DNA from: Schmidtea nova
Lineage: Eukaryota
Direction of reading: 5' to 3'
Length of the DNA stretch: 64,000 nt
Assembly: GCA_044892505.1 (NCBI GenBank)
Contig: CM097882.1
Coordinates: 317,254,001 to 317,318,000 of the forward strand
Of the stretch, positions 1-64,000 are shown one piece after another. The notes beneath the pieces were generated by a model that searched no databases, was not told where the DNA came from, and saw nothing but the letters and a program-made list of their open reading frames with translations. How positions within the stretch are numbered: position 1 is the stretch's first letter; each line of letters begins with the position of its first letter. Both the position numbers and the translations under genes were made by a program.

Positions 1-428
1 GAGATACCTATTTTTTTACTGACACATTTCCTAAAATGATCACTAATATTAGTCAATCCTTTTGGTCGGCAATGCTCAAGAACTCGGGTGCAGAGATGAC
101 GGGCAGTCTCTCCAATGTATGTGGCATTACACCCATTACATGAAAATTGATTTTTGTCACTTTCCGAAATTAACACAGTACTTTCATCAGGATCAATAGG
201 TACCTCAGATTCAGACATACGCATACCAACATTATCAGATTTCAACATTAACTTATCCACGGTCACTTCTGTCATTTTCTCAAGAAAAGATTTAGAGTAA
301 CCGTTTTTAAGTAGCAACTCAACCAATACATTAATACTTTTTACTGAATTCACAAACGTAGAAGATAGTGATCAAGCACGAAACACTAAAGTGACAAAAA
401 TCGTTCTAATCGCACGGAGCCGAAATAT

Positions 429-881
429 GTGTTGGTATTGCCTTATTCTGAGGACTTCAGAGAATTTAAGCATAAGATTCTCAAACATGTAGACAAGGAT
501 CAATTTAGGATTGTTTCCACGTCTTGCAAAGTTAGCAGTATGTTCACTAGTAAATGTCCAACGCCAATTGGTTTGTGTTCTGAGCTCGTGTATCAATTTT
601 CATGTAATGGGTGTAATGCCACATACATTGGAGAGATTGCCCGTCATCTCTGCACCCGAGTTCTTGAGCATTGCCGACCAAAAGGATTGACTAATATTAG
701 TGATCATTTTAGGAAATGTGTCAGTAAAAAAATAGGTATCTCTGATTTTAAAATTATTTCAAAGGGTTTAAGTAATTATTGGGAACGAGTAACTTGTGAG
801 GCATTGTTGATTAGATATTTTAATCCAAAAATAAATGATCAAGTTGCCCGTTCCACTGATATTTTGAATGTGTTTAAGTAA
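429..881 (+). pseudogene. PLE GIY-YIG endonuclease domain (5'-truncated)
   Basis: VYQFSCNGCNATYIGE.ARHLCTRVLEH...EALLIRYFNPKINDQ matches the Penelope endonuclease pattern (CxxC, YIG, R..EH, E..I....P.IN). Confidence 0.85.
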
Positions 882-1211
882 CCGAAGGTTGAATGTTGCG
901 AATTATGTTTGTGGTATAATTATGTTTGTTTGTTTTTTTTTGTAAAAATTTTAATTTTTTTTTTAAATTTTAAAATTTGTAAATTTTATGTTGATTTTTA
1001 AAATTTTATTAAAATTAAATTTTATTTTTTAAAATAATACGCGTGTTGTTCTATGTAAAATGTTTGTTTTTAATTAAATTTTAAAAAATTTTTATGTAAT
1101 AAAATAAAATAAATTAAATTAAAATTTTGATATAGTATGGAGATGATTATTATTGATTATTTTGTTTAAATTTAGCATATTTTCTATTTTATTATTGATT
1201 GTCCTGATTGC

Positions 1212-1250
1212 TGCCTGACGAAGATTGTTATACAATCGAAATATATCGCG
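1212..1250 (+). ncRNA. Minimal type-I hammerhead ribozyme motif of a PLE pseudo-LTR
   Basis: gc-CTGACGA-a-gattgt(tat)acaatc-GAAA-tata-TC-gc: conserved core, 6-bp stem II, palindromic TATA mini helix III; stem I is weak. Confidence 0.6.
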
Positions 1251-2369
1251 TTTATGTTGAACTTACTGAGTTGGCGTTTTTCTAAAATTAAATCATTGCC
1301 ACGTTTTTTTGATTATTTATTTTTATTTGTAATGTATTTTATATATTTAATTATCAATTATTGAATTTTTATTAGCAGTAATTATCAATTTCAATTTTAT
1401 TGTTTTTTTAGTTAAAAAAACAACTCTAGAATTCATAAATTTGGCCTTGAAAAATTTAGGATGTAAATCCAACTGAGTTTTTTGCTATGGAAACATCATA
1501 TAATTATCTACTAATTTGTTTTCTAAGTATCATTATATATTAATAATTTATTAAAATTATGATTTAAAAAATAGTATTTCATTAAATTATCTTATTCAAA
1601 AAAAATAAAATTGAAAATAAGAATAACTTAGTGTAAAATCTTTATATATTAATATTAAATTAAAATTTATTATTAAAAAGAATAAATTGCTTAAGTATTC
1701 ATTAACTTAATTATATAAATAATTTCTCTGTTCGTGCATTGTTATGTTAGCAAAACAATATCAACTATTTTTATTACTTTTTGTGATAATGAACATGAAA
1801 ACAATGTTATGTTTTGAATACTTTTGAATTAATGTAAAACAGAAACTGATACAATACAAGCGAATAAAATTTAGGAAAATACAATTTAAAAACTTTCTCA
1901 AAGAAACATGAATTCCTCTGAGAAATAGGACTGTTGATTGCAATAATTATTGTAATTAAATACATTTTCATACAAAATGGAGCACAGATGTGGACATTTT
2001 TACTTAATGTTATAACTTAATGAGCAAAAATACGTCAAGTTCATCAACAATCTTGAGAACAGTCGATGAAACTTATTATATCACATGTATGAAAAGTAGC
2101 ATTTTTTAATGATTCTTTTAAGGAATGTATATAATATACCTTGAATGTTTGACGGAGTCGCTCTTCCATATAGGTCACTGAATATTTTATATATAAGGGC
2201 AACTGTTGACCCCAGCCAAGTCACCAGTAAAAAGTGTCGAGACAGTCCTGGGTGAATGCTGTGTATGTTAGTTTATGTTTATACAAAATGAATAACCAAC
2301 AATAAATAATGAATGACTTAAATTTACAACCTTTATTTAAAATTATGAGTATAACAGCCATAGTCACGA

Positions 2370-4380
2370 TCAAAGGTAATTTCTGTCTCTTTCCCTTTTG
2401 ACAATTTTCCTTCGTTTTGTTTAGTTTAATTTTCTGGTCTTTCTTTGAGGATTTTGTCTTTAATCTATATTCTCAATTTTGTTTCTAATTTTAATTATTG
2501 TGATGCAATGGGAAAGAAAGTTGAAAATTATTAGGAATATTTTAATGGGTTTACTTTTCGAACGTTCGAATTTCCAATTTGTCTCCAGCTTGGTCAATTT
2601 TCTGTTATTTTTAATTTTTTTATTCCTATAGTTTTATAATTTCCAAAGGAATTAATTTTTTTTGAATTTTTATTTTCTATTGCATACTCTTTAGTTAAAT
2701 AATATTAAACAGAAAATAAATAGGGGGAAACCATAAAACACCCACAACGATTAACAACATAAAATTAAAAATTAAACATACTATTATGATTGCATGTTCA
2801 GTTGAATGATCCGATTTCTCGTCAAACGTTACTGGTTCGATGAGTTTTACAAATTAAATTGTAAACGTTTACATATAAAAGAAACTGTTGAGCCCAACTG
2901 AGTCAACTGTTAAAGGTGAAGAGACATTCTGGGGTGAATGCTGTGTTTGATCCAGGCCAGTTGATCAAGGCTTGGGAGAAAAGATAAGCAAAACCAAATG
3001 AAGAAAATTTAATTAGCGGACTACTTCCGACGAAAAATCCAACCATAATATCATTAGAAAATTCATAGAAACTGTCATTGAAAACCATATAATTCCATTA
3101 AATAAATTGTCAATCATTAAATGCGAAGAAGCGCCTATCATTAGCATTGTCACATGAGTCGATCCAAACAATGTAAATTGTTGCAAATAATGCTTCTTCA
3201 CCAAGATGAGAGCGAACCACCTAATGCCACAACTGTATATATAGAACGATATAAACTGATGGTGAGAAAATAGCGATCGCATCAGATTTTCTTTTGTCAA
3301 TAACCTACGGAAATTTCCATTTAGATATACTTTGAAGCAATCTTCAGGTGGATTATCGTCAGAGACACGCGAAAACATTAACAGAATGGTCTTATTTAAG
3401 TCACAAAGATAATGAGGGCATTCATTTGAATTGAAATAGTTCCCATGGCATCTACGAATAAAACTTGCAGTGGATTTTTTCATATTCTCTTCAACGTTGA
3501 ACTCTAACGACATATTGTCACAAAGAACCTTAACACATCCTTGCAATCATTTTTTCCCATCTTTTTCAAATTCAAAAAAACCACAAGGTTTTTCCGAATT
3601 GGATTAATCAAAAAAATCTCCAGAAATCAATTAAAACCTCAAATAAAAATCGCAACCAAAACGCGCACACATACTTAAAAATCCTTAAAAAATAGAAACG
3701 CGCACACAGACGCTTATAAATCCTTAAAAAATAGAAACACGCACACAGGCGTGAGAACAAAAAACATAATAAGGCACACACAGACACTATAGGCAGCCAA
3801 AAAATGTGCGCACATAGACGCAGTAATTCATAAAAAAATATCAAAGCGCACTCAGACGCGAATAGTTTACCCATATATATGCGCACACAGACCCAACAAT
3901 CACGTAAAACAGAAATCACCATGCTGTGTATGTGAGTGTATATGTGAGACAATTTAAATAATTAAAATACAATCTTTATTTGAAGCAGAAAAAAATAACG
4001 CATAAAACAACAGTACTCATGAATTTAATTAAGGTAATTTCAGTTTTCTTTCTTTTCGAATCAAGTTAATTTCGCTGTGGCTTTATTGACTTTTTAATCC
4101 TTCTTTAGGCTTTTTTGTTTTCGATCAATTTTCCTAATTTTCTTTAGAATTTCTTTAATTTCTTTAGGAATGTTATTTGTTTTTTAATCACTTTCTTTTA
4201 TTTCCATAATCTATATTTTTCCATAGTTTTATTTATGTCGATTTTTTATGTAATTTTATTTTAAATCTTTTTTTTATTTTAATACTTCTTAATTAAATAT
4301 TATTAAACAAAGACTAAATATGGGGGAAAGAACATTATACAACCGCAATGACTAACAAAATAAAAGTAAAAATTGAACCT
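2370..4380. repeat. Diverged direct repeats of an unidentified element (2370-2780 vs 4030-4380; also 2201-2265 vs 2884-2946)
   Basis: Shared blocks such as aaggtaatttc...tattaaaca..aaata(t)ggggga..., and actgttga.ccc...gagaca.tc.(t)gggtgaatgctgtgt. Confidence 0.5.
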
Positions 4381-5109
4381 TTACATATTATAATATATTA
4401 AAATAAATTTTATTTTTAATATATTCTAATATTAAAATAAATCTCATTATATTTCTATTCCAATTATAAAATCAGAATAAAATTAAATATTTTTATTAAA
4501 GCAATAAATCTGTCAACAATAATTAGTTTAAATATTACGAATTTTTAAATTTTTCTGTCTTCAAATTATTGGATAAAATAATAAATATTGACGAGGAATA
4601 ATTTAAAGTTTGCAATAATTCTTTGTTATGGGTTTTATATAGTTTCAAATTTAATTTTGTGGATTTTTTTTTTTTAAAAAAATTAATTTAATGAGAATTT
4701 CTCGTTTAAACTGGATAAATAAAAGACATTGCGGCCAAAACATTACTAATTCCATAATAATTCTGTAATTGTAATTATTGAATTAGTCTTTTTAATTTAG
4801 CAAAGACTATAAAAATATTTAATAATTAAATTAATAAACATTATTTGTTTGAAATATTTTATGACTTCTTTTGGAAATAAAAATTGGTTTTTATTTATTT
4901 AAACAAAGTAAAATGAATTCAGTGGAAGTCAATTGGAACATTTATGATTTTTATGGGATTAATTTAGTATTATTATCGTTCTATAAAAATATCAGTGAAT
5001 AAATGATATGATCAATAATATTAATATTAATTTTAATTAGTTTAGTAAAATATTATTTATTTTATTTTCAATTTTAAAGAAAATAAATCAGAATTTTCAT
5101 TTTCCTTAC

Positions 5110-5172
5110 AGCACAATATTTCGGCACTGCCTTTTTAAATAAACATTGGAAACGGCAGTACCGAAAATTTAT
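5110..5172. repeat. Degenerate palindrome related to the PLE-derived hammerhead fold-back family
   Basis: aatatttcggcactgcc...ggcagtaccgaaaattt resembles aatatttcggcacagcc/ggctgtgccgaaatatt. Confidence 0.55.
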
Positions 5173-5937
5173 GTTATATAGAAAAATAAAAAATAAAAAC
5201 AATCTTTGATTTGTTGTCTTAAAAGGTGCAAAACAAAAGATCAAATCTGATGAAAATTGAAGATTTTAATGATATATACCAAGGTTGTAAATATAACAAT
5301 TTGTGTAGAAAATATTATCATTAGAAACCCGAGTGATCTCTTTTATTTATATGTTACCATATCTATAATCACTGTTAGCCAAGAATCGTGTATCTTGTCA
5401 ATTTTTCAAATAAGAGCAGAAAATTCTTGACTTTTCTGTTGCTGCTGTTTTAGTTTGTTTATAAATTTTTAATCGAGAATTGCTTTTAATTATCTGTTTT
5501 TTTTTTGAAAAATGTCTAGGAAAAAAGAATAAAATGAGCTAAATGAAAAATAATATTAAAACATTTTTAAAATTTTAAAATTTTATTTTTAACCATTTTC
5601 AGTGCTTTAAAATACAGAGCATTTTTTAAAAAATTACAACATTTGAAATATATTTTAATATAATCAATTAAAAAAAATACATTTTGTTAAACATTTAAAA
5701 ATAAAAATAAATTTATATCTATTGCTCAATCTGACCTCTTATTATTTGTAGCAAATAAATTCCGTTTTTTAAAATTTCCCAAAAGACTCAATTAAAATCA
5801 TCAAATGTAATGCATTAAACTCTTTCTTTTCATCGCCTTTGAAATTTTATGTACACTTTGTTTATTATTCATTCTTTTACACTATATATAAAAATATATT
5901 TGATAATGAATTTTAAAGTTCTTTTTAATGATTTATT

Positions 5938-6103
5938 TGTTATGAATCCAAATATAAGATGTTCAATAATTTATTTAAATCAAAACTTTGATTCTTTCCA
6001 AATTTGAATTTCTCCTTTTTCTTTTCTTCTGGTTATTTAAACAAAAATAATGCATAATATATTTCTACAATATCATTTAATTATATAATAATAAAATACT
6101 ACA
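5938..6103 (-). repeat. 3' LTR of Gypsy element
   Basis: Direct repeat of 9440-9605 with TG...CA ends on the minus strand. Confidence 0.85.
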
Positions 6104-6116
6104 TAGCCCCTTTGTC

Positions 6117-9100
6117 TTAAGCGGAGCAACCATCTTCTCCAATAGTTTCATATGATTTTTCGCTTCTTTCTTCTATTATAGCAGGTTTTACTCGTTGCAT
6201 ATTTACTGTAACTTCTTTTGAGTCTTTGCTTATCGTTACAGTGTTTCCTTGTATTGACACGACTTTGTACGGCCCACTGGATCTTGATTGAAAGTGATGC
6301 ACTTCCAGTGCTTCTGACCATACTAGTTTCGTCTATGTCCAATTTCGCGGAACGTTGTTTTTATCTGCTTTAGGATATCTTAGATTTGGATTGGTATTCA
6401 GTGTATTGTAATTTCGCCGAGCCTCTTCTAGTGCCTCCCACTCTATTTCGTCAGAAGCTGGGAATATATCTCCTGGTAGTATGATGCCGCTATCAAATAA
6501 CATTTGTGCCTGTGATATGTTGGTTGGTGCGTGTGAAGAGTTTCTCCAACCGAGTAGTACCATTGGTAAGGCTTTTGTCCATCTTCACTTCTGTGCCATG
6601 CATCTTAATGACATCTTCAAAGAACGATGAAATCTTTCTATCAATCCATTTGATTGCGGATGTCACGCAGATGTATGTATGTGTTTTACTCCAAAGATTT
6701 TAACTAAATTATTAAAAATATTACTCTCCAATTGGGTCCCTTGGTCGGCCAACGAGAATATCTATCCATCATAGTTACTAGATAAGTGAATCCTTCCGAT
6801 GGTGGTAGTGGTCTTACAATTTCCACATGCAGAACTTTAAATATATTTCATGTGGGAAAACTCTGTATTTGGGGTTTAAATCGTTTGTGAATTTTATTTG
6901 CTTGACACTCGACGCAACTGAGACACCACTGTTGAATATTTTTCTTCATTCCAGGCCAACATGCTCTGAGTTTCGTCAGCTTATAAGTTACATTTACCCC
7001 AGGATGATGATGTTGATGTACTGTTTGGAATACTTCCTTCCTTAGTTCTTTAGATAAAATTGGCCTAGCCGTCACAGATATTGACATATCATAAAATACT
7101 CCATCTTCTTCTATGACCTCTTTAAACCTTTCTACATTTGACTTCTCAAGAGGTTTTTCTCTGATTCGGCCTTTGTTGAGATCTCCTTGGAATTGAATGG
7201 CACTTATCGAATCTCTTGATAGACAATCTGCTACTACGTTATCTTTGCCAGTGGTATATTTAATATTCAGTTTAAATTCAGATAACAATGAAATTTGATG
7301 TTGTTGCCGAGGAGAAGGTTTCTTCATCTCTAACGCATGAACTAAAGGTTAATGGTCTGTAAATATTGTAAATGATTTTCCTTCTAGCATGTAGGAAAAG
7401 TGTTTTAGGGCTTCTACTTTTGCTAAAAGCTCTCGATCGAATGCTGAATATCGAACCTGGGTAAGTGATAATTTATTTAGCTCTAATTTCTAGGTCAGAC
7501 GCATCCGTTGTCAAAGATACTTCTGTTTTTGCTATCCAGGAAAGCTAGTGTTTAAATCTGTGCTAATTTTGATTTCACTTTTTCAAAAGCTGCTTTCGCT
7601 TCCTCAGAATAGATGATGGTTTCCAATTTCTTTCCAATTACCAGAGACGATAACGGTGACAATATTTCTGAAGCTGTTTCAATAAATTTATGATAAAAGT
7701 TTACCATTCCGAGAAATGTTTTTAATTGCGTTATTGTTTTTGGTATCTGAATATCTTGAATTGTTGCTAAACGTTTGAGAATGGGTGCCACGCCATTTTC
7801 CGATATCATGTGTCCGAGAAATGTAATTTCCCTTTTAAAGACTTGACACTTTTCTATGTTGATTTGCATATTGTTAACATGAAATTTCTCTAAAACGTTC
7901 ATTATATGACTTTCATGTTCTGAATAATTCTGAGAGCCTCTTATCACATCATCCACGTAAGCAACCGCGAAATCTGCGTAACATAATACTTTATCTGTGT
8001 ACCTTTGGAACGACTGAGATGCATTTTTTAACCCAAACGGCATTCAGAAAAACTCGAGCAATCTAAATGGTATTGCCACAGCTGTTTTTCCGATAACCTC
8101 TTCCGCTACCGGTAACTGGTGATATGCCTTCTTTAGGTCAATTTCTGAGAATACTTTGCACTCAATAAATCTATGTAATATGTCTGATATTAAAGGCATT
8201 GGATAAGCATCTGATTTTGTGAGTCTGTTTAATGCTCGGTAGTCTTCACATAGTCGAATAGATCCGTCTTTCTTTGTTAGAATGTGCAACGGCAAAAACC
8301 ACTCTGAGTCCGATCGTCTGACTACTCCATCTCTTTCTAACTGTCGTAATTCTTCTTCTGCCGCTTTCCTTCTTTCAGAATTCAGCTCTCTGACTCTCAG
8401 AATTCAACTCTCGTTGAAGTGAAATCATAAAAAAAGACATTGTACGTTGTCCATACACTGGTATAACTGGCCCATTTGCCGCGACTAAACTTTGAATCGT
8501 TGTCCCACCATTGTTATCTGGTGGAATAATTGACAAACATGAACCTGAATCAATTAAAAAATCAAAATCATTATTTTTACCCACTACATTAGATTTTATT
8601 TTGAAAATACTCATGATCGATGAACCTCCTGAAGTTAGTTTTCCCTCAGGAGGTTTTGTCCGTTTCCCTGCTTTGATAATTGTGACTTGTAGGAACATCC
8701 AGCTATACATTTGATGGCCTTTTCCCAAAATAGTGCATGGTGTTTGCATAATGATATAATTTCTTCATTATTCTTTTCTTTGTATTCACAACCAATAACG
8801 CATTTCAGTGCATTGTTTTTAAATTTCTGGTGAAAGTAGCATATCAGTGGTTCTGATTTCCGGCGATCCATATCTAAAGTTTTGGTTCGTTGAATTGTTG
8901 TAACGCACATTTCCTCCGACGATATCTCTTCTTTGCTTCCAATGCTGTATATTTCTCGGACATTCATTTCCATTAGCCTGTCTGCGATCTTGGCTAGCTC
9001 ATTCACGTCTTGTTGTGGATTTAATGTCAGCATTAGTTGAATTTGCTTTGGAAATATTCTTAAAAATAGTTGCTTGATTAAAAGATCATTGTTGGAAGAA

Positions 9101-9436
9101 CCTTCTTGAATTTTATTTAAATCGCTTGAGTTTTTCTATGTACTCGGATGGCTGTAACGTGCCTAGACTTGGCGTTTTGAAATAGAATTCTATCAAATTG
9201 CTCTGTTGAGGTAGGTATTGTTTCTCTATTGCTAACCTTAAGTTTCCATGTGGCTCTTTATCCACGAGTATGGATTCTAGTTTCTCTTCTAACTCGTATA
9301 AGAGGCTGTTAGGTAAAGCTACAATCAACAATAACGCTTTGTTCATTGAATAAGATTTCCATTTGCTGCCTCAAATATTGCAAACCACATTTTTGGAGAT
9401 CCATCTTTTCCCAATTTTTAAGGTTTTCTTCTGACA
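6117..9436 (-). pseudogene. gag-pol pseudogene (multiple frameshifts and stops)
   Basis: ORF fragments 9113-9346 and 8635-9033 (gag), 8375-8749 (protease), 8044-8295 and 7552-8043 (RT), 6848-7327 (RH/IN zinc finger), 6117-6563 (IN C-terminus, GPY motif). Confidence 0.85.
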
Positions 9437-9439
9437 TTT

Positions 9440-9605
9440 CGTTATGAATTCGAATATAATATGTTTAATAATTTATTTAAATCACAACTTTGATTCTTTC
9501 CAAATTTGAATTTCTTCTTTTTCTTTTGGTCTGGTTATTTAAACAAAAATAATTTATAATATATTTCTGCAATATCATTTAATTATATAATAATAAAACA
9601 CTACA
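9440..9605 (-). repeat. 5' LTR of Gypsy element
   Basis: Direct repeat of 5938-6103 with scattered substitutions. Confidence 0.85.
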
Positions 9606-9812
9606 AATTGTATTAAAGGTTTTTGTAAAACATATGACTATAAAAGGAAATAACAACTTATTAATAAAGTCTAAATTCAAAATATAATTTATAAATAATA
9701 GTTATATCAATAAAATAAATATAAACTCAACTCGACATTCAGAAATATTTCATTATAAATATAATTCAAAGTTGTCGATGTTTATAAAACAACTAAACAA
9801 AGAAATAAATAA

Positions 9813-9816
<4 letters not shown>

Positions 9817-9870
<54 letters not shown>
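9817..9870. repeat. (TA)n microsatellite
   Basis: Pure dinucleotide run. Confidence 0.95.
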
Positions 9871-9874
<4 letters not shown>

Positions 9875-10331
9875 GTTGATTTATAATGTAGAAGAATATT
9901 ATAAAAATTAATATAGTTTTAAAATTATAATTTTAAAAATATGGTCTCATTTAATATCATTATGTTAATGTCATTCTTAATATGTTTGCACTATGATTCT
10001 TTTTTGTTATCATAATATACTGCCTTACCGTCGTCTTGGCGAACTGTTTATTTTTGTGAGCGTATATGGGATAGATTACATGAATGANNNNNNNNNNNNN
10101 NNNNNNNNNNNNNNNNNNNNNNNNNNNNNNNNNNNNNNNNNNNNNNNNNNNNNNNNNNNNNNNNNNNNNNNNNNNNNNNNNNNNNNNNNNNNNNNNNNNN
10201 NNNNNNNNNNNNNNNNNNNNNNNNNNNNNNNNNNNNNNNNNNNNNNNNNNNNNNNNNNNNNNNNNNNNNNNNNNNNNNNNNNNNNNNNNNNNNNNNNNNN
10301 TTTAAGAATAAAACATTAATATTTAAAAAAC

Positions 10332-10422
10332 CTCTTGTTCTTCAAGAATCAAAACATCTTTTTGAACTTCATAATTGAATATTTCTTTTGGAAATCTTTC
10401 AAACTTTTGCTGATCAAACAAA
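10332..10422 (-). CDS. GARNL3: GARNL3-like RapGAP protein, coding exon 4
   Basis: tttgcag|T-LFDQQKFERFPKEIFNYEVQKDVLILEEQE|gt. Resembles vertebrate GARNL3 (..KFEKGPREIF..EIQKDLLVLEEQE, recalled from memory). Phase 2 matches exon 3. Confidence 0.85.
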
Positions 10423-13204
10423 CTGCAAATAATAAAAATATTAATTAAATTTTAATCCTGTTAAAACTTTATTTAATCATGTTATTTACTAGTTTCAAAG
10501 ATATATAAATGTTATGCATCCATAATAAAACTAAATTGATAATAAATTTTTATTTAAAAATAATTTAAAATTGCTGGGTTTTTAATTCAATATTATTAAA
10601 ACAAAAGTTTCATATTTTTGAGACATTTTTAAATTCAGTCAATAATTTTAAAATCAGACAAATATAAAATTGCAACTCAATTCAATTATGTCATAATTCT
10701 GCAAATATCATTTGGAAAATTATTCCTAAATTTTAAAATAAATCTGCAAACATTTGCTTATTTTATTTTTTGTTCGTCAATTTCTTTATAATTTTTATAA
10801 ATATTCTTCTTGAAACTTTATAATTTTAAAATTATCCTCACATTATTGAAATGACAAATTTATACCACAAATGATATAATATCAACAGGTGACATTTTTA
10901 ATGTAGATCGTAAATATTTATTTGGGATTTCAATTTCATACCCAATAAAGGATAAACTTGATAAATTTTCTTTTCTAAACCTTTGAAATATAATGTAAAT
11001 AAGTTACAAATTATAGGGTAACCAGAGTTCTCTAAAAGCAATATTTGACTTTGTTTGTGAGTGCTGACTTCTACCGTTTATTTTGCTCAATACACCATAA
11101 AACTATCTGCCTGTCTTAGGCTTTACTAACTCATTGTTGTTTAATTCCGATGATTGCTTCTGAATTGATAAGTAAAATAATATTATTTTAGTTGACTAAC
11201 GCTCAAAAGATAATTAATTAATGAAATATATCGTTCAAAGATATCAGGATGAACAAAACAAGCTGAAACCCTATGCAGGACGACCAACCTGCAGTAATAA
11301 CAAGAACAAATAATGATTATGTTCGTGTTACTAAGAATTTTGTTATTGTGTCAAAAATTTGAAAATATGAAAAAATAAACTTTTTACAAATAAATAAAAC
11401 CCGTGTTTTGTAAATTCTGTTGTCGTCAATACAATAAATATTTAATCAGTGAACAAATTTTATTACAATTTCAAAAAAAGTCTTTTTTACCAATAATTTG
11501 CACCTGCTGCTTATAATAATTTATTTTAATAATAGTAACAAATACCACTTTGAAATATTAGAATCGTTCAAAAGTTGTAAATTTAATCTTAAATTTTCAC
11601 AAAAAAATCTTACTTATAATATTTCATTTTCACTTTTATATTTTAAAATTATTTAAATTTTAATATTTCATAAGTTGAAATAAACAGTTCTTTAATAAAG
11701 ATGAAAATACTATGAGGCCATGTAACAATTGAACACTTAAAGAAATACGACAAAAACTCTAAATCAAATTAGAATAATTAATCTTTCATTTCTTCATGGA
11801 AATGAATATCAAAATATCTTATAATTTAGACACAGAAAAATAAATTTCAGAGATTAAAATCAGATTATTAATTAAGTATTTACATTTTATTAGTTTTAAT
11901 TCATAATGTAAATAAATATTTTACAATATTGTCAATTAAAATAGACTGATTTCGTAATTATAATTGCGATTAAAATCTCCAAATTAAATATTTTTAATCA
12001 AGTTTTCGATGGGATATTTTTGGTATACGGGTTTTGAGCATATCTGTGTTTCATCAGTACCGTATAAGAAACTTGACTCTACCCAGAATCGAACCTTGTG
12101 ACTTTACGAAAAGACCCTTAATTCATGATTAATTGTCTACCAAAACATATAAAGATCAAATATTTTAAACATCTCTCATTACATGTGAACAAATATATTT
12201 GATATCTTTGGGAAACTCATATCATCCTTGCATCACTATAAATGTAAATGCAATTACTGCCGTCGAATCTAATTTAAATTCTAAAATTAAGTTAAATTAT
12301 TTATAAATATGAAATGCGTATGTCATTAGAAATTTCATTGAATTTTATATTAAAAACTTGATTTTTGTCAGTCAGTCAGATCTTATCCGGTCTATGATAA
12401 GATTTGACTTAAGAAAAATTTTACATTATTAGCAAATGTTGTATAAAAAGCTGATGATGCTTATTATTGAAGGGCCTTAAATGAAATTGTTATTGAAATA
12501 GGTAAGCTCAGCAAGTGTCGAAATTTGTATTTTTGATACATCGAAATAGTTAAATTTGAAGATTTCATTTTTGAAGACGACAGATCAAATTATTCTGACT
12601 GAAACACAAATTTCATTGTAACAACTTAAAACATGCAGTGCTAAAAATTAGAGTTCCAATGAAAAGATTTGATCTATTGCCCATTAAATTATTTACATCA
12701 ATGTCTTTTATTTTTATCTTTTCTTATCAATTTCAGAAATTTATATTTTTTCTATTAAAAACAACAGATGTAATTCATGTACTAATAAAAAAAATTATTA
12801 AAACATTATTAAAATTATTAAATGATTTTGGTTATAATTTAACTAATATGTTTTATTAAACTTTTAAAATTTAATGACAAAATTAATAAGTTTAAAATAG
12901 TAACAGTTTTAATAGTGATTAATGAAAATATTAAAACTGAAATATAACCAGAATTTTTATTTAATTACTATAATTTCATAAATAAACTTTTATTATTGAA
13001 CCGAAAATTAATTCCACAAAAAATAATATTTCAATTGGTTTAATAAACCTATCAATCAAACAATTTATATCTCGAAACACATTATTTTATTAATATTGCT
13101 ATCAATTATTCGGACTAATTGTCAATATTTCAGTTAGGTTTATTGAATTTTGTTTCAATCAATCAATATTATATATAATACGATAAACTATATATTTTTC
13201 AATG

Positions 13205-13206
<2 letters not shown>

Positions 13207-13248
<42 letters not shown>
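13207..13248. repeat. (TA)n microsatellite
   Basis: Pure dinucleotide run. Confidence 0.95.
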
Positions 13249-13251
<3 letters not shown>

Positions 13252-13430
13252 AAATTAATTCTATTCTATTTTCTAATAGAAATTTTCTAACACTTATAAA
13301 TTATTGTCACACATATATAATCTAGAGAAAACGAAAATATTTTATACATTATGTTTGTAATTTTTGTAAAATTTAACTTTAATAAAGACTAAATGAGAAA
13401 TATTAGTCAATGAGATAAAAATATAATTAC

Positions 13431-13495
13431 CTTAATATTTTTTTAATGTTCATTGGACTATTGTTGTTATAAGGAATACAAAGCTTTTGGCTACC
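13431..13495 (-). CDS. GARNL3: GARNL3-like protein, coding exon 3
   Basis: ttttaag|GSQKLCIPYNNNSPMNIKKIL-AG|gtaatt, cf. GTQKICLPYS....SVKSILS. Preceded by a 51-bp intron (13496-13546). Confidence 0.85.
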
Positions 13496-13546
13496 CTTAA
13501 AAGTTTTGTAAAATTTGAAATACTTTAAAAATCTAGTAAAAATTAC

Positions 13547-13665
13547 CATTTTCCGCCAGAAAACTGCACGATATTGATTTAAATTGTTATTATTGACATC
13601 TGTTATAACAGTTGAAATAACCACAGGGTCACGCTCAGTTATCAGACCCATATACAATTGATGCA
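13547..13665 (-). CDS. GARNL3: GARNL3-like protein, coding exon 2
   Basis: ttttcag|TG-HQLYMGLITERDPVVISTVITDVNNNNLNQYRAVFWRKM|gtaatt, cf. HQNYIG...QYRAILWRK. Phase 1 matches exon 1. Confidence 0.88.
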
Positions 13666-13869
13666 CTGAAAAGTAATGACATAAATACTTATATTTGCNN
13701 NNNNNNNNNNNNNNNNNNNNNNNNNNNNNNNNNNNNNNNNNNNNNNNNNNNNNNNNNNNNNNNNNNNNNNNNNNNNNNNNNNNNNNNNNNNNNNNNNNNN
13801 NNNNNNNNNNNNNNNNNNNNNNNNNNNNNNNNNNNNNNNNNNNNNNNNNNNNNNNNNNNNNNNNNNNNT

Positions 13870-14520
13870 GACACTAAAATAATCCAAATATATATTTTGC
13901 ACAATATATTTGAGAACTTAATTCTCTTCATCAGGTGCTACCCAATCTTACATTCAATCTAAATCAAATAAATCGATTTTTTCAAACAAATTAGTATTAA
14001 TTTTTAAAATAAAATATATATTTTAAATCTCATATTATAGTCAAAAAATTTAAATTGATTAAATTTTTTTAATTTAAATAAATTAATCTTAAAAATATTA
14101 TATTCTTTTATTTTTATACAAAAAAATATTTTTTTAAGTATATATTATAAATATTTCCACATTTATAAACAACAGAATGATTGAAAACGAAATCCATAAT
14201 CCCCAATTGAAAATGCTCTAAAACTTGAGTACAGAAAAGACGGTCAGTCTTGTCCAAAGTATGTGGCATTTGAAAAATTAAACGAGTATAGAACACAAAT
14301 CAAAAGAAGAAAATAAACATCATCAACAACCACATCTCTGTATTCAATTTTCAGAGCGGAGTCAATTAATGGGATTTAGCGTTGTTTTCAGTCATGTCGA
14401 TGTTTGTGAATATGTGAGTGTGAGAGTTTTGAGTCCGTGTGTTTGCTTCATTTTGTGTGGTTTAAGTAAATTAACTGATGTGGTTGTTGATGATGTTTAT
14501 TTTCTTCTTTTGATTTGTGT
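13870..14520 (-). mobile_element. Old PLE remnant with hammerhead-like motif
   Basis: Degenerate GIY-YIG (..KTDRLFCTQVLEH). Motif GCAC-CTGATGA-a-GAGAA..TTCTC-AAA-TATA-TT-GTGC at 13899-13938 (minus). Internal ~43-bp inverted repeat (~14293-14335 vs 14477-14520). Homologous to 16664-17525. Confidence 0.65.
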
Positions 14521-14524
14521 AATA

Positions 14525-14860
14525 ATGTAATAATAATAATAATACTAATACTAATAATAATATCATAATTATCTTTTTTCACCTTTGATCTTTTATTATT
14601 ATTATTATCAATAATTCTCATAATGACTATAGATCAAATTTTTTTTTATAAACAATAACACAATATTTCGGCACAGCCTTTATCAAGTGTGTATTTCTTG
14701 ATAAAGGCTGTGCCGAAATATTGTGTTATTGTTTATAAAAAAAAATTTGATCTATAGTCATTATGAGAATTATTGATAATAATAATAATAAAAGATCAAA
14801 GGTGAAAAAAGATAATTATGATATTATTATTAGTATTAGTATTATTATTATTATTATTAT
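14525..14860. repeat. Palindromic PLE-derived element (head-to-head pLTR ends) in an (ATT)n tract
   Basis: Near-perfect inverted arms of ~160 bp centred near 14692 (..ggcacagcctttatcaag tgtgtattt cttgataaaggctgtgcc..). Confidence 0.8.
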
Positions 14861-15840
14861 TATTGTTATTGTTATTGTTTTTGTTATTGTTATTATTATT
14901 ATTATTAATAATAAAAAATATAAATTTATTATTGCTATAATCTTAGAACATAAAGTTATTATTCTTTTCTTGGAATTTTTTTTAGAATTTAAAAATTTGA
15001 CTGGTAAAATAATTATTAGTTCTCCTTCACCGTTTTCCCTACAATAAACTTATTTTTGATATAATTTTCTATGACTTGCTATTCATCAGAGATGATTGTG
15101 TAAATAAATAAGTTTATAAAAGTAATAATTGATTATTAAAAAAACTGTTTATAAAATATATATTATTCAATTAGAAATTATTTTGTTTAAATATACTAAA
15201 ACCATTTGTTCTTTTAAAATATATTCAAATCATTGCATTGCAAATCTAATTGATCAGCGTTGATGATTGAAATATATAAATTTGCATTTTTTTGTTTATT
15301 CTTATTTTTGCCTTATAGTATTATGAAACAGAATTTTCTTAATTTTAATTCCCTAGCTATACAAATGTTATGAGTTTCGAAACTATTATAAAGTGTGTAA
15401 AGAATTTCGTATCAATTCGCATAATTTTCACCAAGTCATTATTTACAGACATTATATTGACATGCAAAACAAACCAATATCAATTTAAAAATGTTTTTAA
15501 TTTAAATTTAAAATGTTATAATTGTCCAAGATAATTAAATTTATTCTCAATATAAATAAAATGCACAGTCCTTCTATATTACATATTTGTTTTTTTCCAT
15601 ATCCTCTCACGGGCTCCCTAGAAAAATATTTATCGCTTATTTAAATGCAGGTGTAGTTCATTATTTGCTTTTTAGAATTATGAATGTATACATTTAAAAC
15701 CTTTATATGAAGTAATTGATAAAGTATTAATATAAAGACTGATGGCATACAAGTTCTAATATTTACCTTAAAGCGTTTTCATTTAAATTTATAAAAATTA
15801 AAAAAATTATTTTTATATTTCTATCAACATTTTTCATATA

Positions 15841-16069
15841 CCGTATTTGCCGGTGTATAAGACCCCCTCGTGTATAAGACCCCCCTCTAAACTTTACGGA
15901 TATAAAAATGTAAAAAGTAAAATGTAAAATGTAAAAGTATTTTATTACTTGTAGCTTGAATTTATTTGTGTAAGAGTTTTTTTTTACCATTTTGAATTGA
16001 GGGATAAAAATTGATTTTTCATCACTGAATATATGTAAAAAAGGGGGTCTTATACACCGGCAAATACGG
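15841..16069 (-). mobile_element. pogo/Tigger-type Tc1-mariner MITE (internal deletion derivative)
   Basis: 27-bp TIR CCGTATTTGCCGGTGTATAAGACCCCC, TA target duplications on both sides, and a remnant of the transposase HTH start (MVKKNSYTNKFKLQVIKY). Confidence 0.9.
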
Positions 16070-16663
16070 TAATAAAAGTATAGCAATTCTAAAATCTCCC
16101 TTATTATCACTATACTATATAGGAATTTAAATCTATCGGAACTAAGAAAATGTTGACCGAAACACAACTAAAAGCATTTTACGAAAGTATTTTACGAATA
16201 ATCTCAAAATATTACAAAATCATCAACTCAAAAAATCATCAGAAATATACTTCAGAAATATATAAACTAATAAAATGTATTAGTCGCTTAGTAATTCTTT
16301 CGTTCTGTCAGCTGGGTACCAGGAGAATAATACAACTTGAATATATTCCTCCAAAAAAATGTAAATGCAAATATATACTTGTTGCAGATTAGCTTCAAAG
16401 TTAACTCTTTAAATGAGCAAAGCTTTTTATAATTTAAAATTTTTAATTAAATATATTTATAAATAATTGTTTTTAAATGACATTTTCAGTTTGTCATTGT
16501 TTTTTAAAGGTTTGCAGTCTTTTGCTTTATATTTAAAGTTGTCTTCGGCTCTTAAAAAGATAAATTGACTTTTAAAATATTTTGGATTGAAAAGCTCACA
16601 CAAACATTTAATCGAATATTGAGTAAATATATCTTAGAATTTGAATACTTTTGTTAATTACAA

Positions 16664-17525
16664 ACCAACGCCAATCCAAAATTATATTCTGCACAATATA
16701 TTTCAAGAAACTCCTTCCCATCATCTGGTGCTTCTGAGTCAACTATTCCAAGATAAATCAAACAAATTGATTTAACAAATTAATCATAATTATTTTAAAA
16801 ATGTAATATAAAATTTTATAAAAAATTCAAAACTTTTAAATCGATAACATTATTTTTGAATTTAATTCAATTAATCTTAAAAAACCATATTTATTAAGAA
16901 AAATATTTTTTAAGAAGGTTTTATAAATATTCCCATATTTATAAACAACAGTATGATTGAAGACCAAACCCATCATCATCAATTGACGATGCTCTAAAAC
17001 TCGAAAATGTTTTTGGTAATTTTTTTCAAATGTCATGGTAAAATGTTACATACTTTGGAAAAGACTGCCCCTCTTTCTGTATTCGAGTTTCAGAGCATTG
17101 TCAATTAATGGGAATGTCTGTGAATATGATTGTGAGAATTTTGATTGGGTGTGTTTACTTCAATTTTCTGCGATTTAATTAAATTAACTGATGCAATTGT
17201 TGATTTTTATTCTTAACTCGTTTATTTTTCAAATGTCATGGGCAAAACGCTACATACTTTGGATAAAACTGGCTTTCTTCTCTGTACACGAGTTTTAGAG
17301 CATTATCAGCTGATGATGATTGGATTGGTCTTTAATTATACTGTTGTTGATAAATATGAAAATATTTTTAAATATTCTTTTAAAAAATGTTTTTTTAAAG
17401 ATAAATAGATTTAAATTCTAAAATAATTTTATTTAACTTGGAATGGTTGACTGAATAGCATTTGATGATGAGAATGAAGTTCTTGAAATATATTGTGCAG
17501 AATATTATTTTGGATAGGCGTTGGT
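16664..17525. mobile_element. Old PLE fold-back (two inverted 3' fragments)
   Basis: Diverged inverted arms (accaacgccaatccaaaa.. / ..ttttggataggcgttggt). GIY-YIG remnants (KCHG.NATY..KTG..LCTRVLEH). Hammerhead-like motifs at ~16691-16731 (-) and ~17458-17498 (+). Confidence 0.7.
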
Positions 17526-18941
17526 ATATAATAAACCTATTTGGTGTGAAAAATTATGTCTCTATTACAATATACATTTTAAAGTAAGTTTATTTTTATT
17601 TATGATCAAATCACTAAGTTTGTTAAATTACTTCCTAAGAATAAAAAAATTCATTCAAAATTTTTTGAAAGTTTTTTTACATAATACCAGCTAAAATGAA
17701 CCTGAATAAATCACAACAGTTAAACAAACAATAATTATTCGTGTGTAATTTAGCCAATTACAAATTAATTATACATCCATCTAGTTCTAATCAATTACTA
17801 ATAAAAAACATTTAGTCATAAATGGTTAAATAACCGATGGCATATGAATTTGATTTTTTGTCTTGTTAAAATCACTTCAAAAAATATTATATCTAGAATG
17901 AAAATGTTTCATTATGTTGAAAATTTCCATGTCTGAAAATTTCCAACAAATTTCCATGTCTATGAAAATGAATGACAGTTATCTATAGAAATCATTCCTT
18001 GCATAATTTTATTAATTAATTAATACGCTTTGAATACATTGTCAATTATTTTGATAGAAATTTATAGAAAAAAACCAAAATGTCGAAAAATTTCAATGAA
18101 TTTTAATAATTATCATTATTTCTAATTTTCTCATTTGATCTTTTCGTTTCTATTTTAGAGGTTTTCATAAATTTGTTTAAGATTTTAGATTTCTTTTAAA
18201 AAATGTACTTTGTAAAATAAATGTGATCTATAGTCTTTATAAAAAAGTAAAAGTTTACTTAAATGACAAAATTAACTAAATTAAAAAATGTAACAAAAAA
18301 AGCCTTTACTGCAAAAACAATTTTATTAAGTGAGAAAATTTTCGATTCTAAAATAATCCTCATCAATCCCTAATTCGACATATAACTGGTATTTTCATTC
18401 ATTCTGCTGTTTCTTTCTCGTGAATTACGTTGTTTTTTATTGGATGTTAATCTAATTAATCTATTTTTTTTAATTTTTAATTGTTTTTTAAATGTTTGTT
18501 TTGTTAAAAATTTAAAAATATAAAATAAAAACTCTTAAATCTTTAAAATGTTTTTCTAAATTTTTTTCGAATAAATAAATTTATCCTTCTTTTAACATTT
18601 TAAATATTTAATTTAATTGTCTGTATTTTACATTTTAATTTTCCAACTCTTTATATTTGAATTTTTTAAATTTAATTATATCTTTGAAATGTCCATAAAT
18701 TCTCTGTTCTATATCTTTTCTCCCCTTTTTCTTCCCTTCTTCCTTTTTTACTTTTTTCTTTGAAGAATAACATGTTTTTTTAACAAGATAGTAAGTGGGC
18801 GATTTCGCTAAATTCCTCTTTAGAGTTAATTTTTGCGTGTTTGTCTATAATAAGAATAGCATCTTTAAGTCTGAGATTTTTTTATGCTGACAAAATTAAC
18901 TAATATGAAAAGAGATTTGTTATTTTATTAGGATTGCCCAA

Positions 18942-19560
18942 AGTAGATAGTTATGAGGAGCATGACTCATCGAAATTACGTCATAATTACGTAATATTTC
19001 GTGACCCCCCCTCCCCCGATTTTTTTTTGATGGCGTAATCGATGACGTATTTTAAAATTCAAATTTAAAATTTAAATTTCCAAAGGTCAAATAAGGTCAA
19101 ACCTTCAAACAAGGGTATCATTCGAAAGGTCTTGGAGAGGTCTATCCAATGGTCATACCCTCGAAGGTTTATTGGAGGGTCATTGACCTTCAAAGGGTCA
19201 AAAACCTTCAACTTTTTTCAAACCTTATAATATACATATCAAACAAAAGGTAATTGAGAGGTAAGTATGATGGTCATACTTTCAAAGGTGTATGGAGTGT
19301 CCTGAACCTTGAAAGGGTCAAAAACCTTCAACCTTTTTAATTCTTATAATATGTACATCAAACAAAAGGTAATTGAAGGGTGAGTATAATGGTCATACTA
19401 TCTACTAACTAACTAATTTTTTGTACAGAGATAACTTGTGTGTGTGTGTTTAAGAAAAATTACTGTACTCATTGAACGCGCGTGAAACGCGCGTTCTTCT
19501 TCCTTGTTGTATAAGACAAATCACAGTACGCATTGAACTTGCGTGAAACGCGCGTTCTTC
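18942..19560 (+). repeat. Left TIR of Polinton
   Basis: Reverse complement of 34642-35134 plus one extra ~120-bp internal unit. Contains GAACGCGCGT-GAA-ACGCGCGTTC hairpins. Confidence 0.9.
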
Positions 19561-19577
19561 TTCCCTTGTTGTTTAAG

Positions 19578-19660
<83 letters not shown>

Positions 19661-19662
19661 TA
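19578..19662. repeat. (TAA)n microsatellite
   Basis: Pure trinucleotide run that produces spurious poly-Ile ORFs. Confidence 0.95.
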
Positions 19663-20481
19663 TTATTATCAATAATTCTCATAATGACTATAGATCAAAA
19701 TTTTTTTTTTATAAACAATAACACAATATTTCGGCACAGCCTTTATCAAGTGTGTATTTCTATCGTTATATTTACTTAATCCTAAATAGTAGCCTTAATT
19801 ATTTTTTTAATATTTTATAATGATTTTATTGGATGAAAAAATTTATTTTTTTTTAATTTTTTTGTGCGAATTGAATGTTGATGGACGGTTTGTATTTTTT
19901 TATGAAAAAAGTCTCGGAAGCTAATCTTTGTAATGAATTTTTGAATCCCTCTTGTAGGATCTGGCATTTTGTTTCTTCTATAGATGGAGTTGTTTTATGT
20001 ACTTTTTCCCAGTGTTCGTAATAATTACTGGTTTTGATTTTAGTATGTAATCTAAAATATACTAAAATAATACTAAATAATACTAAAATCAAAACCAGTA
20101 ATTATTACGAACACTGGGAAAAAGTACATAAAACAACTCCATCTATAGAAGAAACAAAATGCCAGATCCTACAAGAGGGATTCAAAAATTCATTACAAAG
20201 ATTAGCTTCCGAGACTTTTTTCATAAAAAAATACAAACCGTCCATCAACATTCAATTCGCACAAAAAAATTAAAAAAAAATAAATTTTTTCATCCAATAA
20301 AATCATTATAAAATATTAAAAAAATAATTAAGGCTACTATTTAGGATTAAGTAAATATAACGATAGAAATACACACTTGATAAAGGCTGTGCCGAAATAT
20401 TGTGTTATTGTTTATAAAAAAAAAATTTTGATCTATAGTCATTATGAGAATTATTGATAATAATAATAAAAAAAGATCAAA
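19663..20481. mobile_element. Palindromic PLE insertion nested in the Polinton
   Basis: Essentially perfect ~380-bp inverted arms centred near 20063. Each arm encodes the same GIY-YIG C-terminus (..LASETFFIKKYKPSINIQ) followed by a pLTR with a hammerhead-like motif (20373-20405). Confidence 0.85.
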
Positions 20482-20767
20482 NNNNNNNNNNNNNNNNNNN
20501 NNNNNNNNNNNNNNNNNNNNNNNNNNNNNNNNNNNNNNNNNNNNNNNNNNNNNNNNNNNNNNNNNNNNNNNNNNNNNNNNNNNNNNNNNNNNNNNNNNNN
20601 NNNNNNNNNNNNNNNNNNNNNNNNNNNNNNNNNNNNNNNNNNNNNNNNNNNNNNNNNNNNNNNNNNNNNNNNNNNNNNNNNNNNNNNNNNNNNNNNNNNN
20701 NNNNNNNNNNNNNNNNNNNNNGACACAAAATAAAAAAGACATTTTCAAATAACAAAATTTATTAAAA

Positions 20768-21217
20768 TCAAAATCGATGAGATATTCTGGCATTGTTGAT
20801 TCTCCAAATTGGAGTCATAACATCATTCAAATCAAGTTTATACCCTTGAATTGTAATGTTAATATACCAGCTTTCATTATCAATTAATTGAATCTCTTCA
20901 AATGAATCGAAGAATTTGGTTTGCCGATTATTAATGACTATGTTTTCATTGCAACATAATTTCTTATTGATCTGATTCAAAAGTTTATTGAGAGATAATA
21001 CATCTTCTTTCGATATAGTTCCATAAAGATTCGAATATTGAGTCTTACTCAATTTAACAGGATTTGAAAGACTGAAATCTATTTCACTAACCAAAAAATA
21101 CATTTTATGGTCATGATATATTTGAACTGGCTTCAAAATAGCTTTCTTTGATTTAACTGGTTTGTCTGAATCAATTGTATTAGATCCATTATTGCTAAAT
21201 AATTTAGTTCCTAACAT
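20768..21217 (-). CDS. Polinton hypothetical protein (possible OB-fold/ssDNA-binding)
   Basis: Intact ORF from ATG (MLGTKLF..). C-terminal beta-rich YINITIQGYK...PIWRINNARI. Function is a guess. Confidence 0.6.
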   Translation of the reverse strand: MLGTKLFSNNGSNTIDSDKPVKSKKAILKPVQIYHDHKMYFLVSEIDFSLSNPVKLSKTQYSNLYGTISKEDVLSLNKLLNQINKKLCCNENIVINNRQTKFFDSFEEIQLIDNESWYINITIQGYKLDLNDVMTPIWRINNARISHRF

Positions 21218-21450
21218 TTTAAAATAATAATCTTTAATCACTTAAAGCTTATATTTATACTAAAATAACAATCATGTGTGCAACCAATCAAAATACTATG
21301 ATTGAAATACATTCAAACTATAATTCAATTAAACAAAAAAAAAACCTAAATAAAATAACAATAAAAACTAATAACTATTTAAATACTTTAACAATAAAAT
21401 ATAAAAAGAAGATTAAATAAAAATAAATACAATTAAAGAATAACAATTTA

Positions 21451-21811
21451 TTAAATAACATCTTGGGCTCTATGCCACCTTTCTAACTGATAAAGCAGCT
21501 CTTCTTTATCTTTTAAGAGCCTCCAGTTTGGGCAACATTTGCAATGAATGCAGCAAATGGGCTCCAACTTTATCGCAGGCTCTTTCATATTCCTTTTATG
21601 TTCCCCGATCACCTCTTTCAGGTTCATGCCGGAGAACATCCATACCTTGAAGGGAATGAACTCTGGAGCCCAAAACATCATTTCCTTCATTTCTTCAGGG
21701 TATAATCTTGCCATTGTTTGCAATGCTATTTGCATTAGTGATTCTAAAATAATTAAATTAAAAATTAATTAAAATAAAACAAATAGGCTTACCGTCCAAG
21801 GAGCTAGACAT
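21451..21811 (-). CDS. Polinton Cys-rich hypothetical protein, two exons (21793-21811, 21451-21743)
   Basis: ATG TCT AGC TCC TTG GAC G|gtaagc..49 bp..ttttag|AA TCA CTA ATG joins in frame. CCIHCKCC motif. TATA- and CCAAT-like boxes upstream. Confidence 0.7.
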
Positions 21812-21918
21812 GTTTTTTCATTTTTAACTGAATAAGTGTTTCGTATATATACAAAATTTTGAAACACACTACACCCAATCAGAAACATACACACTCATTA
21901 CGTATACATGACAAATAC

Positions 21919-22389
21919 TTAGGTAATACTTAGCAAAAAGTTTAGGAAATCTTCCTCCTCATTCATCGATTTTATTTCGTTAATAATTTGTTCAACCAAT
22001 TCATGATAATCCAAGGTTTTAATACCAAGTATTACTACTTTGCCACTTGCAAAAACGTTTACACATAATGGATTAAATTTAGAATATCTCAAAGCTGGAA
22101 ATATTTCTGGTTCATAAACACAATTAGTTTTCTTCAATAATAAATTTAAATTAACACGGGATCCTATATCTGCAGTTACTGTAATTGATTGAATTTGAAT
22201 ATCTTCAATTGGATATTGTAAATCTTCAATTTTTAAAGGTTTTTTGCACCCCATTATTCGACATTTACCTGATTTGAAAAATAAAATCGGATACTTTCCA
22301 CTTCTATCGACAATTTGTTGTGGTTTCTCCATTGGAAATTTCATGTGCGAAACTGAGCATTTACCTTTATAATTTATGTTGGTCAGCAT
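21919..22389 (-). CDS. TATA-box-binding protein (TBP)-like protein
   Basis: Two TBP repeats: LTNINYKG..ILFFKSGKCRIMGCK and IQIQSITVTADIG..VNL..L..YEPEIFPALRY....VNVFASGKVVILGIK, cf. canonical YEPELFPGLIYR..LIFVSGKVVLTGAK. Confidence 0.88.
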   Translation of the reverse strand: MLTNINYKGKCSVSHMKFPMEKPQQIVDRSGKYPILFFKSGKCRIMGCKKPLKIEDLQYPIEDIQIQSITVTADIGSRVNLNLLLKKTNCVYEPEIFPALRYSKFNPLCVNVFASGKVVILGIKTLDYHELVEQIINEIKSMNEEEDFLNFLLSIT

Positions 22390-22481
22390 TTATGATGTAA
22401 TAAAATTTAAATATTTTTTATTCGTGTAAAACAATTAATTAAAACAAATATAAACAATAATAATTTCTTTAATATAATAAA

Positions 22482-23105
22482 ATGAAATTGAGAAACGACG
22501 CAGTATATCAAATTGTTGGTCCAAGTGGAAGTGGGAAAACATTGTTTGTTTGTAAATTATTACAATCAAATATGTTTAAATCAAAATTTAATAAAATATA
22601 TTGGCACCGGGGAGCTGATGATGAACATGGTTTGACACAAGACCAATTTTGTAAGATAAAAATGACAACAATTAAAGGATTTGATAAAAACTGGTCATCT
22701 AGATTACGACAAGGTGATGTTATTATTATTGATGATTTGTATCAAGAAGCTAATAAAGAAAAGGACTTTAATAATTTATTCACGAAAATAGCTAGACATA
22801 AAGGAGTTACAGTTATTTTTATTACTCAGAATTTATTTCATCAAGGTGGAGCTCATCGAACTCGTAATTTAAATGTTCAATATCTAGTTGTTTTTAAAAA
22901 TCCCAGAGATTCAACAGTTATTGATTTTCTTGCAAGACAAGCTTACCCTAATAATCGTAGTTTTTTAATTGATGCATTTCAAGATGCAACTCAAATTCCA
23001 CATGGGTATATTTTTCTGGATTTCACACAACAATGTCCTAATGAATTACGAGTTAGTACCGATATTTTCAATAAAGAAGGTGCAATGATTTATAAACAAA
23101 GTTGA
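22482..23105 (+). CDS. A32/FtsK-like DNA packaging ATPase
   Basis: Walker A GPSGSGKT, Walker B IIIDD, ARH..VTVIFITQNLF, R.RNLN. Confidence 0.95.
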   Translation: MKLRNDAVYQIVGPSGSGKTLFVCKLLQSNMFKSKFNKIYWHRGADDEHGLTQDQFCKIKMTTIKGFDKNWSSRLRQGDVIIIDDLYQEANKEKDFNNLFTKIARHKGVTVIFITQNLFHQGGAHRTRNLNVQYLVVFKNPRDSTVIDFLARQAYPNNRSFLIDAFQDATQIPHGYIFLDFTQQCPNELRVSTDIFNKEGAMIYKQS

Positions 23106-23125
23106 AATAATAAATTACATCAATA

Positions 23126-23662
23126 ATGTTTTTAAAATCACGCACAAAGATATTAAAGTCGCCTAAAATTAAAAAAGTTTTTAAAAAGAAACGTCAAACT
23201 AAAGTACCACCAAAGACTAGTTACACGTCACCGAAGAAACTTATTATTGAAAATATTCCTGCAAAGAATCTTATTTCACATAATCTGAAACCAAAAGAAT
23301 CTTTAGAAAAAATTGAAAATGAAATAAAAACATCAAATCATCGTAGTTTCCCATTTTTCAATGCATTACTTAAGGCACCTAGTATTAAAAGAATTAGTAA
23401 TTTACAATCGTTTCCAAATTATGTTATTGATGATTTACTTGATGTTATAGTTAAAATCGTCAAAGGTAAAATTAATATAAGTAAATCAAATAAAAAAGTT
23501 CTAAACAAACACAAGAAACCATTGTTATCACTTGTAAATACTAAAAGTCGGAAACAAATGCGCAAAATCATATATAAACAACAAGGAGGATTTATTGCTG
23601 CATTATTACCATTAGCATTATCTTTGTTAGGAGGAGTTGGTTTATTAGGACAACAAACATAA
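23126..23662 (+). CDS. Basic core protein with adenovirus pX-like C-terminus
   Basis: Lys-rich; ends QQGG|FIAALLPLALSLLGG, similar to the adenoviral pX tail (GG-cleavage site plus hydrophobic helix). Confidence 0.7.
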   Translation: MFLKSRTKILKSPKIKKVFKKKRQTKVPPKTSYTSPKKLIIENIPAKNLISHNLKPKESLEKIENEIKTSNHRSFPFFNALLKAPSIKRISNLQSFPNYVIDDLLDVIVKIVKGKINISKSNKKVLNKHKKPLLSLVNTKSRKQMRKIIYKQQGGFIAALLPLALSLLGGVGLLGQQT

Positions 23663-23665
23663 ACA

Positions 23666-23899
23666 ATGGGACAAACTCCTTTGAGTCATTTAGCTAATCT
23701 TACATTGAATTTTAAATCTACTTGTTGTAATGGAGAAGATATGGACAAATCCAAAAGACCCGGCAGGCTTTGGTGGGGTAGAAAAGCTAAACAAAAAAGT
23801 AATCAAATCGAAAAAAGAGACGCAAAATTGGTTATCCGGACAACTGGCATACAGTCTAAACAAACCAATGTTGAAACGATTTCCAACAAGAGCATATAA
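23666..23899 (+). CDS. Small putative lipidated protein overlapping the integrase 5' end
   Basis: MG start (N-myristoylation-type) plus KSTCC; ATG directly after the previous stop; +1 frame overlap with integrase. Confidence 0.45.
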   Translation: MGQTPLSHLANLTLNFKSTCCNGEDMDKSKRPGRLWWGRKAKQKSNQIEKRDAKLVIRTTGIQSKQTNVETISNKSI

Positions 23900-24796
23900 A
23901 ACATATGGTATTAATGATTTGTGGCAAATGGATTTGATGGAAATGATTCCTTATTCGAAAATCAATAAGGGTTTCAAATATATATTAACTTGTATTGATA
24001 TTTTTAGTCGATATGCACGCGCGGTTCCAACCAAAACAAAATCTGCTAATGAAATGGCAGTGGCAATCAAAACATTGTTTGCTGATGGGCAGCCGAAAAA
24101 CTTACAAACTGATTTAGGTAAGAAAATTAATTAATTTAATTTAATTTAATTTTTAATTTAGGTAAAGAATTTTACAATAGCAAAGTTAAAGAAATTTTAA
24201 AGGGAATAAATCATTACTCGGTATTTTCACAATTCAAAGCAGCGCATGTTGAAAGATTTAATCGTACATTAAGAGATCGTTTGAAAAAGTATTTTGTACA
24301 TCAAGGGAATAAAACATGGATTAATGTATTGCCAAAAATAATACATAGTTATAATCATTCGTCACATAATGGTATAAATGGATTGAGACCTGTTGATGTT
24401 TCAATAAAAAATACAGCAAAGATTTTATTATCTCGCAAAGAAAAATCGAAAATGAAAAAACCTAAATATAAAGTTGGTGATCATGTTCGAATTAGCAAGA
24501 TTAGCGCTTCACCATTCATCAAAGATTTTGATAGTAATTGGAGTGATGAGGTATTTCAGATCTCAAAAATTAATACTAGCCAAGACCCTGTCATGTATGT
24601 TATTTCTGACTCTGAAAATAATGTAGTTAGTGGTAAATTTTACGAGTAAGAATTGCAAGTTATTCCCCCACTAACAGTATTTAGAATTGAAAAAATTTTA
24701 AAAACTAAAATAGTGGGTAAAGATAAACAATATTATGTCAAATGGCATGGATATCAAAACCCATCATGGATATCAGCCAAAGATCTAGTAAAATGA
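23730..24796 (+). pseudogene. RVE integrase with C-terminal chromodomain; 44-bp intron (24118-24161); premature TAA at 24647-24649
   Basis: WQMDL..CIDIFSRY..QTDL-G|KEF..VERFNRTL is restored by splicing. After the stop the frame continues ELQ..FRIEKIL..YYVKWHGY..PSWI (chromodomain). Confidence 0.9.
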
Positions 24797-25788
24797 ACTT
24801 TTATATGATTTTACCAAGTAATAGTTGTCCATTAATTCATCCAGATAATCAAGCCAGTAAATTCATGATCAATTTACAAAATCCAATTTATTTACGTGGT
24901 AATTGGGAAGTTGCATTGCAAGATTTCACATTTGTATATAACAAATTTCCTTATTACAGCCAATGCAAAATTTACTACACGACAGTGACAACTGAAACTG
25001 TAAATGACTACTTTAAAGTTCAAACTAATTATGAAGATACTCAATATTTGAATGATAAAGTTGAATTACATCTAGATAAAATATATTTACATATAAATTG
25101 TGATATAACACCATTTTATTTTAAGTTTGAAAATATAGAAGATGCGAATAAATTTGGGTTTAATGAATTAAAAATCATTAGCAACAATTCAACTTATAAA
25201 ATGCTTATTCCTTCTGATTATTCATCAGAGAAAATGCATATATCAATAAGTTATGATTTAGAAACAGATTTACTTTATGAATTCCAAGACGAAATATACA
25301 TGACAAAAGTTGAAGATTTATATAATTATTTGACATTTTTCTGTTCTCATATATTTAAAGGTGTTGAAATTATTGACAATGTATTCAAATTTAAACTGAA
25401 AGATGAAGTTAAAGAAGTTATATTTGATCAAAAACTAATCAATACACTTGGATTAAAATATGAAAAATATCAAGATAGAGAAGTTAAAGGAATTCGCAAA
25501 GCCAAATTATTTAATCATCATCAACAAATGTTTATTTACAGTAACATTATTGAACCAATTATTGTCGGTGATTCTCTAGTTCCTCTACTGAAATCTGTAT
25601 GGATCGACAAATATGAACAGGATGAAGTTGTACAAATAGTAATGGATAATCCAATGTATTTACCTATTTCTACCTCATGTATAAACAATATAGAAATAAA
25701 TATCCGTGACGATAGTGGTAAATTAATAAATTTTCCAAAAGATTCAAAAACACATTTGACATTACATTTTCGTAAATTAAATGATTAA
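24793..25788 (+). CDS. Minor capsid (penton) protein
   Basis: MNFYMILPSNS..F...L..PI.L.G.WEVAL; C-terminal FIYSNIIEP..VGD...PLL..Y.P.....I..IEINIRD..G..I.F....LHF. The ATG overlaps the integrase TGA (ATGA). Confidence 0.9.
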   Translation: MNFYMILPSNSCPLIHPDNQASKFMINLQNPIYLRGNWEVALQDFTFVYNKFPYYSQCKIYYTTVTTETVNDYFKVQTNYEDTQYLNDKVELHLDKIYLHINCDITPFYFKFENIEDANKFGFNELKIISNNSTYKMLIPSDYSSEKMHISISYDLETDLLYEFQDEIYMTKVEDLYNYLTFFCSHIFKGVEIIDNVFKFKLKDEVKEVIFDQKLINTLGLKYEKYQDREVKGIRKAKLFNHHQQMFIYSNIIEPIIVGDSLVPLLKSVWIDKYEQDEVVQIVMDNPMYLPISTSCINNIEINIRDDSGKLINFPKDSKTHLTLHFRKLND

Positions 25789-26173
25789 TCCAGATATAAT
25801 TTCATTGTATAGTAATAGCCAAACTGGTGGTGAATTACCTTATTTTGCTGGTAAACAGTATGGATCAGGTTGGTTAAAAACTATAAGGCGATTTGCACTC
25901 CCAATTCTAAAGAGAATCGGTAGTTTTGGTTTAAAAACTGCCAAAGATGTCATCATGAATGATCAGAAAATATTACCATCATTGAAAACAAATGCTTTGT
26001 CTGCAATTGGTAAAGTCTTGCCTACAGTGAGTAGTATGATTCCTAATGTTGCAAGTATGTTTAATAATGATGAACCTGAACCTGAACCTGAACAAGTGGG
26101 GCCTAGACGTAAAAAACATCGAAGGTATATAAACAATCGAATGAAAGGACATGGAACTATATTTGCAAAATGA
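25781..26173 (+). CDS. Polinton virion protein with amphipathic (pVI/cupiennin-like) helix
   Basis: QTGG.LPYF.G.QYGSG followed by amphipathic WLKTIRRFALPILKRIG; basic C-terminus PRRKKHRR. Confidence 0.75.
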   Translation: MINPDIISLYSNSQTGGELPYFAGKQYGSGWLKTIRRFALPILKRIGSFGLKTAKDVIMNDQKILPSLKTNALSAIGKVLPTVSSMIPNVASMFNNDEPEPEPEQVGPRRKKHRRYINNRMKGHGTIFAK

Positions 26174-27396
26174 TTTGTGGTAAATCTGAATTATGTCTTT
26201 TTGACCGACCATCACCTCAAGCAGTTATTGAATATGGTGCATTTGAAGAAGTATTTCCCATGAATTCTATTACAGACGGTAGAAATGATGTGGAATTTTA
26301 TGTTAACGGATCTCAATCTGAATATTTGGATTTGAATGATACTTTACTAACTGTTCAAGTAAAAGTAGTAAATGCCGATAAAAAAGATTTGTCTGCAACT
26401 GTTGATGTTATACCAAACAATTTCATGTTTCATACTCTATTCAAGGACGCAATTCTTGGTTTTAATAATATCAAAATTGAAGGTGGAAACAATACATATG
26501 CACACAAGGCAATAATCGAAACTATTTTAAATTATAATAGTGATACTAAAGAAACTTGTCTTACTCCAATGGGATATGGAGAATCTGATGAGAGAAAAGC
26601 GTGGATCAAAGGCTCAAAGCTATTCACAATGTGTTCATCTCTACAACTGGATTTCATGGATCAACCGAAATATTTATTACCAGGTGTCAATATTCACATC
26701 AGATTGAAGCGATCAGATTCTGCATTATCACTATATTCTAAAAGTGGAGCACCAAAATGTCAATTAGTTGATGCAAAATTAATGATTCGTCGTGTTCGTG
26801 TTGAACCATCTGTATTAGCTGGACACCAAGTTGGACTTAACTCAAAACACGCCATTTATCCAATGAAAACCAAAGAAATAGTACAATTCGCCATTGGTAA
26901 AGGTGCATCATCTTTCTACAAAGAACAAATATTCGGCGATCGAAGAATGCCTAATTTCATTCTGGTCACATTTCAAAGTGAAACTCAATACAATGGATCA
27001 TATAATACATCTAGTTCGAAATTCAAACATTTCAATGTAACTTCCTTATCTCTATCGAAAAACACTGATTATAGAGAAACATACACTCAAGATTTTGAAA
27101 ATGATAATTATTGTACTACATATATGCAGTCGATGGTCAGAAATATGGGATATTTAGATATAAATTTGAATTTGAATTGTGGTATAACACTTGCCGATTT
27201 TAAAAACAAATACCCTTTCTTTACATTTGTTTTGGCTCCGGATTTCGATTTAAATCAAAGTCAATTACCACAAAATGGAAATTTGAGATTGGATATAAAG
27301 TTTTCTAAAGCTATTGAAGAACCAGTACAGGTAATAATATATGGAGTATTTGAAAATGAAATTCAAATTACTGCTAATCGAACAGTATTGGTTTGA
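26170..27396 (+). CDS. Major capsid protein (double jelly-roll)
   Basis: KSEL.LF..P..Q..IE.G....V.P, EF...G....YLDL, Q.KYLLPGV...I.L.R, P..ILV, G.LRL...F: typical Polinton MCP motifs. Confidence 0.93.
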   Translation: MICGKSELCLFDRPSPQAVIEYGAFEEVFPMNSITDGRNDVEFYVNGSQSEYLDLNDTLLTVQVKVVNADKKDLSATVDVIPNNFMFHTLFKDAILGFNNIKIEGGNNTYAHKAIIETILNYNSDTKETCLTPMGYGESDERKAWIKGSKLFTMCSSLQLDFMDQPKYLLPGVNIHIRLKRSDSALSLYSKSGAPKCQLVDAKLMIRRVRVEPSVLAGHQVGLNSKHAIYPMKTKEIVQFAIGKGASSFYKEQIFGDRRMPNFILVTFQSETQYNGSYNTSSSKFKHFNVTSLSLSKNTDYRETYTQDFENDNYCTTYMQSMVRNMGYLDINLNLNCGITLADFKNKYPFFTFVLAPDFDLNQSQLPQNGNLRLDIKFSKAIEEPVQVIIYGVFENEIQITANRTVLV

Positions 27397-27472
27397 GCAG
27401 AGCTCAAACATTATTGGTTTGAGCAGAGCTCAGACATTACTGGTTTGAGCAGAGCTCAGACATTACTGGTTT
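27389..27472 (+). repeat. 26-bp tandem repeat x3.2 with internal hairpin
   Basis: TGGTTTGAGCAGAGCTCA(A/G)ACATTA(T/C); the first unit contains the MCP stop codon. Confidence 0.9.
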
Positions 27473-27515
27473 AAACTATCATTATAAATGTGCAATTCAA
27501 AGTTAACAATTTGTC

Positions 27516-27915
27516 ATGGAGTAAGTTTTTATTATTTATTAAATAAATCTATTTAAATAGTTCTATTCAGATTAATCGAATTGGAAAACAATTATTGGGA
27601 AATGAATTTATTGGAGTATATCCACTAGACAAAATACCTTATTTAGATGACAATCAAGCCATAGTCGTCAATACACAATCATCTACTCTTGGTGGAGAAC
27701 ATTGGATAGCTGTAAATGTAAAACCGATCAAGATATATGCATTCGATCCATTCGGATGTTACTATCCAGGTTTATTAGTTAGTAAACTGCAAACATTAGG
27801 AAAACCTATTGAATATAATCGAATTTGATATCAAGATCCATTAACAATTACTTGTGGTCAACATTGCCTTGCATGGCTTAATTCAATGTTAAAAAGTATA
27901 AACAATGTAGTTTAA
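27516..27915 (+). pseudogene. Adenain-type cysteine protease; 40-bp intron (27521-27560); premature TGA at 27826-27828
   Basis: ATG GA|gtaag..aatag|T gives MDSIQIN..FIGVYP.D..IVVNT....GEHW..YAFDPFG; after the stop YQDPLTITCGQHC (catalytic Cys). Confidence 0.88.
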
Positions 27916-27934
27916 TAAATGTTTTTAGAAAAAA

Positions 27935-28369
27935 ATGACTTGTTATTTTATTGATATTTACGGTTATAATGATAATTGTGGTGGGAAAATTATTAAAGAA
28001 TTATGAATTAAGAATGTTAATAATATTTTTCGACCAAAATATTGGATATATAATGATGTTCCTTTTTGGGCTGAAATTGGTGAACCTGACAGATTAGAAT
28101 GGTATGAAGGGGAAGACCACTTTTGTCCAACATGTATTTTGAAAGAAATTGAAGATGTTGATGCGATTTGCTATGTGACTGATCAAGATAAACTTACTGT
28201 TTTAAAAAGATATTTTCCGTCCCTAAGATTAATTAAGTATAATATTAAGGAAGTTGAAACTTTTCCTGACAATATTTCATGCCCATATCGAGATCATACA
28301 AATTGTGCATATAAAGGGTGTTTGGTGGGGGCTTTAGATTATTTAAAAATTAATAATATGCTTAATTAA
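27935..28369 (+). pseudogene. Polinton accessory protein, degenerate DEDD-nuclease-like; premature TGA at 28004-28006
   Basis: MTCYFIDIYG...IIKEL*...LEWYEG...CPYRDHTNCA, all in one frame from ATG 27935. Confidence 0.55.
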
Positions 28370-28677
28370 TTTGAAATAAAAAATTTGCAATTGAAATGCA
28401 TAATCTCTGCGGTCATCGTGCATGAGTAATCATGTGTGTATTAATGGAAATTATAATGAGTTAGCTTGTATGTATAACATATGTGTATGATAATACACAC
28501 ACAGCTGGTAAATCCATGTTGTATGTATGCGAGCGACTCTTTTCTTCTCATAAACGATTTTCATTGGTTCAATTAATATTATGCAATATATCTTATATAA
28601 AGATATGTTTTCAATATTTTAGTCACTTTTTACCATAACCCAAAATTTCTTATTCATCATATAATCAATTATTATAT

Positions 28678-28958
28678 ATGTACAACAATATTAATAATGT
28701 TAAAAATACCAATATCAATGGATTGAATGGTAAGGATTTATTTATTTTTATTTTATTATTTTTAAACGTAATTTATTATAGGAATGTCAAGAATTAATAT
28801 GCGAAATGTTACAAATGTATCCGGAAACAATAACAATAATGTTTCTTTTAGAAACGGTAAAATTTTATTTGTATATTTATTATTTTATTTAATGTTTTAT
28901 AGAACTTTTTAATGCCCCAAATGAATCCACGACGAATTTTAATTTTAATAACAATTAA
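28678..28958 (+). CDS. Putative three-exon Asn-rich micro-gene (28678-28729, 28782-28856, 28903-28958)
   Basis: Two GT-AG introns (52 and 46 bp) join in frame. Upstream ATTGG, TATATAA (~28594) and Inr-like TAGT (~28620). Confidence 0.5.
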
Positions 28959-30043
28959 AAGTGTATCCGCGATGAATTTTAATAAGGATTCAAATACTGG
29001 ACATTTTTTAAATAATGCATCGATAAATTCCGTGATGAATGGTAGAACAAAATGTAAGATTTTTAAATTTTTATAATGTTTTATAATGTTTTATAATGTT
29101 TTTATAATATTTTACTATTAATATTTTCCCTTAATTAAATAGTATTCTCAATTAACTATGAATATATTCAATAATAATATTAGTTTTTAATAATAATAAT
29201 AATATTAGTTTTTAATAATAATAATAATATTAGTTTTTAATAATAATATTAGTTTTTAATATTAGTTTTTTAATAATAATAATAATATTAGTTTTTAATA
29301 ATAATAATAATCATAATAATATTAATAATGATAATAATTTGATAAAGATAAACTATTTTAATACAACATATTGTATATTAATTTGATAATGATAGATTAT
29401 TTTAATATAACTCATGGTATAATAATAATAATTATAATCTTAAGATAAAAATTATTTTAATAACAACTTTAACATACCATATGATAAATAACCTTTAAAT
29501 TTTAACATATTTCGTAATAGGTTTATCTTCTTAAACTATTATGTAATATGTCAAAATTTGATTAGCAACTGTCAGACTTTATACAATATCTATTAATTTT
29601 AACCTATTACATAATAGTTTTGTCTTCATAAACTATTAAGTAATATGTTAAACTTAGATTATTATTAATATATTTATTATAATATTATTGATTTAATTTT
29701 TATGATGAAAAAACAATTATGAAATAAATATTTAAAAAAATATTAAGACATTATTATGTAGATTTTTTATTTAAAAATATTAATGATATATATTTTATAT
29801 TTAAATTTGTTATGTAGGTTATAAATATCCGACTTTTTGCAATAGTATTTGCCATAACGACTGTGACGTCATTATGGAAAAATACTATCGTTATAAATAT
29901 AATTGTATAACTTACCTGTTATGCCCCGTATGCCAAAATCTTGAAACATCGACATATACTGACTTCTATGATAAACACCATATTCATTTAACTCAATATA
30001 TGCCTTCTAAAAAACCATTTTTAATACAGCTTACTCAAAAGCT

Positions 30044-33000
30044 TTGACTACAACAACAACTAACATTGAAACCAATCATGAAACCAATAGGCAAATTGAC
30101 AACAATAATAACAATACTACAATGAATGAGATTTTATTACAAAACCAACAATTGATAGAGTCAATCAATAAGTTAATAAATGTAATAGGTAGTAAAAGAC
30201 AATCAGATTTTTCAACTGATATTCCCACAAAAAAGATTAAAATAGACGAAATCATAACAATAAGTGACGACGACGACGAGTTTCTTGTAGATAATGAGGT
30301 TCTTGTAGATAATGAGGTTCTTGTAGATAATGAGGTTCTTGAAGATAACGACGTTCTTGTAGATAACGACGTTCTTGTAGATAACGAGGTTCTTGTAGAT
30401 AACGAGGTTCTTGTAGATAACGAGGTTCTTGTAGATAACGAGGTTGTAAATATTAGTGATGATGATGATGAGATTGTAAATATTAGTGATGACGAGATTC
30501 TTAGCGAGGTAGTACCCCAAATTCTTAATTGTTTTTCGGTTCAAGTAGGCTGTGGCGTAGTTGATATAGTTTCAGACTTGAATAACTCCCATGTTATAGT
30601 GAAGCTTGATGTGTCGTCTTTGAATTGTCAAACTCTTTCTGTTCCTGACGTTCTCCTTGATAAATTATTTGAAACTGTAAGTAAAATGAAATCGGTGAAA
30701 ATACAATTTTGTATTAAAGTAGAGTTTGAGAAAGATGATGAACTTCAATCTTTCGTCATCTCAAACTCTGCTCGTGTTTGGAGCGAATCTTTCATTGACG
30801 AGGGTATCTCTCTTTTAAACGAGAAAATAAGTAAAATAAATGAAAAGGGGAGTAATTTGACCATCAGAAAAATTGAATATATTAGTTTTATAGTCACAAA
30901 ATACTCTGAGATAAGTAGACTGAGTGGTCGCAAATATATTCAAACCCCCAGAACGTTAATCAGGAAAAATTGTCTAGTTAATGTAAATAACGACGATCAA
31001 TTTTGTTTTCTTTATTCGATCTTGGCCCTTATAAAATATAGCAGCACTCCCGATGAATTACGTCATCTGTCTTCATCCTATAATCTTTCCCAACTTGTAT
31101 ATGACCCGGCTGATATGCCAATGAAATTATCAAATATTTCCAAATTTGAAAGACAAAACCCAGGATATGCCATTAATGTCTTAAGTTACGACGAGAATGC
31201 CTTGAGTAATATAAGTAATAATGACACTATAATGAAACATCCCTTCATAGATATTATTTATCGTAGTAAGGTGGTAGGAGGTACTTGTTTAAATTTATTA
31301 TTATTGGAGAATCGAAAAACCTATCATTATGTCGCTATATCTAACCTAAATATATTTCTAAATTGTCGAAACTCATCAATAAGTTCAGTTCGTATTCAAT
31401 GTAAGTGGTGTCCTAGGTGTCTTAATGGATTTAGACGTGACGATAGTTTTAATAGACATATAGGTCTTTGTGATAAAAACCAATTAGGAACCACAATGTA
31501 TACTCTACCCGATAACTCTTTATTGGAATTTAGTGATTATAGAAAAACCATCACTCCTCCTTTTGTCATTTATGCCGATTTTGAGGCAATACTCCCAAAA
31601 GATGAAAGATATTATCAAAAACACTTACCCATTTCTGCTGGGCTTTTGTGTATCAACAATTATACGGGAGAAAAATTTTATAATTCTTTTATAGGGCTTT
31701 CTTGTGTAGATCAGTTTTTACGTCAAATTGAGCATATATCAAAAAAGATTGTAAGTCCCTACTACCATAAAAATTTTGACAAGAAAATTATTTTTACCGA
31801 CGATGACGCTATTAATTACAGTAACAGCACAAACTGTCATTTGTGTAATAAATTATTAGATACCCCTGTTAGAGACCATAATCACTTCACTGGTAAATTC
31901 ATTGGTGCTGCTTGTAGAAAATGTAATTTATCCAGACAAATACGACACACACTACCTGTAGTCTTTCATAATTTGAAAGGGTATGATCTTCATCATATCA
32001 TCAAATTCGGTTTGTCAAATTATAAGTCCTGGAATTTAAGTTGCATTCCGCTAACAAGTGAGAAGTTTTTAACCCTAACCGCCTATATAGATTCTTTGAC
32101 AGTTAAATTCATCGATAGTTGCCAATTTGTAAATTCTTCATTGAAAAAGGCTGTGTCAAACTTGAATTCTTTACCCTTGACGGAATCTGAGTTTAGAGGC
32201 ACTATCATAAATAGTAAAGGAATATTCCCTTATGATATAGCGACATCCCTTGATGTATTAAGATCAACATTAGAATTACCCCCAAAATGGAGTGATGTGT
32301 CCCAAGATGAGTATGATAAGGCCAAATTGATATGGCAAGAGACATCGTGTAATTCCCTTTTGGATTATATGATGGTCTACCTCAAGTTAGATGTTTTCCT
32401 GTTGGCTGACTTTTTTCAGCAATTCCGGGCTAAGAGTATTGCCCATAATAAACTTGAACCCCTTAATTTTCTTGGTATCCCCAGTCTTTCTTGGAGTTCT
32501 GCTTTGTTAAGTCTTGATAAACCTATTGTACTTCTCACCGACATGGAGATGTACAATTTCTTTGAGGGTGGGATTAGAGGTGGGATAACTTTTGTGAATA
32601 AGCATTTTGTTCGTAGTGATGAAAATACAGAGTTGTTGTACATTGACATAAACAACCTGTATGGATGGGCTTTGAGTCAAAAACTTCCCGATGGTGATTT
32701 TGAGTGGGTGACTGACGATACGACTTTAGAGAGATTATTAATTGAATGTACAACGGTAGATTTAAGTCTGCTTGATTATGGTTACACAGTCGAAGTGGAT
32801 TTACAAATACCACCATCGATTCAGGATAAGCTTGATGATTTTCCGGTAGCTCCTGAAAAGATGTGTCCACCTTTTTCTAAAGTGGAGAAGTTGCTACTTA
32901 CACATTACCCGAAAACAAACTACGTTCTCCATTGGCGACTTCTCCAAATCTTTCTTCAGTTAGGTGTTGTTGTCACAAAGGTACATAGGGCTATTAGGTA

Positions 33001-33988
33001 CACACAAAGCACAGTATTCAAAAAATATATAGACACAAACACCCAATTACGAGCATCGTCCACAACTCCGCTCGATAGAGATTATTACAAGTTACTCAAC
33101 AACAGTTTGTATGGAAAAACTGTTGAGAACTTGAAAAAACGTATGAACTTACGCCTGTGCAATTCAGCGCAAAAACTTATCACATATACCTCAAAATCGG
33201 TATTTAGGAAATCTACCAGGATAGACAGTGATTTGATTTCGGTTTTGTTTAGGAAAGAATCTATATGTTTAGATAGACCCAGCTACATTGGTCAATCAGT
33301 ACTGGATCTGTCTAAACTGAGAATGTATCAGTTACAGTATAACGACTTGCAAAAATATCGCGAGGAGTTTAACTGTCAAATTAATATAGTCGCAGGTGAT
33401 ACAGACTCTTTCTTCTTGGAGATTAAACATTGTAGTCTTGACATTCTCTTACCTGCCATGATCCGTGACTCCTTGCTTGACACATCTAACTATGACCCAC
33501 AACATGCCCTATATAGTAGAGCCCTGGATTCCGTTATAGGAAAATTCAAAGATGAGAATAAAGGGCAGAAATATAAGGAGTGGGTGTTTCTTCGTCCCAA
33601 ATGTTACAGTTTGTTAGGTGACAAAGAAACTATCAAGGCTAAGTCTGTCACATTAAAAGATAGTGGCTTAAACCATAACTCTTATCGCGATTGTTTCTTT
33701 AACAATAAGGTTTACTCTGTTCCACAATTCCGAATTACTTCCAAAAACCATCAATTGTACAGCATTAGAAACAATAAGAGGGCGCTGACAAATAGGGATG
33801 ATAAGCGGTATTGGTGTTCCAAAAACAATAGTTTGGCATATGGGCATCATCGGGTGGGGGATACTTTTATATATAACGATGATGATGATGATGAAAATAA
33901 TCGATTCCTGGACAATAACCCATTTGATGAAAACGATCAGGGTACCAGCATTCAGAATTACAATTACAGAATTCTGCATCCGCAATAG
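30044..33988 (+). CDS. polB: Protein-primed B-family DNA polymerase (pPolB) with vOTU-like and endonuclease VII domains
   Basis: ExoI YADFE, FHNLKGYD, YIDINNLYG, KLLNNSLYGK, GDTDS, LRPKCY. EndoVII CHLC..VRDHNH.TG...GAAC..CNL. vOTU-like NDDQFCFLYS...HY. First in-frame ATG at 30122. Confidence 0.96.
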   Translation: MTTTTTNIETNHETNRQIDNNNNNTTMNEILLQNQQLIESINKLINVIGSKRQSDFSTDIPTKKIKIDEIITISDDDDEFLVDNEVLVDNEVLVDNEVLEDNDVLVDNDVLVDNEVLVDNEVLVDNEVLVDNEVVNISDDDDEIVNISDDEILSEVVPQILNCFSVQVGCGVVDIVSDLNNSHVIVKLDVSSLNCQTLSVPDVLLDKLFETVSKMKSVKIQFCIKVEFEKDDELQSFVISNSARVWSESFIDEGISLLNEKISKINEKGSNLTIRKIEYISFIVTKYSEISRLSGRKYIQTPRTLIRKNCLVNVNNDDQFCFLYSILALIKYSSTPDELRHLSSSYNLSQLVYDPADMPMKLSNISKFERQNPGYAINVLSYDENALSNISNNDTIMKHPFIDIIYRSKVVGGTCLNLLLLENRKTYHYVAISNLNIFLNCRNSSISSVRIQCKWCPRCLNGFRRDDSFNRHIGLCDKNQLGTTMYTLPDNSLLEFSDYRKTITPPFVIYADFEAILPKDERYYQKHLPISAGLLCINNYTGEKFYNSFIGLSCVDQFLRQIEHISKKIVSPYYHKNFDKKIIFTDDDAINYSNSTNCHLCNKLLDTPVRDHNHFTGKFIGAACRKCNLSRQIRHTLPVVFHNLKGYDLHHIIKFGLSNYKSWNLSCIPLTSEKFLTLTAYIDSLTVKFIDSCQFVNSSLKKAVSNLNSLPLTESEFRGTIINSKGIFPYDIATSLDVLRSTLELPPKWSDVSQDEYDKAKLIWQETSCNSLLDYMMVYLKLDVFLLADFFQQFRAKSIAHNKLEPLNFLGIPSLSWSSALLSLDKPIVLLTDMEMYNFFEGGIRGGITFVNKHFVRSDENTELLYIDINNLYGWALSQKLPDGDFEWVTDDTTLERLLIECTTVDLSLLDYGYTVEVDLQIPPSIQDKLDDFPVAPEKMCPPFSKVEKLLLTHYPKTNYVLHWRLLQIFLQLGVVVTKVHRAIRYTQSTVFKKYIDTNTQLRASSTTPLDRDYYKLLNNSLYGKTVENLKKRMNLRLCNSAQKLITYTSKSVFRKSTRIDSDLISVLFRKESICLDRPSYIGQSVLDLSKLRMYQLQYNDLQKYREEFNCQINIVAGDTDSFFLEIKHCSLDILLPAMIRDSLLDTSNYDPQHALYSRALDSVIGKFKDENKGQKYKEWVFLRPKCYSLLGDKETIKAKSVTLKDSGLNHNSYRDCFFNNKVYSVPQFRITSKNHQLYSIRNNKRALTNRDDKRYWCSKNNSLAYGHHRVGDTFIYNDDDDDENNRFLDNNPFDENDQGTSIQNYNYRILHPQ
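30277..30445 (+). repeat. 18-bp coding tandem repeat (VLVDNE)n in the pPolB N-terminus
   Basis: About 9 units of GTTCTTGTAGATAA(C/T)GA(G/C). Confidence 0.9.
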
Positions 33989-34641
33989 GTAAATTTTTAT
34001 TATTATTTTTATTATTATTATTATTATTATTAATTGTAGTTTTAACAATCTTGTCAGAACATCAAATAATTATAACTTGGCAGCCAGTTTCTGAAATTTA
34101 CGAACTCGATATTCCATTTGGGTTTAAACTCTGTGATATTAGAAATATAATTTTTATTTTCAAATTGATTTTTTAATTTTGTTGTAAACTTTTTGGCAGA
34201 ANNNNNNNNNNNNNNNNNNNNNNNNNNNNNNNNNNNNNNNNNNNNNNNNNNNNNNNNNNNNNNNNNNNNNNNNNNNNNNNNNNNNNNNNNNNNNNNNNNN
34301 NNNNNNNNNNNNNNNNNNNNNNNNNNNNNNNNNNNNNNNNNNNNNNNNNNNNNNNNNNNNNNNNNNNNNNNNNNNNNNNNNNNNNNNNNNNNNNNNNNNN
34401 NNNNNNNNNNNNNNNNNNNNNNNNNNNNNNNNNNNNNNNNNNNNNNNNNNNNNNNNNNNNNNNNNNNNNNNNNNNNNNNNNNNNNNNNNNNNNNNNNNNN
34501 NNNNNNNNNNNNNNNNNNNNNNNNNNNNNNNNNNNNNNNNNNNNNNNNNNNNNNNNNNNNNNNNNNNNNNNNNNNNNNNNNNNNNNNNNNNNNNNNNNNN
34601 NNNNNNNNNNNNNNNNNNNNNNNNNNNNNNNNNNNNNNNNN

Positions 34642-35134
34642 AGAACGCGCGTTTCACGCGCGTTCAATGCGTACTGTGATTTGTCTTATACAACAAGGAA
34701 GAAGAACGCGCGTTTCACGCGCGTTCAATGAGTACAGTAATTTTTCTTAAACACACACACACACACACAAGTTATCTCTGTACAAAAAATTAGTTAGTTA
34801 GTAGATAGTATGACCATTATACTCACCCTTCAATTACCTTTTGTTTGATGTACATATTATAAGAATTAAAAAAGGTTGAAGGTTTTTGACCCTTTCAAGG
34901 TTCAGGACACTCCATAAACCTTCGAGTGTATGACCTTTGGATAGACCTCTCCAAGACCTTTCGAATGATACCATTGTTTGAAGGTTTGACCTTATTTGAC
35001 CTTTGGAAATTTGAATTTTAAATTTGAATTTTAAATTACGTCATCGATTACGCCATTAAAAAAATCGGGGGTCACGAAATATTACGTAATTATGACGTAA
35101 TTTCGATAAGTCATGCTCCTCATAACTATCTACT
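34642..35134 (-). repeat. Right TIR of Polinton (inner part lies in an assembly gap)
   Basis: Reverse complement of the left TIR. Confidence 0.9.
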
Positions 35135-37614
35135 GCTCAAATTGAAAATAATATGTATACTATAATAATTAAAATCATGACTTTGTATTGAACATGAAAA
35201 AATAATTTCCTTTTAATATTTTTATTGATAGATTCATAAACAATATCGTAAAAAGTTCATGAAACATTTCCCCCCTATTGTAGAATAAAAATATTTTTAA
35301 AATACTTTAATTTTGAATATGTTTTATTTTCTACCTTTGATCTCTTCTTTCTGTTTCAAAAATGTCCAGTAAAGTTTTATAAAAAGGCAATCAAAAGAAA
35401 CGATATCATTAAAAGGAAAGTTAAATGAAAATACAGAAAAGGTTAGAATAATTCTCAAAAACATGAAACATTAAAAAAATTAACAATAAAATTATTTCTG
35501 TAAATTGTTTTTGTTTCTGGTGATTATATTTTATAAATTATATCTAACAATATAAACGAAATTGTAAAGAGTGAAGGTTCTATAACATAATGGTTGTCAA
35601 CAGTCAATTTTGTATAAAAGTCATGAAGAATTTTCAAAATTAACTTCTGAATCTTTACAAATAATAAACAAATTTCAAAAAAATTTAATTCATATAATTT
35701 TTGTTTTGTAGAAATCCTTCCATTTTAAAATTTATATAAATATTCACTGAATAATAAAAAGGTTAACCTTAAGTTTTATAGATTTAACAATTGTATTTTA
35801 TCTCGCGTAATTATATTGTATGTATATTGTTTCTTTAAGCTTTGAATTCGAAGATTCTTTTATTAATGTTGTAATTATTTTAATTTCAGATATATTATTA
35901 AATTATAAATACCAGAAATTAAATTCAANNNNNNNNNNNNNNNNNNNNNNNNNNNNNNNNNNNNNNNNNNNNNNNNNNNNNNNNNNNNNNNNNNNNNNNN
36001 NNNNNNNNNNNNNNNNNNNNNNNNNNNNNNNNNNNNNNNNNNNNNNNNNNNNNNNNNNNNNNNNNNNNNNNNNNNNNNNNNNNNNNNNNNNNNNNNNNNN
36101 NNNNNNNNNNNNNNNNNNNNNNNNNNNNNNNNNNNNNNNNNNNNNNNNNNNNNNNNNNNNNNNNNNNNNNNNNNNNNNNNNNNNNNNNNNNNNNNNNNNN
36201 NNNNNNNNNNNNNNNNNNNNNNNNNNNNNNNNNNNNNNNNNNNNNNNNNNNNNNNNNNNNNNNNNNNNNNNNNNNNNNNNNNNNNNNNNNNNNNNNNNNN
36301 NNNNNNNNNNNNNNNNNNNNNNNNNNNNNNNNNNNNNNNNNNNNNNNNNNNNNNNNNNNNNNGCTGCGGGAAAATTTTGTAAATTTTAAAAAATATTTTG
36401 ATCTGTAGTCTTAATAAAAAATTTAAAATCTTATACATTGATTAAAATAAATAAAATTAGTATATAAAAATAAATTATAATTATAATCAAATCAACTTTG
36501 CACACAAGAAACTTTTTCCTTCGAAATTGAAACTTAATAATATAATTGATCATCCTATTATAGTAACTTAACGGTTAAAAATTAGCACTAATAAGAATCC
36601 AAATGTGGATCTATTATTTTAATTTAAAATACATATTTGGTGACCCAAATGAGCACACGTTATATTTCATTTATTATAAAAGATTTATCTATGCTAAAAC
36701 TAAAAACATATTTTAATATTTAAAAATTAAATTTAAACAATTTTAAGATAATTAAAAATAATAAAAACCTAGGATGTTTTGTTCAATATATTCAATCTAA
36801 TTGAAAGTTATTATAATAATATTTTATTATGAATAAACTTTGAATTTGAATTGTTTATGGATGTTTTAAAAACTAAGAGTTCTTAAAAGAATAGTAATAC
36901 CAACAGTGTCAATTCTTAATCCTAGATATTTTAACTTTTGTAATATTTCTATAGTTAAACTGTTTACTAGGGTTAATTTCAAAGGCAAACATTTGAAAAA
37001 TAGACCTCTTCAAATACAACTCGAATGATCAAAGACATTTATTATTTCACAGATATCCAATTTGTGGTCTAAAATTATATTATGATATTTACAATCATTA
37101 ATATTAAAAATATTAATAATAATAAAACTTTTTGAAACCTTTTGTAGAACTATAGAGACAAGATCATTTTGTACATATTTATTTAAGTAATAAAATTTGT
37201 TCGGATTTTATTTCTATTTGTTAATACTCTTCAAACATAGTCAAACCTTTTAAAAGCTTTTCAAACATATTTATTTTTTAGACAAATATTTTATCTTATT
37301 TTCTCATAACTTTAAATATTTTTCAGATATGATTGAATAACTGGAATTATCGGTTTGCTGTCGGAAACTAGAGGGTTATTGTCATCCTTTTAAATCCTAA
37401 TAATTGGTATACATAATATTCTTACATCTCATCAACCTTCGTATTTTTCATAAATATCTTATTGCTTCTTATATTTAATGAAGAATGAGTAAAATTATTT
37501 TTTGCTAAATCATAATTATCTTTTGGTTTCATCTTGATTTCTTTATTTTATTCAATAATTTTCATTTTAATTTTTGTAAGACTATAAATCATTTTTTTAA
37601 AGTTAAGTACACGA

Positions 37615-37712
37615 TATTTGTTCACAGCTTTTATCAAGCATATACACAATTGATAAAGTCTGGGCTGAAATATCGTCTACCTAACAACAACAAAAATCTA
37701 TTTTGATCTAAA
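37615..37712. repeat. Degenerate copy of the PLE-derived palindrome
   Basis: cacagcttttatcaa...ttgataaagtctgggctgaaatat...ttgatcta.agtc. Confidence 0.55.
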
Positions 37713-38522
37713 GTCTTTCAAACAATTATATTTGAAAATTATTGGATTTGTTAAATATTTCTTTTTATATAAATACTATAGATCAAAAGAAACTCTGTAC
37801 TATATAAAAAATTAAATAATAACTAAACTCTTAAAATTATATATCCTAAGCCTTTTATTAAAAACGTGTATTAAAGTAAGAAATCGAACGATGTTTTCAG
37901 CAATATCACTCTCAATAAATAGAGTTTATTTTCCACGTAGCTGCTCATCCTGACGCTGCACCATAGGTGATTGGTAAACCTTTCCTCATAGATAGTTACA
38001 GCAAATAATATATTTTCAAAACAATCTTTAAAGAAGTAGCTAGTCAAAATATAAATAAGCAGGTCAAATGATGGATTAAATTTTATTTTCTCATCTTTTA
38101 CACGGATCGAAAATAAAAGGTTCTAAAATGAATAAAAATTAGACCAAATAAATGCTCATTGACAGCTTAATCTTTAAGAAAAGTGGTTAATTTTTATATA
38201 ATATCATAAATAAAAAACTGAAATACTAATTAAAGCGTTAAATTAATGGAAAGATCATTCTTGAAAAATTACAAGGGTGTTGAAGAACCAATGATTGAGA
38301 GTTCAAAATGTTCTTTGTTTAGTCTGAAAAACTTCGAATGAAAGACAAAATAAATTGTAGAATTTTACAAGCAAAAACAATAAATACCGTTTGGAAAAAT
38401 AAATAAAACTTTTTAGTACTCAAAAAACTCGTAAAAAGACATTAACTTCATTAATATTTCCATCAAATAATGAAATTTAAACATCGACGGTTTTCTGTCA
38501 AAATTTACAATATGAAACTCAC

Positions 38523-38709
38523 ATTTCCCAAGAAAATATTTGAAATACCACCGAGTTTCCTGTTCGGGATTTTCCAGGTGCAAAGGATTTTCTTTTTGCA
38601 TGTTTGACCATTTAGATGGAACAAAAGGATCACCTCGCAAATCCGATTGACTACTACTAGAACCGAGCTCAACTCGAAATCGGCCAGCATTATTTGTATA
38701 GCCTTCCAT
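38523..38709 (-). CDS. GARNL3: GARNL3-like protein, first visible coding exon
   Basis: MEGYTNNAGRFRVE...HLENPEQETRWYFKYFLGK-T|gtgag. HLENPE..TRWYFKYFLG is a GARNL3 N-terminal signature. Followed by a ~24.9 kb intron. Confidence 0.88.
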
Positions 38710-39683
38710 GTGTCGATTGATGAGCTGTATTATTATTATTAGTATCTTTATATAAAATTAAAAAATTAAACACAATGACGATGATGATCGATCAACAATG
38801 ACGAAAATATAGGCTGTGAAGATACAAGTCAATTATAAAATGGTAACATGCCTTCCAAAAGAGTAGAGGTGTTGTTTCATACTTAGTACAATGTGCGCGC
38901 ACACACACACATACACACAAATAATATATTGTAGTTATTTTCTAGGCATGTCAGAAAGCATAATCTAAATCCAATCAAATATCGAATACAATAATAAGCC
39001 ATTTCATTAACAATTTGAATTGGGCTTGGATAGGCATATATTTCTCTACACACACGTGACTATTTTTATACAACTGGGATGCTATAATGATCAATGGGAA
39101 ATTATTTGTAACTACTTTATGATTACTACTTAATAATATTAAGTAACTTGTTATCAGTTATTTTAAATTTGTCTTTCTCATTCGATTGTTTATTTTTTTA
39201 AAAGTTACTGATAACAAGCGAGTCAGTGAGATTTTCTTTCAAGAAAGGGCATAAAAAAGATGGTAGAAAATAATTTTCCAAAAACTCCAAGTTAAAACCT
39301 TGGTGATTAAAACGTCATTAGCCAATTATTTTAAAAGGTGGGCATGTCTGGTTTTGCTAGTGACATTTTTATAAATGCGCGTTTCATTAAATATAAAAAT
39401 ATTGATAACATGAAGCGGTAAACATCTGTATTTTGTAGTTATAGATAATGTATATTTAATATCCAATAATGTTTATTAAATATATTTGAAGACATCAAAT
39501 GTTTTTGCCATATTAAAATGAAATTGCTACATTTTCAAAATAAATCCCCCATAGGGTTTCTGATTTAATAATTTGACTAATATTTGAGACATTTATTTTG
39601 AAAGTGTATAAGTCACATCTTTCCAAATTTGGAGTTAGTATTATAATTTATTATTATTATTAGTATTATTATTTACTTAAAAC

Positions 39684-39908
39684 AATTATTATCAATAATT
39701 CCAATAATGATGAATTTAGATCAAAAATTTTTTTATAAACAATAACACAATATTTCGGCACAGCCTTTATCAAGTGTGTATTTGATAAAGGCTGTGCCGA
39801 AATATTGTGTTATTGTTTATAAAAAAATTTTGTTCTATAGTCATCATTATGGGAATTATTGATAATAATAATAAAAAAAGATCAAAGGTGAAAAAAGATA
39901 ATTATGAT
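39684..39908. repeat. Palindromic PLE-derived element
   Basis: Inverted arms centred near 39777 (..gcctttatcaa gtgtgtat ttgataaaggc..); same family as 14525-14860 and 19663-20481. Confidence 0.8.
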
Positions 39909-40399
39909 ACTTAAAACAAGTTTACTTTTTGAACAATTTAGAAAAAAGTATTAAGTGTAGTGATATCATAAATACAAACACTTTTGACAAAACGATTATT
40001 AATAATTTTCACAATATGAAAACACAAAGGTTCAATTATCTCAAAATTATAAAAACATAATTTTCAAAATAAACCGCTTAATTAAGGGTTAATATTTTAT
40101 TTAATAGTATTAAATTTTCAATTAATAGTGTTTTCTCAATTAATTTCAAATTCAATTTATTTTAAATTATATTTTGGATAAATTATAATGTAAAATGACT
40201 TAAATGAATGTGTTAGTGGTTAAGAACCCGGATTAGGTGCTAAAGAAAAACTAACAGGTTTTATTTTAACTTACGAACTAAAAGGTATGCAAGCTTCATT
40301 GTTCAATATAAAACCCATTGTGGCCCGAGCACTTTCTCGAACAATACAAAAGTTCTGAAAACACATGTTTTAAGAAAATTGGGCTTTAATCTTTCAAGA

Positions 40400-41100
40400 A
40401 AAGTTCCATATTTTGTTGCATATTTGTATTATTTTTGTAAATTTTCCCTCGCAAATGTTTCTATATATACCGAAATAGATAAAAGTCACTGGGCGCAAGA
40501 TCGGAACTATTGAAAAAGTGATCTAAAAGAAAAAATAATTTTTCTGAGACCCTTATTGTTCCCGTCCTTTGTTGGATAAGGCTGTTGTCTTAGAAAAGTC
40601 ATCGAGAGAAGCCACATAGCTTTTTGCTGTTACGTCTACATGTGTCCACGAAAGGGATGTAGTAAGTGAAATTAATTCACAGACCTTTTTCAAAGAAATC
40701 CATACAATTTATGCCACTTTGATCCCAATAAATTGTAAACATCAATGATTTTCGATGACATTTTCTAGATCTCGTCGTTCTGAAACTCGTTTTACCAGGC
40801 AATTTTGTCCATAGTTTTGATATTTCTGAGGAATTAGTCACCATTTTCATCAAAAATGAGACGATTTGCCTGTCAGAATTCCTTCCTGCAAATTTCCTTT
40901 ACACCAGCTTCATTCAGGATGGAATGGACACTTTTAGTATTCACATTCAACTGCTGCAAATTATTCTTGATAATGATTCGGCGTCTTTTTACGATTTCAA
41001 ACCTTTTCTCTTTTTTGGTCATAAGTTTTACTAGAATGACATACTTTCTAATCATCAAACTCTAACTGGCGAAAATTTCATCAATAAATTCAATTAATAA
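40400..41100 (-). pseudogene. Degenerate mariner transposase
   Basis: Minus-strand fragments SVHSILNE, MFTIYWDQSG, SSDLAPSDFYLF (cf. YSPDLAPSDFYLF); many stops and frameshifts. Confidence 0.7.
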
Positions 41101-41496
41101 AACAACACACTCATTCTATCATCAAAACTATTTTAAAACATTCAAAATCCACGTATTCGTGACATTCTGTACATTAAATTTTAGATTTAAAGATCTTATC
41201 AATGACGCTTCACATTAAATGCGTTCATACTGATTATTAAGATTTTAAAATCAGATAAACCAGTTTTTCTTTGACGGTCTTTACTGTAATTACTAAAATT
41301 TATATTCTTGTAGCATCAACAATGGCTTAGATCTTTTAGAGATTTTTTGAAAGATAATTACTTCTTCCCAACTTGAAAAGATAATTCAATATAAAAGACA
41401 TTTGGATAACATTTTTCTTATATTTAAAAATCAAGATCACGTGCAGCCATTTTTGAAATATGTTTCGTACACGTATTATTATTATAACTATAATAC

Positions 41497-41600
41497 CGTA
41501 TATACTCGCGTATAAACCGACCCGCATATAAGCCAACTCACCAAAGTTTTGTTGAAAAAAATTCTAAAATAGATAACCCGCGTATAAGCCGATCTATTAA
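41497..41600 (+). mobile_element. Left end of a pogo/Tigger-like DNA transposon, apparently truncated by the giant LTR element
   Basis: TA-CCGTATATACTCGCGTATAA.CCGA with repeated cgcgtataagcc subterminal motifs; no matching right end in the window. Confidence 0.6.
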
Positions 41601-42146
41601 AAATGAAATTTTGGGTAATGCTGGGATTATGGGTGGGTTTTAAGTAATTCAAATAAACAATTAATCATACTAGGGATTCCGCGCCCATAACCATACATAA
41701 CATGACTACTACACGCGTATGCCCTTGACTATTCCCTACTAGTCAAGTTGGTACTGCATACGGTGGTGGAAAAATGATGGGCAGGTGAGCTTTGTTGCCA
41801 AAACTACTCCCCATTTATCTTCCCTCGGGTCCTTGCTGCCGATAGAAGGTCTTACGCATTTACATTCTATGGATGTTCGTTTCCTACTGAATTTTATACT
41901 ACATATCCTTATGATCTATCACACGCTTTTCCCAATGACGCTCTCTCTCGCTGTTCTACAAGCCTAGGAAAACTCTCGCTGCTAAGTAACGGTCGGTGTA
42001 GGTTTTACGATGCAATTTTTAGTTCTACGAATTACTTATGTAGTCTTATTTTATTTAGTGAAATCACAAGATGAGAGAAAAAATTTACACAGTAATACTT
42101 TTATTAAAATAATAAAGACAGGTTGTTATTCTACATTTAGGTTTTC

Positions 42147-42731
42147 CTATTCAAACTCCAGGCTAATCTCCTGGATTAACTCTGCTTCGGTTAAGGAATT
42201 CAGGTGGTGGATTTGTTCGTCCAGGCGCTTTGCAAATTCTCGGCGACGACGGCGCTGTCGCGATCCCATTCGATGTTTTCGAAGCTGTTGGTTTATGACC
42301 GGTGCTGACGCTATTATTCTCGGGGGATCACTGAGAAAAATAGGCAAATCTTCCGTTGTAAGAGTGGGTGCCATGATGATATCATCTTCTGTCCCGCAAG
42401 CGACATCTTGGTGAGTGCATTGTATCCAGCGCTGAGCCGTGATCGGCCGGATTAGCGCTCGTAATTCGGAGTCGATGTAACTTCTTGTTACTGCGTTCAG
42501 GCAATTTCGGAGTTCTCGCTGGACGGCATCTAATTCCAATTTGGTTGTAGCCAATGCTTCCTGCACTCGCTCGAGTTTTTTCGACTGGTCCTTCATCTGT
42601 TCGGGCGAGAACCACTTCGCTTTCAATTCATCATTGGCGACCGTGAGTCGCTTGATCTGTCGCTGCTGGTCCCTCAGCTTTCTCTCTTGAATTTGTCCCA
42701 TGATTTTCTTCGAATTTTCTGAAATCGGCAT
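42147..42731 (-). CDS. Hypothetical coiled-coil protein with Arg-rich patch (element accessory or LTR-borne)
   Basis: 194-aa ORF, GC-richer than flanks; heptad N-terminus; RQRRRRRE. Confidence 0.55.
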   Translation of the reverse strand: MPISENSKKIMGQIQERKLRDQQRQIKRLTVANDELKAKWFSPEQMKDQSKKLERVQEALATTKLELDAVQRELRNCLNAVTRSYIDSELRALIRPITAQRWIQCTHQDVACGTEDDIIMAPTLTTEDLPIFLSDPPRIIASAPVINQQLRKHRMGSRQRRRRREFAKRLDEQIHHLNSLTEAELIQEISLEFE

Positions 42732-43047
42732 GTTGTCTGAAGATTATAACGATAAATTCACTGGAGGGCCTATCAACAATGTTATTTTATTTAGACAACT
42801 ATTATTATTATTAAACGAGGTGTATATTAATGTTTTTAATTGTTGAGTTCTCTACAAAATTATTTAACTATCTAATCATTGAAGACTCAAAAGGTTTATT
42901 GAACTAATTTTATATTAATAAATGAACTTCCTAATGACTATAACAACTACAATACTAAATCTACATGACAACACTATTAACAAAACGAACATTTCAGAAT
43001 TCTTTAAAACATTTATTTAATTTAAAAACAGGCGGCCATTGGTTCAG

Positions 43048-43524
43048 CTATTCATCCGCGGTCATTTTTCCTCGATACGAAAATACCGAGCGGATCTGCA
43101 AATTTGTATGGATTCCTGTGTTATTGGACGAGGCCTGCTGGAAACGGATTCTCTCAGCTTCTCGGAGGGGTCGGATGGCTGTATTGAACTTGAACCCCAA
43201 TTCCTTGAAGGTAGAGGCTGGAATGAACCCCCAATAAATGACACATCTCGGGAATCCACCTTTGTCCAACATCATGATGAACCAGGCGGCGTGCCATGAT
43301 TCGTATTCCTCGTCTGGAATGATTGGCCAACTAGCGCATCCCCGGTACCATACGTGATGCCGTGGATGGTCCCATACTGTAAATGGACAGGCGGTTTCGA
43401 GCTCTCGGCGCCATGCCCACATCTTTTGATGGATTTGCTGTAAGATCTCGAAAGGAGCCGGCTTTAATGGGCTAACTCGGGCTCGTTCTTGTCGTTTTTT
43501 GATAGTGTATCTATGCTTAGCCAT
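43048..43524 (-). CDS. Hypothetical Trp/aromatic-rich protein (element accessory or LTR-borne)
   Basis: 158-aa ORF, GC-richer than flanks; no recognised motif. Confidence 0.5.
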   Translation of the reverse strand: MAKHRYTIKKRQERARVSPLKPAPFEILQQIHQKMWAWRRELETACPFTVWDHPRHHVWYRGCASWPIIPDEEYESWHAAWFIMMLDKGGFPRCVIYWGFIPASTFKELGFKFNTAIRPLREAERIRFQQASSNNTGIHTNLQIRSVFSYRGKMTADE

Positions 43525-45130
43525 GATTCCAAAATGATGCTGAATTTTATAATAGTTACAATTTACATCAATAATTAATCATAGTAAATGTTATCTCTCA
43601 TCGTGATATCTTTATTATTTGCCTACCCCTTAGCTGAAATCAAGAGAAACTGTCGTTCGTTACGGTATACATTACTCTCGTATCTACTTAGCTTTATCTG
43701 TTTACGATCAATATTATAGACGGAAAAAAATGGTGATTTGTCTGCTTGGATTTTCAAAATATTGATACCTCAAAACGGAAGCTCTCTCCCGTCATGTATC
43801 CCTAGCTTATTCGAAAAAACGCTCTTTTGTATTAAATGCGGTCGACATAATTTTCCTAAGGTTTATTAGACGTTTCTTAAACAGCTGCGCTATGGTGAGG
43901 GTGAAAAATTGTGCCTCCTCCCGGTTAACAACTTCTTTCATATCTTTAAGCTTTATCAAAAAAAATTCTCGTCCCCTCTGTAGCTAAAATGATCAGAAAA
44001 TAATTTCCCGGATTTGTTGGGTGTCCCATGTGCAAGTCTCAACCACTACTAATAAAATTATGCTTTACTATTTATTACTTTACCGTGTGTGGAGCCCTCG
44101 AGCACCACGCCACGGACGGACACCTTGGGAACCTAAAGCTCCCAACGGCGCAAGATTAATATGATAGTTTAAATAGTTTAAATATAACATAAATCAAAAT
44201 GAGATAACTAATAAATTATAATATGATAATGACATACGAATACAACGATATCATAAACGTAAATATACCAAAAATACCTCAATTGAATTCTGAAAATTTA
44301 TTGATCAAAATCGGTCTAAACGGTGATCGTCGTCGGGGCAATGTGCAATCTAATGCGAATTTTTAGTTAAAGTCTAAATTTCAGTCTAACAAAGTCTACT
44401 AAAGTCTCACTCTAGTCAAACGTCTAGTCTATCAAAGTCTATTTGATTAGTGAGCTAAATTTTACACTCTCAACTGACGTTGTAAGATTAGGTATTAAGT
44501 CTGTTTTATCCAAAGTCTGATCAGTATTTATACTGATCAGTCTGATCTAGACTGACCAATCGGATTTGGCCGATTTCATGGTGGGTTTTAATTATTGTTT
44601 TTGATTCTAATTAATTTTTATTTTTTAGATTGTATTCTTCCTTGGAGGTCCGGGTTTCAAAAACAATTATTCAATAACAAGTACTTTTATTTGGTTTTAA
44701 TTATTATTATTTGTATTTTATTTGTTTTTAGATGTCTCCTGGGCCCGTTAATATCTATAAATTCATTTATTTTTATTTATAGCTTGTACTTAGTTATTCT
44801 ATATTTTTACTATATTATTCCTTTCTTTTAATAAATAAATATTCCCCTTTTTACCTTATTTTTCTCTTTTTTGTTTTAATTAATCTACTTTTATTTCATT
44901 TTTTCCTCTATTTGGCTGGCCCAACATCACTCGGGGACCCCTAAAATTGCGTCCCGCAATTAATTATACATTTACACCTATATCATCATACATAAAAATT
45001 AAGCAGATAAATGTCAATTTACATATACACAAAGAACCACGTAAGGTGATAGATTTTATACGTAAGCACAAAGTCATATTATTGTTAAATGTAAGTGGAT
45101 CATACATAAAGTGAATGTAATATATCAGTT

Positions 45131-45703
45131 TTACACAAGCTCTTTGATTTCATGATTGGTATTGGATTGGATTGGGGTTCTTTCGCTGATTGTTCGTAGT
45201 TCGTAGTGGCTTTGGATTCGGTTTAGGTGTTTTCTCATTCTCTTTTGGGTTCTGATGTCTTGTATTGTTGTTCGATTCAGGATGACATGTTTTTGTTTTA
45301 AGATCTTCACTCGGTATGATGTTATGAGGATTGTGATCGCGATAATGGTCACGCTGAGTGCAAGGATTATTATAATTGCGATGATCCATTTTTCTTGATA
45401 TTCTATCTCTGCTTGGGCTAAGCTTTTTATGGGTTCTCGACCTTCTTTTAGGGTTTTTCTGATTGTTTTCAATTTGATTCGATGTTCATATAGGACCTGT
45501 TGAAATTTTTCATCGTTTGGGTTGTCTGATGTTATCTGTTGAAGTTGGGTGATTTCTTGTGTTGCTTCGCTGATTAGTTTATCTAGTTCTTGATAGGTTT
45601 TCTCGGGTAGGGCTCGTAGCTCCTTCTCTGTGAGTTGAAGATCTTCTCTTTGTAGGGTGATTGTTATTAGGTATAGGAATATCGGTATTCTGAGCTTTTT
45701 CAT
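45131..45703 (-). CDS. Putative small membrane protein (signal-like N-terminus, coiled coil, TM helix)
   Basis: MKKLRIPIFLYLITITLQ; TM WIIAIIIILALSVTIIAITILIT; basic tail. Confidence 0.7.
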   Translation of the reverse strand: MKKLRIPIFLYLITITLQREDLQLTEKELRALPEKTYQELDKLISEATQEITQLQQITSDNPNDEKFQQVLYEHRIKLKTIRKTLKEGREPIKSLAQAEIEYQEKWIIAIIIILALSVTIIAITILITSYRVKILKQKHVILNRTTIQDIRTQKRMRKHLNRIQSHYELRTISERTPIQSNTNHEIKELV

Positions 45704-45784
45704 ACTGTTTCTTTACAGATAGGTCAATACAATTTGACACTACATTTCATACAATTATTTACAAAAATATATTTTCCGCTTTAT

Positions 45785-46846
45785 TTACACAATCGTCTCA
45801 TTTGGTTCATAGAAACCTTCGTCCTGAGGCTCTACTTGGTTCGTGGGGAGTGGTATCCAAACAACCCTGCTCCTCCACATTTCGACTTCATCTCGATACA
45901 TGTGAGATATCTGGATCTCCTCGTCTAGCAAATATTCTAGGTAATTTGCTTGTTCTGTTAATGTTTCTATTTGTTTCTCTAATTCGATTACTTTTGTCTT
46001 TTGTTCGTCTTCTTTTATCATTTTTGTTACGGCTGCCGTTATACTTGGTTCTTTGGGTATTACTGATACTGTTACTCGTTTCTGTTTCAATTCTTCGTTT
46101 TCTTTCATCAAATTCGTTAAATTTTCCTCATAACTTTGTTTCTCTTCCCTTGACCTTTCTCTGGTTCTTTTTAGCTCTATTTTCTTCTGGGTAATTACTC
46201 CTTGATAACCATTTATATCTCTCTTCATCTCTTCTTCTTTCTGATTCCATATTCCGGTGAGCATAGTTTTCAGTTGTTCTTGATTAGCTAGTTCTTCTCC
46301 CATTCTTTGAACTTGATAGGTTAGTCCTTTAATTTTCTTTGCTTGTTCCCGGATAAATTGCTGTCTCTTTGTATTCCATCTTTTATTCAACATTTCTTGG
46401 TGTATTTTCTGTTCTAACTCGTCTTTTAATTCGTCGATCTCTTTATATAATTTCCAGTCATCACTATAAGCTGTCCTTTCTATTATTTCTCTAGCTTTTT
46501 CGTAAGATTCTTTCGCTTCTTTCTTCCAGTATCTTGCTTGTTCTGTAATCGAATATATCTTGTGTTCAGCTTCCATCTGCTGTCTGTCTCTTTCCTCTCG
46601 TCGCTCTTTCATCATTCCCTGGTAATATTCCTTTTGTTGTTTTAGTATTTTGTATACTTCTTCTATTTTTTCTCGACTTCTTTGACTTGATCTTTCCGCT
46701 TCTTTTAATAATTCGGCTTGTCTCTCTATCTCCTCTTGCTTTCCATAATATGCACTGACCCATATTTCAATCTGTTCTAGATGATCGCTAATCGCTTCTG
46801 CTTGATGCATCGTAATTTCCTGTAAGCATACTTCGATATTTCCCAT
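45785..46846 (-). CDS. Long coiled-coil accessory protein
   Basis: 353-aa intact ORF, E/K/Q/R-rich heptads, same A-rich codon bias as the polyprotein. Confidence 0.75.
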   Translation of the reverse strand: MGNIEVCLQEITMHQAEAISDHLEQIEIWVSAYYGKQEEIERQAELLKEAERSSQRSREKIEEVYKILKQQKEYYQGMMKERREERDRQQMEAEHKIYSITEQARYWKKEAKESYEKAREIIERTAYSDDWKLYKEIDELKDELEQKIHQEMLNKRWNTKRQQFIREQAKKIKGLTYQVQRMGEELANQEQLKTMLTGIWNQKEEEMKRDINGYQGVITQKKIELKRTRERSREEKQSYEENLTNLMKENEELKQKRVTVSVIPKEPSITAAVTKMIKEDEQKTKVIELEKQIETLTEQANYLEYLLDEEIQISHMYRDEVEMWRSRVVWIPLPTNQVEPQDEGFYEPNETIV

Positions 46847-46961
46847 TGCTATAATTTCAAAAAAAAATTTTTTAATCGGTTTATATATCAGTTATTTTTT
46901 GTTTATATAATAATTTTTGGGTATTTAACTGTACATATTATTTACACGATCACTTCTCTTG

Positions 46962-48344
46962 TTACGTCAACCATTCTTTTCTATCCGCTTTCTCATTCCT
47001 TTCCATTTCTATGTATAGGGTGTCTGCATATAATCGTTCCCATAGGCTTTCTTTCGTTATAAACATTGGTTCTCCCGCTGCTAATCCACATTCTGTGGTT
47101 GGTTTCTCGCTCGTACTCGCATGTTTCTCTGTCTCAAAGAATTTTTCTACTGGTTTTGTTACACTTCTGATTCTTACAATGACTCCTACTTTCAAGGGCC
47201 ATTCTACTAGGTCGTCGTATTCTCCTTTACATAGCGAGAAAAATATTGACACATGTGTTCCTCGTCCTCTTCCGTCTCCATTTGGGTATAGCTTCAATCT
47301 CACTTTAGCTCCGTTTCTCCATAAATAAAATGGTGGGCTTATTACTGCTGTTTTCGTCATATTTCTGGCCTCTGTTAATTTGTTTCTAAAATCTGTCACT
47401 TTCCACACATATGGTGCGATTGGTAACTTTTCCTCGGTATCCTGGGTGAGTTTGTTGTACTGGATTTTCATTCCTTTAGCCAATTCTTCGATAGCTTTTA
47501 TCTTTTCCTCCATCTTTTCTCGTGTTAGTTCGAATTGCTCTCTGGTTTCCAACAGTAGGTTTACCATTATCTTGTGTGACTCTATTTCTCTTTCTAATTT
47601 TTTGATTGTTTGTTCGGTTTCTTTTGTTGCTTCGTTTGTCATTTCCGCATGCTTTAGCAATGCTTCCTCCAGATGTTGTTTCATGGTTTTTTGCGTTCTT
47701 TTCTCCATACATCCCTGTTTGTTATAAGGGCATTCCCTTGGTTTCTCCGTGCACATTTTCCAATGTTCTTGTAATTTTACTTCTGCCGTTATCTCGCATT
47801 CGTTTGAACATATTCCTACATATTGTCTACATACTTTCTCCTCTTTTACATTCAGGTGTTCTTCTTCGATCTTTCTCCTCGTTTCTCGAGTTCCACAATA
47901 TTCGCATAGACTTTCCTCTTCTTTACATTCATCTTTGTGCTGCTCTTTATTCTTTATAGTTATTTTTTGTTGGCATTTGTTACATTCGGTTCTCTTCTCC
48001 TCGCAGTTCTCCAGATGGTTCTCGAGATCGCGTATTTGTCCTTGCCATATACATGGTTGATTTATACATTCGGTTTTCGTGTTCATGATTTCTCTCTGAG
48101 TTGCTCTATCTGGTCCGGTTTCTTCGAATTTTATTTGTCCTTCTTTGCATTCTGGACATTCTGGTGGTCTTTTCATACTTAACTCGTGTATGCATTTGGT
48201 ACATACTCTGCATCCGCATAGGGTTTGTCTTGGTTTCAATATTATGTTTTTACAATTTACACAAGTGAGTCTCTGACTCCATTTCCTGTTCTCGGCTCTC
48301 AAAATTTCGATTATCCGCTCTTCGGCTTTTCCTTCTGTATTCAT
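46962..48344 (-). CDS. TRAF: TNF-receptor-associated factor (TRAF)-like protein, intronless
   Basis: RING (C..C..IL.KPRQTLCGCRVC..C...CPEC), TRAF zinc fingers (C.N..C.W.G....LE.HL..C; CPY...GC), coiled coil, MATH (YVWKV.DF..SPPFY...G.K..L.LYPNGDG.G.GTHVS.F....GEYD..LEWP). Confidence 0.93.
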   Translation of the reverse strand: MNTEGKAEERIIEILRAENRKWSQRLTCVNCKNIILKPRQTLCGCRVCTKCIHELSMKRPPECPECKEGQIKFEETGPDRATQREIMNTKTECINQPCIWQGQIRDLENHLENCEEKRTECNKCQQKITIKNKEQHKDECKEEESLCEYCGTRETRRKIEEEHLNVKEEKVCRQYVGICSNECEITAEVKLQEHWKMCTEKPRECPYNKQGCMEKRTQKTMKQHLEEALLKHAEMTNEATKETEQTIKKLEREIESHKIMVNLLLETREQFELTREKMEEKIKAIEELAKGMKIQYNKLTQDTEEKLPIAPYVWKVTDFRNKLTEARNMTKTAVISPPFYLWRNGAKVRLKLYPNGDGRGRGTHVSIFFSLCKGEYDDLVEWPLKVGVIVRIRSVTKPVEKFFETEKHASTSEKPTTECGLAAGEPMFITKESLWERLYADTLYIEMERNEKADRKEWLT

Positions 48345-48435
48345 TCTACAATGATATATACACTTGATTTGTTATCTATTTTTTGATTTTTCTTGTTTTT
48401 GTTTTTACATATTTACAATTTTTCGCTTTATTTAT

Positions 48436-48792
48436 CTACGGCTCGTTTGTTGAATCTGGTTCTGGGTCATTTTCTGATCTGTTTATTGCCCAATTTGTCC
48501 ATCCATCCTCTGCTTCTTCTGTCTCTCCCATTGTTAAACGGTCTATCTCTATTGCTTGTCTCTGATTTATGTCGCTCATCACTTGATTCTCTCTGGTAAG
48601 TTGCGTTATCAATCTCTGTTGCTCCTCGATTCTGTGGAGTTGTTCAAAACTATTATTATAACTTTCGGATAACAAATTCTGTTTCTCAATTAACTGATTT
48701 TGTAGTGAGTTGATTGTTCGTATTAACATGTCACACTGGGCTTTCCATCGCATAGCCATAGTAGTTTCTGCTATTTCTTCTTGTTCGTTCAT
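48436..48792 (-). CDS. Small coiled-coil accessory protein
   Basis: 118-aa ORF between the polyprotein and TRAF, co-oriented. Confidence 0.65.
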   Translation of the reverse strand: MNEQEEIAETTMAMRWKAQCDMLIRTINSLQNQLIEKQNLLSESYNNSFEQLHRIEEQQRLITQLTRENQVMSDINQRQAIEIDRLTMGETEEAEDGWTNWAINRSENDPEPDSTNEP

Positions 48793-48917
48793 TTTCTAAA
48801 TTATATACATTAATCGTTTTCTCGATTTCTCTTTTTATATTTTTATAATATCGATACCCATACTATTACGGTAATGCATTGTTATTTACACTATTATTTA
48901 CAGTCATATCCCGCCTC

Positions 48918-51900
48918 CTATATCACCATCACTGTCTTTCCTTCGTATCGCTCTTCATCTTCTATTTGTCTCCAAAATTCTTTACCTTTCGTCCTCCTTT
49001 GGAATTCTTTCTGTACTTCTTCCGGTAATTCTATACTGTAGTTCATAATCTTTATATCTGGCCAATGTGTTATTGGTTTCTTGTTGAATACATCATATAT
49101 CCATATTATTAATAATACTGTTATTACTGGAATAGTTGCTGCTAGTATTCCCAGACCAATTAGTTCTCTAACTTGTTTGTTTACGTCCATCTTCGTAATT
49201 TCACTCTGGTTAATCATTGGTCCGTATTGTCCCTTTAGTTTATTTAGTAGTTGTTCTCGTTCTTGTTGTTTTCTTTTAACTTCTTTAATTACTTCTTCCG
49301 GCGTCCATCTTGCGTAAGGGTCTATTACTACTTGTTCCGCGTCCATTTGTTTCGTTGTCTGACTTAATTCTTTAAATTCGAGTTTTCTCACTTTCCCTTT
49401 GGACGTTGAGTTTACCGGTGTGTAGTACGTTTCGCATCTTTCCTGCTGATTTCCTAATATGTCCGTCTTTTCTACCGCACATATCTCGTATTCGCTATTG
49501 AATTTCAGATTTCTGATACTTATTTCCTCTTTTCCTTTCACGTTTCCACAGTCTCGTGGCTGTCTTTCCCTTTGTTTCTGAACTATTACCCAACATATTT
49601 CTAACGTTTTATTGTCTATTCTCCATAGTATAAGAGTTGCTGTAGTATTCTTTTCGGTTCTTATTTGTATTTCTTGGTTTTTCTGTTGTCCATTAGGTTT
49701 AAAGGTAGTGGTATACCTCGCTTTTCCTTTGTTCCGTTGTCTTCTACTTTTTCGCGTTGTCTTTCCAACTTTTGTTCTGGTGGGTGTTTTATATAATTTG
49801 CATTCCAATTCATTTACTGTTATTTTGTCGCTTTTCCTAATCAGGCATATTTCGTACGTTTGATTGCTTTCTAATCCTTCTATTTGTATTGTGGTTGTTC
49901 CTCTGTTTGTTCGACATTGCGGCGGTGTATTCTGGTTTGTTTTCTTTTCCTGCTTCTTCCAGCATACGCCTTTGACGTCCGGTTCTATTCCGGTTAACTC
50001 TAACATTATAGTTGTTCTCCGTTTGGTGCGTTTATTTCTTCTTCCTCGTCGTATGAACTTTATTGTTTCCCCAGGTTGAAATGTTTTACAAATTGTCGTT
50101 CCTTTCTTGTGTCTTTCTTTTTCTAGTAAACATAGTTCATACGTCCTGTCTGCTTTTACTTCTGATATCTTGGTTACTTTATTTGTTTTCCTTTTCCGAC
50201 TCGTCTTTATTTCGCTTACGCCAATTTCTTCGTTGCTTCTGGCCCAACACTTTGGGTTGGTGTTTTGGGTGTCGTTCATCTCTGTTACTGCCATTGTGTC
50301 AATGTCTATCCCTTCTTCTAACCGTTTTAACATTGTTAATATGAGTGCTAAACATAGTAATTCTGTTTGGTAGGTCACTCTTTCGGTCTCGTTTGTGGTT
50401 ACTCTTGCTTCGGGCCTGTCTATGGTAATTTGTATAGTTGGCGTTGTTCGTCTGTCTATTGTCTGAGGTTTCTTGTTTTTTGTTCCTTGTGTCTCTGTTC
50501 CTCTACACTTTCCTACGACATAGTCTCCTTTGGATGGCTGCTGTATTGTTATGGTTACTTTGGGTGTTAGGTAACTTGCACATGCAATTGTCTTATGTGA
50601 TCTCGGATCCTTTGGTTTCCGAACGGTGCACATTCTGTACCAAGTATCTAGCTCTAGGTCATCGATCTCTATGATTTCTTGTTCGTATTCTGAGATCTTG
50701 CAATCCATTGGACTATTTTGTCCCGATATTTTGTCCTTTTTTGACCAACATACTCGTTCGATTCCTTTTGCGTTTCCAATTTGTATTGTCGCTCTTTCTT
50801 CACATATCATTCCTTGAGTTGGACTAATTAAGGTCATGATTACCGTTAGTAATAATAGTTCTGGTTTAAAGAATGGGTTTATTGTTTGTTTGTAGCCTGT
50901 TCTTTTTATTTCGTTTTTATTTTTATAGTTGTTGTTTCTTTGTTTCCCAAATTCATTGTTCTTATCATTTTTCTCTGTGTCCCTTCCTTTCTCTTCACTG
51001 TCCTCTTTATCTGATAACTCATGATCCTCTGGATTTTCTCGAGTACTATCGTCGTCGTTTCCTGTATTGTCACCTCCCCTTTGGTCGTTGAAAATGTCGT
51101 CCTCGACATTAATTGCTTCTATCATTTTTTCATACGTTATGGTTGTGAGTATACTTGCTTCGTATTCTTGTGTTTCTGCCTGCTTAGGTATTTCCTTATC
51201 GGTTAATTTACAATCTAGAATCTCTTTCTTGGCTTTTATCCAATTATTAAGGTACGTTTTCATTAGTTCTTTCCATTTGTCCGTACGTTCTGTTTCCTTT
51301 GGGTTGTTTGTGAATCGTAAATCTTTTCTTCTCATGAAGATATCTATTATCTTTGGCCATTTGTTTATTATTAATGCACACTTTATATACAAATTTTGGC
51401 CTTGTTCCATGCACTCGTTGATCCTGAATGCTGGTTCATTGGTGTTTGGGTTCATCCAATTGAGTATTGCTTCAGTTAGTTCAGCGTTATGCATCATGGA
51501 ATGTACGCTAGCTTTTTTAACTGTCCTTGTAAGGTATTCTATTTCCTCCTGATTTGTGATGGTTTTTATGAAATTTATCACCTCCCAATTGTGCGCTAAC
51601 AACGCTACGTCTAGTATTGAGCTGTCTTTGTTAGTTCTTCCCATGAGTCCTGCACCTGCTTCGTACAGTTCCTGTAACACTCGGGTTTTTGTGTTCGCTC
51701 TTGCTGCGAATATCATGAGGGTATCTCCCTTTTTATCTTTCATGTTCATGTCACTTCCGCAATCTTGCATCAACCGTGCAATTTCGACTACCCTCCTATT
51801 TTTTCCTGCTCGTAAGGCTCTATGTATTGGCAATACTCCATTCTTTGTTAATAAGAAAGTCACTGGCATTTCTCTTTTTATGATCATCATATCGTTTTCA

Positions 51901-54900
51901 TTGTAAGTTCCTTCCGCATATGCGTGTACCTTTTCCACAATTGATCCGAGTATCTCCAGTGTATGTTTAGAATTTTCGAATTCTGGTAATAGTTCTTTTG
52001 CTTTGTCCTGTATCGCATCTAACCTTTCTTGATATGGTACCTCTGCGCTGAAAAGTGGTGTAACTTTCCTTTTGCTTTCTCTTTCCTTTTGACATAGGAA
52101 TTGTTTGCATTTTTCGGGGTGGTTTAATATGTCTATTAGTTTGTCATACTCTTCCTCCACCGTTTTGTATTTATCTTGAAAATTGGATATATCTTTGTAA
52201 GTTATCGTCTTGGTTAGCGATTTTGCACACCATTCCCTAATTTTCCTGAATAATGCTTCTTTTTCACTTTCGAATTTACACTCCTCTTTGTTTTTGGAAA
52301 TTATGATATTTCTTCTGTCTAATAACGTTAACAGTGCTTTCTGGTCACAAACGAATTTTAATAGGAATTGTAATAACGTGTTTTGCCCTTCACTGTATAC
52401 CTCGTTTATATTTAACACCCATGTATCATTTTCGGATCTTTTCCATTTTATTAGCTTGCGTATTGTTTTGCAGTTACCGATTTTTATTGCCTCCTTGATT
52501 ATATCACCTTTGATCAGTTCGTCTATTTCCCAAGTGGCCTTCTCGATTATTTGTTTGAGCATTATCTGATTTGAGCTCCATATTGCGTGATTCAAGACTG
52601 TTTTGTTTTCTCTATCGCGTTCCGTCCAGTTGAAATCGGCATTTATCAAAAGGTCTATTATTGCTTTATCCGATTTGTAGATGGCTGCTACCATTAATGG
52701 TGTTTCTTGTTCGCTATTCCCAAAACCAAGGTGTTGGTTTGTTTCCTTAGCGATTTTTAGAAATTCTTTTACTCTCTCTACTTCTCCCCATTTTATGGCG
52801 TTATGTAATGCTGGTTGTCCTCCTATGTCTTGTAGTGAAAGTATTTCTGGAATTTTCTCCAGTAGTTCTGAAATGACTGGTTTTGTTGGTAGTCCCCTTG
52901 CGTAATCACTAATTATCGACTGAATATCTCTTAATATATCGTCTCTGACATGCCATTTTCCCATTATTTCTCTGGCTTTTAGTACCATTTCCTTGTTTCT
53001 TTTTTCTTGTTGATTGTTTTCTGCTTCGGTACTTTCATTGGTTGCTCTGAGCATATTCATTCTGGCTGTCTGGGATCTGGTTATTATTCGTTCTTCTGGC
53101 GCTGTGGTTATTGTTTTTGGTACTTTCTTACATCTGCATGTATTAACGTATATTGGTCGTATCAATGGTCGATTAACAAGTTTTACCTTCACATTGTTTT
53201 CCTTTTTGTATATAACTTCGTAAGGGCCTTTTCCTGGTCGTTGTAGTTTTTTAACGGTTCCTGGTATTATTTCTGGGGTTTCTATCATTACCCAATCTCC
53301 GGGTTTAAGATCATTTGTTTTAACATTTTTCTTTTGATCGTGTAGGTCCTTGTAACTTTCTTGATAAAACTTTATGTTTAGTTCTGCTGTCTTCCATATC
53401 TCTTGCATTCGTTCTTTGAATTTGGTGACGTAATCATCTTCCTCCATATATTGAGACAAGGGTGGTTGATATTCAAGATCTATTGGCATATTGCATTCCC
53501 TTCCATACATTAATTGAAATGGACTCAATTTTGTTGCTGCGTGTATCGACATTCGGTATGCCATTAGACATAGCTTTACGTATTCATCCCAATCTGTTTG
53601 GTGTTTGCTTACATAATTGGATAACATTCGAATCAATGTGCCGTTAAATCTTTCCGTTTGTCCATTGGTTTGCGGATGATATGGTGACGTTCGTAATTTA
53701 GCTATTCTGAAGTAATTTGTTACTTCATCTAGTATTTCGCTCATAAAATTTGTTCCTTGATCTGTTAGTATTTGTTTCGGGGTTCCGTATCGACAACATA
53801 TTTCTTCTACTAAAATTCTTGCTACGGTCTTTGCTTTTTGATCCGGCATCGCAAATGCCTCAGGGAATTTAGTCAAATAATCCGTTATTACCAATATATA
53901 TTGATTCCCGTTTAAACTTTCTGGCAATGGTCCTATTACATCCATCGCAATGGTAGTCATTGGTTCCGCTGGTATTGGCATGGGTTTTAAGGGATTTTTC
54001 CATTTCTTCCCACTATCCTTTCTTGTGGCACATGTTAAACAGTTCTTTATCCATTCCTTTACGTCTTCGTCCATTGTGGGCCAATAATATTTTTGTCTCA
54101 TGCGATCTAATGTTTTCTTATCGGACATATGTCCTCCTAGCTTTCCGTCATGGTATTGAGTTATTATCTCTTTTCGTCTATTACCTGGCAGACACATTAA
54201 TCGTTTTTCTCCATTTTGTATTAATAACCATCCTTTTTCTATTGTGTATCGATGTTGGTATTTCCTCATGTGTTCTTTTAACTCCGCATTGTCTTTGAAT
54301 ACATCCATATTCCGTGAGCTTAGGAATTCTATGATGGGTCTTAGTTCTTTATCCTCTTGCTGATCTTTCTTTAACTCGCTGAAATCCAAATCCTCTGCTA
54401 TCACTATGCATATTCTTTGCACTTCTGGGTCTGTTAGTTCTGGAAACGTTAATCTTGACATGCAATCTGCGTTGGCATTCGCTTTCCCTGATTTGAATTT
54501 TATATCTGGTGAATATTCTTGTAATTGCATCGCCCATCTCATTAATCTGCTGGATGTTTCCTTATGTTGTCCTAGCCATACAAGTGGTTGATGATCCGTG
54601 GTTATGCATATAACGTGTCCCCATAATAGATATTTAAAGTGTTTTATTGCTAATATTATTGCCAATGCTTCTCTTTCCGTTACCGAATAATTCTTCTCGT
54701 GTTTCTTGAATGTTCTGCTATAATATCCGATTACCCGCTCTTTTCCCTCGTCATCATATTGTCCTAACACTGCTCCTGCTGCATATCCACTTGCGTCGGT
54801 TGCGAGTAAAAATGGCTTCTTGAAATCCGGGTGAACCAATATTGGTGCAGTTATTAACTTATCTCGTAATGTTTCGAAGGCTGTTTGTTGTTCGCTTCCC

Positions 54901-57900
54901 CATATGAACGATACGTCTTTCTTTACTAGCTCCTGGATTGGTTTTGCAATTCCTGCGTAATCCTTTATGAATTTTCTATAGTAACCGCATAATCCGAGAA
55001 ATTCTTGGATCTGCGTTATCGTCTTTGGTACTGGACATTCTTTTACTTTATCAATGTTTCTGGGATCTGGTTCCTTTCCTTTTGCGGACACAATATGTCC
55101 TAAGAATGTCACTTTCTCCTTTGCCCAATCGCATTTCGATGGTTTGAGCTTGAGTTTCCATTGTCTCAATCTAACAAATACATCTCTGATATCTTGGATG
55201 TGTTGTTCAAATGTGCTTGAGTAGATCAGTAGGTCGTCAATGTAAACCATGCATTGTTTTATGCCGTGGGTAACGAAATTCATACATCTTTGAAATGATG
55301 CTGGCGCATTGGTTAGTCCAAATGGCATTTTCCTAAACTGGTACAAGTCTCTTCCGATAGTGAAAGCAGTTTTCTCTTTGTCTTCCTCTTTCATTTTAAT
55401 TTGCCAGTATCCGCTTTTCAAATCCAATGATGTAAAATATGCCGCTCCTTGTAATGTCAATAACATCTCGTTGATGTCCGGTAATGGGTATGTATCCCTT
55501 TTTGTAACTGCATTTAATCTCCGATAATCAATACAAAATCGTTGTGTTCCGTCTTTCTTTTTCACCATTACAACTGGGAACTGCCACGGTGAGCAGCTTG
55601 GTTCAATTACTTCTGCGTCTAGCATTTTCTGTACTTCTGCTTCTGCAACTGATTTTTGCGCTTCAGCTAACTTGTATGGTCTTAACGCAATAGGCGTTTC
55701 GTCTGTTAGTGGAATCGTATGTAGTGTGACGTCGCATGTCCCTAGATCTAAATCGGATGCTGCGAATATGTCTTTATATTCTATCAGTAATCTTTCTAGC
55801 TGTTTCTTTTGGTCCTCATTTAATAGTTGGCTATCAATGTTCCAAGTGGGTTCCTCCTCTTTTACTCCTTCTTTTATTGGTATTTCGATATCCATCATTG
55901 GAGTTAGTTTACCTAATCTTTCATTTTCATAAATTATTTTATCCTCTTCATCGAAATTTACTACATTTATTGGGATTTCTCCGTTGTCATTCGCACTCAC
56001 TAATCCCCTTGCCATTGGCAACGACTTTCTCTTTTCAAATCTTTTACTGGGTTCAAAGATCATGTCGCCTTCTATTGTAGGATCTATTTTTACGAAACAT
56101 ATTTTCTCTCTCCGTGCTGGTACGATTATTTGTTTCGAACTTGTTACTTTTGCTTCTATTGCGCATATCTGTCCTGTCCTATCCTTTAGTCTCATTGTTC
56201 CGAGATCAATAACTATTTCTTTAAATAATGCTGGCATCAGATCCGTGCCTATAATGCATGGTACGCTCAGTGCTGGTATTACTGCTACGTACGTTTCGAT
56301 TTCCGTGTTTTGATGTTTTATCTTTACCCACCATCTTCCGGCAACTTCTACTACTTCTTTACTGCATGCTATTACGTGAACGTTGGTTCTCTCGATATCC
56401 CGTCTTTGTTCTTGTGGTATCCATTTTATATCTATTGCTGAGATATTTGCTCCTGTATCAATCATCGCTTCTATTTCCCTTCCGTTAATTTCGATTGTTG
56501 TAGTTAATACTGGACCGGTGTTTGATGACATTACTGCAATTGTATGTGAGTCTCCTTGCGGATCTACGCTTCTGCACCGTCTCGTTCTATAGTCTTCTGG
56601 TATCATAGGATATATGTTTGTCATCGGCATCATTTGCATTGTATTTTGTCTCATCCCTGGTGTTGGTTCTTGGTACATGGTTGGTGGGGGTGCGTAACAT
56701 TTCCACATTTCCGCTGGATTCTTTTCGACATACTGTGGTACTTGATTTTTAAATACTTGACCTCCTTCGTTATCATCATCATCGTCGTCACTGGAATCGT
56801 CTTGGGTTCTGTACCCTTTCATTCTTTCCCATAGTCCTTTTCTCTCTTTCTTGAGTCGTTGTCTTGCTTGCTCGTTATTCATTATCTTTTTAAATTTTCG
56901 TCCCACCTCTTCATCGGTTCCTTTCATTTTTGCCAGTATTTTTAGGAGTCTCTTTATTCGGTGAATATCTTTTGAATGACCGTGTAATACCATTGTTTTA
57001 GCCAAAAATGGTAAGAATCCTACCACCAATTTCCAATTTACTTTCTTTTCTCTTTTATAGATGTCAAAACAGGCTAACATTTGAGTTATTATTACCCGTA
57101 TTATTTGTATAATTAGTATAACACCAAGTATTCCTGCCATCATTTGTCCAAATATTAAAAATCTTCCCCACATCGCTTTCATCATGTTTTCCGTTGCCTT
57201 CTTAAAGTGGGCTGGTGACAATAATAATTCGTAATTTGGTCCACCTTGGTAATTTGTTCCTCCTGTTATTGTTACAATACTGGATAACACCGCTTCTCGT
57301 CTTGCCGGAAATAGTATGTTTTGTCTTGCTGCTTCTAAATCCTTTGCACTATAGAATCCCATATTGCTTACATCTACGTCTTTAAATTTTCTTCCTTTTG
57401 ATAGTTGCATCAATTCAAATTCCCTTGGTGCTGGTACCTCTGTTCTTGACGGAAACATAACCCAATTCCCGTCTGGTTTTTGGTATAGTGGTCCATATGC
57501 GTTGCTGCAATTGAAAGGGTTTGGTTCGAAACTTACTGGATTTATGATTCTTGTCACTGGTTGTACATATCTTACTTTCCCTTTATATTCGATTTCTAGT
57601 TCGTTAGTACACTGACCTGGTTGTAGTTTTGTCATTGTTGCCACCTTTGCGTTCGTCTTTTTACATATGTATACGTACATGACCTCTCCGACTACCCTTC
57701 CAAAATGACCTTCTCTTAATGGTAATAATGGCATTGCACTATCCGGGTTTGTGATTGCTACCGCTAGTTTTGTCTTTAATATTTCCCTATTTAATATGCA
57801 ATCGTTGTTAATTAAATCGTAATACACTTTTTGTAGTGACGCTTGTCCTCTATGGAACAGAAAATCCATTTTATTGTTCATGTAAAGGTGTAATTTAACA

Positions 57901-60900
57901 TCGTTCGTGTGCACTTTGCGTTTCGCACTAGGTACTTCTTGTTTTGATACAAAAATGCCGGGGTAGTTGGTTTCCAACATAGCTACTCCGCATTTCAAGG
58001 CTGTTTTTCCTTTTACAAACCTCATTCCGATATCTGCATCTGAGGTAATTAGTACCGTTGGTGTATTTCTCATTTTAATTTGTTTTTCTTGTGTTCGGGT
58101 TTCAATCTTTTTCTCTCCCCGTACTGTGTCTTGAAGTATTTTTCCTCTTGCTGCCTCGTCTTCTTCTTCCTCTTGGAAGGTTTTCCCTTGTATCTCATCG
58201 AATTCTGCTTCCTTTAACAGTTGTAGTTGACATTCCTTTCCTCGTATCTGGTAGGTTAAGGTTGACATACCGGTTTGGCAAGTGTTTGACTCGATTTTGC
58301 ACATTGGTAGGGTTTTCATTTCTCCCGTTGTTGGATCGAAGAATGCCTCGTACGTTTTTAATTCCACTGTATAAGTATCTATTACTACTAGGTTGGTTGC
58401 TGCTACTCCGAATATTGGATATGTTGCTCCTTGGCAATACCCTTCTCCTCCCGTAATAGCTCCTGCTACATAATATGTTTGTTGCAATATCACTCCCGTT
58501 TTTCCTCTTATCTTTACTCTATCTCTAGTCTCTACTTCTCCATGTTTAAATAATTTTTCACAGTCTTCTCCTTGCAGCATTACCGATTCTCTTTCCGTTC
58601 CTGGCATCACGATTGCTGAATAATGGCGGTGTCCACAATAAAAAGCAAATCTGGTTTTATAAACTTTGCATTCCCTGACCATTGTTCTTATCAGTTCAGC
58701 TTCCTGATATACGTGGTATAATTGTCTCTTTTTTAATGTTTTTAACTCCGTTGGGGTTGCGTCCTTACATTGTTCTGTCCCTCGTAGTGAATATTTCTCA
58801 CCTAATGCCATTTGATCACAATCGAATACTTCAAATGCTGTTGCTCCGTCAGTACTAATCATCCATATTAACATCATCATAATGATAGAACTCAGGTTTA
58901 GTGATGATTTCCCGTTTCCTGTTCCCGACTTTTCCTTTTCCAATTCTCCCAATATCTCTTCGAATTTCTTTTTCATATTTTTGGCTTGGTTTTTCTTTTG
59001 GTTCGTTTTTGTGAATGTTTCCCATCCTCCTTTACTGATGATGTACGGTTCTATTTCTTTCTCTATAATTTTGGCTGTATTCTTTATATGTCTTTCGAGT
59101 GCTGTAGGTTTCAGTCGACCTCTACTCAGTGTCAACAGATTGTAAATTGTGTATGCCATAGCTATTAAATATTTGTTATCCGTCTCTGCTCCTTCCGTTA
59201 ACTTCTTTATCAACATCGTGGTTCCTTGCCAATCTAGGTGGTTTGACCTTGTCTTCTCTTTTATTAGTTCTGGTAGGATTGGTGCGATGGCGCTATGCAG
59301 TGATTTCGCCCTTTCGCTTATTTCGTTTATTCTCCACCATTTCTTTAATTCTGGATCGATTATTGCCAGTATTTCCATTAACATCTTTGATATCCATTCC
59401 TCGCCTTGGTATGTTTGTGTTGTTTCTTTTTCTTTCGTTTCGGCTATTTTATTTAGTTTCTTTAAACACAAATCCCATTGATCCCGTCTTTTTTCCTCTC
59501 TTGATTTTATAACTACATTTGCTGGATCCATCTTGGGTCTACCTCTAGGTCGTTTATCCATTGTCGTGCCCGTTTCTACCAATCTTGTTTCTCGTCCAGT
59601 TTCTTCTGTGACGTCTCTTGGTTCATTGGCTCTTTCTTCTAACCATCTTTCCATTTCTTGTGTGAATTGTACATTTTCTACATTTGCCCTCCTTGCTTCC
59701 TCTTCTGCTATTTCATTTACTTCTTCGATGATTATTTCTTGTTCAACTTCATCTTCGGTGTTGGTTACCGGTATTGCTGTTGGTAATTCTTGAATTCTTT
59801 CGAAAATATTATCATCCTTCTCTTTTGTTAGCTCTATTAACTCCTCTAACATATCATCGCTATCTGTAAAAATTTCGTCTACATCGTATGGTTCTGGTGG
59901 TGTTCTTTCTCTTGTCTCTCTTGGTGTTGTTCTAGCTTGTTCTGAGCTTGTTCCTGGAGTCATTACCGATTTCATTGGGCTCGGCGTACTCATACTTCCT
60001 TTTGGTTTCTTTTCCTCTTTCAATTTCAATGGTTGGCCTGCTATTGCTGCCACTGTCAATGTATTTGCGATATCTAATTGCGCTGGCGTTATTCCAATTT
60101 CCAAGCTGTTATCTAATGATCGTCCTTGGTGTTGTAAATGGAATGGTGGTTCATATCTCAATTTCTTTTTAATGTCTCGAACTTTCTCCGCTATCCCTAC
60201 CCAAAACTCTTCCTTTTCTTGGTTCGGATATACTATTCTTAGGTGTACTTTCTGTGGCGATTCCTGCGAGAATTCTTGGTTTCTCCATTTTTTAATTACG
60301 TGATCCAATTGTTCTGGACACCACTCGTTAACTCTTTTGTATTCGGCGATTGCTTTTGCTACTTTACGCAAGCATGTTATGTCTTCTCCATTAACTACGA
60401 AAAAATCTGCGAGACCTTTTACTACTTTTCTCTTGCCGTGCGCATTGGTTTTTAATATTTCGACAAATTCTTCCGTTTTTTGTTTCTCTCTTTCCAACCA
60501 CATGGTTGCCGTTTCTGGTCCGTCTAAATCCGCTGGCATGGCTTTTCTTGTTACCATACAGACTCTTCCGGTTTCCGGTTTGTGATCGTCTTCTATGCCT
60601 ATTTCATATTCTTCTTCGTACTCGCCTGCTTTTGGTTCCCAACATTTTCCTCGTTCGTTCCATTTCTTTTCTACGGGTGTTAGTAATCGTCTGTTGAGAT
60701 TGAGTTCTTCTAATACATCTTCCCATTCTGGCCAAATCCGCCAATTTCGATAAATGTCTACTATTTGTTGTAATTTATGCACAACTTCTTTTTGTCGTTC
60801 CCGTTCTCTTTTCTCATCCTTAGCAGTTTCTCTTGGTGTATCGTCCATTCTGATAACGTGGATGGTTTGATGATTATCCCATATACCAATTTTATATAGC

Positions 60901-63900
60901 CGTCTTTCATCGTGATCCCATAATACATGTTCGTTGTATTTCATGATTATGTCATCTTCCCATTCTTCTTCTGGTTCTCTTTGTAATAGTGTCTCGTTGA
61001 TGACATTTACTAATTCTTTTATGGTACAATCTGCTACCACTTCAATTTCTTTGGTATCCTCATTAGGTAACTCTACTGCAATTTTCAGATCTGTTATTTT
61101 CCCTTGTCTGAACATTGCTTTTCCCATTTTGGCAATTACTTTTCCGTATGAGATCTGTGACCATCTCGTGTGACTTGTGTCACGTATGCACTCGATACAT
61201 CGTTTCAACTTTTCGTATTCGCTTCTCATTAACTCCTTTCTATGTTTTTTGATTTGTGGGATGATTTGTTCTATCATGGAATTTAGATTTCCTCGTAAGA
61301 TTCGTCCTTTTTCGTATTCTAACCGTGGTTTTATCTTCCTCTCGAAACACATATTTGCTTCCTTTGCTACTTCTTGTAGGTTCTCTTCTCTCTTATCATC
61401 GCATATCGATAATGTTGTCACCTCTCCTGGCCATATGCCTGTTTCTATCAAATGCGTCCTTTTCTTCACTAGTCCATTCTGTGAATAGAGGAATTTGTTT
61501 TTATATGAACTCCCTAATCTATCTTCTACCCATTGATAAATATCTTCCGTGAGTGGAGTTTTGATCCAAATCCTTGGCAAACATGTTTTTATCTCTATTA
61601 GGATTATATATTCATGGAGTGGTTCTTTTAATAATTTTCCTACGTATTGGCTTAGTGTTTCTACTTCCCGGCCTGGTAACCACTCTTTATAGTTCATTTG
61701 TAATATCGCTCTCATGAATTTCCGATAGTGTTTCTTGTCGATGAACTCCTCATTATATATTACTTCTAGCGCGTTATCTAATAATTTCTGGATCTCGTCC
61801 TCTTTTACTTGAATAGTTTCTGGTGTCTTTACTACTTCTATCTTTTTGTCTTCAATTTCCGGTTCGTTTAGCATATCTCCGGCTAGACTACTGACGTCAC
61901 TATCCTCTTCGTCATCTGAAAAATTCTTTGCCTGGCCTCTCAACATGTTAATGTGTTTTATCTGGTTGATTTCACTTGGTGTATTTTCCGTTGGTCTTGT
62001 TTCACTTTTAATAGCTTTTTGTGTTGATTCACTCTTGTCGTCTACTACTTCGACCTTTCTCAATTTTCGTTCTAACTCGTCTATTTCTCCCAACCGTCTT
62101 CGTATCATTTTCCCTTTAAATATTCGACTGATTCGTGTTTCGTGACGCACTGGCGATGGAATTCCTTCTGGTTCTATTTCCTTGATTACCATCACATTTC
62201 TTTTTGTCTCTACTACTCCCATGTTTTCCCATGTATCCGTTAGTTTCAATTTTACTTCTGGTGCACCTTCTATTTTTAGGAATGCTTCTCTGGGCAGTTT
62301 CGTTACTCCTGGAGCCATTTCATTCACTTTATTGAACAATATTTCTACTTCTTCCTTTATGTTATATTGGAATCGAAACACGTGCTTGTTTGGCAAAATT
62401 ACCATCATTCCTCTTTTCCCGAGTTTCCTTTTCTCTTCTTGGTTCCCTTCTTTTTCTACTTCCTTTTCTGTTTCTTTTTCTGTTTCTTCATCTTCTTGTA
62501 TTATCTCTTTTCGGCCTTCGTTGTTGGTTGGATTCGAGTTTGTTGGATTTATTTCTGGTACAGTCTCTTTCTCGTGGGTATTTGTTTGATTGGTTGCTCT
62601 CATCATATTAATTTTTAGAGGTTGTCGTTCTCTTTCTTGCTGTTTTTGTTCCTCTTCTCTTTGTATTCTTGCCCATTCCTGAGCATGTCGTGCTTGACTT
62701 TCCCGATTCAATCGTTCGTTTTCGCTTTCTATTTTTCTCATCATATTGATTTGTTGTTGACCTGTTTGCGGATTTCCTCTGTTTGTATTGTTTATCAGCT
62801 CCGTCAATCTTTGAACCTCTTGCATTAAATGTATCTCTTTAGTGGTATTTTTATTTTGGTTATTATTATTACTATTTGGTTGGTTTCCGTATTCCGGTTG
62901 GTTTCCATTATTTGGCTGATTTCCATAATTCTGTCGGTTTCCACCAGTTGGTTGGTTTCCATAGTTTTGTCGGTTTCCGGTATTCTGCCAATTTCCTCGT
63001 TGATTGCTTCTTTGTCCGCAATTTCTTGATAGGTGTCCAGGTCGTCCACAATTAAAACAGGTTATTGTGTAGCATCTGCTCTCTGAATGCCCTTTTACTC
63101 CACATTTTCCACAATTCAAGTTCTGATAACATTCTTGTTGCCAATGTCCCAATTTCCCACATGTTTTACATTGTTTCGTTGGTCCTTGGGGGTTGTAATT
63201 GCTTTGATTTCCATAATTTGATACTTTATTCCCTTCATTCCTTCGTTGCGGTGGTGGTCGGTTTAATTGTTGTGAATTTGGGATGTGGTTATTCAGGTTC
63301 ACTTCTTGTTCGTTTTGTGCTGTATCCATAGCTAAATAGATTCTACCATCATTTCCTATCATGTGTAGTTCAAATCTATTAGCTGTTTCTAGTGCTTGGT
63401 CGATGGTTTTACACCCTTGGCATCCAACTTGCGCTCTTATGTCGGGTCTTCTTAATCCTCCCACAAAGATAGCTGCCATTAACTCCTCATTTATTGGGCT
63501 GTCTTGATTAAAGATCAACTTTGCTAACTTTTTCAATTCGCTCGCATATACCGCATTCGATTCATTTATCTTTTGTTTCCTCATTGAGAATTCCGTGAAT
63601 GCCTCATTCAATACTTTGTTTATTCCAAAGGTTTGTTGGAAAAAGTCCTTTATCGCTGACCAACTTGTAGGTGGATTAGTTCCATTTTTTGCTTCCAAAT
63701 ATAGATCTAATGCGCTATCTTTCAAATATAGCTGAATTCTGCTTACAGTTGTTTCTGGTTTCCACTTGCATACTTCCACGAATATGCCAAATTCTTTTAA
63801 GAAAGTTTCCAGTTTGCTCGCATCTCCATTAAACGGTTCTCCGGAAAATTTGTCTTTTATCTCTTCTCTGGGTTCGCTCATTTCAATTCCGCTGTCTGTA

Positions 63901-64000
63901 GTTATTTTACTTTCGTTTCCTCTTGTTTCTAGTTCACTGTTAGGTTCGTCACTCGAATTTCGGTCGATCTCAGTTTCTTTTGCTGATTCGTTATCTGATG
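48918..64000 (-). CDS. Giant Gag-Env-Pol polyprotein with accessory domains (at least 4987 aa; frame stays open to the window edge)
   Basis: Three CCHC knuckles (~63020-63175); glycoprotein (~57070-58835); protease IDTGA (~56450); RT RFCIDYRRLN/LDLKSGYWQ/MPFGL/YIDD; RNase H LATDAS..TDH; IN HH-CC and MD..TDQG..ERFN. The 39 codons upstream of ATG 63881 contain no stop. Confidence 0.97.
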   Translation of the reverse strand, partial: SDNESAKETEIDRNSSDEPNSELETRGNESKITTDSGIEMSEPREEIKDKFSGEPFNGDASKLETFLKEFGIFVEVCKWKPETTVSRIQLYLKDSALDLYLEAKNGTNPPTSWSAIKDFFQQTFGINKVLNEAFTEFSMRKQKINESNAVYASELKKLAKLIFNQDSPINEELMAAIFVGGLRRPDIRAQVGCQGCKTIDQALETANRFELHMIGNDGRIYLAMDTAQNEQEVNLNNHIPNSQQLNRPPPQRRNEGNKVSNYGNQSNYNPQGPTKQCKTCGKLGHWQQECYQNLNCGKCGVKGHSESRCYTITCFNCGRPGHLSRNCGQRSNQRGNWQNTGNRQNYGNQPTGGNRQNYGNQPNNGNQPEYGNQPNSNNNNQNKNTTKEIHLMQEVQRLTELINNTNRGNPQTGQQQINMMRKIESENERLNRESQARHAQEWARIQREEEQKQQERERQPLKINMMRATNQTNTHEKETVPEINPTNSNPTNNEGRKEIIQEDEETEKETEKEVEKEGNQEEKRKLGKRGMMVILPNKHVFRFQYNIKEEVEILFNKVNEMAPGVTKLPREAFLKIEGAPEVKLKLTDTWENMGVVETKRNVMVIKEIEPEGIPSPVRHETRISRIFKGKMIRRRLGEIDELERKLRKVEVVDDKSESTQKAIKSETRPTENTPSEINQIKHINMLRGQAKNFSDDEEDSDVSSLAGDMLNEPEIEDKKIEVVKTPETIQVKEDEIQKLLDNALEVIYNEEFIDKKHYRKFMRAILQMNYKEWLPGREVETLSQYVGKLLKEPLHEYIILIEIKTCLPRIWIKTPLTEDIYQWVEDRLGSSYKNKFLYSQNGLVKKRTHLIETGIWPGEVTTLSICDDKREENLQEVAKEANMCFERKIKPRLEYEKGRILRGNLNSMIEQIIPQIKKHRKELMRSEYEKLKRCIECIRDTSHTRWSQISYGKVIAKMGKAMFRQGKITDLKIAVELPNEDTKEIEVVADCTIKELVNVINETLLQREPEEEWEDDIIMKYNEHVLWDHDERRLYKIGIWDNHQTIHVIRMDDTPRETAKDEKRERERQKEVVHKLQQIVDIYRNWRIWPEWEDVLEELNLNRRLLTPVEKKWNERGKCWEPKAGEYEEEYEIGIEDDHKPETGRVCMVTRKAMPADLDGPETATMWLEREKQKTEEFVEILKTNAHGKRKVVKGLADFFVVNGEDITCLRKVAKAIAEYKRVNEWCPEQLDHVIKKWRNQEFSQESPQKVHLRIVYPNQEKEEFWVGIAEKVRDIKKKLRYEPPFHLQHQGRSLDNSLEIGITPAQLDIANTLTVAAIAGQPLKLKEEKKPKGSMSTPSPMKSVMTPGTSSEQARTTPRETRERTPPEPYDVDEIFTDSDDMLEELIELTKEKDDNIFERIQELPTAIPVTNTEDEVEQEIIIEEVNEIAEEEARRANVENVQFTQEMERWLEERANEPRDVTEETGRETRLVETGTTMDKRPRGRPKMDPANVVIKSREEKRRDQWDLCLKKLNKIAETKEKETTQTYQGEEWISKMLMEILAIIDPELKKWWRINEISERAKSLHSAIAPILPELIKEKTRSNHLDWQGTTMLIKKLTEGAETDNKYLIAMAYTIYNLLTLSRGRLKPTALERHIKNTAKIIEKEIEPYIISKGGWETFTKTNQKKNQAKNMKKKFEEILGELEKEKSGTGNGKSSLNLSSIIMMMLIWMISTDGATAFEVFDCDQMALGEKYSLRGTEQCKDATPTELKTLKKRQLYHVYQEAELIRTMVRECKVYKTRFAFYCGHRHYSAIVMPGTERESVMLQGEDCEKLFKHGEVETRDRVKIRGKTGVILQQTYYVAGAITGGEGYCQGATYPIFGVAATNLVVIDTYTVELKTYEAFFDPTTGEMKTLPMCKIESNTCQTGMSTLTYQIRGKECQLQLLKEAEFDEIQGKTFQEEEEDEAARGKILQDTVRGEKKIETRTQEKQIKMRNTPTVLITSDADIGMRFVKGKTALKCGVAMLETNYPGIFVSKQEVPSAKRKVHTNDVKLHLYMNNKMDFLFHRGQASLQKVYYDLINNDCILNREILKTKLAVAITNPDSAMPLLPLREGHFGRVVGEVMYVYICKKTNAKVATMTKLQPGQCTNELEIEYKGKVRYVQPVTRIINPVSFEPNPFNCSNAYGPLYQKPDGNWVMFPSRTEVPAPREFELMQLSKGRKFKDVDVSNMGFYSAKDLEAARQNILFPARREAVLSSIVTITGGTNYQGGPNYELLLSPAHFKKATENMMKAMWGRFLIFGQMMAGILGVILIIQIIRVIITQMLACFDIYKREKKVNWKLVVGFLPFLAKTMVLHGHSKDIHRIKRLLKILAKMKGTDEEVGRKFKKIMNNEQARQRLKKERKGLWERMKGYRTQDDSSDDDDDDNEGGQVFKNQVPQYVEKNPAEMWKCYAPPPTMYQEPTPGMRQNTMQMMPMTNIYPMIPEDYRTRRCRSVDPQGDSHTIAVMSSNTGPVLTTTIEINGREIEAMIDTGANISAIDIKWIPQEQRRDIERTNVHVIACSKEVVEVAGRWWVKIKHQNTEIETYVAVIPALSVPCIIGTDLMPALFKEIVIDLGTMRLKDRTGQICAIEAKVTSSKQIIVPARREKICFVKIDPTIEGDMIFEPSKRFEKRKSLPMARGLVSANDNGEIPINVVNFDEEDKIIYENERLGKLTPMMDIEIPIKEGVKEEEPTWNIDSQLLNEDQKKQLERLLIEYKDIFAASDLDLGTCDVTLHTIPLTDETPIALRPYKLAEAQKSVAEAEVQKMLDAEVIEPSCSPWQFPVVMVKKKDGTQRFCIDYRRLNAVTKRDTYPLPDINEMLLTLQGAAYFTSLDLKSGYWQIKMKEEDKEKTAFTIGRDLYQFRKMPFGLTNAPASFQRCMNFVTHGIKQCMVYIDDLLIYSSTFEQHIQDIRDVFVRLRQWKLKLKPSKCDWAKEKVTFLGHIVSAKGKEPDPRNIDKVKECPVPKTITQIQEFLGLCGYYRKFIKDYAGIAKPIQELVKKDVSFIWGSEQQTAFETLRDKLITAPILVHPDFKKPFLLATDASGYAAGAVLGQYDDEGKERVIGYYSRTFKKHEKNYSVTEREALAIILAIKHFKYLLWGHVICITTDHQPLVWLGQHKETSSRLMRWAMQLQEYSPDIKFKSGKANANADCMSRLTFPELTDPEVQRICIVIAEDLDFSELKKDQQEDKELRPIIEFLSSRNMDVFKDNAELKEHMRKYQHRYTIEKGWLLIQNGEKRLMCLPGNRRKEIITQYHDGKLGGHMSDKKTLDRMRQKYYWPTMDEDVKEWIKNCLTCATRKDSGKKWKNPLKPMPIPAEPMTTIAMDVIGPLPESLNGNQYILVITDYLTKFPEAFAMPDQKAKTVARILVEEICCRYGTPKQILTDQGTNFMSEILDEVTNYFRIAKLRTSPYHPQTNGQTERFNGTLIRMLSNYVSKHQTDWDEYVKLCLMAYRMSIHAATKLSPFQLMYGRECNMPIDLEYQPPLSQYMEEDDYVTKFKERMQEIWKTAELNIKFYQESYKDLHDQKKNVKTNDLKPGDWVMIETPEIIPGTVKKLQRPGKGPYEVIYKKENNVKVKLVNRPLIRPIYVNTCRCKKVPKTITTAPEERIITRSQTARMNMLRATNESTEAENNQQEKRNKEMVLKAREIMGKWHVRDDILRDIQSIISDYARGLPTKPVISELLEKIPEILSLQDIGGQPALHNAIKWGEVERVKEFLKIAKETNQHLGFGNSEQETPLMVAAIYKSDKAIIDLLINADFNWTERDRENKTVLNHAIWSSNQIMLKQIIEKATWEIDELIKGDIIKEAIKIGNCKTIRKLIKWKRSENDTWVLNINEVYSEGQNTLLQFLLKFVCDQKALLTLLDRRNIIISKNKEECKFESEKEALFRKIREWCAKSLTKTITYKDISNFQDKYKTVEEEYDKLIDILNHPEKCKQFLCQKERESKRKVTPLFSAEVPYQERLDAIQDKAKELLPEFENSKHTLEILGSIVEKVHAYAEGTYNENDMMIIKREMPVTFLLTKNGVLPIHRALRAGKNRRVVEIARLMQDCGSDMNMKDKKGDTLMIFAARANTKTRVLQELYEAGAGLMGRTNKDSSILDVALLAHNWEVINFIKTITNQEEIEYLTRTVKKASVHSMMHNAELTEAILNWMNPNTNEPAFRINECMEQGQNLYIKCALIINKWPKIIDIFMRRKDLRFTNNPKETERTDKWKELMKTYLNNWIKAKKEILDCKLTDKEIPKQAETQEYEASILTTITYEKMIEAINVEDDIFNDQRGGDNTGNDDDSTRENPEDHELSDKEDSEEKGRDTEKNDKNNEFGKQRNNNYKNKNEIKRTGYKQTINPFFKPELLLLTVIMTLISPTQGMICEERATIQIGNAKGIERVCWSKKDKISGQNSPMDCKISEYEQEIIEIDDLELDTWYRMCTVRKPKDPRSHKTIACASYLTPKVTITIQQPSKGDYVVGKCRGTETQGTKNKKPQTIDRRTTPTIQITIDRPEARVTTNETERVTYQTELLCLALILTMLKRLEEGIDIDTMAVTEMNDTQNTNPKCWARSNEEIGVSEIKTSRKRKTNKVTKISEVKADRTYELCLLEKERHKKGTTICKTFQPGETIKFIRRGRRNKRTKRRTTIMLELTGIEPDVKGVCWKKQEKKTNQNTPPQCRTNRGTTTIQIEGLESNQTYEICLIRKSDKITVNELECKLYKTPTRTKVGKTTRKSRRQRNKGKARYTTTFKPNGQQKNQEIQIRTEKNTTATLILWRIDNKTLEICWVIVQKQRERQPRDCGNVKGKEEISIRNLKFNSEYEICAVEKTDILGNQQERCETYYTPVNSTSKGKVRKLEFKELSQTTKQMDAEQVVIDPYARWTPEEVIKEVKRKQQEREQLLNKLKGQYGPMINQSEITKMDVNKQVRELIGLGILAATIPVITVLLIIWIYDVFNKKPITHWPDIKIMNYSIELPEEVQKEFQRRTKGKEFWRQIEDEERYEGKTVMVI

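Follow-up and report, generated by a model that had tools for sequence, protein, structure and literature searches.

Probable inherited spliceosomal introns in the integrase and protease genes of a planarian Polinton

Introduction

Animal Polintons or Mavericks (adintoviruses) are elements of about 16 kb with terminal inverted repeats (TIRs) starting with AGT and a 6-bp target duplication, and they encode an rve integrase, a C5 protease, an A32-like ATPase, a family B polymerase and two ORFs in capsid position. Their core genes are generally intronless, as the first-pass annotation of the DNA analyzed here had stated and as published accounts describe them: one report on intact vertebrate elements lists "eight conserved and intronless ORFs" and states that "no introns were observed" (PMC8097293), and a description of nematode Polintons gives intronless core genes and confines introns to captured cargo (bioRxiv 10.1101/2022.07.12.499685).

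Introns in other DNA transposons are already known. In the Drosophila P element and in adenoviruses, representing mobile DNA and related nuclear DNA viruses, enzyme output depends on host splicing, and regulated splicing has been proven in both. Ginger1 DNA transposons are single-gene, cut-and-paste elements without a polymerase or capsid module; the introns described in their integrase-family transposase genes are canonical GT-AG and conserved in position (PMC2836005). Dinoflagellate Polinton-like elements come closer, with spliceosomal-type introns inside full-length elements, but these are reported to be mobile introners present in repeated copies, most of them acquired once the element had integrated (PMC11957031).

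Whether animal Polintons express their genes like ordinary nuclear RNA polymerase II genes is an open question, as is life-cycle switching. In planarians, Polintons have been reported to be transcribed and de-silenced in differentiation (PMC8532177), and a preprint describes Mavericks as strongly expanded in this host group (bioRxiv 10.64898/2025.12.11.693146). Here we describe a planarian Polinton that bears on this question, with a short, probably spliced GT-AG intron in each of its integrase and protease genes.

Results

Within the 64,000-nucleotide stretch of Schmidtea nova DNA analyzed here (the window), an element of about 16.2 kb, two N gaps included, spans positions 18942-35134 with termini AGT...ACT. 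Its TIRs (18942-19558 and 34642-35134, the latter with its inner portion missing in an N gap) are several hundred bp long and show ~90% identity overall and 95-98% within ungapped blocks (blastn, end versus end). They are flanked by a 6-bp target-site duplication with one mismatch (GCCCAA at 18936-18941, plus strand; GCTCAA at 35135-35140; 5/6 match). The element encodes a retroviral-like DDE integrase (Pfam rve above cut-off; 156 homologs), an adenovirus-type cysteine protease (Peptidase_C5, E = 8.6e-6) and, in an uninterrupted ORF at 22482-23105 (plus strand), a packaging-type, A32-like ATPase (Pox_A32, E = 6.6e-7), the last two also above cut-off. TIRs, target duplication and these three genes confirm its earlier identification as a Polinton.

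The remaining core genes are named more tentatively. Two uninterrupted plus-strand ORFs (24793-25788 and 26170-27396), which from their position we take to be the probable minor and major capsid proteins, fit in size and place. They have no library match, and a single-sequence fold (pLDDT 29.7) was too low for use; a 45% relative of the putative major capsid ORF adjoins an integrase at locus L002 (see below). An uninterrupted 1325-codon ORF (30011-33988, plus strand) contains DINNLY, NSLYGK and GDTDS, presumably family B DNA polymerase motifs, together with an endonuclease VII-like stretch; no polymerase match was found for it in Pfam, PHROGs, PDB or phage (tblastn) searches. Unlike described animal Polintons, which it resembles in ends, size and, with polymerase and capsid genes as tentatively named, gene set, the element also carries a TATA-binding-protein (TBP)-like gene (21919-22389, minus strand; Pfam TBP, E = 2e-18; PDB TBPs, E = 9e-18). 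This gene and the TATA-like boxes found 33-44 nt ahead of four gene starts are consistent with nuclear Pol II transcription. A further ORF at 20771-21217 has no Atlas match.

Intronless core genes, a descriptive rather than a defining trait of Polintons, are not what this element shows: among six core genes, integrase and protease are interrupted, and the ATPase, the polymerase and both capsid-position ORFs are not. The copy in the window is a decayed member of its lineage, with in-frame premature stops, overlooked in the first-pass annotation, in both integrase (24647-24649) and protease (27826-27828).

Five AT-rich GT-AG segments of 40-52 bp had been proposed as introns, and direct reading confirms their positions: all five start with GT and end with AG, none has a length divisible by three, and their AT content is 88-93%, with a GC fraction of 0.07-0.12 versus 0.20-0.38 in the 50-nt flanks. 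U2-type signals (a GT donor with A-rich +3/+4 positions, and a YAG acceptor after a U-rich tract) are present in each. A strict short-intron pattern, composed after the introns were known and hence partly circular as a test, detects six donors on both strands of the 13,479-nt element interior, corresponding to the five segments and to 33989-34039. Dinucleotide shuffles averaged 0.4-1.4 donors and reached six in 2/200 (200-nt blocks), 0/200 (500-nt blocks) and 0/200 (whole region) replicates. Branch-point-like TTAAT/CTRAY (YTRAY-like) motifs, of low information in AT-rich DNA, occur in four of these six introns and are absent from that of the protease. A flatworm spliced leader ends in AUG; each of the five acceptors, being phase 1 or 2, would put this AUG in the wrong frame, so trans-splicing does not explain the segments. 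The accompanying claim that their removal restores reading frames holds by homology for integrase and protease, the two genes in which collinearity of the exons with uninterrupted homologs was observed.

The best supported candidate is the 44-nt, phase 1 integrase intron (24118-24161, plus strand; AT 0.93), with a near-consensus GTAAGA donor. It separates a stop-free first exon (23730-24117; 129 codons and one base), carrying the first two catalytic aspartates, from a second exon (24162-24796) with the catalytic glutamate region and a chromodomain-like end, and tblastn alignments of six full-length integrase relatives, in frame 3 on its 5' side, continue in frame 2 on its 3' side. A 10-nt direct repeat (6+4 nt) spans the junction, and the intron interior consists of TTAAT repeats. 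The QTDxG motif is reached by 145 relatives, of which 141 continue without a break. It is contiguous in all 120 full-length relatives, and 25 of the 36 shorter ones reach it, 21 continuing and four departing.

Two of these four, P0121 and P0122, the top-scoring shorter relatives (81-83% identical), are interrupted at the very codon that the window intron splits. After QTDLG they end in KIII and N, respectively, as expected from read-through of a G/GTAA donor (slash, exon boundary); the intron position in these relatives is inferred at the protein level, from where predicted proteins break. On a quick tree of 71 rows, built with 70 of the 137 usable relatives (the 69 best-scoring and P0140; 19 of the 156 had been excluded because of insufficient length or because they do not contain the motif), the window integrase, P0121 and P0122 alone form a clade (SH-aLRT 96), which hence has only three members. 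P0140 and P0127 were rejected as intron-bearing: the former ends in QTDLGK but is 51% identical and remote in the tree, the latter ends in QTDL but is sister to an uninterrupted protein, and either may be a contig-end fragment. In a further relative, P0124, exon 1 runs straight into the final integrase residues; the window offers no AG acceptor where such a junction would need one.

Differences within the clade avoid conserved columns (2-3/50 versus 19-22/79; Fisher p 0.0004-0.008, with non-independent pairs), and exon 1 of the intron-bearing clade thus looks to be under selection; in window exon 2, 6 of 77 conserved columns are changed. From 356 candidates in bacterial genome contigs, probably mis-binned, we recovered three integrase loci, none with the intron. 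L001 and L002 are intronless and present the empty site, G/GTAAAG, in an open frame, and the similarity of L003 ends just inside the QTDxG motif, where unrelated sequence takes over. On the earlier caveat that sibling copies might lack the inserts, distant relatives do lack the integrase intron and the closest clade shares it.

The protease intron (27521-27560, plus strand; 40 nt, AT 0.90, phase 2, donor GTAAGT) follows a minimal first coding exon comprising the start codon and two bases (27516-27520), with a TATA-like box at 27483-27488 (plus strand), 33 nt upstream of the start codon. Its removal joins the start codon to the Peptidase_C5 frame of exon 2 (27561-27915); the unspliced frame reaches a stop at 27522. 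Its translated donor and acceptor are visible in two of 15 relatives, P0157 (73% identical) and P0162 (59%), as W-S-K ... x-S-S preceding the mature start, corresponding to read-through of ATGGA/GTAAG...AG/T as in the window, and P0163 shows the 3' half, with the acceptor end. The position is thus common to two or three relatives, as judged from predicted proteins. Intron interiors have diverged between the window, P0157 and P0162, and the implied P0157 intron is only 37 nt long. No repeat marks the junction. The intron label is not significantly clustered on the protease tree (43/500 shuffles as low), and P0160, inside the protease clade, has a continuous start.

Discussion

These comparisons partly confirm the proposed set of introns, with those of integrase and protease upheld by homology, and we consider it likely that a lineage of animal Polintons acquired the segments as genuine U2-type introns that are spliced constitutively. 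The protease intron would be the older, being common to elements only ~60% identical, and that of the integrase younger and limited to one clade. The direct repeat at its junction points to gain by proto-splice site duplication: a 10-nt stretch at TTTAG/GTAA would have been duplicated and AT-rich filler added, supplying a working donor and acceptor together, so that the insertion could be tolerated and inherited via active elements. The element's genes would be transcribed by RNA polymerase II in the host nucleus and the host spliceosome would remove the introns by short-intron definition; at 44 and 40 nt, they lie at or just under the lower edge of the published planarian short-intron peak of 45-85 nt (PMC13594981). 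Left unspliced, the integrase transcript would meet a stop five codons into the intron, ahead of the catalytic glutamate, and that of the protease a stop at its third codon.

Since the core interruptions behave as inherited spliceosomal introns, present under selection, they suggest long-term nuclear transcription and host splicing. The long-term nuclear adaptation proposed in the first-pass annotation stands to that extent, but adaptation itself does not follow, as neutral proto-splice-site gain fits equally. Inherited introns in two core enzymes would mean that one Polinton lineage depends on the host spliceosome. Polinton core-gene introns appear to be new relative to published descriptions, although Repbase or Kapitonov and Jurka (2006) may already annotate planarian exons. 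In the integrase, a probable intron gain can be observed alongside the scar of its duplication and relatives with the empty site, and the splice junction would provide a marker by which existing planarian RNA-seq could distinguish mature Polinton mRNA from both genomic DNA and piRNA-precursor read-through. ORF-based surveys would score intact members of such a lineage as broken.

An improbable alternative is that splicing is regulated: intron retention would determine in which cell types or stages integrase and protease are made, and an integrase transcript that keeps its intron would yield an inactive N-terminal fragment of 134 residues. The Drosophila P element, with its germline-specific intron, offers an analog. 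Only the two switch-like enzymes among six core genes are interrupted, retention would truncate both, and P0124 could be an alternative product. Stem-cell-specific alternative splicing has been described in planarians (PMC4978528), as has tissue-specific de-silencing of their Polintons (PMC8532177). Yet donors are near-consensus (GTAAGA, GTAAGT) as in constitutive introns, intron interiors are not conserved among relatives, 141 of 145 relatives do without the integrase intron, and the acceptor that P0124 would require is missing from the window. The suggestion that splicing controls integration and maturation finds no support in these results, which reveal no conserved alternative splice site. 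We give similarly low credence to a Polintovirus lineage in which introns placed specifically in integrase and maturation protease, through regulated retention and together with its own TATA-binding protein, would form a latency, integration and maturation switch between planarian stem and differentiated cells.

Somewhat less probable still is that slippage or repair left the segments as inactivating insertions in dead copies, which were spread in trans, and that they are never spliced, their GT-AG ends being an automatic product of duplicating an AGGT-containing site. The window copy is dead regardless, the integrase insert combines TTAAT-repeat filler with a target-like duplication, and large insertions in degraded Mavericks are reported to be mis-called as introns (PMC8097293). 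The same break, however, is found in three elements 17-19% apart with a selection-like substitution pattern, the protease intron lacks a junction repeat and keeps its splice sites at 59% protein identity though its interior has changed, and six canonical cases lie on the sense strand of one element. Introners that landed after integration, as published for dinoflagellate Polinton-like viruses (PMC11957031), are very unlikely: the window introns are unlike one another beyond composition (1/15 pairs at p < 0.05 versus shuffles, within the element), only one has a junction repeat, and inheritance at fixed codons across divergent families places the gain before, not after, the window insertion.

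Inherited, host-spliced introns are plausible also for the accessory genes, where three were proposed. In the Cys-rich gene (minus strand), a 49-nt, phase 1 putative intron (21744-21792; AT 0.88), based on sequence signals, separates a putative exon 1 (21793-21811), with a TATA-like box ~40 nt upstream, from exon 2 (21451-21743), which has its own internal methionine and no assigned family. HMMER searches over 1.84 billion representatives returned three matches, two of them repeat-protein artefacts, and nothing in the Atlas went beyond scores of 0.80-0.81. The one credible homolog, P0172, begins at the methionine within exon 2, so that it does not confirm exon 1 and the ORF requires no intron; frame restoration is thus not borne out here. 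The Asn-rich gene (28678-29053, plus strand; exons 28678-28729, 28782-28856 and, degenerate, from 28903 onward) has no homolog and no Pfam family. Its two phase 1 putative introns (28730-28781, 52 nt, AT 0.88; 28857-28902, 46 nt, AT 0.91) show sequence signals, and a stop-free Asn-rich frame crosses both, as expected about once in nine by chance. The presumed 51-bp host intron at 13496-13546 to which the segments had been likened in size does run GT..AG over that length, but is a multiple of three, stop-free in the coding frame, fails the strict pattern and has flanks matching no Pfam family. Two further plus-strand candidates had been overlooked: a 51-nt segment (33989-34039) that satisfies the strict pattern and begins at the base directly following the polymerase stop codon, and an 89-nt GTAAGA..TAG segment (29054-29142) lengthened by a short tandem repeat.

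Short GT-AG segments in the Polinton genes

Five segments of the Polinton/Maverick element at 18942-35134 had been proposed as introns in the first-pass annotation, in the genes for the integrase (24118-24161), the protease (27521-27560), a Cys-rich protein (21744-21792, minus strand) and an Asn-rich protein (28730-28781 and 28857-28902). In agreement with that proposal, all five start with GT and end with AG, measure 40-52 nt and are 88-93% AT; no segment has a length divisible by three. Sequence comparison suggests that the two core introns, in the integrase and the protease, are very probably real and a trait of the lineage rather than a peculiarity of this copy.

A strict short-intron pattern, defined after the introns had been seen, identifies six donors in the 13,479-nt Polinton interior, each in the sense orientation of a gene, versus 0.4-1.4 in shuffles, with six reached in 0-2 of 200 shuffles; the remaining 50 kb outside the Polinton contains eight. 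A sixth canonical candidate of 51 nt (33989-34039, plus strand), with its first base directly behind the polymerase stop, may be an intron in the 3' UTR or part of a small overlapping ORF, and a longer seventh candidate lies at 29054-29142. The host intron offered as a size comparison (13496-13546) is in-frame and stop-free, with flanks lacking a family match, and thus provides no verified yardstick; PMC13594981 places the length peak of planarian short introns at 45-85 nt.

Distribution and probable origin of the integrase intron

Searches with integrase exon 1 (23730-24117) yielded 120 long relatives listed of 195, plus 36 short ones. That removal of 24118-24161 restores the integrase frame is supported by tblastn of six long relatives, which shifts frame across the segment. 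The presence of the intron in relatives proved restricted: QTDxG is followed immediately by xEF in 120/120 listed long relatives, but the relatives that score highest, P0121 (81%) and P0122 (83%), break at the same codon, ending directly after QTDLG in KIII and N, respectively. Such endings are expected if a non-splicing gene caller reads through an unspliced G|GTAA donor; the unspliced window integrase reads KKIN at this point, then a stop. The motif is reached in 25 of the short relatives, with 21 continuing and four departing from it.

Exon 1 of the window groups with P0121 and P0122 in a clade (SH-aLRT 96) whose neighbouring sequences are uninterrupted, on a maximum-likelihood tree built by a quick method from 70 of the 137 usable relatives. 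Differences inside the clade fall on 2-3 of 50 conserved columns versus 19-22 of 79 variable columns, in a comparison of non-independent pairs that is different from a dN/dS test; few changes at conserved columns are expected if exon 1 stayed functional after the insertion arose. The intron junction carries a 10-nt direct repeat, and the DNA of two intronless relatives (L001 and L002) contains an empty site, G|GTAAAG. Duplication of a proto-splice site with addition of AT-rich filler would be the simplest origin.

In another relative, P0124 (78%), exon 1 continues in frame straight into the final 14 residues, from the intron-holding codon, and both deletion and alternative splicing would fit. 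A third integrase locus, L003, becomes unrelated sequence near 250-270, starting TGT, inside the QTD motif and a few bases off the intron site, as a chimera or a separate insertion. The Polinton-type integrase contigs of L001-L003 sit in bacterial MAG assemblies, one labelled Planktothrix, and are probably mis-binned.

The protease intron

The protease was compared with 15 relatives (tree of 16 rows). P0157 (73%) and P0162 (59%) show W-S-K and, 11-12 residues on, x-S-S upstream of the conserved start, the pattern of the window's own unspliced read-through (ATGGA|GTAAG...AG|T), with differing residues in between; P0163 presents only its 3' half. P0158 and P0161 begin MISS, compatible with either state, and six relatives begin downstream and carry no information on the intron. 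Four relatives, P0160 inside the clade and three in the outgroup, have a continuous methionine start. Kept splice sites around a diverged interior at ~60% protein identity are the best indication that the intron is real and old. Counting against it, the intron inferred in P0157 is just 37 nt, and clustering of the intron label on the tree is not significant (43/500 shuffles).

Putative accessory-gene introns

The three accessory introns are plausible. In the Cys-rich gene the splice signals are good, and a TATA-like box lies ~40 nt upstream of its putative first exon; its single credible homolog begins at the exon 2 methionine, so the intron is a putative one. The Asn-rich frame continues through both segments, the third exon is decayed, and no homolog of this gene was found.

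Expression and alternative explanations

We consider it likely that host Pol II transcribes the genes of this lineage from promoters of the TATA type and that its short introns are constitutively removed. Pol II transcription would be in keeping with a TBP-like gene in the element and with TATA-like boxes, found 33-44 nt upstream in 4/8 gene starts examined. Retention of the integrase intron would bring in a stop at 24132, ahead of the catalytic glutamate, and retention of the protease intron one at the third codon; putative regulated retention appears unlikely. That the segments are damage, never spliced, is a poor fit and decidedly improbable. Introners fit poorly too, with just 1/15 intron pairs alike, and are very improbable. 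The introns predate the decay of this copy, because other elements have them too. In-frame stops in the integrase (24647-24649) and the protease (27826-27828) mean that this copy can yield neither full enzyme, spliced or not.

The first-pass statement that Polinton core genes are generally intronless matches two reports: vertebrate Maverick ORFs are described as intronless, with introns not observed (PMC8097293), and nematode core genes are termed intronless, with introns found in cargo genes (10.1101/2022.07.12.499685). Dinoflagellate Polinton-like elements carry introners (PMC11957031), cryptophyte ones group I introns (PMC12220804), and Ginger transposases GT-AG introns (PMC2836005). In term look-ups in the accessible text of PMC10748475, PMC8502044, PMC9004415, PMC11296320 and 10.64898/2026.07.28.741278, spliceosomal introns of core genes did not come up. 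Among the matches listed, no paper reports inherited introns of this type for the core genes of animal Polintons, a scope outside which fall the founding 2006 paper, Repbase and supplements.

Gene content of the Polinton and neighbouring elements

The Polinton is bounded by terminal inverted repeats starting AGT and flanked by a target duplication of 6 bp, whose two copies differ at one position. Among its genes are those for an A32-like ATPase, an rve integrase and a C5 cysteine protease. Two uninterrupted ORFs occupy the expected capsid-gene places and a 1325-codon ORF carries family B polymerase motifs; we presume these capsid and polymerase identities from position and sequence motifs, and further searches and a fold attempt found no support for the names. 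The compact TBP-like gene (21919-22389, minus strand) scores highest against archaeal TBP structures (E 9e-18), and no Polinton-encoded TBP is reported among the literature matches listed. Two more accessory ORFs, 27920-28369 (plus strand, with an apparent frameshift close to its start) and 20768-21241 (minus strand), belong to no recognised family, with no usable Pfam, PHROGs or Atlas match.

Three tandem 26-27-nt repeats (27393-27470, plus strand) start at the probable major capsid gene stop, directly before the protease promoter. In the N-terminal part of the polymerase, tandem repeats of 18 nt (30258-30499, plus strand) give rise to an acidic VLVDNE run. Just inside the left terminal inverted repeat, a palindromic element with perfect 388-nt arms (19659-20467) adjoins a (TAA)n run; related shorter palindromes at 14528-14856 and 39685-39909 also have TAA runs alongside.

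Elsewhere in the window, decayed Gypsy-type RT/integrase fragments lie at 6848-9135 (minus strand). A Burro-like giant Gypsy element, which points to a planarian host, fills the right quarter of the window (48918-63998, minus strand), with a separate TRAF/MATH ORF beside it (46962-48371, minus strand). It has an open polyprotein frame of >5,026 codons comprising Gag zinc knuckles, a viral fusion glycoprotein, PR, RT, RNase H, integrase and ankyrin repeats, a gene content that agrees with Burro elements of dugesiid planarians as described in PMC6431247.

Follow-up and report, generated by a model that had tools for sequence, protein, structure and literature searches.

One clade of animal Polinton/Maverick elements carries a gene for a TATA-binding protein (TBP) homologue of about 150 aa, and in the elements that bear it an oriented box stands before most packaging and capsid-type genes. 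The protein keeps the TBP saddle and the stirrup that contacts TFIIB, and much of its DNA face has been replaced by other, near-invariant residues. We consider it probable, at roughly 60%, that this is an early viral TBP that would read the box and recruit host TFIIB and RNA polymerase II (Pol II) to late particle genes, a role predicted from sequence and modeled structure.

The element and its TBP-like gene

The window, by which we mean the whole 64,000-nt stretch of DNA analyzed, contains a Polinton/Maverick element with terminal inverted repeats (TIRs) of about 620 bp (90-96% identity), AG-rich ends, and flanks (GCCCAA/GCTCAA) alike in 5 of 6 bases. Both ends and perfect 6-bp target duplications were recovered for six of eight sibling copies fetched, and one end only for the other two. 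A protein-primed family B DNA polymerase (pPolB), an integrase, an A32 ATPase, a protease, and a double jelly-roll capsid protein were all identified, the capsid and protease via relatives. The window copy carries in-frame stops in the 3' part of the integrase, in the protease, and in the DEDD-like gene.

18942..35134, no strand: Polinton/Maverick element, 16,193 bp (AGTAGA termini, near-perfect 6-bp flanks, TIRs, core genes)
18942..19558, plus strand: left TIR (90-96% identity to the right arm)
20768-21217, minus strand: orf149, an accessory gene that co-occurs with the TBP-like gene in many loci
21919..22389, minus strand: TBP-like gene, 156 aa, a saddle without repeat-1 helices (PF00352; HHalign 99.7%; AlphaFold2 pLDDT 95.7; Foldseek PDB)
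22391..22395, minus strand: Inr-like TCATA just before the TBP-like ATG (sequence; family tally)
22415-22422, minus strand: non-consensus AATAAAAA where relatives have a TATA box (sequence; family tally)
22482..23105, plus strand: A32-like packaging ATPase (PF04665, E=9.5e-7)
23126-23662, plus strand: orf178, a basic protein without family (ORF)
23666-23899, plus strand: conserved 77-aa MG...CC ORF, overlapping the integrase start in another frame
from 23730, plus strand: integrase (rve, PF00665), with a GT-AG intron-like stretch at 24118-24161
24742-25788, plus strand: putative minor capsid gene (by position; without Pfam match)
25781-26173, plus strand: orf130 (ORF)
26170-27396, plus strand: major capsid gene (23% identity to L155, whose clade-mate L151 matches PF21738)
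about 27480-27910, plus strand: adenain-like protease gene (family via relative L058, PF00770; in-frame stop in the window copy)
27935-28370, plus strand: DEDD-like gene (without Pfam match; in-frame stop in the window copy)
30122..33988, plus strand: protein-primed family B DNA polymerase (42-79% to own-genome PolB genes with PF03175)
34642..35134, minus strand: right TIR, visible part, the inner part reading N (repeat comparison with the left arm)

The gene at 24742-25788 is presumed from its position to encode a minor capsid protein, and the DEDD-like label at 27935-28370 follows a sequence motif that we take to be of that kind. We assume that orf149 resembles an ssDNA-binding OB fold; it had no family assignment in Pfam and no usable match in the Atlas. 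The MG...CC ORF (54-83 aa across relatives) was present in nine of the ten related loci inspected, in most cases preceded by an ATAAAC box of its own, and its start presumably could serve as a myristoylation and palmitoylation motif. AT-rich, GT-AG intron-like stretches of 40-49 nt were observed in the integrase (24118-24161), in orf94 (near 21735-21790, minus strand), and in the protease (near 27510-27560, plus strand), and their occurrence in element genes points to nuclear Pol II transcription. The integrase stretch was found in 12/12 own-genome loci checked, and metagenome relatives (L040, L041, L058, L071) have a single integrase frame, an apparent intron gain in the elements of this host.

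The window also contains perfect long hairpins beside AAT microsatellites, one within the Polinton directly after the left TIR (19659-20467, 388-bp arms) and one at 14528-14856 (160-bp arms). The minus strand at 48918-63881 encodes, in a single frame, an LTR-retrotransposon polyprotein of 4,987 aa; its domains are a zinc knuckle, a viral fusion glycoprotein domain (PF24664, E=4e-68), protease, RT, RNase H, integrase, and ankyrin repeats. A TRAF/MATH gene follows at 46962-48344. Contigs from two runs cover the stretch and have no bearing on expression.

The TBP-like gene is a single open frame, intact and intronless within the TIRs, as the initial annotation had described it; the motifs listed there (YEPEIFPAL, VFASGKVV, FFKSGK) were all found in the ORF, and the spacer to the ATPase ATG at 22482 is 92 bp (22390-22481). 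The divergent TBP-like/ATPase arrangement reported with them holds in the window. Elsewhere the two genes were in tandem in 12 and opposite in 2 of the 14 metagenome loci holding both (L086, with no tblastn ATPase match, was left out), and a conserved divergent layout was rejected on that count.

The gene recurs throughout the genome. The best 150 matches were all 99-100% identical and open, in a match list that favors intact copies and for which 150 is a lower bound; a second subfamily gave at least 150 further matches, and three more were found at 60-75% identity. Between the five subfamilies dN/dS was 0.12-0.29 (one pair saturated), and judged by these ratios the gene is under purifying selection in at least five subfamilies of this genome. 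It is thus no one-off insertion absent from sibling copies, the outcome that would have spoken against the original reading. Public collections yielded 136 relatives among 167 candidates. Polinton-linked homologues were also found beyond this genome: among 55 metagenome loci with the gene, 25 held a core Polinton gene, 17 more an accessory neighbor, and 13 nothing linked, with 12 of those 13 shorter than 2 kb and 19 of the 20 loci of at least 3 kb linked. IMG/VR returned no usable relatives, its matches comprising one canonical-type TBP, three distant ATPases, and no capsid protein.

A TBP saddle with a replaced DNA face

PF00352 matched residues 63-140 (E=2.1e-18; 66.4 bits against a cut-off of 22.9), and profile comparison with HHalign (99.7% over 131 columns) spanned both repeats, in agreement with the proposed TBP homology. 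AlphaFold2, given a 97-row alignment, returned a TBP saddle (pLDDT 95.7, pTM 0.85) with its ten strands and the two helices of repeat 2, so that the lack of such a fold, the other outcome named in the initial annotation as refuting it, was not observed. Every Foldseek PDB match shown with E<=0.001 (ranks 1-44, with gaps) was a TBP chain, with TM(query) of 0.55-0.71. The canonical organization, in which both repeats are complete and contain H1 and H2, was not found, as repeat 1 had no helix of at least four residues in the model.

On the DNA face, I194 and V203 were added as residues that we take to be contacts. The remaining residues are those of the yeast contact list in Table 1 of PMC12529657, mapped via HHalign/HMMER alignments. 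N69, F116, F190, P191, F207, and V213 (yeast numbering) were kept. Of the intercalating Phe residues claimed for this protein, F38, F97, and F113 are indeed present, but the fourth, at yeast position F99, is Pro in 95 of 97 relatives; N159 of the N69/N159 pair is likewise replaced, by Ser, in 95/97. The other swaps among the 97 relatives were V71>N (94), A101>Q/M (92), V122>R (96), T124>M (97), V161>T/S (97), I194>R (96), V203>C (97), and L205>N (97). Those at I194, V203, and L205 fall, we believe, at the positions of the classic engineered TBPm3 mutant. The replacement residues are mostly polar and near-invariant (N6, R44, M46, S68, R101, C109, N111), and in 26 cellular TBPs the standard DNA-face residues were retained in most rows. 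Such fixed replacement, as opposed to decay, points to a DNA face rebuilt for a new DNA target. The TFIIB-contact stirrup (E186, E188, L189 in yeast) was conserved by sequence, with E93 in 93/97, E95 in 97/97, and L/I96 in 96/97 rows.

A quick tree built from 95 selected rows placed the family across a long branch (SH-aLRT 100) from eukaryotic and archaeal-type TBP/TRF sequences and from four of the host, a separate clade in the comparison with host and cellular TBPs that had been proposed; no donor was identifiable in this tree. Host genes include a canonical TBP, one further TBP paralogue, and two divergent TRF-like genes (L089, L090/L091, L092, L093), several paralogues from which a TBP or TRF passenger might recently have been captured. 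The long-branch split, the purifying selection across at least five subfamilies, and the presence of the gene in distant elements make that origin extremely improbable, and we rejected it.

The short forms were one group (98) among longer forms in the tree. Thirteen longer relatives (P0177, P0181, P0184, P0187, P0189, P0193, P0199, P0208, P0211, P0215, P0219, P0235, P0245) keep repeat-1 helix segments and already carry F99>P, V122>R, T124>M, and L205>N, so that the DNA face seems to have been altered before the helices were lost. A long-form protein had no match in GTDB genomes, and when this genome was queried with long forms, the 20 loci read included short-form subfamilies.

An oriented ATAAAC box before particle genes

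Alignment of start regions gave the consensus (T/C)ATAAAC(A), and ATAAAC was the top 6-mer in an unbiased scan of 53 distinct 90-nt regions upstream of packaging and capsid-type genes in TBP-bearing elements. These regions come from the window element, L101, and L032-L086, with rows of less than 90 nt upstream or uncertain start dropped (except orf178), and every TBP-bearing locus was retrieved by way of its TBP-like gene. ATAAAC occurred in 45/53, against a mean of 4.9 and a maximum of 14 in 500 mononucleotide shuffles: 14/14 for the ATPase, 8/8 for the major capsid gene, 11/13 for the DEDD-like gene, 8/12 for orf178, and 4/6 for the protease, two of whose genes read ATAAAT at the box. All 22 lineages (80% clusters) had it. 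The box started 31-40 nt upstream of the ATG in 34/45, and 38/45 began with T, that is, TATAAAC; the reverse orientation was seen in 1/53. Because 26 of the 45 boxes lie outside any ORF of at least 90 aa and the rest fall in two different frames of upstream genes, coding constraint is not the only force that maintains them. Tallied apart from the 53, the box was present before the MG...CC-type ORF in 8/9 loci, before minor capsid genes in 3/4, and before orf130 in 1/7 (90-nt window).

In the window, eight copies of ATAAACAA lie on the plus strand from 22450 to 27905, before nearly every gene of the block:

22449..22457, plus strand: TATAAACAA box, 33 nt before the ATPase ATG, inside the 92-bp spacer (14/14 distinct ATPase upstream regions with ATAAAC)
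23091..23099, plus strand: box in the ATPase 3' end, 35 nt before orf178 (motif scan)
23573..23666, plus strand: two boxes (23573, 23659), before the 77-aa MG...CC ORF and the integrase (motif scan)
24723..24730, plus strand: ATAAACAA preceded by G, before the putative minor capsid gene (motif scan)
25680..25688, plus strand: box about 100 nt before orf130 (motif scan)
26128..26136, plus strand: box 42 nt before the major capsid gene (motif scan)
27897..27905, plus strand: box at the protease gene end, 38 nt before the DEDD-like gene (motif scan)

With nearly every gene behind its own box, the capsid operon of the initial annotation was rejected; its suggestion of a minimal viral late-gene factor fits the saddle fold, the clade-wide conservation, and the oriented box before particle genes, and the role is predicted on that basis. 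Across the whole window ATAAACA was counted 29 times against 13.9 expected, and it is common in host repeats.

The TBP-like genes themselves differ. In 44 regions upstream of TBP-like genes, ATAAAC was present in 4 (shuffle 2.9), in contrast to 45/53 for the particle-type genes, so that the non-standard box is common to structural genes and is not a feature of the gene for the factor itself. TATA-type sequences were found before 24/44 TBP-like genes and Inr-like motifs before 38/44 (against 9/53 for particle-type genes), at a TATA-Inr spacing of 30-32 nt in 18/21; the window's own TBP-like gene has the Inr-like motif and no consensus TATA. Reverse-oriented TGTTT[AT]A was also observed before 20/44 TBP-like genes (window 22430-22460; L033, L070, L073-L075), including genes with no divergent gene upstream, and possibly represents self-regulation or a host Forkhead site.

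The control was a distant Polinton clade of the same genome, found via PF04665 (a PF03175 search gave the TBP-bearing clade's own polymerases). Here the box was absent from all 20 upstream regions, in a sample that amounts to one clade of four related and possibly incomplete copies with about six distinct genes. No TBP-like gene was found in about 20 kb around each of the four copies, the single match belonging to the enclosing element. With a single clade as control, the box and the TBP-like gene may simply share ancestry. In this clade (L151:3169 to L152:3917; L153-L158), one copy is nested inside a TBP-bearing element, and several of the clade's genes have a TATAAA-like sequence directly before the ATG.

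Who reads the box has several possible answers. For the adenovirus major late box, the C(-25) variant presumably reads TATAAAC. By its title, the structure 1qn3 shows wild-type plant TBP crystallized on that variant, and the host could therefore read the commonest form of the box, which accounts for 38 of the 45. Host TBP/TFIID might then suffice for these promoters, with the TBP-like protein acting as decoy or repressor, by sequestering TFIIB or by blocking promoters, either as a dominant negative or in self-repression of the element. The loss of F99 and N159, which could weaken DNA bending while the TFIIB stirrup stays, would suit such a role, as would the reverse-oriented TGTTT[AT]A before TBP-like genes. 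Yet a decoy has no need for a new near-invariant DNA face, and if the host read the box, there would be no need for position 7 to be C in 22 lineages when ordinary TATA and Inr motifs serve the TBP-like genes of those elements; moreover, the first T is missing in 7/45. The dominant-negative alternative put forward in the initial annotation accounts for neither the box nor the re-faced DNA surface, and we regard a decoy as unlikely.

Another reader of the box, with the TBP-like protein at work elsewhere, is a decidedly unlikely alternative. ATAAACA fits the Forkhead consensus, so a host Forkhead protein could be a candidate, as could an element gene such as orf149 or the DEDD-like gene, neither of which has been placed in a family and both of which accompany the TBP-like gene at many loci. 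The strict orientation (45 against 1), the fixed TATA-like distance, and the rarity of the strong Forkhead form GTAAAC (2/53) are nevertheless more in keeping with a core promoter element than with an enhancer site. Nor do the set distance before start codons and the gene orientation of the boxes, or the near-invariant TFIIB stirrup, favor a role outside transcription, in which the protein would bind or bend ATAAAC sites for packaging, replication, or chromatin organization. We judge that role very unlikely, even though the TBP-like gene adjoins the packaging ATPase in many elements and boxes are scattered along the virion block.

Proposed mechanism and known systems

In the mechanism that we favor, host TFIID would make the TBP-like protein first, and the protein would then bind the oriented (T/C)ATAAAC(A) box before packaging and capsid-type genes. 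Through its conserved EPE stirrup it is predicted to recruit TFIIB and Pol II of the host. TFIIA, TAF1, Mot1, and Brf1 bind the repeat-1 helix side of TBP, and the protein, having lost H1 and H2 of that repeat, would escape these factors because the missing helices lie on the side they grip. The outcome would be an early-to-late switch that governs the particle genes. With the box this close to the ATG, 5' leaders would span only a few bases, which would count against a late-promoter reading.

The closest parallel is the late-gene system of beta- and gamma-herpesviruses, in which a virus-encoded TBP (KSHV ORF24, EBV BcRF1, HCMV UL87) acts on TATT; as presented in PMC12529657, ORF24 binds late promoters with the TBP Phe residues and a polar face. 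A virus-encoded TBP fold, a polar DNA face, a non-standard TATA-like box before structural genes, and the use of host Pol II are the points of likeness. ORF24, however, has 752 aa and several domains, belongs to a viral complex of multiple proteins, and keeps all four Phe residues, whereas the Polinton protein is a single domain of 156 aa that has lost one Phe and two helices; and while a section heading of PMC12529657 describes the ORF24 model as incompatible with direct TFIIB binding, the Polinton protein keeps the TFIIB stirrup. Pfam families of the herpesvirus late complex were absent from the element ORFs scanned, no partner was found, and BcRF1 was matched by Foldseek only at E=3.7e-3 and 19% identity, which gives no indication that the two are directly related. 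The late transcription proposed here for the Polinton clade, driven by a viral TBP, would resemble the herpesvirus system but is no member of it.

Cellular TBP and TRF proteins (PF00352) share with the Polinton protein the saddle fold, a complete repeat 2, F116/F190/F207, N69, and the EPE stirrup, but the Polinton short forms lack the repeat-1 helices, carry F99>P and nine other DNA-face swaps, and form a separate clade. Nucleocytoviricota also have viral TBP folds, and the best named BFVD match was the TBP of Heterosigma akashiwo virus (E=4.4e-8), yet identity is only 9-19% and cellular TBPs score as well or better. Giant viruses mostly bring their own RNA polymerase; in the Polinton element, by contrast, no RNA polymerase was seen and GT-AG intron-like stretches are present.

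TBP had been said to lie outside the standard Polinton gene set, and the literature searched agrees in part: the Fig. 5 legend of Starrett et al. 2021 (PMC8502044) labels a "TBP" gene in MELD viruses/elements with adintovirus-like PolB. It is a label only, accompanied in the text by neither an analysis nor a promoter box, and the element or family meant is not identifiable from it. Some polintoviruses bear VLTF3 (PMC11131425) and so likewise form a Polinton subgroup with a giant-virus-type late transcription factor, but from another protein family, and the word "promoter" is absent from the main text of that paper. Neither TBP nor TATA occurs in the main texts of PMC10748475, PMC11131425, and PMC11161782. 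No paper analyzing a Polinton TBP or the ATAAAC box was found in the literature searched, Repbase entries and subscription papers lying beyond its scope.

A more far-reaching claim, to which we give slightly less than even odds, is that this animal Polinton clade has the smallest known self-encoded promoter-specificity system: a 150-aa TBP, predicted to have been rebuilt to read ATAAAC and to lack the surfaces by which the cell polices TBP, that would act on virion genes as an orthogonal switch, comparable to a sigma factor, by engaging TFIIB and Pol II of the host. Such a protein would be an altered-specificity TBP of natural origin. It would also have arrived at the herpesvirus late-gene strategy independently and in minimal form, and would be a candidate for an orthogonal Pol II promoter system. 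For the control of particle genes in Polintons, and for whether these elements have a true viral phase, a self-encoded TBP with a matching box offers a direct handle, namely, a named protein and a named 7-bp site. If the proposal is true, the "transposons" of this clade have a late phase that is programmed, and host loci could be activated by the factor as well, given the hundreds of gene copies and how common the box is in host repeats.

Follow-up and report, generated by a model that had tools for sequence, protein, structure and literature searches.

The window analysed here, a 64,000-nucleotide stretch of the Schmidtea nova genome, contains the greater part of a Ty3/gypsy (Metaviridae) element of 28,438 bp, of which 21.8 kb form the internal region. 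It is of the Burro kind known from planarians, for which most of this layout has already been published. With a probability of roughly 0.6, we regard it as a recently transposed, autonomous element whose polyprotein is predicted to cross the ER membrane twice and to yield, on cleavage, Gag, the enzymes, host-modulating modules, and a pair of surface proteins, one of them likely a fusogen of gB type and the other an FN3 protein with a likely role in attachment.

Element, copies, and reading frame

The 3' LTR (3,308 bp with TG...CA ends) was located at 41619-44926 on the minus strand, and the 5' LTR was found past the end of the window, at 3749-7056 of the neighbouring genome stretch (L001). Extension to the 5' LTR and the primer site, which the first-pass annotation had proposed together with a measurement of LTR identity, gave two LTRs with 100% identity and a primer site of 18 nt matching host tRNA-Pro plus CCA, 6 nt after the 5' LTR. 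The element was flanked by a 4-bp target duplication (TTAC), and its leader contained tandem repeats.

TRAF was present at the expected distance for 37 of 40 gag matches. The LTR pairs of the copies were 99.3-100% identical, and exact 4-bp duplications were observed in 10 of the 11 copies having both LTRs. Since the same unbroken frame was carried by 7 of the 12 copies fetched, misassembly, which had been named earlier as a possible source of the frame, was excluded. An assembly chimera was also rejected from collinear copies on three chromosomes, each with distinct target duplications. Furthermore, the same layout occurred in diverged subfamilies of the genome, and contigs from three public runs of unspecified kind covered 30 of 30 bins of the element, with no convincing splice joint in these contigs.

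A frame without stops extended over 48918-63998 (minus strand; 5,026 codons in the window), in agreement with the length of at least 15 kb given in the first-pass annotation, and continued 340 bases past the window end, amounting to 5,140 codons when the neighbouring stretch was included. The chance of such an open frame at the local composition was about 10^-164. The polyprotein occupied 48918-63881, and because the first ATG (63881) gives 4,987 aa, the earlier figure of more than 5,000 aa is true of the open frame only and not of the protein from this ATG. The 153 codons upstream of the first ATG were conserved too (dN/dS 0.29-0.41).

Modules of the polyprotein

The polyprotein had the order Gag, four ubiquitin-like (Ubl) domains, Bcl-2-like domain, Env, protease (PR), reverse transcriptase (RT), RNase H (RH), integrase (IN), two ankyrin clusters, four FN3 repeats, and a transmembrane (TM) helix; all coordinates in this section are on the minus strand. 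This is the order from Gag to FN3 and TM that had been read before, with Retrotrans_gag, CCHC, Ubl, Bcl-2-like, PF24664, PR, RT, RH, IN, ankyrin, and FN3 all found. The Gag capsid region with a Retrotrans_gag match and three CCHC knuckles (63170, 63113, and 63059) lay at 63018-63881, PR at 56175-56537 (Pfam and motif), RT with RNase H at 54489-55811, and IN with its zinc finger at 53094-54401. The catalytic motifs DTG (PR), YIDD (RT), and D,D(35)E (IN) were read as intact. RT was 89% identical to that of the B4706 family of the same genome, which has a Burro1-type MATH inside ORF1; no MATH was found within the polyprotein of the window, where TRAF is a separate downstream ORF. The linker between PR and RT (55839-56165) was conserved and beta-rich (dN/dS 0.04). 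This region is called dUTPase-like in the available text of PMC6431247, as it was in the first-pass annotation, a label that received no support from Pfam or PDB profile matches.

The four Ubl domains (62163-62417, 61389-61610, 60831-61094, and 60015-60263) were separated by helical blocks and showed dN/dS of 0.06-0.23; they were called with one profile of all repeats together, which does not prove each domain separately. The AT-hook-like motif KRPRGRPK was indeed present in an acidic linker at 59532-59555. No internal repeats were revealed when the polyprotein was compared directly by blastp. The ankyrin clusters (52299-52961, dN/dS 0.08, and 51129-51908) were distant duplicates of one another (19% identity, E 4e-7) that gave generic ankyrin matches only; an IkB-like, NF-kB-modulating role, as put forward in the first-pass annotation, is putative.

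The Bcl-2-like domain (58985-59513; dN/dS 0.05-0.07) was matched by fold, with a weak model (pLDDT 50), and kept a BH2-type GGW. In pro-survival Bcl-2 proteins, BH1 NWGR lines the BH3 groove, whereas NWGR was absent from this domain in the window, sister, and 17-kb families. Relatives outside the genome were found neither among proteins of 308-2,000 aa, in a weak search, nor in the Atlas.

Env (57057-58901) consisted of a signal-peptide-like segment, an ectodomain matching PF24664 (Monjiviricetes_fusion, E 1e-70), and a TM helix at 57057-57167, and was placed in frame between the Bcl-2-like domain and PR. No fusogen was matched in a PDB profile search with Env. Its dN/dS was about 0.04, as constrained as the capsid, and it was kept across families at 35-50% identity. 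The position of env, taken as a surprise before, turned out to be no novelty, as the GAG-ENV-POL order is described for Burro in PMC6431247 and for flatworm elements in PMC13524379, as far as the available parts of both papers go.

The earlier claim of FN3 repeats near the C-terminus was borne out at 50556-50810, 50064-50342, 49776-50057, and 49410-49688. The repeats were detected by their pattern of invariant Cys and Trp residues, and their dN/dS was 0.13-0.21. Repeat 4 was matched by fold (model pLDDT 83, six strands called), FN3-containing chains accounting for 50 of the 50 matches listed (Z 7.0-8.4), and repeats 1-3 were assigned by alignment. In the B4706 family, Pfam fn3 was matched with E 0.0012; the FN3 profile against PDB sequences gave only E 1 and 2.5, and FN3 matches in the Atlas scored 0.87, which serves as a lead only. 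No relatives of the module outside the genome were found among 1.84 billion representative proteins. The repeats were preceded by a second signal-peptide-like hydrophobic segment (50808-50873) and followed by a C-terminal TM helix (49083-49172) with a 54-aa tail. This topology is a prediction from hydropathy, and translocation could be halted by a conserved hydrophobic stretch that separates repeat 1 from repeat 2.

One or two FN3 modules were present per subfamily, with a duplication in the sister. Five env-bearing families were read (those of the window, the sister, T476, B4706, and the 17-kb element), and in all of them a signal-like segment, a beta-rich ectodomain, a TM helix, and a tail followed IN or ankyrin; the module of the 17-kb family is a similar one, whose FN3 identity is at most putative. 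All 6 cargo-only copies examined had lost this module along with Env and CA, which fits a particle role. The FN3 module would likely give the element a second surface protein beside the fusion protein.

The accessory modules showed dN/dS of 0.05-0.23 against the sister subfamily, which indicates purifying selection. Neutral cargo was rejected from these values, which are well below 1. The first-pass annotation had held that a lack of structural matches with dN/dS near 1 would speak against its reading, and neither was observed. Its description of a complex Gypsy element with env and recent activity is upheld, the extra modules having structural matches and being under purifying selection.

Accessory frames and related families

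Four co-oriented ORFs including a TRAF followed the polyprotein on the minus strand, as noted earlier: ORF118 (48436-48792; short, helical, no known family; dN/dS 0.09), retained in T476 and the cargo-only family; TRAF (46962-48344); ORF353 (45785-46846; coiled-coil-like, no known family; dN/dS 0.07); and ORF190 (45131-45703; dN/dS 0.23), a small predicted membrane protein with a hydrophobic N-terminus and one TM. The TRAF gene was full-length and intronless, encoding 460 aa of TRAF2/3/5-like type with RING, zinc fingers, coiled coil, and MATH (dN/dS 0.11-0.19). TRAF domains of three Burro families formed one clade (95/93), and a RING variant was common to Burro TRAF domains and host-type TRAFs. 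Outside the genome, just 3 distant TRAFs (23-25%) were found as relatives.

Both LTRs carried two further frames without Pfam match (minus strand): LTR-B (42147-42731; 194 aa, coiled-coil-like), which has a homologue in the T476 subfamily, and LTR-A (43048-43524; 158 aa). Because dN/dS against the sister subfamily was saturated, these were judged by codon-position patterns against two older copies, and LTR-B showed a third-codon-position excess. Beyond the window and upstream of the polyprotein, the leader encoded RING153 (L001:2959-3420; dN/dS 0.09-0.10), an IAP-type RING without BIR. Over 43 aa, it was 44% identical to the RING that belongs to an IAP carried by a Burro element of the same genome. 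BIR was not found in the scanned ORFs, and no BIR-type Cys/His motif occurred in six frames. The first-pass annotation lacked both LTRs, the two LTR ORFs, and the leader RING ORF. A YAG was located 1-5 nt upstream of 6 of 7 accessory ATGs and was not seen at the Gag ATG.

A high-copy cargo-only relative had no CA, Env, RT, or IN, and its TRAF and IAP frames were open. The whole BIR-containing IAP was found on this relative, whereas the window family has the RING only. In the literature, no description was found of the FN3 membrane module, the two LTR coding frames, the BIR-less leader RING, or the cargo-only relative, although Grohme 2018, Jurka 2007, and Lee 2026 may cover FN3, LTR ORFs, or the cargo-only family.

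Interpretation and comparison with known systems

In the reading that we favour, the element protease would cut several junctions at a word that recurs there, (I/V/M)-(N/H/C/A)-hydrophobic-hydrophobic, and signal peptidase would free both membrane proteins. The word was not enriched in the 17-kb family, and its shuffle control is inflated because the word was chosen after looking. Spliced subgenomic RNAs would supply RING153, ORF118, TRAF, ORF353, ORF190, and the LTR ORFs; the Bcl-2-like, TRAF, RING, and ankyrin modules may prevent the death of the producing cell or keep it quiet, and particles may travel between cells of the same animal. With a single polyprotein, Gag, Env, and Pol would be made in roughly equal quantity, unlike in most retroviruses. 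A wider proposal, which we put forward tentatively, is that Burro elements form an endogenous animal virus lineage in which one Gag-Env-Pol polyprotein is the source of two envelope proteins (a fusogen of gB type and an expandable FN3 attachment protein), and that they support satellites without capsid, envelope, RT, or integrase that might spread TRAF and IAP genes in many young copies and tune stem-cell death in trans. In 2019, it was reportedly suggested that Burro is an integrated virus meddling with apoptosis.

The FN3 membrane protein could instead be a cell-surface decoy or a signalling receptor mimic acting with TRAF and ankyrin in the producing cell, and no particle component, which we consider rather doubtful. 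Cytokine and adhesion receptors are among the structures that match it best, it is sited among the modulators and distant from env, and, as decoys often are, it is duplicated in the sister and faster-evolving than the enzymes. Nevertheless, the cargo-only family retains TRAF, IAP, and ankyrin but has lost the module, and the 17-kb family, in which neither TRAF nor ankyrin was matched, has a similar one.

It is unlikely, to a further degree, that the cargo is kept chiefly for host benefit (stem-cell survival and regeneration), with the element spreading inside cells and Env being a relic or used for intracellular budding only. The open TRAF and IAP frames of the high-copy relative agree with this, as does the anti-apoptotic Burro1 IAP, which protects stem cells according to Lee, Poulet, Allikka Parambil, and van Wolfswinkel (2026, Dev Cell; cited in PMC13465017). 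On the other side, open frames in very young copies require no host selection, the window family has no BIR, and Env is as constrained as the capsid and retained across families; BURRO1 RNAi without rescue of the smedwi-2 phenotype (the accessible part of PMC8532177) bears on harm rather than benefit, and host benefit and particle spread are not mutually exclusive. Almost no credence is left for a chimeric frame or neutral accessory passengers: nothing was found in favour of either, unless the lack of FN3-module relatives among the 1.84 billion representatives is counted, and the collinear copies, the shared layout of diverged subfamilies, the full coverage by public-run contigs, and the low dN/dS all contradict them.

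The family is young, its modules are defined, and it has genes in its LTR and a probable second membrane protein. In a standard laboratory animal, it thereby opens two questions to testing: do these elements pass from one cell to another, and which of the cargo genes are required by the host or by the element? One Burro cargo gene has been reported, after the 2019 proposal, to help regeneration. Moreover, many-copy element-borne TRAFs may inflate planarian TRAF transcript counts, for which over 121 are cited in PMC7586133.

Among known systems, the closest are Burro1/GYPSM1 and Burro-2 to -4 of S. mediterranea and the D. tigrina Burro-like element. The available text of PMC6431247 (section 7) describes a single ORF of about 4,900-5,100 aa with three CCHC motifs, Ubl/SUMO-like and BCL2-like domains, an in-frame env between gag and pol with mononegavirus fusion-protein matches, a dUTPase-like region, PR-RT-RH-IN, ankyrin, MATH/TRAF, accessory ORFs, and tandem repeats; published work, as far as available, also assigns IAP to planarian Burro elements. 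The element of the window differs in its size (28.4 kb versus more than 30 kb), in TRAF being a whole downstream gene and not a MATH inside ORF1 (Burro1) or an upstream ORF (D. tigrina), and in having RING without BIR, four Ubl domains, and two ankyrin clusters; the available Burro text mentions neither an FN3 module nor LTR ORFs. Like Burro1 B-IAP, the modules of the window would be element-borne cell-death regulators, although the window family lacks BIR, the domain credited with the Burro1 effect in the cited account.

GAG-ENV-POL Ty3/gypsy elements whose env is of the HSV/gB type are reported from Platyhelminthes, Nematoda, and Bryozoa in PMC13524379, whose available main text does not mention Burro, fibronectin, Bcl, ankyrin, or accessory and whose LTR search left out pairs more than 14 kb apart. 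By eye and with no alignment, the env of the window is nearest to the printed fragment of Smed_errantivirus_5 in that paper. Finally, complex retroviruses, foamy-like ERVs, and LARDs, as far as they are treated in the available text of PMC6431247, share the placement of accessory genes, 3' of pol as well as inside the LTR, and non-autonomous relatives moved in trans. In contrast to complex retroviruses and LARDs, the element of the window combines Gypsy enzymes with one polyprotein holding two putative membrane proteins, and its cargo-only relative holds open host-derived genes instead of mainly non-coding DNA.

Reading frame, genes and folds of the element

On the minus strand, 5,026 codons were read without a stop at 48918-63998, and the frame grew to 5,140 codons once the adjoining genome stretch was read, in agreement with the single stop-free frame of at least 15 kb described in the first-pass annotation. 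Counted from the first ATG, the polyprotein comprised 4,987 aa; because the 153 codons preceding this ATG were conserved, translation possibly begins further upstream. With the neighbouring stretch (L001) added, the whole element measured 28,438 bp. The 5' LTR was located outside the window, and the two 3,308-bp LTRs, which have TG...CA ends, were identical to each other. The target duplication was TTAC, and the 18-nt primer site matched host tRNA-Pro genes. The window sits on contig C1 of the 1.25-Gb genome, in which the tRNA-Pro 3' pattern had 1,106 matches; a long tandem tRNA gene array (period 308 bp) was seen at G000:C1:459609706-459656576.

Seven more ORFs shared the strand of the polyprotein: one (RING153, with an IAP-type RING) in the leader outside the window; four (ORF118, TRAF, ORF353, and ORF190) 3' of the polyprotein; and two within each LTR. 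The RING153-gag interval of the leader held short tandem repeats in three arrays (31/61, 40, and 45 bp; L001:1857-2484), at which alignments of other copies fell apart. Just outside the 5' LTR (L001:7900-10000 and L002) were ORF fragments that we take to be DNA-transposon-like. Elsewhere in the window, an ORF cluster resembling Maverick/Polinton (22473-33988, plus strand) contained an A32-type ATPase (22473-23105, plus strand; Pfam E 7e-7), a weak integrase match (24140-24649), and a frame of 1,325 codons bearing endonuclease VII motifs and others presumed to be polymerase B-like.

Pfam matches were obtained for Gag, CCHC, PR, RT, RH, IN, ankyrin, TRAF zinc fingers, MATH, and the IAP-type RING, as well as for a mononegavirus-type fusion glycoprotein (E 1e-70), and the catalytic motifs of the enzymes were intact. 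The dUTPase-like label given earlier to the linker between PR and RT found no support in Pfam and PDB profile searches. Among the accessory segments, folds were matched for the ubiquitin-like (Ubl), Bcl-2-like, and FN3 regions, as the first-pass annotation had supposed. A Ubl profile built from repeats of three families was run against the PDB, and ubiquitin, ISG15, and ubiquilin occupied the top 14 of 22 rows (E 0.001-0.09). The Bcl-2-like profile ranked a designed repeat protein first, followed by Bax (E 0.0012) and Bcl-xL. The model of this domain, from which the BH1 motif NWGR was absent, was weak (pLDDT 50), and the top 17 of its 50 structural matches were Bcl-2 proteins (Z 6.8-7.9). Cys and Trp were invariant throughout the four C-terminal repeats. 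Repeat 4 was modelled at pLDDT 83, and all 50 structural matches listed were FN3-containing chains (Z 7.0-8.4), a few being entries that we assume to belong to FN3. The Z values are middling; the FN3 assignment is based on the uniformity of these matches together with the finding that a related family matched Pfam fn3 (E 0.0012, under the curated cut-off).

Selection and recent copying

The dN/dS ratios were calculated against two copies of the sister subfamily (~80% nucleotide identity to the element), several regions having synonymous sites near saturation. PR, RT, RH, and IN had ratios of 0.00-0.02, and both capsid and Env had ratios of about 0.04. The Bcl-2-like domain gave 0.05-0.07, Ubl 0.06-0.23, ankyrin cluster 1 0.08, FN3 0.13-0.21, and TRAF 0.11-0.19; the remaining accessory ORFs lay at 0.07-0.23 and an acidic linker at 0.47. 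The accessory modules accordingly lay at 0.05-0.23, not near the value of 1 that would have told against the earlier reading. In each of the 11 regions compared, and likewise in the two LTR ORFs, third codon positions differed most.

Ninety-two TRAF matches were scored; 83 had an identity of 96% or higher, an internal stop being present in 10 of the 83, and the tally is a lower bound. TRAF lay at the expected spacing for 37 of 40 gag hits, a count drawing on 65 of the 92 TRAF places. Twelve of the 40 gag hits were fetched as copies, a sample biased toward young ones; the single frame was unbroken (4,985-4,987 aa) in seven and broken in five. An LTR pair was present in 11 of the 12 (identity 99.3-100%), with an exact 4-bp duplication in 10 of those 11. 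The family moved very recently; with near-identical LTR pairs and seven unbroken copies, the description "recently active" was borne out.

Relatives in the same genome

The sister subfamily carried a second complete signal-FN3x3-TM module in tandem. One sister copy (G000:C2:219898703-219912139; L003-L006) was 13.4 kb long with LTRs 99.97% identical; it lacked everything from the primer site through the first FN3 repeat, leaving the accessory genes alone. T476, a single copy with pol mostly deleted, was 53-79% identical across most domains and had the same gene set as the element. B4706 (G000:C1:97571571-97611070; L085-L088), a single copy broken close to its end, carried MATH within its 4,606-aa ORF1, together with FN3 repeats and a single ankyrin cluster. 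The 17-kb family (e.g., G000:C2:299539763-299569762; L026-L043) had 855-bp LTRs and a 3,360-aa ORF that keeps two Ubl, Bcl-2-like, and Env between gag and pol and ends in a signal, a beta-rich region, and a TM; six copies were fetched, and the family gave no ankyrin or TRAF match. Motifs in the second ORF of this family (468-482 aa) would suggest a DEDDh exonuclease, a label unconfirmed by Pfam scans of both halves.

In a BIR search, 150 of 1,295 candidates were scored, the majority within a dispersed 399-codon frame. This frame belonged to a high-copy Burro derivative (e.g., G000:C1:253261142-253291141; L100-L121), whose copies (6/6) were 24-28 kb long with LTR pairs 99.9-100% identical, and whose primer site was the same tRNA-Pro site. 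All six matched PR, ankyrin, and MATH, with no match to CA, NC, Bcl-2, Env, RT, RH, IN, or FN3. The open frames encoded a PR-ankyrin protein of 1,036 aa and coiled-coil proteins, as well as a whole TRAF and a BIR-RING IAP. This cargo-only family appears to be non-autonomous and to carry cell-death genes.

In a tree of MATH domains, built without an outgroup and weakly supported at its deeper nodes, those of the window, the sister subfamily, T476, and B4706 grouped into a single clade (95/93) that excluded 11 host-type TRAFs. This would fit, without proving, a single capture with later movement into and out of ORF1. A dense TRAF/MATH gene cluster, with several genes full-length and intronless, was also observed at G000:C2:404-455 Mb, and shares a Cys-for-His RING variant with the TRAF of the element.

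Predicted topology and comparison with Burro

The results above establish the anatomy and folds of the element, its recent copying, and the selection on it. As regards topology, hydropathy would place Gag, Ubl, and Bcl-2-like on the cytosolic side. A signal segment would direct Env into the ER, and the Env TM would bring the stretch from PR through ankyrin back to the cytosolic side; the FN3 repeats would enter the ER by a second signal, the last TM leaving a 54-aa tail. The polyprotein contained 28 N-glycosylation sequons, 7 of them inside the 545-aa FN3 ectodomain. A hydrophobic word, picked post hoc, recurred after NC and at the PR start, PR-linker, RH-IN, and IN-ankyrin junctions, and was kept in the sister subfamily and not enriched in the 17-kb family. 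YAG occurred 1-5 nt upstream of the ATG in 6 of 7 accessory ORFs (chance ~0.15 per ORF, calculated by hand), which suggests candidate splice acceptors. The predicted FN3 module might serve in attachment or as a decoy; since the FN3-type module goes with Env and capsid across families, not with TRAF and ankyrin, an attachment role is favoured.

Burro elements have been described with three CCHC in Gag, Ubi/SUMO-like, BCL2, and env in frame between gag and pol, and further with dUTPase-like, ankyrin, MATH_TRAF, BIR, and accessory ORFs; provirus and apoptosis hypotheses were put forward in the same paper (PMC6431247). Other papers report flatworm GAG-ENV-POL elements with gB-type env (PMC13524379), stem cells protected by the IAP of Burro1 (Lee et al. 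2026, cited in PMC13465017), and control of BURRO1 transcripts by PIWI (PMC8532177). By these homologies, the host would be a planarian-type flatworm. No description of the FN3 membrane module, the LTR-encoded ORFs, or the cargo-only family in Burro was found in the literature searched, the three primary Burro papers lying outside its scope. The element is well supported as a real and young one, most of whose features were already known. B4706 is like Burro1 in its MATH; the element itself is a variant of the Burro kind, distinct from Burro1.

Follow-up and report, generated by a model that had tools for sequence, protein, structure and literature searches.

The interval 56880-58895 of the 64,000-nucleotide stretch of Schmidtea nova DNA analysed here (the window) raises the question of how a membrane glycoprotein of viral type can lie in the middle of a retroelement polyprotein, where it came from and how it could be made. 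The first-pass annotation had placed a glycoprotein (G) here, in frame between gag and pol, giving no strand. On the minus strand the interval is indeed free of stops and shares its frame, which is continuous, with Gag upstream and with protease, reverse transcriptase (RT), RNase H and integrase downstream. The region is probably the env of a giant, Burro-type member of Ty3/gypsy in which one frame codes for Gag, for a glycoprotein of predicted class III and for Pol, the glycoprotein being inserted into the ER during translation and freed by host signal peptidase.

The giant frame and its element

The frame runs on the minus strand, as do all the features described below, from 48918 to 63998 and extends 114 codons past the end of the window, giving 5,140 codons from stop to stop with a first methionine at 63881. 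Its order is Gag, Bcl-2-like, G, protease, RT, RNase H, integrase and ankyrin, with G at codons ~1700-2370. In a census, 150 of 2,611 candidate genomic matches were scored; open frames of at least 5,000 codons hold 46 of them, and frames of exactly 5,140 codons hold 23. Many copies in long open frames mean that the in-frame layout of G is not an assembly artefact. The same count rules out an assembly chimera, or a viral fragment that came into frame by accident, and the likelihood of such an origin is close to nil: the junctions are common to three subfamilies, divergent relatives have the same layout, and dN/dS is far below 1. Contigs from three sequencing runs of unknown kind also span the frame, with low-depth joints only, and are uninformative on splicing.

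The host element is 28.4 kb long and present in many copies. Its protease-RT-RNase H-integrase order, LTRs of the form TG...CA and target-site duplication (4 bp) are those of Ty3/gypsy. The 3' LTR (41619-44926, 3,308 bp) is identical to the 5' LTR, which lies beyond the window (L001:2749-6056), and thus the element has been mobile recently.

Gag (63018-63731) contains a Retrotrans_gag-like capsid (PF03732, E 3.6e-4) and zinc knuckles (zf-CCHC, E 1.7e-9), of which two stretches pass the Pfam model and three CX2CX4HX4C motifs can be read directly. A helical domain at 58983-59498, directly before the signal of G, resembles Bcl-2 weakly, in the BH2 region: 37 of its 38 PDB matches are Bcl-xL, with a best E of only 0.35, and a Pfam scan of this region found no Bcl-2 match, whilst the relative P0004 matches PF00452 at E 9.6e-4. 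Beyond G lie the aspartic protease (56229-56501; RVP, E 2.1e-8), RT (55089-55565; RVT_1, E 9e-38), RNase H (54513-54827; RT_RNaseH, E 1.1e-38), the H2C2 finger and core of integrase (53673-54188; Pfam) and ankyrin repeats (52539-52808; Ank_2, E 1.4e-14). A separate accessory ORF at 46962-48371 is TRAF-like, with zinc fingers, a coiled coil and MATH (MATH_2, E 5.3e-21). Two further ORFs at 45131-46891, one of 368 aa and rich in coiled coil, the other of 193 aa with one hydrophobic segment, have no family match in Pfam.

An internal glycoprotein of predicted class III

The hydrophobic signal, cysteine motif series and transmembrane segment (TM) seen on first reading are all present in the translation. 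A predicted signal peptide (58836-58901), with Ala at -3 and -1 of the putative signal-peptidase site, precedes an ectodomain of 562 aa (57150-58835) that has 14 cysteines and one N-glycosylation sequon but no furin-type site. The TM anchor, a likely stop-transfer segment (57087-57143; hydropathy 2.57 over 19 aa), is retained in all nine copies compared. It is followed by a cytosolic tail and a linker to the protease (56502-57086), the first half of the tail being conserved and the linker variable. The end of the interval as first drawn, 56880, falls within this tail, and the protease begins at ~56501.

Hydropathy and conservation point to a type I topology, with a signal, an ectodomain and a C-terminal TM. 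Only four of 173 windows of the polyprotein reach a hydropathy of 2.5. In 15 of 15 internal cases the signal-like segment stops short of the first conserved cysteine by 8-16 residues, the same place as that occupied by the N-terminal signals of 21 stand-alone relatives, and the internal signals have a mean best-10 hydropathy of 2.9 against 2.55 for the N-terminal ones. The signal peptide would be expected to be cleaved.

The annotation of G as a chuvirus-like class III glycoprotein agrees with profile matches to both chuvirus G and herpesvirus gB and with the predicted fold. G matches PF24664 (Monjiviricetes_fusion) with 243 bits (cut-off 27; E 5.6e-72). Word-indexed searches with the single protein and with alignment A1 found no relatives, and a full HMMER scan gave 839 proteins at E 0.001 or better, the best 150 being listed. 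An alignment of 108 sequences shows conservation of 90% or more for 13 of the 14 cysteines in the ectodomain. A single-sequence search of the PDB had no match; a profile search returned herpes gB in 39 of 40 rows (best E 7e-5).

An AlphaFold model, built from an alignment of the protein's own family (pLDDT 89.9, pTM 0.74), has a 48-residue central helix and long beta-hairpins. In the model, G would have the long central helix and elongated fusion domain of a gB-like fold. Every PDB row listed by Foldseek is herpes gB (best E 6e-14), with TM of 0.36-0.47 for most and ~0.2 for three rows labelled prefusion. In BFVD, whose targets are themselves predictions, the top matches are chu-like G (E 1e-37, TM up to 0.72). 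The two hairpin tips (model residues ~68-72 and ~128-132), which would be the fusion loops, are only weakly hydrophobic. The glycoproteins of Tacheng tick virus 4 and Wufeng shrew chuvirus 2 and herpesvirus gB thus share with G the PF24664 family, the cysteine pattern and a predicted class III fold, at identities of 16-28% for chuvirus G and about 10% for gB. However, these are stand-alone proteins with an N-terminal signal, whereas G forms part of a polyprotein encoded by a retroelement.

Across the signal and ectodomain, dN/dS is 0.05-0.10 in comparisons with eight copies from the two other subfamilies and falls to 0.008 for a near copy; for the TM and tail it is 0.02-0.07 in pairs with computable dS. 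These low values indicate that the function of G has been kept.

Burro, related elements and the origin of G

An env in frame between gag and pol is already known for the planarian element Burro, where it was described in 2019 as lying between BCL2 and PR (PMC6431247), and the gB-type class has also been published, so the layout of G as such adds little to the 2019 and 2026 publications that precede it. Burro/GYPSM1 elements of dugesiid planarians are of ~28-30 kb (~30 kb giants with one ORF of ~5,000 aa) and have Gag, a BCL2-like part, env before the protease, ankyrin, and MATH/TRAF on an accessory ORF (PMC6431247). The present element has the same size class, env between the Bcl-2-like part (the weak match of E 0.35) and the protease, ankyrin after integrase, and MATH/TRAF. 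The 5,140-aa ORF1 of the Dugesia tigrina Burro (PMC6431247) is equal to the exact stop-to-stop length of the frame, and the element is likely to be identical with that Burro, as compared with its published description. Some details differ: D. tigrina Burro is described with two zinc knuckles and a MATH ORF that lies upstream, against three knuckles and a downstream TRAF-like ORF here, and Burro env is tied first to gypsy Env, with matches to mononegavirus glycoproteins (PMC6431247), whereas G is of predicted class III. Loss of PIWI in a related planarian is accompanied by Burro1 expression in differentiated tissues.

GAG-ENV-POL elements with an HSV/gB-type env were reported in 2026 from Platyhelminthes, Nematoda and Bryozoa (PMC13524379). 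These errantiviruses share with our element a Ty3/gypsy pol, a gB-type env between gag and pol and multiple copies, and one Schmidtea env row in the supplement resembles G by eye. The same source gives 20 ENV-POL env matches for Girardia tigrina, and its named rows include no Girardia element. Its main text does not use 'in-frame', 'polyprotein' or 'Burro', and polyprotein topology is thus untreated there.

Anakin, a group of mosquito BEL/Pao elements with chuvirus-derived G (PMC7642597), likewise consists of LTR elements with a G of the same Pfam family, but is BEL/Pao rather than Ty3/gypsy. In the BEL-linked relative P0055 (DUF5641), G follows integrase and does not group with our G. An Anakin-type BEL/Pao env was rejected, as the RNase H and integrase families are of gypsy type and grouping the G clade with P0055 has an AU p of 6e-86, a value that rests on one BEL-marker row.

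Names were looked up for 30 proteins, three of which are named chuvirus glycoproteins. An IQ-TREE run used 39 hand-picked rows and was unrooted; a second G tree kept 118 of 153 rows after 35 fragments were dropped. In the unrooted tree, 13 gag-G-pol rows fall on one side of a branch with SH-aLRT 99, and the three named chuviruses with the BEL-linked row lie across another, also with SH-aLRT 99. By sequence, G groups within a deep clade of retroelement-borne G, outside the branch that holds the three named chuviruses.

The first-pass annotation had seen in G an independent capture by a Gypsy element. Its independence from BEL/Pao-linked G is borne out by the tree; a new or recent capture is not supported, since the arrangement was published in 2019 and 2026 and the clade is deep. 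Nor does a chuvirus donor follow from the tree, which is unrooted and does not nest the G clade among the named chuviruses. Acquisition of G by a gypsy lineage from a chuvirus, in the manner of the mosquito BEL/Pao elements, is possible but rather doubtful. Chuvirus G are the closest named viral proteins by both sequence and model, and the distinctness of the G clade from P0055 makes the two associations separate. However, the gag-G-pol clade and the named chuviruses are split by the two well-supported branches, none of the six looked-up proteins in the group nearest to the G clade is named, and a test that joins the clade to two of the named chuviruses plus their neighbours gives a weak rejection (p 0.029, for rows picked after a tree had been seen). 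In addition, relatives with RT only 47-54% identical carry the same layout, so any capture of G must be old, and an ancient association is argued in PMC13524379.

Proposed production of G and a predicted second membrane protein

The expectation that a glycoprotein in the middle of a polyprotein needs co-translational insertion fits the internal signal and TM, which imply such insertion. The first step can be read directly: a single frame with a signal, an ectodomain, a TM and then the protease. For the rest, the anatomy of the frame suggests that ~1,660 cytosolic residues would be made first, after which the internal signal would open translocation and signal peptidase would cut after Ala-x-Ala, so that the Gag/Bcl-2-like part would keep the signal stub at its C-terminus and be anchored to the membrane by it. 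With transfer stopped by the TM, synthesis of protease, RT, RNase H and integrase would proceed in the cytosol, and these enzymes would stay tethered to the tail of G until released by the element's protease. Gag, G and Pol would be produced 1:1:1 on one membrane, and putative trimers of G could fuse a neighbouring cell with the membrane of a particle or cell, allowing the element to pass between cells. Insertion and cleavage of this kind have a precedent in the flavivirus/hepacivirus polyprotein, in which a cytosolic capsid, an internal signal, a lumenal glycoprotein, a stop-transfer segment and cytosolic enzymes follow one another and are separated by signal peptidase and a self-encoded protease. 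The likeness is a functional analogy only, as the proteins are unrelated and these are RNA viruses with class II fusogens.

Retroviruses and Drosophila gypsy make Env from a spliced RNA, and by that precedent most functional Env could be translated from a message that is spliced or initiated internally, with the full polyprotein supplying only Gag and Pol. Methionines do occur within the signal of the element and several relatives, but none is at a conserved place ahead of the hydrophobic core, and two of 15 internal segments (P0011 and P0018) have no methionine in the 32 residues before the first cysteine. Moreover, ribosomes reach Pol only by translating the signal, G and TM, which brings the full polyprotein to the translocon in any case; a separate message is therefore improbable as the main source of Env. 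Nor is it likely that G is kept for something other than infection, such as scaffolding particle assembly at the membrane, fusing cells with one another or blocking the entry of related elements or viruses. The weak hydrophobicity of the predicted fusion loops would suit such a role, as would the existence of copies with an in-frame loss of RT, RNase H and integrase whose G is still under purifying selection. However, conservation of the whole ectodomain, the cysteine set and the central helix matches that of viral G, and selection acts on element copies, not on a single host locus. Insertion of the full polyprotein into the ER thus remains the preferred reading. It also turns attention to the handling of a signal that is preceded by ~1,660 residues. 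For the study of cell-to-cell passage by gB-type errantiviruses the element offers a good system, being young, high in copy number and equipped with a class III env in a host that has adult pluripotent stem cells.

The polyprotein appears to end in another membrane protein. A second signal-like segment, recognized by hydropathy (50826-50882), is followed by an ectodomain (49161-50825) with 3-4 predicted FN3-like beta-sandwich repeats and by a second TM and tail (48921-49160; TM 49160-49104, tail ~60 aa). By its Atlas features (0.86), the best named matches of the ectodomain share the fn3 family or clan in ten of ten cases, and Foldseek matches to its low-confidence model (pLDDT 47) are mostly FN3 arrays (best E 2.5e-6), whilst a Pfam scan found no match, fn3 included. 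Signal-like segments after integrase also occur in P0001, P0007 and P0013. The second signal and TM would insert this FN3-like protein at the polyprotein end, where it may provide attachment, a step for which gB-type fusogens usually depend on partners. Neither this arrangement after integrase nor pol-less copies figure in the Burro description in PMC6431247, and literature searches judged by titles and opening lines of abstracts pointed to no other account of either; Grohme et al. 2018, its supplement, the Repbase entries and the figures may have them.

A more speculative extension, unlikely as it stands, is that Burro-type elements are infectious invertebrate retroviruses that derive a two-protein entry machine from one polyprotein, with a class III fusogen in its middle and a fast-evolving FN3-like attachment protein after integrase, the usual env position. 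Since Gag and both membrane proteins would be made in cis, pol-less copies could form and coat particles of their own and would need to borrow Pol only, which would explain in-frame pol-less lineages with G under purifying selection. The second ectodomain has a dN/dS of ~0.3, against 0.05-0.10 for G, and the tail after the second TM ends in a hydrophobic-x-hydrophobic pattern.

A glycoprotein within a giant reading frame

On the minus strand, a single stop-free frame contains the interval 56880-58895, for which the first-pass annotation had claimed a chuvirus-like glycoprotein (G). The frame starts past the window end and terminates at 48918; with the adjoining DNA added (L001, which holds the 5' LTR of this Burro-type giant Ty3/gypsy element) it measures 5,140 codons from stop to stop. 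Pfam finds in it, in order, zinc knuckles, Monjiviricetes_fusion, an aspartic protease, reverse transcriptase (RT), RNase H, integrase and ankyrin repeats. The Monjiviricetes_fusion match (E 5.6e-72) covers exactly the claimed interval, and the signal-like segment, motif series and transmembrane segment (TM) described there are all found in the translation. Methionine is absent from the initial 153 codons, open though they are (window 63882-63998 and L001:1-340, minus strand); translation may start at a non-AUG codon or by way of a spliced leader. A Pfam search of 60000-62500 (minus strand) gave no family across the ~1,100 residues that separate Gag from a Bcl-2-like domain; passages of PMC6431247 place ubiquitin/SUMO-like domains in the corresponding part of Burro, and Pfam gives a faint ubiquitin match in the relative P0015.

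Relatives of G numbered 839 in a full HMMER scan. Among the best 150, large polyproteins rank first (29-41% identity), followed by stand-alone proteins of ~650 residues (20-30%). In a 108-sequence alignment 13 of the 14 ectodomain cysteines are kept, and its profile matches herpesvirus gB in the PDB from sequence alone (best E 7e-5). The AlphaFold model of G (pLDDT 89.9) finds herpes gB by Foldseek in the PDB, with TM scores of ~0.4 for most rows and ~0.2 for those labelled prefusion, and the G proteins of chu-like viruses and xinmoviruses among viral models (up to 0.72). Because profile, model and structural matches agree, the class III fold that had been claimed is well supported as a prediction. 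Counting against a plain class III reading are the weak hydrophobicity of the predicted fusion loops (hairpin tips in the model), the single sequon in the ectodomain and the failure of a search of the ectodomain sequence to find a furin-type site.

The internal signal

In all 15 internal cases of G a hydrophobic segment terminates 8-16 residues upstream of the first conserved cysteine, the same relative place as the N-terminal signal of 21 stand-alone relatives; the signal was therefore retained when G became internal. Such hydrophobicity is rare, a best-10 hydropathy of at least 2.5 being reached in just 4 of 173 polyprotein windows, and the predicted signal-peptidase site of the window element has alanine at -3 and -1. 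Flavivirus polyproteins use internal signals, signal-peptidase cleavage, stop-transfer and protease release. By analogy, we infer that G would be inserted into the membrane co-translationally through its internal signal, that signal peptidase would cut there, that the TM would act as stop-transfer, and that the element's own protease would free Pol.

The domain preceding the signal weakly matches the BH2 region of Bcl-xL (E 0.35; Pfam E 9.6e-4 in the relative P0004), and the signal lies ~40 residues downstream of it. Bcl-2 proteins carry a tail anchor at about that distance, so the leftover signal stub may serve the Bcl-2-like domain as a membrane anchor. The signal is also present in relatives that show no Bcl-2-like motif, so it arrived with G.

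Origin of the glycoprotein

G is followed by protease and/or RT in nine polyprotein relatives among 23 proteins scanned; for the five that include RT, identity is 47-54% over RT-RNase H and 28-39% over G. Aspartic-protease matches occur at two or more places downstream of G in P0001, P0002, P0003, P0006, P0009 and P0017, the window element having one. P0007 is a Burro-like polyprotein that NCBI lists under a Flavobacteriaceae MAG as a hypothetical protein; it is probably encoded by animal DNA that was binned as bacterial.

In a 118-row FastTree every polyprotein row that was kept falls, together with three genome rows, into a single group of 17 (support 0.993). In a 39-row IQ-TREE, unrooted and with rows chosen after a first tree had been seen, a branch (99) separates the 13 gag-G-pol rows from the rest; an unnamed group adjoins them, and three named chuviruses (named viruses being 3 of 30 looked-up proteins) lie beyond a further branch (99) with the BEL/Pao-linked row, the only one with a BEL marker. 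The AU test rejects trees that unite the clade with that row plus the three rows next to it (p 6e-86), and weakly rejects those that unite it with two chuviruses plus their neighbours (p 0.029). Of the proposed independent capture from a chuvirus, separateness from the BEL/Pao case is supported by these trees; a chuvirus source is not established by them. The association of G with the gypsy element is, on the sequences compared, old.

The observation is confirmed and its interpretation partly supported; that G lies in frame between gag and pol was already known. PMC6431247 had placed env in frame between a BCL2-like domain and the protease of planarian Burro elements, one of which, from Dugesia tigrina, has a 5,140-aa ORF1. 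Passages of PMC13524379 describe an HSV/gB-type env in GAG-ENV-POL order in Platyhelminthes, Nematoda and Bryozoa and point out its resemblance to Chuviridae G, and part of PMC7642597 presents the BEL/Pao case of a chuvirus-derived G. The host is likely a dugesiid planarian and, by description, the window element is likely the one analysed in 2019, although in the relevant portion of that text (PMC6431247) the zinc knuckle count differs and the MATH ORF is on the other side. The value of the case lies more in a testable mechanism, a second membrane protein and pol-less copies than in the initial finding.

Copies and the second membrane protein

The element spans 28.4 kb, with identical (100%) 3,308-bp LTRs ending in TG...CA, a 4-bp flanking duplication and, immediately inside the 5' LTR, a G-rich stretch that looks like a primer-binding site. 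Each LTR carries ORFs of 198 and 176 codons (42147-42743 and 43048-43578, minus strand; two occurrences per element), for which Pfam gave no family. The accessory ORF at 46962-48371 (minus strand) has the full TRAF-like set of zinc fingers, coiled coil and MATH, and recurs at 475-498 codons in the other subfamilies. Adjoining the 5' LTR, ORF pieces at L001:6935-8692 (+) and L002:5282-6617 (+) resemble, on inspection by eye, remnants of zinc-finger DNA transposases. Schmidtea BURRO1 RNA is described, in part of PMC8532177, as enriched in intestine and increased upon PIWI loss.

A 167-residue piece of G has 2,611 candidate loci in the 1.25-Gb genome. Around the 150 scored, frames are open for at least 5,000 codons in 46, for exactly 5,140 in 23, and for 4,100-4,140, the size class of pol-less copies, in nine. 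Twelve copies, hand-picked to cover the range of identity classes and frame lengths, form three subfamilies (G ectodomain 99.8%, ~84% and ~80% identical to that of the window). RT, RNase H and integrase are missing from five: L006, L012 and L013 share a ~3.0-kb breakpoint, that of L007 differs slightly (gaps near 3050-3075), and L014, of another subfamily, lacks ~4.6 kb including the ankyrins (gap near 3310-3326). All five still carry the second membrane protein as well as Gag-side sequence, G and protease; the frame is open across the gap in L006, L007, L012 and L014, and L013 has a later frameshift. These look like amplified non-autonomous, env-keeping lineages that originated at least twice; a literature search for pol-less Burro copies found none. 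Among the four of the same subfamily (~10% synonymous difference) G has a dN/dS of 0.03-0.16, which could be a product of recombination with full-length copies.

In the usual env position, downstream of the integrase and ankyrin repeats, a second signal-like segment leads into an ectodomain, followed by a TM and a short tail (48921-50882, minus strand); a literature search for such a protein after integrase in Burro found none. A like signal is present in all three relatives that extend well beyond integrase (P0001, P0007, P0013), and P0001 and P0007 share the layout with a later TM. FN3-like repeats are suggested by a model of low confidence (pLDDT 47) and, as no more than a lead, by Atlas features (0.86). 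In pairwise counts on natural copies from different subfamilies, rough since dS between them runs from near 1 to above 2, dN/dS is 0.05-0.10 for the signal and ectodomain of G, near the protease value (0.03-0.06) and above that of RT (0.01-0.02, unsaturated dS only), and 0.29-0.38 for the second ectodomain; the second membrane protein evolves several times faster than G. In the window and three copies, the tail of the second membrane protein closes with a hydrophobic-x-hydrophobic pattern, the one with which class II PDZ ligands end.
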